Source: Candidatus Saccharimonadota bacterium
GTDB taxonomy: Bacteria; Patescibacteriota; Gracilibacteria; Absconditabacterales; Absconditicoccaceae
Direction of reading: 5' to 3'
Assembly (NCBI GenBank): GCA_030429145.1
Contig: JAUIDC010000001.1
Span: forward strand, 630,001-662,000
DNA length: 32,000 nt
Shown piece after piece: positions 1 to 32,000 of the stretch; position 1 is the first letter of the stretch, and every line of letters begins with the position of its first letter. Made by a program: the position numbers and the translations under genes. The notes below the pieces were generated by a model, which was given only the letters and a program-made list of their open reading frames with translations, made no database searches and was not told the DNA's origin.

Positions 1-88
1 GCTTGAAAATGTGATTCGTCGTTCGTTTGGTTTCGTAGGAGTACCTCTCATTATTGAGTTTAAAGAGAAAGAGGATAGACATAAGTAA
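1..88 (+). CDS. der: GTPase Der (EngA), 3' end only; the gene starts upstream of the window
   Basis: The frame from nt 2 reads LENVIRRSFGFVGVPLIIEFKEKEDRHK, then TAA at 86-88. This resembles the conserved YLEN..R..F.F.G.PI C-terminal KH-like tail of Der (from recall). Confidence 0.55.
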   Translation, partial: LENVIRRSFGFVGVPLIIEFKEKEDRHK

Positions 89-149
89 TCTTGTAATAGG
101 AGCCCCGTTCGACTATAGTGCAGGTAGTTTTATCACATTATCTTTATAG

Positions 150-791
150 ATGAAAGATATCAATTTTTACCGCGTCTTCAAGGACGACGGTCTAAAACTC
201 GGCTGGAAACACGCAAAAAAAGATTTCTTTTTCTTTTTGCAGGTGTTTGTGCTTGTTGGGATAGCAAGTGCGATTCCTATGATTGTCAATTGGATATATG
301 GTATGCCATTTGATACTCCAAACTTTGGCGATGTGATCTCGACATTGTTGAGTCTTATATTTAGCTTTGGTATGATCAAAATTTTCATCCATTTTGTTCG
401 TAAGGGGAAGGCAGATCTAAAGGATTTGCGAAATCATGACTGGGTGCGTTTTCTTCGGTGGTTTTTGACGAGAATAGTGACAGCTGTTCTTATCGGAGTA
501 GGTATGGTATTGTTGATTGTCCCTGGTATCTACGTTGCTGCAAGACTCTATCTCTATGAGTACTATGTGGTAGACCAGAAGTTAAATACGATAGAGGCTA
601 TCAGTGCAAGCTGGGAGGTGACAAAAGGTCATGTATGGCAGATCATTGGTATTGGACTGTTATCTTTTGGTATTCTGTTGTTGGGAACGCTCGCGCTTGG
701 TATTGGTCTTCTTTGGGCTATACCGACAGTGAAACTTGCCCAGGCTACGCTCTATAAGAAGCTGACTTCACATGATGAGTATCTAGCGTAA
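150..791 (+). CDS. Integral membrane protein with multiple TM helices (DUF975/YciC-like topology), function unknown
   Basis: Intact 213-aa ORF with ATG start and TAA stop. It has several long hydrophobic segments (VLVGIASAIPMIV, VLIGVGMVLLIVPGIY, LLSFGILLLGTLALGIGLLW). A TAG lies immediately upstream of the ATG. Confidence 0.8.
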   Translation: MKDINFYRVFKDDGLKLGWKHAKKDFFFFLQVFVLVGIASAIPMIVNWIYGMPFDTPNFGDVISTLLSLIFSFGMIKIFIHFVRKGKADLKDLRNHDWVRFLRWFLTRIVTAVLIGVGMVLLIVPGIYVAARLYLYEYYVVDQKLNTIEAISASWEVTKGHVWQIIGIGLLSFGILLLGTLALGIGLLWAIPTVKLAQATLYKKLTSHDEYLA

Positions 792-1201
792 TGCGTGCAT
801 TGAGCTGGAAAGAGCCATACGGCTCGCTCATGCTCTGCGGAAAAATAGAAACAAGAACCCGGTCAACGAACTATCGCTGACCGGTTTTGCTATGCTGCAG
901 TCAGAAAGGGTATACTGATAAGGAGCTGCTGCAGTGAGCAGGAGAGAAACAGTATGGGCGTATCAAGCAAGCGCTAGGTGGCAGAGAACTGCAGCATGGC
1001 CACGCTATCGCCGTAGGCGAGCTGATAGAGTGCAGGCCGATGAGACCTGAAGACGCCGATGCCTGCTTCGTTGACTATCGTCCCGGCCTGCGATGTCATG
1101 TCTATACCAATGTGAAACCAATCCAGCCCATTCCCTTTAAAGGTGGGCAGAGGCGAAAGAAAATCGATGAGAATATATTGCTACAGATCAGGTATCTATA
1201 A
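791..1201 (+). CDS. ASCH domain protein, visible only under code 25
   Basis: The ATG overlaps the upstream TAA (TAATG). In-frame TGAs lie at 878-880 and 935-937, and the stop is TAA at 1199-1201. The translation MRALSWKEPYGSLMLCGKIETRTRSTNYRGPVLL matches the ASCH N-terminal pattern (K.PWA..I..G.K..E.R...T.YRGP), with a TGA at the conserved G of YRGP. Confidence 0.7.
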
Positions 1202-1203
1202 TA

Positions 1204-1233
1204 GAAAAACTCTCCAAGCGGAGAGTTTTTTTT
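1204..1233. terminator. Bidirectional intrinsic terminator shared by convergent genes
   Basis: Stem ctctcc (1210-1215), loop aagc, stem ggagag (1220-1225). An A-run lies upstream and a T-run at 1226-1233. It sits between the ASCH stop and the DUF2231 stop. Confidence 0.75.
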
Positions 1234-1756
1234 ATGGTAAGAACTGCATAATTACTTTTACCATCGGATCAATTTCTGGTCAGTAGACCATGGCTCCACC
1301 AAGAGCTCAGGTGATGGTCAAAGCGAGAAGTCAGCCAATAGCAAGTATGTACAGTACGCCACTTCTTTTATAGAGAAAAGCTATCTTTTGTAGCAATCTA
1401 TGAGCCCAGCTACCTATCATTTTTGCCCCTAAAGAGGTCCTTACACCATCATACAATATCCACTGTGAAACATATCCCAACGTTGCCAACCCATAGAGCC
1501 AGTTTGAGAGATTACCAAAGTTTTCGTGTCGTTCAAGTATTCTTTGGGCGCCGTACCCAGCGTCTTCCATTGCCTCGCCTGAGGAAAGAGCAGCTTGTAT
1601 ACCAACCCATCCTACAACGATGAGAAATAGCTTAATATATCGAACAGTTCTATTGTGTCTCACCTTGGGAAAGAGAGATGCTATTTCAAGGAGGCTATAT
1701 ATGGTAAGTAGAGCAATGGGGAAGTGTACAACGACAGGATGGATTGTATCGAACAT
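1232..1756 (-). CDS. DUF2231-like membrane protein
   Basis: The N-terminus MFDTIHPVVVHFPIALL is the typical DUF2231 signature. The listed 141-aa ORF continues through three in-frame TGAs (first at 1331-1333) to TAA at 1232-1234, giving the tail ...AIGGLLALTITGALGGAMVYGPEIDP. Total length is 174 aa. Confidence 0.75.
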
Positions 1757-1860
1757 GAACTAATAGAAAATATATAAAATGGAAAGTTTATAAAAAACAA
1801 ACAATACTTTCCTATCTATACGTAATTGCTACTAAATTACAAAAAATTTTTCTATAAATA

Positions 1861-1896
1861 AAATAGTATGCCCGTTTATGTGGAGACATACTATTT
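1861..1896 (-). terminator. Hairpin downstream of ybaB (putative terminator)
   Basis: Perfect 10-bp inverted repeat, aaatagtatg (1861-1870) with catactattt (1887-1896), and a 16-nt loop. It lies about 50 nt downstream of the ybaB stop on the minus strand, and the flanks are AT-rich. Confidence 0.45.
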
Positions 1897-1945
1897 TGTG
1901 AGTGTTTTTAGTTGGGGATGTTTTATCTTATGGATTACTCCATAA

Positions 1946-2305
1946 CTACGATAATCCAGGGATATTTGGCATACCACCTGATCAACCACCAAGCATACCT
2001 GCCATTTGAGAAGGATCGAAACCAAGAATATCTTTAGTCTTCTCGGTAGCTATTTCTTGAGCTTTGCTTTGTCCTTTCTCGAAGGCTGTTTGTATAGCTT
2101 GTTCGAGCTTTGTTTTATGCTCTGAAGATAATACGCTTTCGTCTACAATTTCTACTTTCTTAATTTTCATCTCACCTGATATCTCTACAACCACGATAGG
2201 ATTTTCCGTATTATCTTTTGCTCTGATGATGACATTTTTCAAAGCCTCTTGAAGCTTCTTATATTTGTCATACATCTTTTTCATTTCACCGAGCTGTCCA
2301 AACAT
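1946..2305 (-). CDS. ybaB: Nucleoid-associated protein YbaB/EbfC
   Basis: MFGQLGEMKKMYDKYKKLQEAL...EISGEMKIKKVEI is typical of the YbaB family. The TGA at 1982-1984 is read through to give the tail GGGSGGMPNIPGLS, then TAG at 1946-1948. Confidence 0.8.
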
Positions 2306-2367
2306 AGTAATCTAGCTAATAATGTAAAGAGTAAGTTGTTGTTTTATGTTGACATATTTTTAGAATA

Positions 2368-3681
2368 TTATTCTTCTTTGGCCTTTTTAGATGGCGCTTT
2401 TTTAGGCTTTGCTTCTGCTTTTTCATCAGTTTTCTTTGCAGGAGCTTTCTTGGCAGGAGCCTTCTTTGGAGCACTACCAGTATGTAGTTTATCATAGAGC
2501 TTTTGCTCGGCATCCAAAGGCTTATTTCGATCAACATCGTTGATCTCTAGTAGTTCTAGTAGCTTTCTTAACATGAAGAACTTCTCGAGAGAGCTCTGTG
2601 CTGATTTCTCGATATCGTCATAGACTTTCTTCGTTCCTTCTTCTCCAATCTGATCGAAGTATTGCTTCATACCAGCTTCTCCGCCCATGCGGTCACCAAG
2701 CTGTTTGATACGAGCAGACATCTCTTCTCTCAGGATCGTATGAGGAATCTGTACACTCATAGAGTCTTTTGCTTGATCGATCACTTTTTCTACTGCTTGC
2801 TGCAGTGCATTTTCTTGTTTTTGCTGAGAAAGCACCTCATCGATCTTGTTTTTGAGGTCTTCTTCAGAGTTGATTTCCTCGCTCTGGAAGAGCTTATTCA
2901 ACACCTCTTTATCACTGAGATCAGGCATTACCACCTTTTTCACATCTATGATAGTTGCTGAGATAGTGTCAGCTTTCGCATCTTTTTTCGCTTCATCTTT
3001 TGGATGGAAGTGGAGGATATGAGGCAATTTCTTTTCATCATATTTTATCTCTACTGTCGCATCTTTTTTCTGACCAATGAACTCTTTTTTCACAAGTTCA
3101 AACTCCTCAAACTCTTCTTTCCCGATAAATGCAGAGCCTTTATCTAGCTCCTTACCGTCTTTATCTTTTACTTCAAATTTGAGCTTTGCAACAGTGTCTT
3201 CTCCGATAGTGTCAGTGTCCTGGTAGTCTGCATATTGACGACGAAGATTGTTGAGTGCATTCTCTTTTTCTTCAGCAGTTGGTGCTGTGTCTATAGTATC
3301 CATCTTGATGCTTGCCCATTTCTTGTCTTTCACTTCAACCTCTGGATAGACATCCAATTTGAATGTAATGGTCCATTCTTTTTCTTCTTTTTTATCTTGC
3401 AGATCATAAGGCTGACCAATGAACTGAATTTTCTCATTTTCTTTTACGATCTTTTGAAGCGTTTTATTGATCGCTTCTTCATACATAGCCATCTGCAGAT
3501 ATTCGGGTTTGATGTTCTTTTCCACTATGTTGAGAGGAACATGGCCTTTTCTAAAACCTGCAAATTCAAAATCTTTCTGAGCAAGTTTCAGTGCTCCTTC
3601 TTTCATTTCTTCCTGACTTTTAGCGTCTACAACTACCTTAACTTCGTAGTTTCCTTGTCCTTTTGTTAATTCGTAACTCAT
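2368..3681 (-). CDS. tig: Trigger factor with a Lys/Ala/Pro-rich C-terminal tail
   Basis: 437-aa intact ORF. The N-terminus includes the ribosome-binding signature GFRKGHVP, and length and architecture fit trigger factor. It contains no in-frame TGA. The tail is GSAPKKAPAKKAPAKKTDEKAEAKPKKAPSKKAKEE. Confidence 0.9.
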   Translation of the reverse strand: MSYELTKGQGNYEVKVVVDAKSQEEMKEGALKLAQKDFEFAGFRKGHVPLNIVEKNIKPEYLQMAMYEEAINKTLQKIVKENEKIQFIGQPYDLQDKKEEKEWTITFKLDVYPEVEVKDKKWASIKMDTIDTAPTAEEKENALNNLRRQYADYQDTDTIGEDTVAKLKFEVKDKDGKELDKGSAFIGKEEFEEFELVKKEFIGQKKDATVEIKYDEKKLPHILHFHPKDEAKKDAKADTISATIIDVKKVVMPDLSDKEVLNKLFQSEEINSEEDLKNKIDEVLSQQKQENALQQAVEKVIDQAKDSMSVQIPHTILREEMSARIKQLGDRMGGEAGMKQYFDQIGEEGTKKVYDDIEKSAQSSLEKFFMLRKLLELLEINDVDRNKPLDAEQKLYDKLHTGSAPKKAPAKKAPAKKTDEKAEAKPKKAPSKKAKEE

Positions 3682-3701
3682 ACAATGTGTGTAAAATTAT
3701 A

Positions 3702-3739
3702 AAGCAGTCCATGAGTTATAGTGATTGGACTGCTTTTTT
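3702..3739. terminator. Hairpin between the tig start and the stop of the upstream paralog gene
   Basis: Stem aagcagtcc (3702-3710) pairs with ggactgctt (3727-3735) around a 16-nt loop. The T-run at 3734-3739 is on the plus strand. It sits just downstream of the minus-strand gene 3745-4569, so the orientation of the T-run is not ideal for that gene. Confidence 0.4.
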
Positions 3740-3744
3740 CAATG

Positions 3745-4569
3745 TTATGATGAAAACTCTCTCTGGATCTTCATTTTCATCTTCTCCGCATGCTCGGGAG
3801 AGTGGATGAGTTTGACGCTGCAAGGCGCTTTCATCTTGAGAACTTGGCAAAAGAGCTCTGGTTTATAGCCCTCTATACCAACTATGGTGTCGAAAAATAG
3901 TCTGAAATGTTCGGAGATGTTTTTTGGTAGCATGCATTCAACGATATACTCTCCGATAATATCGACTGTATATCCCTGTTCTGGGAATGGTATTTCTTTG
4001 TCAGCACATACGGTCTGACATTTGTCTGCTGAGAGCTGCTGGGAAGCATACCTATCGAGAAATGTATTGTTTCCTATAAGATAGTACGATAGTTTTTCGG
4101 TGCTCATAAGATCTTCAAGGTTTGTTTTTTCTTTGAGAGGACTACCCAATAAGAAGTATGGATGTGAAGTATAATGATACGTTTGCTCTCACTCATAGAG
4201 CTTGCTCAGCTGTCCAAGGAGGTCCATGCGGATCACATTGAGATCGTAGAGGTTGTTTTCTTCTCGAATCTCTTGTTGTCACAGGCCGAGTTTGTGTAGT
4301 ATATTGGTCTCGTGCGAGAGATATACTTTTGCTGAGCTTTCAGTGAGGCCAAACAGATAGCGCATAAAGAGCGAATGCAGCTGTACTTTCCCTTTTGGTC
4401 TAATGAGTATCTGGTCGTCTATCATATGAGCGATGATCTTGTAGAAGTTTGGTAGAGAGACCGAAATTCCCTTGGCCGTACAGACCTGTTCATAGAGAGC
4501 CTGCACCGATAAATCCTTTTGCTTTGATACAACGCTGATAACAGCGTATGGCACTGTTGCATTAAACAT
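3745..4569 (-). CDS. Uncharacterised protein with a winged-helix-like N-terminus, paralog A of a tandem pair
   Basis: ORFs 4279-4569 and 3745-4149 join in frame through TGAs (4279-4281 and one more) into 274 aa. The N-terminus DLSVQALYEQVCTAKGISVSLPNFYKIIAHMIDDQILIRPKGKVQL looks like a wHTH. The C-terminus has no family I recognise. Confidence 0.8.
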
Positions 4570-4704
4570 TTTTTTGTTTTTATGAGATAAAGTTTTATTT
4601 TTGGTAGCTGTAAGATGTAGATTTTTGCATACTTATTTCAAGTACAGAGAAATCTTTGAAAATAAATTCGCAAAATATGATAATTTGTACGTGTGTAATA
4701 GATA

Positions 4705-5517
4705 TTACGTGAAATATTTCTTAATTTTTTGTTTCATTTTTTTTGCATGTTCAGGGGAGTGAATGAGTTTTAGTGAACAGCTGGCTTTCATTTTCATGAT
4801 GTTGCTGAACATGGCTATGTTGAAGTCTTGAGCTGATTTTACGGTATCAAAGAATATTTTATAGTGCTGTGTGACTGGTTCTGGTAGCACGCACTCGATG
4901 ATATAGTCGCCAACAATATTGATAAAATAACCTTCTTCAGGAAAAGGAGGCTCTGTGATGCACTTGATGGTGTAGCCTTGCATGCTAAAAAGTTCACTTC
5001 CGTACTTGTCGAGAAATGTATCATTTCAGAACAGGAAATAAGAGGTCTCTAACCCACGTCCGATCTCTTCCATATTCGCCTTCTCTTTATCGGTAATACT
5101 CAGCACATGGTAGGGATGTGAATTATAATAGTAGGCTGTCTCTTCAGGGTATTTCTTGATAAGCTGACTGAGTAAGTTCATCCAAATAATATCCAAATCA
5201 TAGAGACTTGAAGCAGTAAACGTTTTTTGTTCTCATGGTTTTACGTTGATGGTATACGCATTGTCTGAGAAGTACGTTTTGTTCACATTCTCAGCAAGCG
5301 CGACGATGAAGTGTAAGTACATAGCATGAATTTGTAGCTTGCCATTGTTTTTGACGAGTATCTGACTGTCAACCATGCGTGCGATGATCTTGTAGAAGTT
5401 CGGCAGAGAAACCTTGATCTTTTTTGCTCCCACACGTTTGTATAGTTCTTGTATGGTAAGGTCTTTTTCTTCGGCAAGACAACCGATAATAGTGTATTCT
5501 ATACATATGCGAAACAT
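4705..5517 (-). CDS. Uncharacterised protein with a winged-helix-like N-terminus, paralog B of a tandem pair
   Basis: ORFs 5233-5517 and 4705-4983 join in frame through two TGAs (5233-5235 and one in ...FLFGNDTF...) into 270 aa. It is colinear with paralog A. Shared blocks are VSLPNFYKIIA.M.D.QIL, LYDL..I.M.LL.QL, SHPY, TFLD.Y, PFPE.GY, G.YI.EC.LP, FFDT and MKMKA.CS.KLIHSPEHA.KMK.KI. Confidence 0.8.
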
Positions 5518-5586
5518 GGTTAGTGTGATTATTGAAGTAATAATTATCAGATAATGATAAAAACATTATATTTTTTATCAAATCTG

Positions 5587-5614
5587 TTGCAATAGAAAAA
5601 AAGCGCGCTATAAA
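5587..5614 (+). promoter_or_regulatory. Sigma70-like promoter candidate
   Basis: TTGCAA (5587-5592), a 16-nt spacer, then TATAAA (5609-5614). It lies in the divergent intergenic region upstream of the ambiguous 5656-6039 locus. Confidence 0.35.
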
Positions 5615-5655
5615 CTAACCGCCCAAACATAAGTTCTAATTGTAAACTGACTCAT

Positions 5656-6039
5656 ATGAGAAAAAAATTGGTGCATCACCACTATTTGTATTATGGTGTC
5701 GTCTGACGCGACATGGGTACTTGAGAAACAACAAGACAGCTATTGGAAGAATTTCTTTCAGGTCTTGTTGTTTTTCTACAAATAGGAAAGGAGACAAATA
5801 GCGCAATTATCTATGATCATATCAATAATACTCGAGTAGGAAAAAGCTATGATGGCTCAGCGCACATCATCTTTCGCTACTTTCTGGGGCAAAATGCTAT
5901 CCAACTCGATACATATAGTGCCGCCTTCTATGATAAGGAGCATATCAAAGGATTTTGTGATAGTTTTCGAAGCGTACAAAAAAATGATTTTCTTTCGATC
6001 AGCAAACATAATCCTATTCATCCGCTTTCAGCGTCCTAA
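5656..6039 (+). CDS. Hypothetical protein (code 25 only); coding status uncertain
   Basis: The frame is free of TAA/TAG from 5632 to 6037, with an ATG at 5656 and in-frame TGAs at 5704-5706 and 5722-5724. Two other frames (plus 5849-6088 and beyond, minus about 5779-6054) are also open here. No SD is evident and I recognise no family. Confidence 0.3.
5725..5774 (+). repeat. Strong inverted repeat / hairpin (terminator-like)
   Basis: aaacaacaagac (5726-5737) pairs perfectly with gtcttgttgttt (5762-5773), plus a closing G-U pair. The loop is 24 nt. The 3' arm runs into tttttc. Confidence 0.5.
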
Positions 6040-6166
6040 TGTCAATAATGACGATTATCCAAAACGAATAAAACCGAGACTAAATTGATGACACCTATTG
6101 CATATTGATATTATACCACTAAAAAACTGCGGAAAATAAAAAAATCATAAAATAAATAAAATTACA

Positions 6167-6655
6167 ATGACAACGAAAAACAAAGTTTTTGTACATTACT
6201 ATCTTATCTTTTCTACGGTAAACTTTACGAGGTCTGAATTTGCTAATGATACTCCAGATAACCGTGCTTTGTTGGAAAAGTTTATGAGAGATATGGTAGT
6301 CGCTGTCGGTATGACAGAGCTTGCACCTCCACGCTGTACCTTTAGCACGGGTATTAATAATGCTTTTACAGTGGAAATTGCTTTAGTGGAGCCACCTTCT
6401 TCTAAAGCGCAAGTTGATGTTACATTGAATGAATCAAATGCTGTGGCTCATATTTATCCCTTCCCACAGATTGAGCTTGCTGTGATGACTTGTAAAAAAC
6501 CTTCTGCAGAAGAAATTCAATGTGCTGAAGAACTTTTTACAACATTCTGGCAGGTTGAAGGTGGCTGGTTTGATTACTTTGCAAATGATCCTACTCAAGA
6601 GGAGTGGCCTCTTCGAGAAAGGAGACCCTTACAAATTCTAAAATCGAATTCATAG
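6167..6655 (+). CDS. Hypothetical protein, possibly a divergent S-adenosylmethionine decarboxylase (SpeH/SpeD class 1)-like fold
   Basis: Intact 162-aa ORF. VDVTLNESNAVAHIYPFPQIELAVMTCKKPSAEE parallels the AdoMetDC self-cleavage region V.ISESH..IHTWPE.....D.FTCG (from recall). The Glu-Ser pair is at 6431-6436, but Asn replaces His after the Ser. Confidence 0.35.
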   Translation: MTTKNKVFVHYYLIFSTVNFTRSEFANDTPDNRALLEKFMRDMVVAVGMTELAPPRCTFSTGINNAFTVEIALVEPPSSKAQVDVTLNESNAVAHIYPFPQIELAVMTCKKPSAEEIQCAEELFTTFWQVEGGWFDYFANDPTQEEWPLRERRPLQILKSNS

Positions 6656-6672
6656 GATTGCTTATCCTCCCT

Positions 6673-6707
6673 ATCACCACTGCGTATTCGCTAGTGGTTT
6701 TTTTAAT
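6673..6707. terminator. Intrinsic terminator between convergent genes
   Basis: Stem accactgcg / cgctagtggt (one bulged A) with loop tatt, followed by a T7 run. It overlaps the last codons of rlmH on the opposite strand. Confidence 0.65.
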
Positions 6708-7146
6708 AGTGATATTCTCTTCACTCCATGATGCTTTTAGCTCTGTAGACTTGTTCTAAAATTGTTAATTTTGCTAAACCGTGGGGGAGCGTAGTTTTTC
6801 CAAAGGAGAGCTTCATATTAATTATGGTCTCCAATTTAGCTTCATCTAACCCATAAGGCCCTCCAATAATGAAGGTGATATTATGATTTTTTGAAATTAA
6901 TTGAGTGAATTCTTCAGTGGAAAGGGGCTTTCCATCCTTCGAGAGAAGGATTTTGTAGTCGTCGTTTTTGGAAAGTCTGTCGATGATTTTGTCTGTTTCT
7001 TTGGCGATGATTTGGTCGCGAGTGCCATGTTTCTCGGGTTTAATAGTGATGATTTCTATTTCTTTGTTCATTCTTTTGAGATATTCATCGATAGCAGAGG
7101 AGAAATGTTTGTCGCTATCTGAAATGCATACAATCTTTACTTTCAT
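6703..7146 (-). CDS. rlmH: 23S rRNA (pseudouridine1915-N3)-methyltransferase RlmH (SPOUT family)
   Basis: MKVKIVCISDSDK...ITFIIGGPYGL...LSFGKTTLPHGLAKLTILEQVYRA is colinear with RlmH. The TGA at 6721-6723 is read through to GREYHY, then TAA at 6703-6705, matching the family's conserved ..HPYH C-terminus. The start is placed at ATG 7146; the listed TTG at 7179 is an alternative. Confidence 0.85.
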
Positions 7147-7195
7147 AAGGAGATAAGTATACTTTGATAAATTAACCAATTATACTATTTTCACG

Positions 7196-8701
7196 ATGAA
7201 ATTCTACGATAAAGTACAAGTGACATTGCAGTCATGAAAGTGAGGAGATGGCGTTGTTTCAGCACGCCGTGAAGCGAAGGTGCCTTATGGGTGACCAGCT
7301 GGAGGAAACGGAGGAAGATGAGGCTCTGTTATTTTGCGTTGATCAAAAGATGTAAATACGCTTATAGATTATAGATACGCGAGAATATTTGCAGCTCCTA
7401 AGGGAGAACCAGGAAGAACGAAAGAGCAGTATGGAAAAAATGCTGAAGATCTTGTCTTGCAGGTGCCTGTTGGAACGATTGTGCGTGATGTGGAGAGCGG
7501 ACATGTGTTACATCAGTTTCTCGCAGACGGTGATGAGTTCGTTGTGTGTCAGGGCTGACAAGGTGGCGTTGGTAATATGCACTTTAAGAATGCAGCCAAT
7601 CAGTTTCCTCAGTTTTCGCTGCTTGGAGAACCAGGTGAGACAAAGGAGGTAGAGCTTGAACTGCAGCTTCTTGGTGATGTTGCCCTCATTGGTACGCCGA
7701 GCGTAGGTAAGTCATCACTCATCAATGCAGTGAGTAATGTGAAAGCGAAAGTTGCTGACTACCCGTTTACGACACTGATACCCAATTTGGGGTCGGTCAA
7801 ACATCGTGAGTTTACGTTCAACATCGTTGATGTTCCAGGATTGATCGAAGGTGCCAGTGGATGAAAGTGACTTGGTAACCAGTTTTTGCGTCATATCTTA
7901 AAGGCGTCTGTTTTCTCATTTGTGATGGATATCTCTCGTTATGAGGAGGGAGTAGATGAGTTTAGTCAGCTTTTTGATGAGGTGTTACACTATATGCGTG
8001 AGAAATTTATGCAGAGTCGCGACTTTGGCGGTGAGATCTCAGGCATTGATTTTCAGCTGAGAAAAGAAAAGGGACAGCTTTTCTTACAAGTCCGTGCGGC
8101 GATGGCTGACGAACAGAAAGTACTGATGGAAAAGATGATTAACATCGTTCTCAATAAGCAGGATCTTGTTGACGATGAGGAGATTGTTGAGGAGTATAAG
8201 AGACACTTTCTTGCTCATACACAAAAATATATTAAAAATACGTTTGGCATATTAGTTGAGGAAAAAGAGCTTCCCGTATTTATCACTTCTGCAGTCACTC
8301 GTCAGGGGGTTGATAGTTGGCTCGATGCGTTGCAGCATTATCTCCAGTATGACAGAGATCATATCTCTATGTTATTATTTGATGTTGTTCCCGTTGCAGC
8401 AAAACCTGAAGGACATATCCGTGAAGTGACAGAGGAGACTTTGCCACGGCTGATAGAGCATGAATATCTTGAAGAAACAGATGCTAAATATGCAAAGGTG
8501 CGAGAGGTCGCTGATGCAGAGTTTTGTCGTCTTGGCTATATGTTGCCATGGGGCAATGACGAAGCAGAACTTTGGTTCTGGAATGTGATGTGAAAAAAGC
8601 GCTTTGTACAGAAATTAGAGACAGCTGGTATCGTAAAAGGTGATATTATTAAGATAAAATCGCTCTACGGAGGCGTTGAAGACAGATACATTAGATATTA
8701 G
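7196..8701 (+). CDS. obg: GTPase Obg/CgtA with C-terminal OCT-like domain
   Basis: Nine in-frame TGAs, including 7235-7237 and 7241-7243. Under code 25 the N-terminus reads [61 protein letters not shown], the classic Obg glycine-rich fold. G1 is GTPSVGKSS, G3 is DVPGLIEGASGGKGLG and G4 is NKQD. The tail ...GKKRFVQKLETAGIVKGDIIKI is OCT-like. The stop is TAG at 8699-8701. Confidence 0.92.
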
Positions 8702-8784
8702 TACCAATTTTTCTTGTAAAGTAGCCTTAAATGGTTATCGTTAGGGTTCATCAAAAATAAAAGTAGAGAAAATACCCATTAATT

Positions 8785-9255
8785 ATGTGCAAACACGTAG
8801 ATTTTATTGTTCCTGCGGGAGACGAGGCCATAGTTACACAGATAAGAGGACTGTGTGAAGCAAATGATATGGATTACTCCATTATCTATCATGGCAAAGT
8901 AATGTTTAGGGGAAGTGAGTTTACATTGCTTTCTTCCGATGACTCTGTTTATACTGGGCCAATAGAACAGTATGAGTGCATGAAGAGAGTTTATCATTCT
9001 TCACTTCGATTAAGGTATGCGCTTATGTGTTCGGTTTATCCGTTGGTGAGTTGTATTGATAAGAAAATCGAATCAATTGCTAACCCACCTTTTTCTATAA
9101 ATGACCTTATAAACAGAACTATTATTCTTTTTGGGAGTTGTCCCATGTTCCAAAAGTGGGTTAATTATTCACTTAATCGATATGGTAGAAGGACAGATCC
9201 ATTGTCTGTTTATCCATGTATGGAACAAGTTATATCAGAGCTAAGGGGGGAATAA
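8785..9255 (+). CDS. Hypothetical Cys-rich protein
   Basis: Intact 156-aa ORF with ATG start and TAA stop, ending inside a terminator hairpin. It has no TGA codons and I recognise no family. Confidence 0.6.
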   Translation: MCKHVDFIVPAGDEAIVTQIRGLCEANDMDYSIIYHGKVMFRGSEFTLLSSDDSVYTGPIEQYECMKRVYHSSLRLRYALMCSVYPLVSCIDKKIESIANPPFSINDLINRTIILFGSCPMFQKWVNYSLNRYGRRTDPLSVYPCMEQVISELRGE

Positions 9256-9265
9256 CCCCCTTTTT
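9245..9265 (+). terminator. Intrinsic terminator
   Basis: gggggg (9245-9250), loop aataa, ccccc (9256-9260), then ttttt (9261-9265). It overlaps the stop codon of the 8785-9255 gene. Confidence 0.7.
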
Positions 9266-9633
9266 CTTAATATAAAAAAACCCACTAACCGAAGTCAGCA
9301 AGCTTTTTAGAGGGAGAGAGAGTAAATATCGTTGCCAACATACATATACACGTCAAAGACGTTCATATATCCTTATATAATCACATGCTTTTTCGGTGAG
9401 ATACTAGGTATCTTTGCGGCTATCGGATGATAATACGCTATGGTTTTAGCATAGAGTACTGATCTGGGAAGATCAACTACATAATATGATGCATGACTTA
9501 TCAGGTTCTGATCGCTCAGATTGACTTGTCTAACCATATAGTTTTACCTACTGGGTATATAACACAAGGTTATATTTTTTGCAGTTATCTGTAGGTTATA
9601 CAGATACAATGTTGACTGACATCTATCCTTCTC

Positions 9634-9803
9634 CCTAGGAGAGACACTGTCACATAGAGCCAAGCTCGCACGATTGAGTGAGGGGTGACCTCAGATTCAA
9701 TAGTGGTCTGATATACCCTTATAACAGACTAGTAGACAACTCTATAGTATATTGTTAGTAAGGTTTTTGTGTATATCGTATATGTAGCAGTGTCTGTCTT
9801 AGG
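9634..9803. repeat. Long-range imperfect inverted repeat enclosing about 138 nt (candidate structured RNA or relic element)
   Basis: cctaggagagacactg (9634-9649) pairs with cagtgtctgtcttagg (9788-9803): 14 Watson-Crick pairs, 1 G-U pair and 1 mismatch over 16 positions. The pyrimidine/purine flanks (ccttctcc / ggaagaaa) partly extend the pairing. Several small internal hairpins are present, for example tcaga...tctga and gtctg...cagac. Confidence 0.55.
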
Positions 9804-10029
9804 AAGAAAAACGCGTGCCGTTTTGATGACGATATTTCTTTGAATGACCTTCATTGTATAACCCATTATATAGCATTTTTCGAAAATTGTCAAATTTTTT
9901 GCTACTTTTTTACTCTTTTTTGTGAAGAAAACAAAAAACGCCTCTATAAAAGGCTTTTCACATGCTTCCCCCTTCCATATTAAGCTAATAATCTACATAT
10001 TTACTTGTAAAATACTCTCATAATCATAC

Positions 10030-10037
10030 AAGGAGGG
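10030..10037 (+). promoter_or_regulatory. Shine-Dalgarno site of the pilin gene
   Basis: AAGGAGGG, with AGGAGG at 10031-10036, lies 7 nt upstream of the TTG at 10044. It is the strongest SD I saw in the window; most other genes lack an obvious one. Confidence 0.55.
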
Positions 10038-10043
10038 GAGATT

Positions 10044-10691
10044 TTGTTCTATGTGTATGAGATGTACTCCAAAAAGTATTTTCAACAATCCTTTACCCTG
10101 ATAGAAATGCTGATAGTCATCGTGATTATTGGTATTTTGGCGGCAGCACTTGTCCCAAGATTGACTGACATGCAGGCAAGAGCAAGGGATACCAAAAGAA
10201 AAGTGGATCTTAAAAATATTCACGATGCAGTCATGGTCTACTTTGCCGACAATGGACAATATCCTCTGCATACTAATCAATATACCAATACATATGCTTT
10301 TGTCTGTCCGACAGGATCAGGCTATAATAATATTTGTTATATTGGTAGCGCTGGACATGCCAATCCTGGTACTCAATGGTTTCCAACATTATCATCATAC
10401 ATGAGCCCAATGCCTATAGACCCAATTAATCAGAATACTGAATTTGCCTATGGTAGAGCATTTAGAACTGGTTACTACAACTACTATTATGGTAACGTAT
10501 ACAACAGCCCTGTGCATTCTTTTGACTTGGGTGCTCGCCTAGAAAACCGTCAGGATCCAGATAGATGTGGACTGAAGCTCTACAAAATGTGATCTACTAA
10601 TGCCGCAGCCTGTCCGGGGAATGCAACCTCATTCGGATTCTTTGATAGTATTATGATCTATGATTATTCACCACCGTATGCTACTAATTAA
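10044..10691 (+). CDS. Type IV pilin / pseudopilin-like protein with N-terminal prepilin motif
   Basis: The leader MFYVYEMYSKKYFQQS is followed by FTLIEMLIVIVIIGILAAALVPRL (class III signal, Glu at +5). The TGA at 10590-10592 is read through (..YKMGSTNAAACPGN..) to TAA at 10689-10691. The start could instead be ATG 10062. Confidence 0.8.
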
Positions 10692-10720
10692 AAAAGACGT
10701 CATGGGCGTCTTTTTATTTT
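10692..10720. terminator. Bidirectional intrinsic terminator (pilin gene / rlmN)
   Basis: aaaaagacg, loop tcatgg, cgtcttttt, followed by a T-run. The rlmN stop at 10714-10716 lies in the T-run. Confidence 0.7.
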
Positions 10721-11904
10721 TTCAATACTCTCAGATTTTTACCTGTAGCTTTTATCTCGTCACGGTGCTCATAGACCTTTTCATAACCGAGCTGACCACA
10801 GGCGCCTTTGACTCCGCGTCCAAGGGTGTCTCTGACCGTTACCGTGACACCTCCTTTTTCTAAAATTTCTTTAAATTTCATAATCTTGTTTCTGCTCGGT
10901 TCTTCCAGATCGATGGCAGGGTTCTCATTGTAAGGGATTAGATTGATATGAGAGTGTACCGGTCTAGCAAGAAGCAAGTCAATTAACTCATAAGCAAGCT
11001 CTGGTTTGTCCGTCTTATCTTTGATCATGATGTACTCATAAAATATTTTCCTGCCCGTTTTCTCCGTATACTCATCAACTTGTGCAAGGAGTTTATCGAG
11101 AGTATACATTTTGGTGATGGTTGGAATAAGTTCACTACGAAGTTCTTGATTTGGTGCGTGCAATGAGAGTGCAAGCATGACCTCCAGGTTGTCATCAATC
11201 ATTTTTTGTATGCCTGGTATGATACCACTTGTGGAGATGGTAATATGACGGCGAGAAAGAGAAAATCCGTTTTGGTCGAGCATATAATGTATAGATTTTT
11301 TGACATTGTCATAGTTGAGGAGTGGCTCACCCATACCCATAAAGACGATGTTTCTGATCATGTATCGACTGTTGTCTTCTTTTTTTCCTAGTTTCTCTTT
11401 AAGATAGTTGTTTGCATAGAGCACCTGCCCGATGATCGTCTGTACATCAAGGTTTTTGAGTAGTCCGAGTTTGCCGGTAACACAGAAGATACACCCTACT
11501 GAACAACCTACTTGCGATGAAACACATAGTGTGAGACGGTTGAGCTTTTTCCCATCGACCAGCGTCGTAAATCCTTTTTTGTACTCTTTTGATCATTCGA
11601 TAATTTCATGATAGTGGAACATGATAACCGATTCGATCACATTGCCATCTTCTAGTTCAAAGAGGAACTTAGTTGTATCAGGCGACTCTTGTTGCTCTTT
11701 GAGTTTGAACGGTACAATAGAAAAATTCTCTGAGAGAGAGTCTCTCATCTCTTTACTCAAAGCTGTCATCTCTTGGAAATCAATGACTGAGTTTTTGAAG
11801 ATCTCGTGATAAATTTGTTTAATGCGAAAAGGTTGGAGCTGGTGCTCCTTTCTTCGTGCTTCGAGTTTTTCTGCATCAAAAATAGAGGCTTTCATAGCCT
11901 CCAT
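10714..11904 (-). CDS. rlmN: Radical SAM 23S rRNA/tRNA m2A methyltransferase RlmN
   Basis: ORFs 11593-11904 and 10714-11424 join through the TGA at 11593-11595. The bridging segment reads GSKEYKKGFTTLVDGKKLNRLTLCVSSQVGCSVGCIFCVTG, which carries the CxxxCxxC radical-SAM motif. Downstream motifs are NIVFMGMGEPLLNY and ACGQL. The stop is TAA. Confidence 0.9.
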
Positions 11905-11936
11905 TATAGCAAAATGCCTTTGAAAAACAACCTTCT

Positions 11937-12950
11937 CTAGAGCTGCTTGTCTATTTCTGTATTGATATCATCAACGATCTTTTTGACCTGTGTCTCAAAG
12001 TCTCCTTGAGCAGGCTGTCTTGCGCCAGCTGCATAGATGTGCCCGCCTCAGTTCATTTGCGTAGCAATCTGTTGTACATTGATTCTCTTACCATCGCTAA
12101 GATAACCTGACCTTAGAGAAATGCCGACTTCACCCGTAGTTCCCAGTCTGATGATGGCGAAGACACCGACGCCTCTGATCGGTTTGATGTTATTGAGGAT
12201 CATGATATCTGCTTCATCTTTATCAAATCAAAGATCTTCTATCTCTTGCACAGTATATCGAGCATAGCATACGTTGTCTGTACGAGTGATTCTTGGGGTG
12301 GTCATTTTGAGAAGATCAATAGCTGATCGTTTGCTATTATTGAAAATATATTCAATAAGCCAAGCTTTCTTCGCTCCTATCTTAATAAGTGCAATAGCAT
12401 TGCTCATGGTTCTCACAGTATCTTGTTCATACTGGAAGTTTCCCGTATCCGTCATGATACCCATGTATCGATAGGTCGCTATATCAGCATCAATGTGCTC
12501 TGGAAATGTCTCTTTGCATATTTCGTAGAGGAGCTCGGTACAGCTTGCCGCATCAACATCTTTTAGCACTATGCTGTTTGCAGGATTTTCGTCACCGAGG
12601 TGATGATCTATGATCAATTTATCCTTGCTGTCAAAGTATGACTCATGGCCCTCGGTTAGCTTCTTGATGCGGCTGTAGACAGTAAAATCGACAAAGATGA
12701 TCAGATCTCGTTTGTCGCTATAGTCAAAATTAGTCTTTATCTTATCAATGCTTGGAAGAAAATCATAGGAACTACTTGGTGGAAGTGTCGTAAAATACTC
12801 CACTGTTTCCCCTAGATTTTCACACACCTTTCCAAGTCAAAGCATTGATCCAATGGCATCGCCATCAACGCTTTCATGTCCGAAAATAGCAATAGTTGAC
12901 GCATTGGTGATCTTTTCTTTAAAGCTATTGAGTAGCTCTTGGCTAAACAT
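11937..12950 (-). CDS. DHH/DHHA1 family phosphoesterase (NrnA-like)
   Basis: ATG at 12950. IAIFGHESVDGDAIGSMLGLGK carries the DHH motifs I-II, and IIDHH is the DHH motif itself. The C-terminal QMNGGGHIYAAG is the DHHA1 GGGH motif, whose first Gly is the TGA at 12048-12050. There are three in-frame TGAs, and the stop is TAG at 11937-11939. Confidence 0.85.
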
Positions 12951-12974
12951 TTGAGAAGAACTAAGGGTAAAAAA

Positions 12975-13436
12975 TTAGCTATTGAGCATCATAACTTGAT
13001 ATTGCAGAACTGTTGCAATACATACCCATACGAGGTAAGGGATATAGGCAATGCTCATCCATTTTCTGTACTTCCATACAGCAACCATTGATCGGACGAT
13101 CGTTAGGAGTACTAGTACAATATCAACAAAAGCGAGCTGAAAATTTGCCAGACCAAACTGTATATAGGTGAAGATCATGTTGAAGAGGAGGTTGAGTCCA
13201 AACGGCCAAAAGAGTTTTGCTGGCAGTTTTTTTCTGATAACCTCAACGATAAGTGCGATCAATACAATAGCCATGATCGTGTAGAGGATAGACCATACTG
13301 TTCCAAATACTCGAGTTTCTGGAGCTCGCTCTGGTCTGATTCGATCAAGATATTGACCCTGTGTGTTAAAGTCCATAAGATTTCCGAAGTTCATGAGTGT
13401 ATGAGTAAGAAGATAAATTATTTTGTTATAAGTCAT
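12975..13436 (-). CDS. tspO: TspO/MBR family tryptophan-rich sensory protein
   Basis: 153-aa intact ORF with five hydrophobic helices. PERAPETRVFGTVWSILYTIMAIVL and YIPYLVWVCIATVLQYQVMMLN match TspO signature regions (from recall). Confidence 0.75.
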   Translation of the reverse strand: MTYNKIIYLLTHTLMNFGNLMDFNTQGQYLDRIRPERAPETRVFGTVWSILYTIMAIVLIALIVEVIRKKLPAKLFWPFGLNLLFNMIFTYIQFGLANFQLAFVDIVLVLLTIVRSMVAVWKYRKWMSIAYIPYLVWVCIATVLQYQVMMLNS

Positions 13437-15895
13437 TTTTCTATGAGGAATTTTGCAAGGTCTCCAAAGAGTCTTCCTGCTGTGTACTCACCGTACTGCG
13501 TTGTTCTTGGTCTATGCACCTGTATGACTACTACATATTTCAAGTCGTCTTTAGTCACTATACCAACAAATGAACCGTCTGTCCATCCTGGTCCGCTCAT
13601 ATATTTTCCTTGGAATGCGAGCTGTGAGGTTCCTGTCTTTCCACCAAGTGTGTACCCAGGGATACCATACTGCCTAGTCAGTCATGCATAAACAACTTGG
13701 AAGAGTGTGTCTCTCATTTGTTCACTTGTTTCTGGTTTAATGATCTGTGCGCCGATTTTTGGTTGATTTTCCATATATTGACCAGTCTCAGGATCGAAGA
13801 TCTTGTCGACTAATGTTGGTTTTACTACGTGTCCTCCATTGACGAGGATGCTATATCAGGCCGCTACTTGTATAGGTGTGGCAAGCATACCTTGTCAGAA
13901 CGTGTTGTTATAGAACTGTGAAATAGGGATATTATTTGGTCCTTCGATCCTACCTTGGCGTTCACCAGCTAGTTCGATGCCTGTTGGTTTCCCGAAACCA
14001 AACTTCTCCATATAGTTGTAGAAGACCTCTTTTCCTATCTGCTGACCAATTCTTACCATACCGATATTACATGAGAAGATCACCGCATGGAGGAGCGGAT
14101 GAATACCTCAGCAGTTTTTCTTATCAGCATTACCAATAACCTGTACGAGCCCATTACCGATATCTAGTTCTACTTTGTTTGGATCATCATAGTAGTCGTA
14201 GAGGCTTATTTCGTCACTGTCCAAACCTATGGCAGTGGTGAACGGTTTGATAATAGAACCCGGTTCATAAGGCTGAGCAATATTTTTGTCAATAAACACC
14301 TGGGCTCCTAGCTTGTTTGCAGAGATATATTTTTGGAGGGTAGGGTCTTTTCTTTGCGTGTATGTTGCTGGGAGGATCTTTTCTCCTGAGAGATAGAATA
14401 CAGGGATGTCTCTATAGGTATCATCTTCTACAAAGACGCTTTCTGTCAGACTCAGTGGTTTGAGCTGGTATGCTTCCTGGTAGCTGTTTGGATTAAACGT
14501 TGGGTAGTTTACCATAGAGACTACTTTACCATTGAATGGATTCATGACGATAGCAGCGATGCTGTCTGCATTGAAAAGATCGGTATAGTATGCCGCAAGT
14601 TGTTCAAGTTTTTTCTGTATCATAGGATCGATAGTCAAATAGATATCACGTCAGTCTACTGGCTGTGTGATAGCGACCTCATTTGATCCGACCTGTCAAA
14701 GGAGAGGAGTTGAAAGTCCTCTGATCTCACCAGGAGTTCCTTTAAGAAGAGTGTCAAAATACTGTTCCACACCATAGAGCGGATAACCATCTTTTGAGTA
14801 GAATCCTAATAGATTTGCTGCAAATGTGCCATATGGATAGTACCTTGTCTCGTACTTCTCCAACCCTACACCATGTAAGAGAGGGATGCCTTTGACACAG
14901 CTATCATCCTGTCATTCACAGGTACTTTTGATGCTATAGTTGTCATTGATAAGGTCATTGATCTGTTTGGCGAGCGTTGCATTCAACCCGTCAGCAAGTT
15001 TTACATATCTGTTCTCTTGGCGAACAAAGAGATTGTTGATCTGCTGATCTGAGTATGCGTAGCCATACTTTTTCACGACCTCAGAAAGCTGCTGCTTCGC
15101 ATCAGACAGATTGCCGACTCTTCAAGGAACGATATAGACATAATGTCTTCCCTGTATACTGACGTAGGGAAGATTAAGTCCAGAAAGCTCTGCAAGAAAT
15201 GCAGCGTTTTCAAAATATCCAAGATAGTTTTGCTCTTTGAGTCCGATAGAGATTTTATTTTCAAGCGTGCTTTTAATAATGCCGACCGCTTGATCACCTG
15301 AGAAGGCGTTGATGATCTCTCTTCTTTCTTGATCGATAGAACTATTTTCTTCTATGATCTCTTGCTGTCTAAGACTGATGCCCGTAGTAGAACCATAGTT
15401 CTCACCAAGTTCTTCTTGTGTATAGAATACTACTTTTGGAACGGGTAGTATTTGAATTTGAGCAAAACGTTCAATGTTTTGGATACAACCAAGTGTGTCT
15501 ACCTCATTCAACCCATTCTTTTCACACAGATGTGTATAGATGACGGGAGTGAGGATATCTATCACTCTTGGTTTATCTCGGATAAATTTTGGATCGACAA
15601 AAAGATTGTAGACCTCGATGTTTTGCGTCAAAGCGATTGGTTTGTTGCTAGCGTCGGTCATGTAGACATTTCCTCTTTTTGCTTTGATGTCGACTGCATT
15701 GAAATGCTGTGAGGTCAAAGCACTGCTATAGTCTGTTGCCTGGATGATTTGTAGGTAGAACAGCCTTACAACAAGTATGCAAAAAAGAAAGGAAAGAATC
15801 CAAAGTAGCTGAGCATCCCTTGTGATTTTCCTTTTGCCAAGCCCAAATTTGTCCAATATCTTTTTTGTGAGTGCGCTCTTCTTTTTTGCTATCAT
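13418..15895 (-). CDS. Class B penicillin-binding protein (FtsI/PBP2-type transpeptidase)
   Basis: Fragments 15122-15895, 14108-14638 and 13895-14083, plus unlisted pieces, share one frame through nine TGAs. There is an N-terminal TM anchor. The SxxK motif is GSIIKPFT, SxN is FSCNIG and KTG is GGKTGTS. The frame reads through the ATGA junction with tspO to TAA at 13418-13420. Total length is 825 aa. Confidence 0.9.
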
Positions 15896-15960
15896 TACCG
15901 TTCATTAATAATACACGCAAGTTATAGTTAATATCTTTTCTACTGCAACAAGAGAGTATA

Positions 15961-15990
15961 AAAAAATCTCCCATTCCGAAGAATGAGAGA
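15961..15990 (-). terminator. Intrinsic terminator downstream of the 16018-16416 gene
   Basis: On the minus strand: tctctcattc, loop ttcg, gaatgggaga, then ttttttt. The stem has one G-U pair and a TTCG tetraloop. Confidence 0.75.
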
Positions 15991-16017
15991 TATATGTTAG
16001 GTTGTTTTATCCTCTAG

Positions 16018-16416
16018 TTAAGTAATAGACTGGATTACGAAGAAGATAAGACTTACAAATAACCATGCGAGACCGATGAACAAGAGTCCAATACCAGCTT
16101 GCTTGAGTATCTGGAAACCTTTTTTGTACTTTCCGTCGTCACCTGCAGCAGTTACCATCTGGAAACCACCCCAAAGAAGAACAATAAGTGCAATAAGTCC
16201 GAGCAATCCGAGAAGCCAGTTAATACCGTTTCTAATAGTAAGGATAAGCCCATCACCTTGGAGACCTTGTTGTGCTCCGGGTACATCTGGATTGTATTGT
16301 GAATTCTGCTGTCCGAACCCACCTGGAGTTGTCGTGCTTACCGCAAACGCATCTCCAATCATAACAGTAGCTGCGACAGCACTTGCTACAATAGCGTGAC
16401 CTGCTTTTTTCAGCAT
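16018..16416 (-). CDS. Small secreted/membrane protein, TrbC/VirB2-pilin-like
   Basis: 132 aa. It has a signal-like N-terminus (MLKKAGHAIVASAVAATVMIGDAFA), then a Gly/Gln/Pro-rich segment, then two TM helices flanking GGFQMVTAAGDDGKYKKG. This layout is typical of TrbC/VirB2-family proteins common in CPR genomes (from recall). Confidence 0.5.
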   Translation of the reverse strand: MLKKAGHAIVASAVAATVMIGDAFAVSTTTPGGFGQQNSQYNPDVPGAQQGLQGDGLILTIRNGINWLLGLLGLIALIVLLWGGFQMVTAAGDDGKYKKGFQILKQAGIGLLFIGLAWLFVSLIFFVIQSIT

Positions 16417-16561
16417 AGTAATCTTATGATTAAAAGGATAAATTTACCAACAATAGTTAGACAAAAACTACATGAATGCAAGAGAAAAGTCATAAAAACC
16501 TCTTCTTATATCTTTACTTATCGTCAAAACATACAAAAATATACTAAAAAGGCGTTTCCCG

Positions 16562-16590
16562 TTGCAATTACAGGTGCTAATACGTATAGA
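16562..16590 (+). promoter_or_regulatory. Sigma70-like promoter candidate, positioned for a leaderless mRNA
   Basis: TTGCAA (16562-16567), a 17-nt spacer, then TATAGA (16585-16590). The ATG at 16598 lies 7-8 nt after the -10 element. Confidence 0.35.
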
Positions 16591-16597
16591 CTACTAC

Positions 16598-16996
16598 ATG
16601 AAAGAAAAACTCTCACTATGGTGTGATCTCAATGATATACATGATATCGAACACATGGAGCAGCTTGCTGATATGCTTGCTCAGTTTTCTCATGTATGTG
16701 CGTATCATAGATATGATTATCTGTTCCTGTGATATCATGCACTTGTGCATGGCAAGATAGACGAAGAAGCTTTTTTTACGCTTGGTGATATCACAGGCGC
16801 TGAGGGAATGTTCGCTCACGCCCGCAGGGCGTGACTTGAAACAGTATTTATGCTCGAAGAAGCAATTGCTGATCAGACCCTCTACATCGTTGAACAAAGT
16901 GCTCGAGCATACTTCCTCGGAAAAGTAGGGGAGAAGGTATGAAAAGCACTACAAAAAGATATAGAGTCGCATGGGTCAGCACTAGTAGTTATATAA
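16598..16996 (+). CDS. Hypothetical protein, visible only under code 25
   Basis: 132-aa frame with three in-frame TGAs and TAA at 16994-16996. It reads MKEKLSLWCDLNDIHDIEHMEQLADML...FLGYHALVHGKIDEEAFFTLGDITGAEGMFAHARRAGLETVFMLEEAIADQ... It is co-oriented with hisS 28 nt downstream. The listed minus-strand ORF 16616-16897 (TTG start) is its antisense shadow. Confidence 0.5.
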
Positions 16997-17024
16997 TTTT
17001 TTATCATCATTAATTGAGATTATT

Positions 17025-18317
17025 ATGTATCGTCCAGGTTGATTTCCGGAATATGCACCTCAACAACAAAAACTATTTGACATCATCTATGGTGTTATCG
17101 CACAAGAGTACTATCTTGCAGGATATCAACATATACGAACTCCTGCGGTAGAGAAAAATGAGGTGCTACAAAAAGGATGAGATGAAGTTGCTAATCAGAT
17201 CTTTTGATTGTATGGTCTTGCACAAGGTGCAGAGGATTTGAAAAGTTACGCAATGCATTTTGACCTAACGGTTCCGTTTGCTCGTTATGTGCTCGATTGG
17301 CAAAATGATCTGACATTTCCATTTAAGCGTTACCAGATACAGCCAGTGTGGCGTGGTGAAAGAACGCAAAAGGGGAGATACAAAGAGTTTTGGCAGGCTG
17401 ATATCGATGCGATCTGGCCTGAGAGTGAAGCAAGTAAAAAAGACTACAATAGCTTTTATGATGCTGATATTATCAGTACCCTTGCAAGGACTCTAGGAAA
17501 CGTCTTTTCAGCAGTACAATGTGAAGAGACATTGGAAGTGCACATTAATGATAAGAAAGTGCTCCATACATTTATGCAGGAGGAGTTACAAGTAAATGAG
17601 GCTGATGAGAAAGCATTGCTTGCACTGTTTGATAAGTTTTACAAGCTCGAAGAAAAAGAGTTCTTTGTGCAGGCTGAAAAGCTTGTAGGCAAAGATGGTG
17701 TAGCAAAAATTAAGGAACTCATGTCTCTTTCAGAAGAGCAGATCAAAAAGAAATATCCGACTATTGCTTCTGTGCTTTCGCTTGTAAGATGTGACTGTGC
17801 AGACAATGTGTCGATTACCTTTGATCCATTTATCGTTCGTGGTCTAGACTACTATACTGGTACGGTATTTGAAACATTTATCTCAGGGCGTACGGATCTT
17901 GGAAGCATCTGTTCGGGAGGGGCTTATGAAAACTTTACCCACTTTCTTGATGCAAAGAGAGTCTATTCATGAGTCGGCGGAAGCATCGGACTTTCAAGGC
18001 TCTTTAGTATCCTGACCGAGGAGTTTGGTCTAGTAGAGGCTCCGTTGGCAGATGAGAAATCATTTCTTGTTGTGCACTTTGAAAACATGTTAGAGGACGC
18101 CTTCCATATTGCTGATGCGGTGCGTCGTGCAGGCCATGGCGTTGAAATCTATCCGTTGCCTGAAAAGATTGGTAAACAGATACAATATGCAGATAAAAAA
18201 GGCCTGACACGTGTTGTCATATTTGGCGAAGCAGAAAAGCAAGCAGGAGAATTTAAAGTCAAACATCTTACGACGGGTGAAGAGAAAACCTACAAGATAG
18301 GAGACACTATCATCTAA
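17025..18317 (+). CDS. hisS: Histidine--tRNA ligase
   Basis: ATG at 17025, with four in-frame TGAs. Motifs present are MYRPGGFPEYAP, FDLTVPFARYV, RYQIQPVWRGERTQKGRYKEFWQADID (motif 2) and YSGVGGSIGLSRL (motif 3, with the TGA at 17970-17972). The C-terminal anticodon-binding domain is ORF 18045-18317, and the stop is TAA. Confidence 0.92.
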
Positions 18318-18340
18318 ACTATTTCATTTTTCATTATAAA

Positions 18341-18374
18341 AAATCCCGCTCTGGATATACCGAGCGGGGTTTTT
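18341..18374. terminator. Bidirectional intrinsic terminator (hisS / lipoprotein gene)
   Basis: An A-run, then cccgctc (18345-18351), an 11-nt loop, gagcggg (18362-18368), then ttttt. Confidence 0.75.
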
Positions 18375-18391
18375 GTTACGTAGATTCATAT

Positions 18392-18922
18392 TTATTGTAC
18401 GATACATATAGGATATATGTACGAGTACTTCCGGCTGTAATGTTCATTGCCGGGATCAATCAGTGTGATCGAGATGGTCAGGATGTAATCTCCAGGTACC
18501 AAGTCCCGGTCAAACTTCAGAGACCCTTTTGAGCCGTGGAAGTTCGAGATAGATGCTGTGCTATATTCTTTCTGATTGTATTGATAATCAGTGATACGTG
18601 CATCCACATGCGTTCTGACAGCTTGTGTCGTCTCCCAGGTCAAAGGTAAAGGAAATACACGTTTGATATTGATCTTTGGCCTATTCTGGATAGGCGTTGT
18701 CACATGTGCATTCGTATCTCCGCCCCAGAAGATATAGCCACCGACTTTGACGTTAAGTAGTGTCAGAGGTGTCTGTGGTTCGCCGTTGTTATTGGCACCG
18801 TTGTTCGTGCCTGTTCCGTAGTTGTTCGTTGTGCTGTTATCGATGTCTACATCATGGTTGAAGCTATCTTTAGCACAACCAATAAAAAGCACGCAAAGGG
18901 CAATAATTATGAGATTTTTCAT
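18392..18922 (-). CDS. Putative lipoprotein, function unknown
   Basis: MKNLIIIALCVLFIGC is a signal peptide with a lipobox (LFIGC). It is followed by an Asn/Gly/Thr-rich linker and a beta-rich body. 176 aa, TAA stop. Confidence 0.7.
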   Translation of the reverse strand: MKNLIIIALCVLFIGCAKDSFNHDVDIDNSTTNNYGTGTNNGANNNGEPQTPLTLLNVKVGGYIFWGGDTNAHVTTPIQNRPKINIKRVFPLPLTWETTQAVRTHVDARITDYQYNQKEYSTASISNFHGSKGSLKFDRDLVPGDYILTISITLIDPGNEHYSRKYSYIYPICIVQ

Positions 18923-18940
18923 ATGCTGTCGTTTTTATTT

Positions 18941-19303
18941 TTAGTTTATGTTTAATATTTTTTTGATCTGCGGTGTGATTTGCTGTAAGGCAGATCTGTG
19001 CAGAGAAGAGCTTGTGTACAGAATGTTTTCTGGCACGAGAACATTTTCTCTCAACATACCGTCCGCATCTACCACGATGATTTTCTCGTGTGGAAGAGAG
19101 AGCAGGTCGTCTTGTTGTCTTGCGAACAATTTAGCCTCTATGACATAGAGATCATATTCATTTTCGGACAGACAGTTCTTTAACTCAGCTTTCATTTCAG
19201 CAGTGGTAGTGGTAAATTCTCCTAACGTTGAGAGAAATTCTTTGATCTGCTCAGCATCATGATTTACCTGATCATTTGTATGAGCTATGAGTATTTTTTT
19301 CAT
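18941..19303 (-). CDS. Small cytoplasmic protein with a degenerate receiver (CheY-like) pattern
   Basis: 120 aa. MKKILIAHTND...YDLYVIEAKL...KIIVVDADG follows the beta1/beta3/beta4 spacing of REC domains, but the acidic pair and the phospho-acceptor Asp are replaced (HTND, IE). It lies 18 nt upstream of the lipoprotein gene. Confidence 0.3.
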   Translation of the reverse strand: MKKILIAHTNDQVNHDAEQIKEFLSTLGEFTTTTAEMKAELKNCLSENEYDLYVIEAKLFARQQDDLLSLPHEKIIVVDADGMLRENVLVPENILYTSSSLHRSALQQITPQIKKILNIN

Positions 19304-19506
19304 ATATTAAGGATCGTTTTGTGAGTAATTTTGTTTATAATAAGGATTGTATGTAGATGCGTTAAAAAGTCAATGTTTTTGTGGGTAGTAAATGAGAAAA
19401 TGCTGTGCAGGAAATGTGGAGAAAGTGTCGGAAGAAAGGCTTGTATTAGCCGTAATCGTACGTAATATGATACGGTGATTTATTTTGTGAAAGTGACCTG
19501 TAGGAG

Positions 19507-20853
19507 ATGGTAACATTGGACGACATTAAGCTTCCTCCCCATAATTTGGATGCCGAGAAGGGTATCTTATGTTGTATATTGCTCGATAATGAGGTGATGT
19601 TTATCTGTGACAGCCTCTTTTTGGCGCCGGAAGACTTCTATCAGAAAGAGCATCAGATGATCTTTGAGGCGATGAAAGAGCTTTGGCTACACCGTAAGAC
19701 TATCGATGTAGTGACGCTTGCTGATATGCTGGTGAAGAAGAAATTTTTTGATCTGGTTGGAGGAAATGACTATCTCTATGAGATCTCTACTGCGGTGATG
19801 ACTACTTCGGTAGCAGGTGAGTATGCGAAGATAGCGAAGGAGAAGTCGATCTTGAGAAGTATCCTCAAAGCATCGCAGGGTATTATTGGCGATGTGTACG
19901 AACATAAGGATACGTTGGAAATTATTGATAGTATCCAGAAACGTATTTTCGATCTGACGCAGTTTGATATGTCTGATTCGACAAAGCATATTAAGGAGAT
20001 CCTTGAGCAGCGCGTGGAGGAGCATATGGAACTGGTAGATAATCCAGAGAAGATCAATGAACATAAGATCATGTCAGGATATCCGAAGCTCGATGACTTT
20101 ACCAATGGATTTAAGCCGGGTGAACTGGTGGTGTTAGCCGCACGTCCCGCTATGGGTAAGACAGCTTTCGCACTCAATCTATTGCTCCATGCAGCTTTGA
20201 AGCACGATAAGTCAGTCGCTTTCTTCTCGCTGGAAATGGGTTCTGAGCAGATCGTTGACAGACTTCTTTCAGCGGTGGCGGAGATTCATATGGGAAGAAT
20301 GCAGAAGTGACAGCTCAATGAGTCTGACTTTGCTGAGCTTGGCGAGGCGATGGAAAAGCTCGGAGATAGTCACATATTTATCGATGACCAGGGTGCGGCG
20401 ACCATCCCGACGCTTAAGTCGAAGCTCAGAAAGATTAAAATAGAGCGTGGTAAGCTTGATATGGTGATTATCGACTATCTACAGCTCATGAGTGGGGTAG
20501 GAAGCAAGTTTGCAGGCAATAGAGTACAGGAAATTTCCGAGATTTCGCGTGGTCTAAAAGAACTTGCAAGGGAGCTGAAAATCCCTATCATTGCACTCTC
20601 TCAGCTTTCCCGTAACGTGGAAGCTCGTGTGGATAAAAAACCACAGCTTTCGGACCTTAGAGAGTCTGGAGCGATCGAGCAGGACGCTGACAGTGTGATC
20701 ATGCTCTATAGAGATGAATACTATGATCCGGATACTGATAGAAAGGGAACCGCCGATGTACTTGTCAGAAAGAATAGAAATGGACAAGTCGGTGAGGTTG
20801 AACTCATTTTCAAAGGAGAAATACAAAAGTTTTACGATATTGCTCAATCGTAA
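19507..20853 (+). CDS. dnaB: Replicative DNA helicase DnaB
   Basis: ORFs 19507-20310 and 20350-20853 are one frame joined through the TGA at 20308-20310 (..GRMQKGQLNESDF..). LPPHNLDAEKGILCCILLD is the DnaB N-terminal signature, Walker A is ARPAMGKTAFALN, and IIDYLQLM and ALSQLSR are also present. 448 aa, with no intein. Confidence 0.92.
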
Positions 20854-21680
20854 TGACACCCTCGTGTCATCCTCGTAGATGAAACATTACAATAGTCGTA
20901 TTATTGCTTATGGTAGCGTCAGGACTGTTGGCGCTGCTTACTTTGCAGTTTGTGAAACACTTTCTCACAAGTAGCAACGTATTGGCAAACTACTACAAGT
21001 CATACTATATGGCTCGTGGAGGCCTAGAAGCAATGCTGACAGAGGCAAATCTACGTGGATATGGTTTCCAATATGATCTTTGACAGACAGATATAGAAAA
21101 GAACTATTATGATAACTGTAAAGAGAGTGCTCTGTGTGATATGCAGGGCAATGTTGTCGCGCAGGGAGTCGCTATCTATGACTCTCCCGATAGTCTTATC
21201 AGTCAGGCATGCGAGCCTACTGAGATGATCTCTTTGCAGCCTGGCGCAAGCAGTGCATATCCGTTGTTCTACGACAGATGAAGCTCTGCTAACCTTTCGT
21301 TTGCGCCAGTCCAATCCGAAGATTATGCGAAGCTTGATCTTGGATGATTTGATATAACACTGAGTGGATGATCGCTTGAGGCATACTTGTATGATGCTGG
21401 AGAGGGTTCGTTTGGCAGAATTACTGCTAGTGAAACAGTACATCTACCAGGGCAAGATGCACTTTTTGCTCAGCAATCTCTTGTCCATACACACTGGCTC
21501 ATAGTGACTAATCCTCAGAATAATACTACTGCTGTTTCATATTGCCTCAACAGCGATGACGCGGCACACAAGCTTGTTGGTAACTACACACGTATTACCG
21601 CACAGGCGACCTATTCGGATAAAACGGTGGGAGTGACAGCTCTTAAGAAATTTGTCTTCCCAAGCGCGTTTATTCAGTAG
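20853..21680 (+). CDS. PilX_N-like putative pilus-associated (minor pilin-like) protein, visible only under code 25
   Basis: The ATG overlaps the dnaB TAA (TAATG). There are five in-frame TGAs. The N-terminus MTPSCHPRRGNITIVVLLLMVASGLLALLTLQFVKHFLTSSNVLANYYKSYYMARGGLEAML matches the PilX N-terminal domain pattern: a hydrophobic helix, then ...A.Y.AE.G.E (from recall). The stop is TAG at 21678-21680. Confidence 0.55.
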
Positions 21681-21703
21681 TTTTTTATTACTCTTAATGT
21701 TAC

Positions 21704-22555
21704 ATGCAACGTTACAGTAAAATCATTGTAGCAACACTTACAACTCTTACTGCTTTTACCGGTTTTGCCTTGGCATACGATCTCAGTCATTATGACACAA
21801 ACCTCGTGTGGCAGCTCAATCGTCAGGTTGATCAAGCTATTAGCGATACTAGTAGATCACCTGAATTTATGGAAAAAGCAGCTACAAAATTTAGTAGTCT
21901 TGTGGACACTCTTTCGACTGACCCAAGAAAACAAGCAATTATGAAAAGTGTATTTGAACACACACACAATCAGCTAGCTCTTGCTACTGATGCACAAACT
22001 CGTGCATTTAAAAAGTCATTTGTATCAGCGTATGGGGGAGAGCTTCAGGGAGATCCTTTCGAGCTCAGACTACAGCGATGTGTACAAAAATTCGATATGG
22101 TAAATACCATAGCAAAGAAACATAACTTCCCAACTGCACTTATCCTGGCAACATGGTTTATGGAGTCAAGCTGTCGTATGGCTAATCCTGACAACGGAGA
22201 TGGTCTCTTTCAGATCCTCTCTAATCACTATGAACCAGGACCAGTAACAGATGCTGATCTGGAAAGTCAAATTGAAGACTTTATCAACTTCTCACGCAAC
22301 AAACGACGTTGGTTCCACAGAAACAATCCTGATCGTCAGATTGTGTTAACACACAAACTATGGGATATTGAAAGCCTTGAGTCGCAAGGTGCGCTCTACA
22401 ATAGTGTCGGTAGTAAAATTACTGCATGGCCACTGAGAGCTACCAATGAGTACTACAACCGAGGTAACTTCAATCTCGAATGGAAGTCGAGCGTGAAAGA
22501 TGGTATGATCACTGCTTTCATCAGACTAGTAAAATGGGAACTTGAAAATAGATAA
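21704..22555 (+). CDS. Secreted lytic transglycosylase (SLT/GH23-like domain)
   Basis: The signal peptide is MQRYSKIIVATLTTLTAFTGFALA. ALILATWFMESSCRMANPDNGDGLFQI matches the SLT catalytic E-S ... G-L-(M/F)-Q motif. 283 aa, intact ORF. Confidence 0.7.
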   Translation: MQRYSKIIVATLTTLTAFTGFALAYDLSHYDTNLVWQLNRQVDQAISDTSRSPEFMEKAATKFSSLVDTLSTDPRKQAIMKSVFEHTHNQLALATDAQTRAFKKSFVSAYGGELQGDPFELRLQRCVQKFDMVNTIAKKHNFPTALILATWFMESSCRMANPDNGDGLFQILSNHYEPGPVTDADLESQIEDFINFSRNKRRWFHRNNPDRQIVLTHKLWDIESLESQGALYNSVGSKITAWPLRATNEYYNRGNFNLEWKSSVKDGMITAFIRLVKWELENR

Positions 22556-22720
22556 TAGTGAAAGTAAGAAAGAGCAAGATGGTCTGTAAATGGCCATTTT
22601 GTTTTTTTGTTTATGAAAAATATTGTTTTATAGATCTGCCGTGATGAGATGAGAGGGAGCCGGGATGTGATAAGAGTAGGATATTAGAGAGTAGGGGTGG
22701 TTTGTTTTTTTTGAGGTAGT

Positions 22721-22760
22721 AAAAAATGGTATGACTATTTGGATATAGTAATACCATTTT
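22721..22760. terminator. Bidirectional hairpin terminator between the SLT gene and murD
   Basis: aaaatggtat (22723-22732) pairs perfectly with ataccatttt (22751-22760) around an 18-nt loop. A/T runs on both sides give a T-tract in either orientation. Confidence 0.6.
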
Positions 22761-22849
22761 GCTTGGGTAGTCTCCAAGAGGTGCTCTAGGAGCCCGTGTA
22801 TGCTGGTGTACTTTCTAAATTGCGATTCAACTATCCTTCAACTCTCAAG

Positions 22850-24103
22850 CTATAATCACTTCACTGCTTCGATATACTGCTCAGCGCGATCTTTCCAGTC
22901 TTTAAACATATCAAAGCTTGCGCATCACGGACTGAGAAGAATGACTTGTATACTATGTTTTTGTGCATGCTCATAAGCTAGTTTCACTGCCTCTTGCATG
23001 GATGATGCTTTGTCGTGTTCGATCTCTTTTGCTTCAGCGATCTCTATAAATTGCGGGGCAGTAGTGCCAATGAACACGCCATAGCCAACTTTTTGTTTCA
23101 TGAGTTCTGCAAGAGCACTAAAGCTGTCGCCCTTGTCTGATCAACCTGCTATCAGTACGATCGGCCCAGGGAATGCTTCAAGGGCGACCCTCAACGACTG
23201 CGAACTTGTCGACTTCCCATCATCATAAAAGCTGATGCCATTTTTCTCGTTGATCAATTGCATTCTATGAGCTAGCGGCTCTATGGCATTGATTGCTTCA
23301 TGTATCTCAGTTTCACTTATCGTCAATCCATAGTCTTGCACAAGAGTTTTTACCAGCAGATAGCACGCCTGTATATTACCTGCATTGTGTGTACCGACAA
23401 ACTGAGTATCAGCCAGAGGATAGTCGTTATTATAAAGCGTCAAAGGCGCTGTATGGTCTAAAGCTATCCCTTGTTCCGCTAACGTATCCAAAACGCCCTG
23501 CATTGTAAAAACCGCCTTGGTGGAATGCTGTAAAAGTCTATATTTTGTCGCCACATAATCTTTCATGTCGGGATGCCAATTGAGATGATCTGGCGAAATA
23601 TTTGTCCAAATCGCATAATCAAATCGCAAATCTTCAAGTCCATACAAAAGAAACGATGACACTTCACACACGACGATATGTTTCTGCTCAGTCAATCATC
23701 CTTCTACTATATGATTGAGCGTCGTAGCAATCGACTCATCAAAATTTCCACTCAACCAAACATTATATCATGTATTTACTCACTTCAAAAGCTCATAGAG
23801 CACATGACTAACAGTGGACTTCCCATCGGTTCCCGTTACACCGACAAAACGGAGATTCTCTCCTCGGGCCTGTTTCTTCAGAAACTGCCCGATAAAATTG
23901 AGCTCAGAGATTGTCTTCTCGCCATATTTCTGATAGATATCACTATCTGGTTTCACGGCTTGATGCACGATAATTTGTTCTGCCTTCTCAAACAGCTCCT
24001 CATCTCGGCTGTTATAATCAATACTCTTTGCCTCAATATCAAAATGCTGTAGCAATTGTTCCAACGGCTTCCCAATCTTTCCCTGTCCAAATATCGCGAT
24101 CAT
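22850..24103 (-). CDS. murD: UDP-N-acetylmuramoylalanine--D-glutamate ligase
   Basis: ORFs 23780-24103 and 23141-23695, plus the unlisted tail, join through six TGAs. Motifs present are MIAIFGQGKIG, VGVTGTDGKSTV (Mur ligase P-loop), EVSSFLL, WTNISPDHLNWH, DDGKSTS and LLSPGCASFDMF. The stop is TAG at 22850-22852. 417 aa. Confidence 0.9.
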
Positions 24104-24185
24104 CTATAGTGTGGAATGTAGTTAAACAAATTGAAGTATAAAAAAACTCCTGCCGTAGGCAAGAGTTCTTCATCTATATGGATTA

Positions 24186-26681
24186 TTATTCGTCATCGTT
24201 TTCTGACTCTTTTTCAGCTTTGGCTTCGGCTTTTCTTTCTTCTTTCCAAGCCTTGTTTTCCGCTTTTTCTTCCCATGGTCTGTAGATGCGCTCGATAGTA
24301 CCTGAGACGATCTTTTCTAGAGGAGTGTCTGGCATGTCGAGAAGTACCTTGTCAGAGTGAACAGTCTTGAGTTCTCCAGTAGTAAGTTTGATTCTTACTG
24401 AACCTTCTACCATGGCGAGAGCTCCTGTTACTTTGTCTTTCCCTTCCATCTGCGCTACTTCTAGTGACTTACCACCGCGTTTACCGTATTGTGACTTGCC
24501 AAATACAAGGTCTTCGATAGCAACCATCTTCGCTGAGTTGGTGCTATTGACCATGATAAACGGCTCATCTTTGTAGATGAAGAGGGCAGCAGGATTGTCG
24601 CTTTCATCAGGAGTAGAGATGGCTTTGACTCCAGCAGCTGTCTTACCCATAGGACGACATTGCTCTTCAGGGAAGAGTGACAAGTATCCTTTTTGAGAGA
24701 GTACGCCGATCTTATCGTTGTCTCTTACTGCTGCTACAGCGATGATTGACTCTTTGTCCTTCAGGCTCATGATGCTTGTTGGGAATTTCTTAAACCCTAG
24801 AAGCACATCTTTCTTGATCTTCTTTAGGTTGTTTCCTGACGAGAGCATAACGAGCTCCTTATAGTCATGAAGCATAGAGTTACAGAAGATAACATTTCCC
24901 TTGAGTCCCCATTCTTCCTTTGGATTGACAGGATTTGATTTCATATTGTGAGAACCAATATCTTTAAGTCTCTGGATGACAAGTTCACCCTTATCAGTGA
25001 TAACGATGAGTTTGTCTTGGTTGTGTGTGTAGATAACCTCGAGAGTGTCATCAGGGAGCACGTTGACTCTTGACTGGTAGAGGATTCTAAACGACTGATC
25101 AGCTCCAATCCAGAGGATGACGTCTTCTTTCACTGCATCTTCTTTTGCAAGAAGTTCTTTCATACGATTTGAAAGATTTGCTGTACCATCAGCTACAAGC
25201 TCAGTTCTTCTTTCATCTCCGAAAGTCTTTTTGATATAGTTCATCTCGTCTTTTACCACCTTGTCGAGCTTCTTTGGATCATTAATGATGCCCTCTAGGT
25301 ATTCAATAAGTTTCTTTTTCTCGTCGATTTCATCAAGAATCTTTTGGATTTCCAGACCTACCAATGACTGTAGTCTCATCTGGAGGATATACTCAGCCTG
25401 TACATCGGTAAACTCAAATTTCTTGCCCATCAACTTTTCTTTTGCCTCTGCTTTGTCTGATGAGTTTCTAATCGCTGCGATCACATCATCGAGGATGTCG
25501 ATAGCACGCTTTAGACCTTCAAGAATATGAAGTCTATCTTTTGCCTTCCCGAGCTGGTAGACAGATCTTCTATAGACAACCTGTCTTCTGAACTCTACGA
25601 ACTCTACAAGGAGATCTTTGATGTTAAGAAGTCTTGGCTGCATCCCTTTTTCGATCAATGTCACATTGTTCACATTGAAGTTAGATTGAAGCTCTGTGTA
25701 TTTGAAAAGCTTTGTCAGTACAGCCTGTGCGTCTACGCCCTTTTTCAATGTGATAGACACTCTCATTCTTTCTCTATTTGACTCATCACGGATATCAGTA
25801 ATACCTTCAAGCTTTTTATCTACTACTAATTCACCAATTTTACCAACGAGCGTTGACTTATTTACCTGATACGGAATCTCATCAATAACAATAACTTTTC
25901 CATTTTTCCCGTCTTCAATGTGCGTCTTACCTCTTACGGTAATACCACCTTTTCCAGTTTCATACACCTGTCTGATATTCTCTTTGTCGAACATCATACC
26001 TCCGGTAGGGAAGTCAGGACCTTGGATGATCTCCATGATCTCATCGATCGTTGCCTCGGCATTGTCCATGAGCATGAGCGATGCATCAATAACTTCCGTG
26101 AGGTTATGAGGAGCCATGTTTGTTGCCATACCTACAGCGATACCCATTGTTCCGTTACAGAGGTGATTTGGAAATTTAGTCGGAAGCATAATAGGTTCTT
26201 CACGAGAGTCGTCGTAGTTTTTCTTCCAGTCTACAGTGTCCTGATCGATATCAGCAAGCATCTCTTCAGCAATCTTTGTCAATCTTGCTTCCGTATACCT
26301 CATCGCAGCTGCGCCGTCACCGTCGATAGAACCAAAGTTACCTTGTCCATCTACGAGTGGATATCTCAAAGAAAATGGCTGAGCTAGTCTTACCATAGCA
26401 TCGTACACTGATGAGTCACCGTGTGGATGGTACTTACCAAGAACCTCTCAGACTACTGTTGCAGACTTTCTAAACTTTGCATTGTGGTTGAGTCCGATAT
26501 CATGCATAGCATAGAGGATACGTCTGATCACCGGTTTCATACCATCTCTTGTATCAGGTAGTGCACGAGATACGATTACCGACATGGCATAGTCGATATA
26601 TGATTGTGTAATCTCTTGTTCAATCGAGTGAGGCATAGTTTGTTCTACTATCTCCTTTTGTTCATTTTTCTTGTCTGCCAT
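24186..26681 (-). CDS. gyrA: DNA gyrase subunit A
   Basis: The start is placed at ATG 26681 (MADKKNEQ...). There is a single TGA at 26448-26450, at the conserved Gly of [17 protein letters not shown]. The active-site region is [11 protein letters not shown], followed by a C-terminal beta-pinwheel region and a charged tail. 831 aa. Confidence 0.93.
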
Positions 26682-26842
26682 CTGTGCGTTTTTGACATTA
26701 GATGAATTAAAAATAGTTTTCCCACAAAGCCTTCTAGAAAAGCTTACTGCAGGCAAAATACTGTCGAATAACCTTATCACTATAGGGATTTACAAGGTGT
26801 TTGCAAGGCTTCAACCAATAAAAATAAGGAGGTGTTGATAGG

Positions 26843-26870
26843 TTGACAGAGGCAAAAATTTGATTATAAT
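26843..26870 (+). promoter_or_regulatory. Consensus sigma70-type promoter
   Basis: TTGACA (26843-26848), a 16-nt spacer, then TATAAT (26865-26870). It lies about 80 nt upstream of the ATG at 26951. Confidence 0.5.
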
Positions 26871-26950
26871 TGTGTATACTGTAATGCTATATTTAGTTTG
26901 TTGTAAATTTTTTCATGCCATCACGTAAGTGAAATCAGTTTAACAATCTT

Positions 26951-27655
26951 ATGTCAGGGAAGAACCTGGCATCAGTTCCTAAAAAGATGAAGGAGCGCCA
27001 TGTGGATCTTGTCAATAAGAGACTGATTGCTACTTTGCAGCAACATAATAAGCAATTTACTGGATATCAGTCCCTGTTGCGCAAGTACGGTAGCAATCCC
27101 GAGTATATGAAGTTTTTTGCTAAGCTACAGATGGAGAGAGGTACTGACGGCAGAATAAGTTTTATCCTTGGTGATAAAAAATACTCTCTTATTCCGTACA
27201 GTGCCAAAGAACAATCAAACGCAAACATGATGAGCGATGACGACACGGTGAACTTTCTCAAGCAGTTTCCATGAGAAGCGGTAAATGGAGAACAAGAGTC
27301 GTATCTTTCAGAAGAGTTTAAGTGACAAGAGTTTAATTCAGATGCGGAATTGGCAGAGGCAAATAGAAAGGCTTTTCAATATAACAGGATGGATCTTGGT
27401 AATAAGGTTTTTGCTTTGGCAGAGCTTCTAGAAGTGGGTTACAATGGTACTTGGGACGATAAGGCGAAAAAGCAAACAAGACAGTGAGAAAGAGGATCTC
27501 TTTATATTGCTGAAGGTATGGGTGGTCACTACATGGAGGAGATGTGGCGAAGAAAGCCAAAACCCGGTGAGGAAAAGTTTCCAAGAGCATGAATTTCACA
27601 AGTTATGGAGGATCCGACTGAGCAGCTTGTTCTCGTATATGAAGACATTACGTAG
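26951..27655 (+). CDS. Hypothetical protein (extended under code 25)
   Basis: The listed 107-aa ORF continues through four in-frame TGAs (the first at 27272-27274) to TAG at 27653-27655, giving 234 aa. I recognise no family. Confidence 0.6.
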
Positions 27656-27718
27656 TGTAATTCTACAAAGAGAAAAAAGACCTTTCAAAAGGAAACCAAC
27701 TAAATTTTTTATAAAAAA

Positions 27719-27745
27719 TCCGACTTCTTAGAAGAAGAAGCCGGA
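27719..27745 (-). terminator. Hairpin terminator downstream of the 27782-28258 gene
   Basis: tccgacttctt pairs with aagaagccgga (one mismatch) around a 5-nt loop. On the minus strand it is followed by tttttt. Confidence 0.45.
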
Positions 27746-27781
27746 GGTTGAATCTAGTTTTTTCATGTTACAAAGACTGTC

Positions 27782-28258
27782 TTACTGTACAGGAACCAGG
27801 CTCAAAATGGTTGAGTCAGAGCTATGTACTTCATAATAGAGCTTTCGATCTCTATATAAAATCTTTTTCTTTTTTGAAGTAGCATATCTTCGCCAAGCAC
27901 ACTTTTCGCGTGTCTTGAGATAGTTCATATCAAACTGATGTAAGTATGCTTCGTATTCTAGAGGGTTTGCATAGTAGGCATTGCTGCCGGACAGTTGTCT
28001 ACTTACTCGGTTTCGTATAAGTTCTTTTACGTATACAAAGTAGTAGCCGACATACCATAATTCTTTTGCTTGTACGAAATGAATTTTCTCATGATTCATG
28101 AGTATGCTGTCTTTCGCTGCCATAGTGTCTGCTACTATCACCACACCAGGGATGACGTTGCAAGCACGAAGATCTTTTGCTCCTACTATAGGGCCAGCCG
28201 TATGTACAAAAAACGGCCACAGTACGATGAGAAGTTTTGTTTGCATAAGTGTATCCAT
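27782..28258 (-). CDS. Putative small zinc metallopeptidase-like protein (HExxH motif)
   Basis: 158 aa. LWPFFV...ILMNHEKIHFVQAKELWYVGYY...NPLEYEAYLHQFDMNYLKTRE contains HEKIH (HExxH). It resembles a widespread uncharacterised family with the same WPF / HE.IH..Q / E.EAY layout (from recall). Confidence 0.5.
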   Translation of the reverse strand: MDTLMQTKLLIVLWPFFVHTAGPIVGAKDLRACNVIPGVVIVADTMAAKDSILMNHEKIHFVQAKELWYVGYYFVYVKELIRNRVSRQLSGSNAYYANPLEYEAYLHQFDMNYLKTREKCAWRRYATSKKKKILYRDRKLYYEVHSSDSTILSLVPVQ

Positions 28259-28313
28259 AACCGTTTGTTTTTGTTACAGAAAAAATATAGACTTTTAGAA
28301 ACATATTACAAAT

Positions 28314-28343
28314 AAAAAACCCCCGACACGTCGGAGGTTTTTT
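28314..28343. terminator. Bidirectional intrinsic terminator
   Basis: aaaaaa, then cccccg, acacgt, cggagg, then tttttt. It lies immediately downstream of the minus-strand gene 28361-28924. Confidence 0.65.
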
Positions 28344-28360
28344 CTCAAATGAGTATATTT

Positions 28361-28924
28361 TTAGAGCTGATTATACAAATCACCTAACTTTTCTTCCTTT
28401 TCAGCCTCTGCTTTCTGAGATGCAGCGTGATTTTCTTCTTGGCTGACAACGAGTTTCCATCTGTTGAGTCTTGCTTCACGTTGAGCGAGGATTGCCTCTT
28501 TTTCTTTCTCGTCTTCCTCGATAAGGATCTGCAGATTCATCTGTTCTTCAACGTAGATTTCGAACAGTCTGAGTATTTGGAATCCCCATAGCTCAGAAAC
28601 TTTTTTGACGACTACTTGGTCGTTACTTTGTACAGAGATAACAAAATCAGGCTGATCTTTCTCATTTTGATCATCAAATACTCCATCTGAACTGAAAGAT
28701 GCAGCTACGAGTTGCATCAACAGATCTCGATCAAAATCGTCTTTGATCTCTTCTGGTACTAAGCAGGGCATAGCAGCGAATTGGCTGACATAGTCCTTAT
28801 ACCAGGTCTGATCTTTGAGGTCTCCTTGCACAGGTCCAAAAAGTTTCTCATATTTCTCGACGGTTTCTTTTTTCTCGTCTTTCTCTCTTAGTTCAGCCAC
28901 ATACGACTGGAAATCAAAAAGCAT
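28361..28924 (-). CDS. Hypothetical acidic protein with a C-terminal coiled-coil-like region
   Basis: Intact 187-aa ORF with ATG start and TAA stop. It is Glu/Asp/Lys-rich and I recognise no family. Confidence 0.6.
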   Translation of the reverse strand: MLFDFQSYVAELREKDEKKETVEKYEKLFGPVQGDLKDQTWYKDYVSQFAAMPCLVPEEIKDDFDRDLLMQLVAASFSSDGVFDDQNEKDQPDFVISVQSNDQVVVKKVSELWGFQILRLFEIYVEEQMNLQILIEEDEKEKEAILAQREARLNRWKLVVSQEENHAASQKAEAEKEEKLGDLYNQL

Positions 28925-28952
28925 AGTAGCGATACGTTATGGGCATGTAAAA

Positions 28953-29435
28953 TTATTTGTCGAGCTGCTTTTTTAGCTTCTCGTATTGGTTTTGTAGTAG
29001 TTTTACTTTCTCTTCTACTTGATATTTTTCATTGATATCGTTCCATCTTCCCGTGAGCTTTTCTTGCACATCTTCGATGCGTTCTTGTACCATAGTACTT
29101 ATCTCTTGAGCTTTTTTATGAGCAGCTTCGTTTGCCTTTTCCTTTCGCTCTGCTACTTTGTCTTCAAGCTCTTCTAGCTTAGACTCGAGCATTGCTACTT
29201 CTTTTTGGAAAAAAGCTTTTACTTCTTCCCACTTACCTTCGTAGTCAAACTCTCTTACGTCTTCGATCATTTCTTTGTTGGTGTCCAATCGTCCGTCGAA
29301 AAAAGCTTTTGCTTTCTTACCAAAAGTTGGTGCTTTAGCAACTTTTTTCTGGAGATTTTTATCTTTGTACCAAAGCACTGCTGCTTGTCCAAGGATAAAA
29401 CCGATTGCTCATCGCTTCCATTTCTTCAATACCAT
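28953..29435 (-). CDS. YtxH-like membrane-anchored coiled-coil protein
   Basis: The listed ORF (GTG at 29378) extends upstream through the TGA at 29409-29411 to ATG 29435. The result, MVLKKWKRGAIGFILGQAAVLWY, is a YtxH-style N-terminal helix, followed by a long Lys/Glu-rich helical region. Confidence 0.55.
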
Positions 29436-29508
29436 ACGTTTGTGGGATGACAAAATAAAAAGGTTGTTCCCTAAAATACTACCCAATATATGAGAATTTG
29501 CAAGGGGA

Positions 29509-30651
29509 TTACAAGACAAACTGTTTTACGAGCTCATAGATGATACCAAATGAGAAGATGATAATGACTGCGTAGGAGAAGAGTTTATTGTAGGGGAGGA
29601 TATGTGTTTCTTTTTTGTTATGTCTTTTATGGAGCATAAGATTGGTTACTCCAATATGAAAGCAGGTTAGTCCGGTAAATACGGCACCGGAAATCGAGAT
29701 GATTTTGACGAAATCGGCCTGGAGGTAGAGAAAGAGAAGAAGAGGACCAAGTGCTACCAGTGTTCGTGAGATGAGAGACGAGAGTTTGAATTGTACTTTG
29801 AGAGTTTGTTGAAGATGCTCTCCATTGACGAAGTGGGGCGAGATGATAGCGAAGAGTCATACTAGCCCACCTAGTTTAATGACTCGAGACGGAAGAACAG
29901 TTTGTAGTCCGCTCAATGCATCTTGTGAGGTTGCAGCTCAGGACATTCCGACAACGGCCCATCACCAAAGAAGTACCATACTCATGCAAATGAGCCCCGC
30001 TATCACAATCAAAAACGGCAGATCTTTTTTCTCTCTTCAGAGAATCTCTTCTGATACAGGTATTGTGGAAGCATTGTTGAGGGCGTAGATGAGTACGCCG
30101 TATGGGAGGAACCATTGTGCTTTATCGCCAAGAAGAAAGTGTTCAGGTGTTGTGTGAAGAAATCCGTAGATGATCAGGAAGATGAGCATACACAGGAGTA
30201 TGGTGACGATTTTTTTATCATACTTTTTTATGCCATCTACTCACTTGTAGATAAATCATCCCATGATGAGTGCGTAGACCGTCGCAGAAATAGCTGGTTC
30301 GAATGCGCTGTTCGGTCAAAGGATAACATTGACAAAGATGCTACTCAAAGAGATATACGCAAACATCGTAGCAAGGTACTGCAAACATGTGGCAATGGTA
30401 GCAAACTTCCCTCGCCTTTTAGGAAGCAACAATTGCATCATGGCTGGGAGGCGCATCCTGCTTGGGAGGCTAAGAGCTACCTCAGCGATGAGCAAATTGA
30501 GGATGATCGCTAAAGAGCCAATAAGAAGTATCCACATAGTCCCTTGTAGCACTCAGGCCTGTGCAAAAGCATAGGGCACACCAAATAATCACGCTCCGAG
30601 CGTGCCTCAGATGATAGTAGAAACTGCAATAAGATTATTTTTTGTTAACAT
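29509..30651 (-). CDS. Amino acid permease (Aa_trans / aromatic amino acid permease-like), visible only under code 25
   Basis: ATG at 30651, TAA at 29509-29511, 380 aa, ten in-frame TGAs. MLTKNNLIAVSTIIGGTLGAGLFGVPYAFAQAGVLQG is the typical N-terminal permease signature. About 10-11 hydrophobic segments follow. Confidence 0.8.
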
Positions 30652-30666
30652 TTTGTATGATAGTTT

Positions 30667-32000
30667 CTATGAGTCTAAAAGTGAACGTAATTTTGCAATG
30701 CCAGTAGGATTCAACTGTCTTTCGATAGCTCCGATAGTGACCTGATGTTCTCCCGGATGTTGTTTGACAACCTGTGCTACCTGTTGTAGTAACGATGGGT
30801 TATCAGGGAGGGCGAACTGCATAGGTCATGTGGCTTCTTCATTGCTTGAACTGCCTCAGCCAGTGCTGTTATTTTCGTCGTTGCTATTGCTATCACTATC
30901 GCTTTCATCATCTCTGAGTTCGTCTGACGCTTTTTCAGCTTGTTTGAGGCTGATCGTCTCGCCTGTTTCGCTGTCGACGATCTCATCTTCGAGGTCTCCT
31001 GTACCGTGTGCCAGTGCATTGACACCGAGCCTGGTAGTTTTTACCTCCGCGACGGATTCATCATTGTATTTATTTGATTTTTTTGCTTCTTCTATGATAC
31101 TTTCTAGCGATGTTTTCACGATTTTACTGATCTTAAGAGATCTGTTTTTCCAACCTTCAATAATCAAAATATCAAACTTCTGGATATCCAAAGTCTCTTT
31201 CATGAAAAACTCTATCTCATCGGAAATATCTTCTACTGCGACAAAATATCACTTCTTTTTTGCTCTCTGAATGTTTCTCACGAAACAGAGGATCTTCACA
31301 TTGCCAAAGGCCTGTTCTTTGTCGTAATATTTGAACATGCTGATAAGCGAGTATCTTCCTTTGATATATGGATAGAGTCCATCAAATGGATGACCTGACA
31401 CAAATGTTTTAAATACATCATATTCGGTCAGCAGTTTTTCCATTTTACTGGTTGGCTCTGCTTGTTCGAGCTCGAGTTTTGGCTTCACATCGGCGACCGC
31501 AAATAAGCTCTGCTCAGCATTGTTGCTACCCGCCATTTTTACCCACTCAATGATGCGGGGCACATTGTGGAGGATTGTCTTGCGGTCAACAAAACCTGAG
31601 AACGCTCACGCCTTTGCGAGAGATTCCAGTGTTTTTTTGTTGATGAGACTCTCGCACCTTGTGAGAAAATCTTCGAGATCTTTGAACGGACCGTTCTGTC
31701 TTCTTTCTTGCTCGATCTGTTCGCTGACGTCGCCGCCGACTCATTTGATACATTGAAATCCAAGCCTGATCGAATCGTCTATGGCGGCGACATGTCTGAA
31801 CGACTCATTGACATGAGGCGGTAGCACGCGATATCCCTGCAGCTTCAGCTCATTAATAAACTTACTGAGTTTCTCAGCATCTTCTTCAACAGACCTTAGC
31901 AAGGCTGCATTGAACTCAATAGGGTAGTTCGCCTTGAGATAAGCCGTCTGATATGAGAGCATACCATATGTTACCGAGTGGGACTTATTGAATGAGTAGA
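30667..32000 (-). CDS. dnaE: DNA polymerase III alpha subunit DnaE, 3' portion (continues beyond the window)
   Basis: Fragments 31741-31962, 31249-31563 and 30856-31203 share one frame through five TGAs. Matching segments are AYLKANYPIEFNAALL, GYRVLPPHVNES, RLGFQCIKGVGGDV (TGA at 31741-31743), LESLAKAGAFSG (TGA at 31606-31608) and the OB-fold region VSGHPFDG. The stop is TAG at 30667-30669. Confidence 0.9.

Follow-up and report, generated by a model that had tools for sequence, protein, structure and literature searches.

Comparative evidence for UGA as glycine and for CGA, and probably CGG, as tryptophan in a genomic segment of an SR1/Absconditabacteria-type bacterium

Genes and reading frames

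The window, meaning the whole 32,000-nucleotide stretch of DNA analysed here, holds 32 genes in the curated set when TGA is read as sense, and these cover 87.7% of its length. The window as a whole and the genes discussed below, with the codons that matter, are as follows:

1..32000, no strand: whole window; 32 genes, 75 sense TGAs, 42 CGA and 5 CGG as tryptophan-like codons, 78 TGG
150..791, forward: DUF975-type membrane protein; CGA 429, CGG 456
788..1201, forward: small conserved protein, called ASCH by the sequence-only reading; TGA 878 and 935, CGG 860, CGA 1091 and 1154
7196..8701, forward: obg (501 aa), full-length Pfam match to GTP1_OBG; nine sense TGAs (7235, 7241, 7292, 7319, 7340, 7556, 7862, 7868 and, in the tail, 8591), CGG 8447, CGA 8501
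11937..12950, reverse: DHH/DHHA1 phosphoesterase (NrnA-like), Pfam DHH and DHHA1; TGA 12837, 12228 and 12048, CGA 12708, 12468, 12327 and 12258
12975..13436, reverse: TspO/MBR family gene (153 aa), Pfam TspO_MBR; CGA 13341, 13326, 13311 and 13092, no TGA
13418..15895, reverse: class B penicillin-binding protein (PBP, 825 aa), Pfam Transpeptidase; nine TGAs, CGA 15578
17025..18317, forward: hisS (430 aa); TGA 17040, 17178, 17205 and 17970, CGA 17136
19507..20853, forward: dnaB (448 aa); TGA 20308, no CGA or CGG
22850..24103, reverse: murD (417 aa); six TGAs, CGA 24005, 23864 and 23624
24186..26681, reverse: gyrA (831 aa); one TGA (26448), no CGA or CGG among 38 Arg codons
29509..30651, reverse: Trp/Tyr-permease-family transporter (380 aa), Pfam Trp_Tyr_perm; ten TGAs, three CGAs
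30667..31998, reverse: C-terminal part of dnaE, running off the window, Pfam HHH_6; five TGAs, no CGA or CGG
just outside the window: LigT-like gene, Pfam 2_5_RNA_ligase2; three CGA sites

To note, the TspO gene's ATG and a TGA of the PBP gene (13433-13435) share letters, as ATGA.

The curated genes end in TAA (n=24) or TAG (n=8) and with no other stop, as had been claimed for the re-stitched genes, and they contain 75 in-frame TGAs, close to an earlier hand count of about 70. The sequence-only reading had also described the interruptions as always TGA, never TAA or TAG, with one frame kept, which holds for all 75; the positions it gave (Obg 7235, 7241, six more and one in the tail; 12048; 17970; 26448; 31741 and 31606; 878; 20308) are all correct. 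Stop-to-stop ORFs of at least 300 aa number two with the standard code and 12 with TGA as sense. Pfam domains run continuously end to end over the TGAs in GTP1_OBG (2-155 of 155) and DNA_topoisoIV (1-431 of 432), and DnaB_C, Transpeptidase, tRNA-synt_His, DHH/DHHA1, Mur ligase and Trp_Tyr_perm are likewise complete across them. A codon-by-codon check of all 64 codons finds deviation in TGA, CGA and CGG only, the other 61 being standard, with AGA as the main Arg codon.

That a standard-code pipeline would fragment these genes, as had been predicted, is seen in the Logan copy of the same sequence, where Obg is split into calls of 235 aa and 95 aa. Such a fragmented ORF map is the one observation in favour of a standard code with widespread pseudogenisation, in which the TGAs would be real stops in decaying genes. 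That explanation would leave the essential gyrA, dnaB, dnaE, hisS, obg and murD all broken, while the same pattern recurs in 13 related genomes; it is refuted by the TGA-only, frame-preserving pattern, and its probability is practically nil.

Glycine at UGA

Judged by comparison with homologues, UGA encodes glycine in the window, because three mutually independent kinds of evidence point to it: homologues of solved structure, differences in Pfam score, and the interchange of codons between the window and its relatives. The first kind comes from standard-code organisms, in which Gly stands opposite TGA in Obg, GyrA, DnaB, DnaE, HisRS, DHHA1, PBP and MurD, and Trp in none of these solved-structure homologues. 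In Obg, eight TGAs can be aligned, and the B. subtilis, T. thermophilus and E. coli proteins have Gly at seven of them; TGA 7340 lies opposite Ala/Val in the solved structures. Every solved GyrA chain shown has Gly opposite TGA 26448, and so has each of the five DnaB chains shown opposite TGA 20308 (RTGQL or RTGKL). In DnaE, TGA 31606 (KAGAF) is Gly in the Taq, M. tuberculosis and E. coli enzymes; at TGA 31741 the E. coli enzyme has Gly, and those of Taq and M. tuberculosis have Asn. The Nostoc HisRS structure has Gly opposite all four hisS TGAs; the residue at 17970 is Gly in two structures from bacteria and Cys in human HisRS. In 4/4 solved homologues, TGA 12048 falls on the leading Gly of the DHHA1 motif GGGH. 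Solved PBPs have Gly opposite TGAs 14651 and 13895 (3/3) and opposite 13682 (2/3), with variable columns at the remaining PBP sites, and in MurD TGA 23141 is Gly in three of four solved structures and TGA 22925 is Ala/Gly.

The second kind is Pfam scoring, where reading TGA as Gly outscores Trp in 8/8 domains, by 55 bits summed. Obg scores 186.8 bits with Gly and 162.2 with Trp, Trp_Tyr_perm 60.7 and 38.9 (63.3 when CGA/CGG are also read as Trp), and the DHH/DHHA1 gene gains 2.2 and 5.1 bits with Gly. The third is the DNA of relatives: window TGA sites are partnered by GGN in 40% of cases and by TGA in 35%. In an 11-gene obg alignment, 72.5% of the cells opposite TGA are Gly and none is Trp or Cys, nor is TGA paired with TGG.

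The claim of invariant glycines at the TGAs is right for most of the examples it listed and too broad for TGAs in general: relatives could be aligned at 49 TGA sites, of which 27 show nothing but Gly/TGA, 8 have Gly in the majority and 12 are without Gly, and Obg 7340 and DnaE 31741 depart from it as well. The listed YRGP site at 878 is Gly in all 11 homologues (~50% identity) of the small conserved protein, while the name ASCH finds no backing, neither Pfam nor PDB giving a match to this protein, whichever translation is used. About one quarter of the TGA sites lie on Gly-free columns; TGA 935 of the same protein is opposite a nearly invariant Ile in the 11 homologues.

Table 4 (Mycoplasma/Spiroplasma), in which UGA is tryptophan, shares with the window a sense UGA, a presumably dispensable RF2 and the same gene boundaries, and coding-density pipelines choose it because the boundaries come out the same as with UGA as Gly. 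In its favour, a database copy 100% identical to the window GyrA (P0001) shows W where the window has TGA, a residue shared by 40 of 122 relatives, and a 2026 preprint reporting the first UGA-to-Trp cases in Patescibacteriota makes the idea not absurd for the phylum. That preprint also describes the pipeline heuristic of tables 11 versus 4, and we infer that the W in P0001 is a code-4 mistranslation, the expected output of a pipeline deciding between these two tables only. Whereas table 4 calls for Trp, the window UGA is opposite Gly and never Trp in the structures, Trp scores below Gly in every Pfam domain compared, and TGA-TGG pairs are absent from the obg alignment. As far as the comparative data reach, table 4 is refuted, and it is considered extremely improbable.

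Tryptophan at CGA and CGG

Aligned with relatives, the CGA codons of the window behave as tryptophan, not arginine, codons, and CGG is probably tryptophan as well, on thinner evidence than CGA. A Trp-like partner (TGG, CGA or CGG in relatives) is found at 13 of 18 aligned CGA/CGG sites versus 2 of 182 CGT/CGC/AGA/AGG sites (p ~1e-14). Partners of window CGA sites are TGG (31%), CGA (15%) and CGG (10%), and window TGG sites are opposite CGA in 21% of cells. The TGG at GyrA position 152, for example, is CGA in 5/5 aligned relatives. CGA 8501 of obg is TGG in four relatives, CGA/CGG in two and Phe/Met in the other two, and the Obg DUF1967 domain rises above the Pfam cut-off with Trp only (32.5 versus 25.5 bits). 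TGG replaces CGA 17136 of hisS and CGA 15578 of the PBP gene in L012 and L014, and CGA 23864 and 23624 of murD in the closest relative, L013, which has CGG at CGA 24005. For the permease, relatives likewise have CGA at 29884 and 29764, and L/F at 30412; the CGA columns of the DHH/DHHA1 gene are variable or hydrophobic (N/L/I, Y/V/S) and never Arg.

Plain table 25, in which UGA is Gly and CGA, CGG and all others are standard, is fully supported in its UGA part. For Arg at CGA, reading the three CGA codons of the LigT-like gene as Trp instead of Arg lowers the 2_5_RNA_ligase2 score by 7.4 bits, and two CGA sites are opposite Arg or Lys in one relative each (24005 of murD, Arg in L012; 16904, Lys). 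Against it, an Arg/Lys partner occurs at only 2 of the 18 CGA/CGG sites and at 147 of 182 other Arg-codon sites (p ~4e-9), and the 74 Arg-box codons of GyrA, DnaB and DnaE include neither CGA nor CGG (P = 2e-5 if CGA and CGG meant Arg). Trp, moreover, dominates the TspO CGA columns in standard-code homologues. The CGA at aa37 is Trp in the B. cereus and R. sphaeroides structures; opposite the one at aa42, R. sphaeroides TspO has Trp and B. cereus TspO has Met. Among 150 cluster representatives, Trp outnumbers every other residue at three of the four columns and Arg reaches at most 11% (aa37: W 51, F 32, R 3; aa42: W 36, R 12; aa115: W 89/149; aa32: L 78, R 0), and the TspO domain scores 92.5 bits with Trp versus 86.4 with Arg. 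In the small conserved protein, CGG 860 is Trp in nine of the 11 homologues, the R in the other two perhaps coming from mistranslated CGA/CGG codons; CGA 1154 is W in eight and F in three, and CGA 1091 is W/Y/F with one Cys. Unchanged arginine at both codons is thus quite improbable.

Decoding may instead be ambiguous or incomplete, with CGA and/or CGG part Arg and part Trp, or CGG as Arg and CGA as Trp. Pfam differences for CGA/CGG as Trp versus Arg are indeed mixed (six domains gain, four lose, net +15 bits), the window has five CGG codons only, and the authors of Codetta found CGG as Trp in some Gracilibacteria and Arg in others, noting that only experiments exclude ambiguity (PMC8629427). 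Against this, both informative window CGG sites, 860 and 456, point toward Trp, and L013 has CGG opposite window TGG at several sites; one tRNA(UCG) would also read both CGA and CGG, making split meanings hard (PMC8629427). In the DUF975-type homologue alignment, CGG 456 is W in 10 and R in eight, and CGA 429 is F in 14, I in 12, W in nine and R in two. These Arg residues (2/2 at 429, 6/8 at 456) are found in the closest relatives, including the protein's own database copy, and therefore probably stem from CGA/CGG codons that were rendered as Arg in translation. Mixed or split decoding appears unlikely.

A three-codon code and its known counterparts

The reading that accounts best for these comparisons, and that is considered highly likely, is a three-codon change in which UGA would be Gly, CGA Trp and, very probably, CGG Trp, the other 61 codons being standard and UAA and UAG the only stops, in a host of the SR1/Absconditabacteria-Gracilibacteria group. 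The host lineage is of this type, uncultured and of GTDB class JAEDAM01. GyrA and Obg place it near SR1/Absconditabacterales, in support of the affiliation suggested earlier from the sequence, and the window GyrA is at most 62% identical to named SR1/Gracilibacteria proteins.

Judging from the literature on the clade, UGA would be read by a tRNA-Gly with anticodon UCA and would no longer terminate upon loss of release factor 2. CGA and CGG would be read by tRNAs of anticodon UCG or CCG with tryptophan identity (G73, no A20), and CGU and CGC would be kept as arginine by a tRNA-Arg with anticodon GCG. The window and 14 related loci contain no tRNA gene with anticodon UCA, UCG or CCG, and no release-factor gene was captured in the window or related loci.

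The same three codons with the same meanings, and CGU, CGC, AGA and AGG as Arg, were predicted for Absconditabacteria with Codetta in 2021 (Shulgina and Eddy; PMC8629427), and a 2026 paper takes this code as established for Absconditabacterales (PMC13092985). The window differs from the reassigned clades of the Codetta study in its G+C of 0.40-0.41, slightly above their 0.26-0.38; its CGA frequency is 45 per 10,000 codons versus <37 in that report, which counts Pfam-aligned codons only and is not strictly comparable. A tryptophan capture of an arginine CGN codon is also reported for Anaerococcus and RFN20 Bacilli (PMC8629427), but there it concerns CGG only, CGA being Arg and UGA a stop, whereas the main reassigned codon of the window is CGA.

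Table 25 is the SR1/Gracilibacteria code (Campbell et al. 2013 and Rinke et al. 2013, as cited in PMC8629427). It likewise has UGA as Gly and only UAA and UAG as stops, in uncultured small-genome Candidate Phyla Radiation bacteria, but it has CGA and CGG as arginine, unlike the Trp-like codons seen here. The assignment of the window to genetic code 25 is thus right for UGA and leaves Arg at the 47 CGA and CGG positions, which account for 38% of the window's Trp-coding codons. The three-codon code was already predicted for Absconditabacteria, to which the window adds a new member. Even code 25 would mistranslate it, since CGA and probably CGG stand for tryptophan.

Gene structure and stop codons

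The window (32 kb, G+C 0.40-0.41) contains two stop-to-stop ORFs of at least 300 amino acids under the standard code and 12 when TGA is taken as a sense codon; removing TAG from the stops in its place yields 2 and removing TAA yields 7. A curated gene set, built with read-through of TGA, comprises 32 genes that cover 87.7% of the window and include 75 in-frame TGAs. This figure is near the total of about 70 proposed by the sequence-only reading, and each TGA coordinate listed there corresponds to a true in-frame TGA. The curated genes end in TAA (24) or TAG (8), and the frame stays intact across the in-frame UGAs of conserved genes, as translation table 25 requires. Pfam domains run continuously over the TGAs, such as GTP1_OBG (2-155 of 155) and DNA_topoisoIV (1-431 of 432), along with DnaB_C, Transpeptidase, tRNA-synt_His, DHH/DHHA1, Mur ligase, Trp_Tyr_perm and DnaE HHH_6. 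TAA and TAG are the sole stops in the window.

The following genes and intergenic regions are referred to below.

150-791, plus strand: DUF975-type gene
788-1201, plus strand: small protein, here termed ASCH-like
3745-4569 and 4705-5517, minus strand: tandem paralogs (44% identity, E = 2e-85); a Pfam scan of one of the two gave no match
5518-6166 (~650 bases) and 9256-10061 (~800 bases): noncoding gaps, devoid of a convincing ORF, Rfam match or tandem repeat
10062-10691: type IV pilin-like protein with an N-terminal methylation motif
12975-13436, minus strand: TspO gene
16018-16416: T4SS_pilin-family protein
17025-18317: HisRS, 430 amino acids

Rfam searches of the window and of the four closest loci gave no match. 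Pilin-type genes are conserved in the gyrA/hisS vicinity of the relatives. At the junction of the PBP gene with the downstream TspO gene, the last TGA of the former and the ATG of the latter overlap as ATGA (13433-13436), the classic stop/start overlap of standard-code bacteria; the PBP frame proceeds through four further codons to a TAA at 13418-13420.

Two proteins deserve a comment. Under none of the translations does the ASCH-like protein match Pfam or PDB, which leaves the earlier label "ASCH" without support from either database; its family is small, with 11 homologues at ~50% identity. HisRS carries a C-terminal NUDIX domain in two closer syntenic relatives, L012 (17989-19644) and L014 (9233-10909), where it is 551-558 amino acids long, whereas the window enzyme lacks this domain. 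A separate MutT-like NUDIX gene lies directly left of the window in L011, a Logan contig overlapping its left end. Because the extra NUDIX domain of the relatives is C-terminal, the idea that the ORF upstream of hisS is a fragment detached from such a fusion was rejected, and no frameshift is called at hisS.

UGA as glycine

The meaning of UGA was judged by three lines that do not rely on genome annotation: solved structures, Pfam scores and the DNA of relatives. The homologues of known structure all come from standard-code organisms.

Residues of solved-structure homologues at the TGA sites of the window
Obg (B. subtilis, T. thermophilus, E. coli): 7 of the 8 TGAs that can be aligned face Gly; the eighth, 7340, faces Ala/Val
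GyrA: Gly at 26448 in every chain shown
DnaB: Gly at 20308 (RTGQL / RTGKL)
DnaE: Gly at 31606 in three species; at 31741, Gly in E. coli, Asn in Taq and M. tuberculosis
HisRS: Gly at 4 TGAs in the Nostoc enzyme; at the motif-3 site 17970, Gly in two bacteria, Cys in human
DHHA1: first Gly of GGGH at 12048 in four structures
PBP: three sites in Gly columns, four aligned sites in variable columns
MurD: one site Gly, one Ala/Gly

When the same genes were translated with either Gly or Trp at TGA, CGA and CGG being masked, glycine scored higher in 8 of 8 Pfam domains (sum +55 bits), for example 186.8 vs 162.2 bits for GTP1_OBG and 60.7 vs 38.9 bits for the permease (Trp_Tyr_perm).

Searching the GTDB species genomes with Obg returned ten loci (L001-L010; 37-59% identity), titled Absconditabacterales, "Peribacteria" or plain uncultured bacterium, all ten of which have in-frame TGAs in obg (7-31 per locus). 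In the resulting 11-gene obg alignment, the partner of TGA is glycine in 72.5% of the non-TGA cells and never Trp or Cys. With the three syntenic relatives (L012, L013, L014) added to the ten loci, the TGA sites of the window are paired with GGN in 40% and TGA in 35% of cases. Between the tandem paralogs, TGA 5026 stands opposite a GGN glycine.

A tryptophan reading of UGA, as in table 4, is rejected on all three lines: no Trp faces a TGA in any PDB alignment (Obg, MurD, PBP, HisRS, GyrA, DHH, DnaB, DnaE), the TGA-TGG share in obg is 0.000, and Trp gives the lower score in each Pfam domain. Structures, Pfam scores and the codons of relatives thus agree with the initial proposal that TGA is a glycine sense codon, and these alignments make it almost certain that UGA is read as glycine in the window. 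The further statement that the TGAs fall on invariant glycines holds for most of the examples listed but not throughout, as 12 of the 49 TGA sites with aligned relatives lack a Gly partner; TGA 935, for one, is opposite a nearly invariant Ile in the ASCH-like family.

The TGAs were also considered as relics of former stops, which was rejected: three lie within the last 8 codons of genes vs ~2 expected, and they are not enriched at gene ends. Genes differ in the proportion of their glycine codons that are TGA (chi-square p = 0.002), with 1/54 in gyrA, 1/26 in dnaB, 0/18 in the trigger factor gene, 10/32 in the permease gene and 9/51 in obg. Differences in expression, or in how much UGA-reading tRNA is available, might account for this variation.

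CGA and CGG as probable tryptophan codons

CGA and CGG were included in the analysis because the Codetta paper predicts tryptophan for both in Absconditabacteria (PMC8629427). The window genes hold 42 CGA, 5 CGG and 78 TGG codons (45, 5 and 84 per 10,000 codons, respectively), CGA and CGG together making up 38% of the Trp-type codons. The curated genes were compared, codon by codon, with those of L001-L010 and of the syntenic L012, L013 and L014, whose GyrA proteins are 76%, 85% and 74% identical to that of the window; an all-ORF comparison was discarded for its contamination by antisense frames.

Partner codons in the relatives
Window CGA: TGG 31%, CGA 15%, CGG 10%, followed by Leu/Phe
Window CGT, CGC, AGA, AGG: Arg 51-73%, Lys 11-18%, Trp essentially absent
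Window TGG: CGA in 21% of cells

A Trp-like partner is found at 13 of 18 CGA/CGG sites vs 2 of 182 sites for the other four arginine codons (Fisher p = 1e-14), and an Arg/Lys partner at 2 of 18 vs 147 of 182 (p = 4e-9). The pairing of CGA/CGG with TGG occurs in every related lineage with enough data (11/11). A check of all 64 codons limits the departures from standard meaning to TGA, CGA and CGG; judged by their partner codons, CGU, CGC, AGA and AGG stay arginine. GyrA, DnaB and DnaE together use 74 Arg-box codons, none of which is CGA or CGG (P = 2e-5 if these were ordinary arginine codons). As to CGG, it is found in relatives opposite a window TGG at 7 sites. Two of the five CGG sites in window genes (860 and 456) are informative and point in a consistent direction, the numbers being small; CGG 8447, in obg, falls in a variable column.

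More distant homologues were consulted through the TspO gene, which contains four CGAs. The position of the CGA at aa37 is Trp in the solved TspO structures of both B. cereus and R. sphaeroides; at the CGA of aa42, one of the two has Trp and the second has Met. The same columns were examined in 150 representatives out of 1.84 billion protein clusters.

Residues in TspO representatives
CGA aa37: W 51, F 32, R 3
CGA aa42: W 36, S 14, R 12
CGA aa115: W 89/149
CGA aa32: L 78, R 0
Control TGG aa48: W 104/114
Control TGG aa137: W 138/143
Control AGA aa34: K 82, R 11

Among the 11 homologues of the ASCH-like protein, the column of CGG 860 is W in nine, that of CGA 1154 is W in eight and F in three, and that of CGA 1091 is W/Y/F with one Cys. 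Homologues of the DUF975-type protein show W/F/I at CGA 429; at CGG 456 they show W in 10 and R in 8, and six of these eight arginines belong to the closest relatives, where they are probably CGA/CGG codons themselves. CGA 4264 of the tandem paralogs is opposite Phe.

Change in Pfam score, CGA/CGG as Trp vs Arg (bits)
DUF1967: +7.0
TspO: +6.1
DUF2231: +5.5
Trp_Tyr_perm: +2.6
FtsJ: +1.1
DHH: +0.9
NUDIX: -0.1
LigT_PEase: -0.3
DHHA1: -0.5
2_5_RNA_ligase2: -7.4

These scores are mixed, net positive and weaker than those of the corresponding TGA test. As many CGAs sit in poorly conserved columns, the comparison is of low power for CGA/CGG, and it lends partial support to tryptophan. Taken from codon partners and homologous columns, a tryptophan meaning is very probable for CGA in the window and probable, with somewhat less assurance, for CGG.

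Decoding, annotation and relation to known codes

ARAGORN detects no tRNA in the window and eight in the 14 related loci, none with anticodon UCA, UCG or CCG. The release-factor motif GGQ[HN]VN, and with it a release-factor gene of either type, is absent from the ~260 kb formed by the window and the loci (~230 kb being loci), a span short of the whole genome. By analogy with work on the clade, UGA would be decoded by a tRNA-Gly(UCA), with RF2 lost and RF1 left to serve UAA and UAG. CGA and CGG would be decoded by UCG- and CCG-anticodon tRNAs of tryptophan identity, for which the criterion is G73 and no A20, and CGU and CGC would be held as arginine by a tRNA-Arg(GCG).

That SR1 and Gracilibacteria read UGA as glycine has been established since 2013 and is codified in table 25; CGA and CGG as tryptophan were added by Codetta prediction in 2021 (PMC8629427), and a 2026 paper presents the three-codon code as a property of Absconditabacterales (PMC13092985). 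The window shares UGA=Gly with table 25 and differs from it in that CGA, and probably CGG, act as Trp, so that "other codons standard" fails. Hence the designation "genetic code 25" in the sequence-only reading was correct, and already known, as regards UGA, but it does not account for these two codons. The window agrees with the Absconditabacterales variant in UGA=Gly, in CGA=Trp and in the retention of CGU, CGC, AGA and AGG as arginine; it fits the three-codon variant already predicted for Absconditabacteria. To our knowledge, NCBI has assigned no table number to this variant, nor has it been confirmed by experiment.

A reported correlate of the reassigned clades is a G+C of 0.26-0.38 with rare CGA and CGG (PMC8629427), and this low-GC range is thought to drive the reassignment. 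The window, at 0.40-0.41, lies slightly above that range, which is a correlate and not a defining feature, and 32 kb may misrepresent the genome. Its G+C of ~0.40 together with heavy use of the reassigned codons is modestly unusual. No named SR1/Gracilibacteria protein exceeds 62% identity to its GyrA, although other relatives reach 72-85%. Four of the Obg-matched loci (L003, L005, L008, L010) bear the title "uncultured Candidatus Peribacteria bacterium"; with 7-31 obg TGAs at glycine positions and CGA-TGG pairing, they use the variant code, and their Peribacteria label looks wrong or too broad.

The consequences of standard-code and table-4 annotation are visible in public data. Positions 1-10127 of the window are identical to the reverse complement of positions 1-10127 of L011 (24.5 kb, run ERR3428547), which also extends 7.6 kb left of the window and ends at 10127 (assigned to the noncoding gap 9256-10061). 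As anticipated from the sequence, its genes, called with the standard code, are fragmented: Obg is split into 235 and 95 amino acids, and FtsH into AAA and M41 pieces. A database GyrA (P0001), recorded on a 936,577-nt contig from NCBI and Logan and 100% identical to that of the window, has Trp at the TGA site 26448-26450, a table-4 reading. This column is W in 40 of 122 GyrA relatives from public sources; across their alignment 30 columns mix W with G, and R intrudes into conserved Trp columns in 6-34 sequences. These are the patterns that translation with table 4 or table 11 would leave.

The choice of code sets every protein sequence obtained from this genome, and a widely used coding-density rule chooses between tables 11 and 4 only (2026 preprint). 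Table 11 breaks up genes, table 4 would replace glycine by Trp at 75 positions of the 32 kb, and table 25 would place Arg at 47 tryptophan positions, including conserved-Trp columns of TspO; protein databases, profile models, structure predictions and phylogenies all inherit such errors. The chief relevance of the added CGA/CGG point is to annotation, along with the support that it lends to the predicted reassignment: the window comes from a lineage that uses the reassigned codons fairly often, and it offers independent alignment-level support for what has so far been a computational prediction. Tentatively, the three-codon variant could be ancestral and stable in a clade wider than the named Absconditabacteria, with the reassignment further advanced in the lineage of the window; some of the 11 lineages with CGA/CGG-TGG pairing are labelled "Peribacteria" or "uncultured bacterium". 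If so, the reassigned codons would have rebounded in use after their capture, annotations of these genomes with tables 25, 4 and 11 would contain systematic errors, and the code would merit a translation table of its own.
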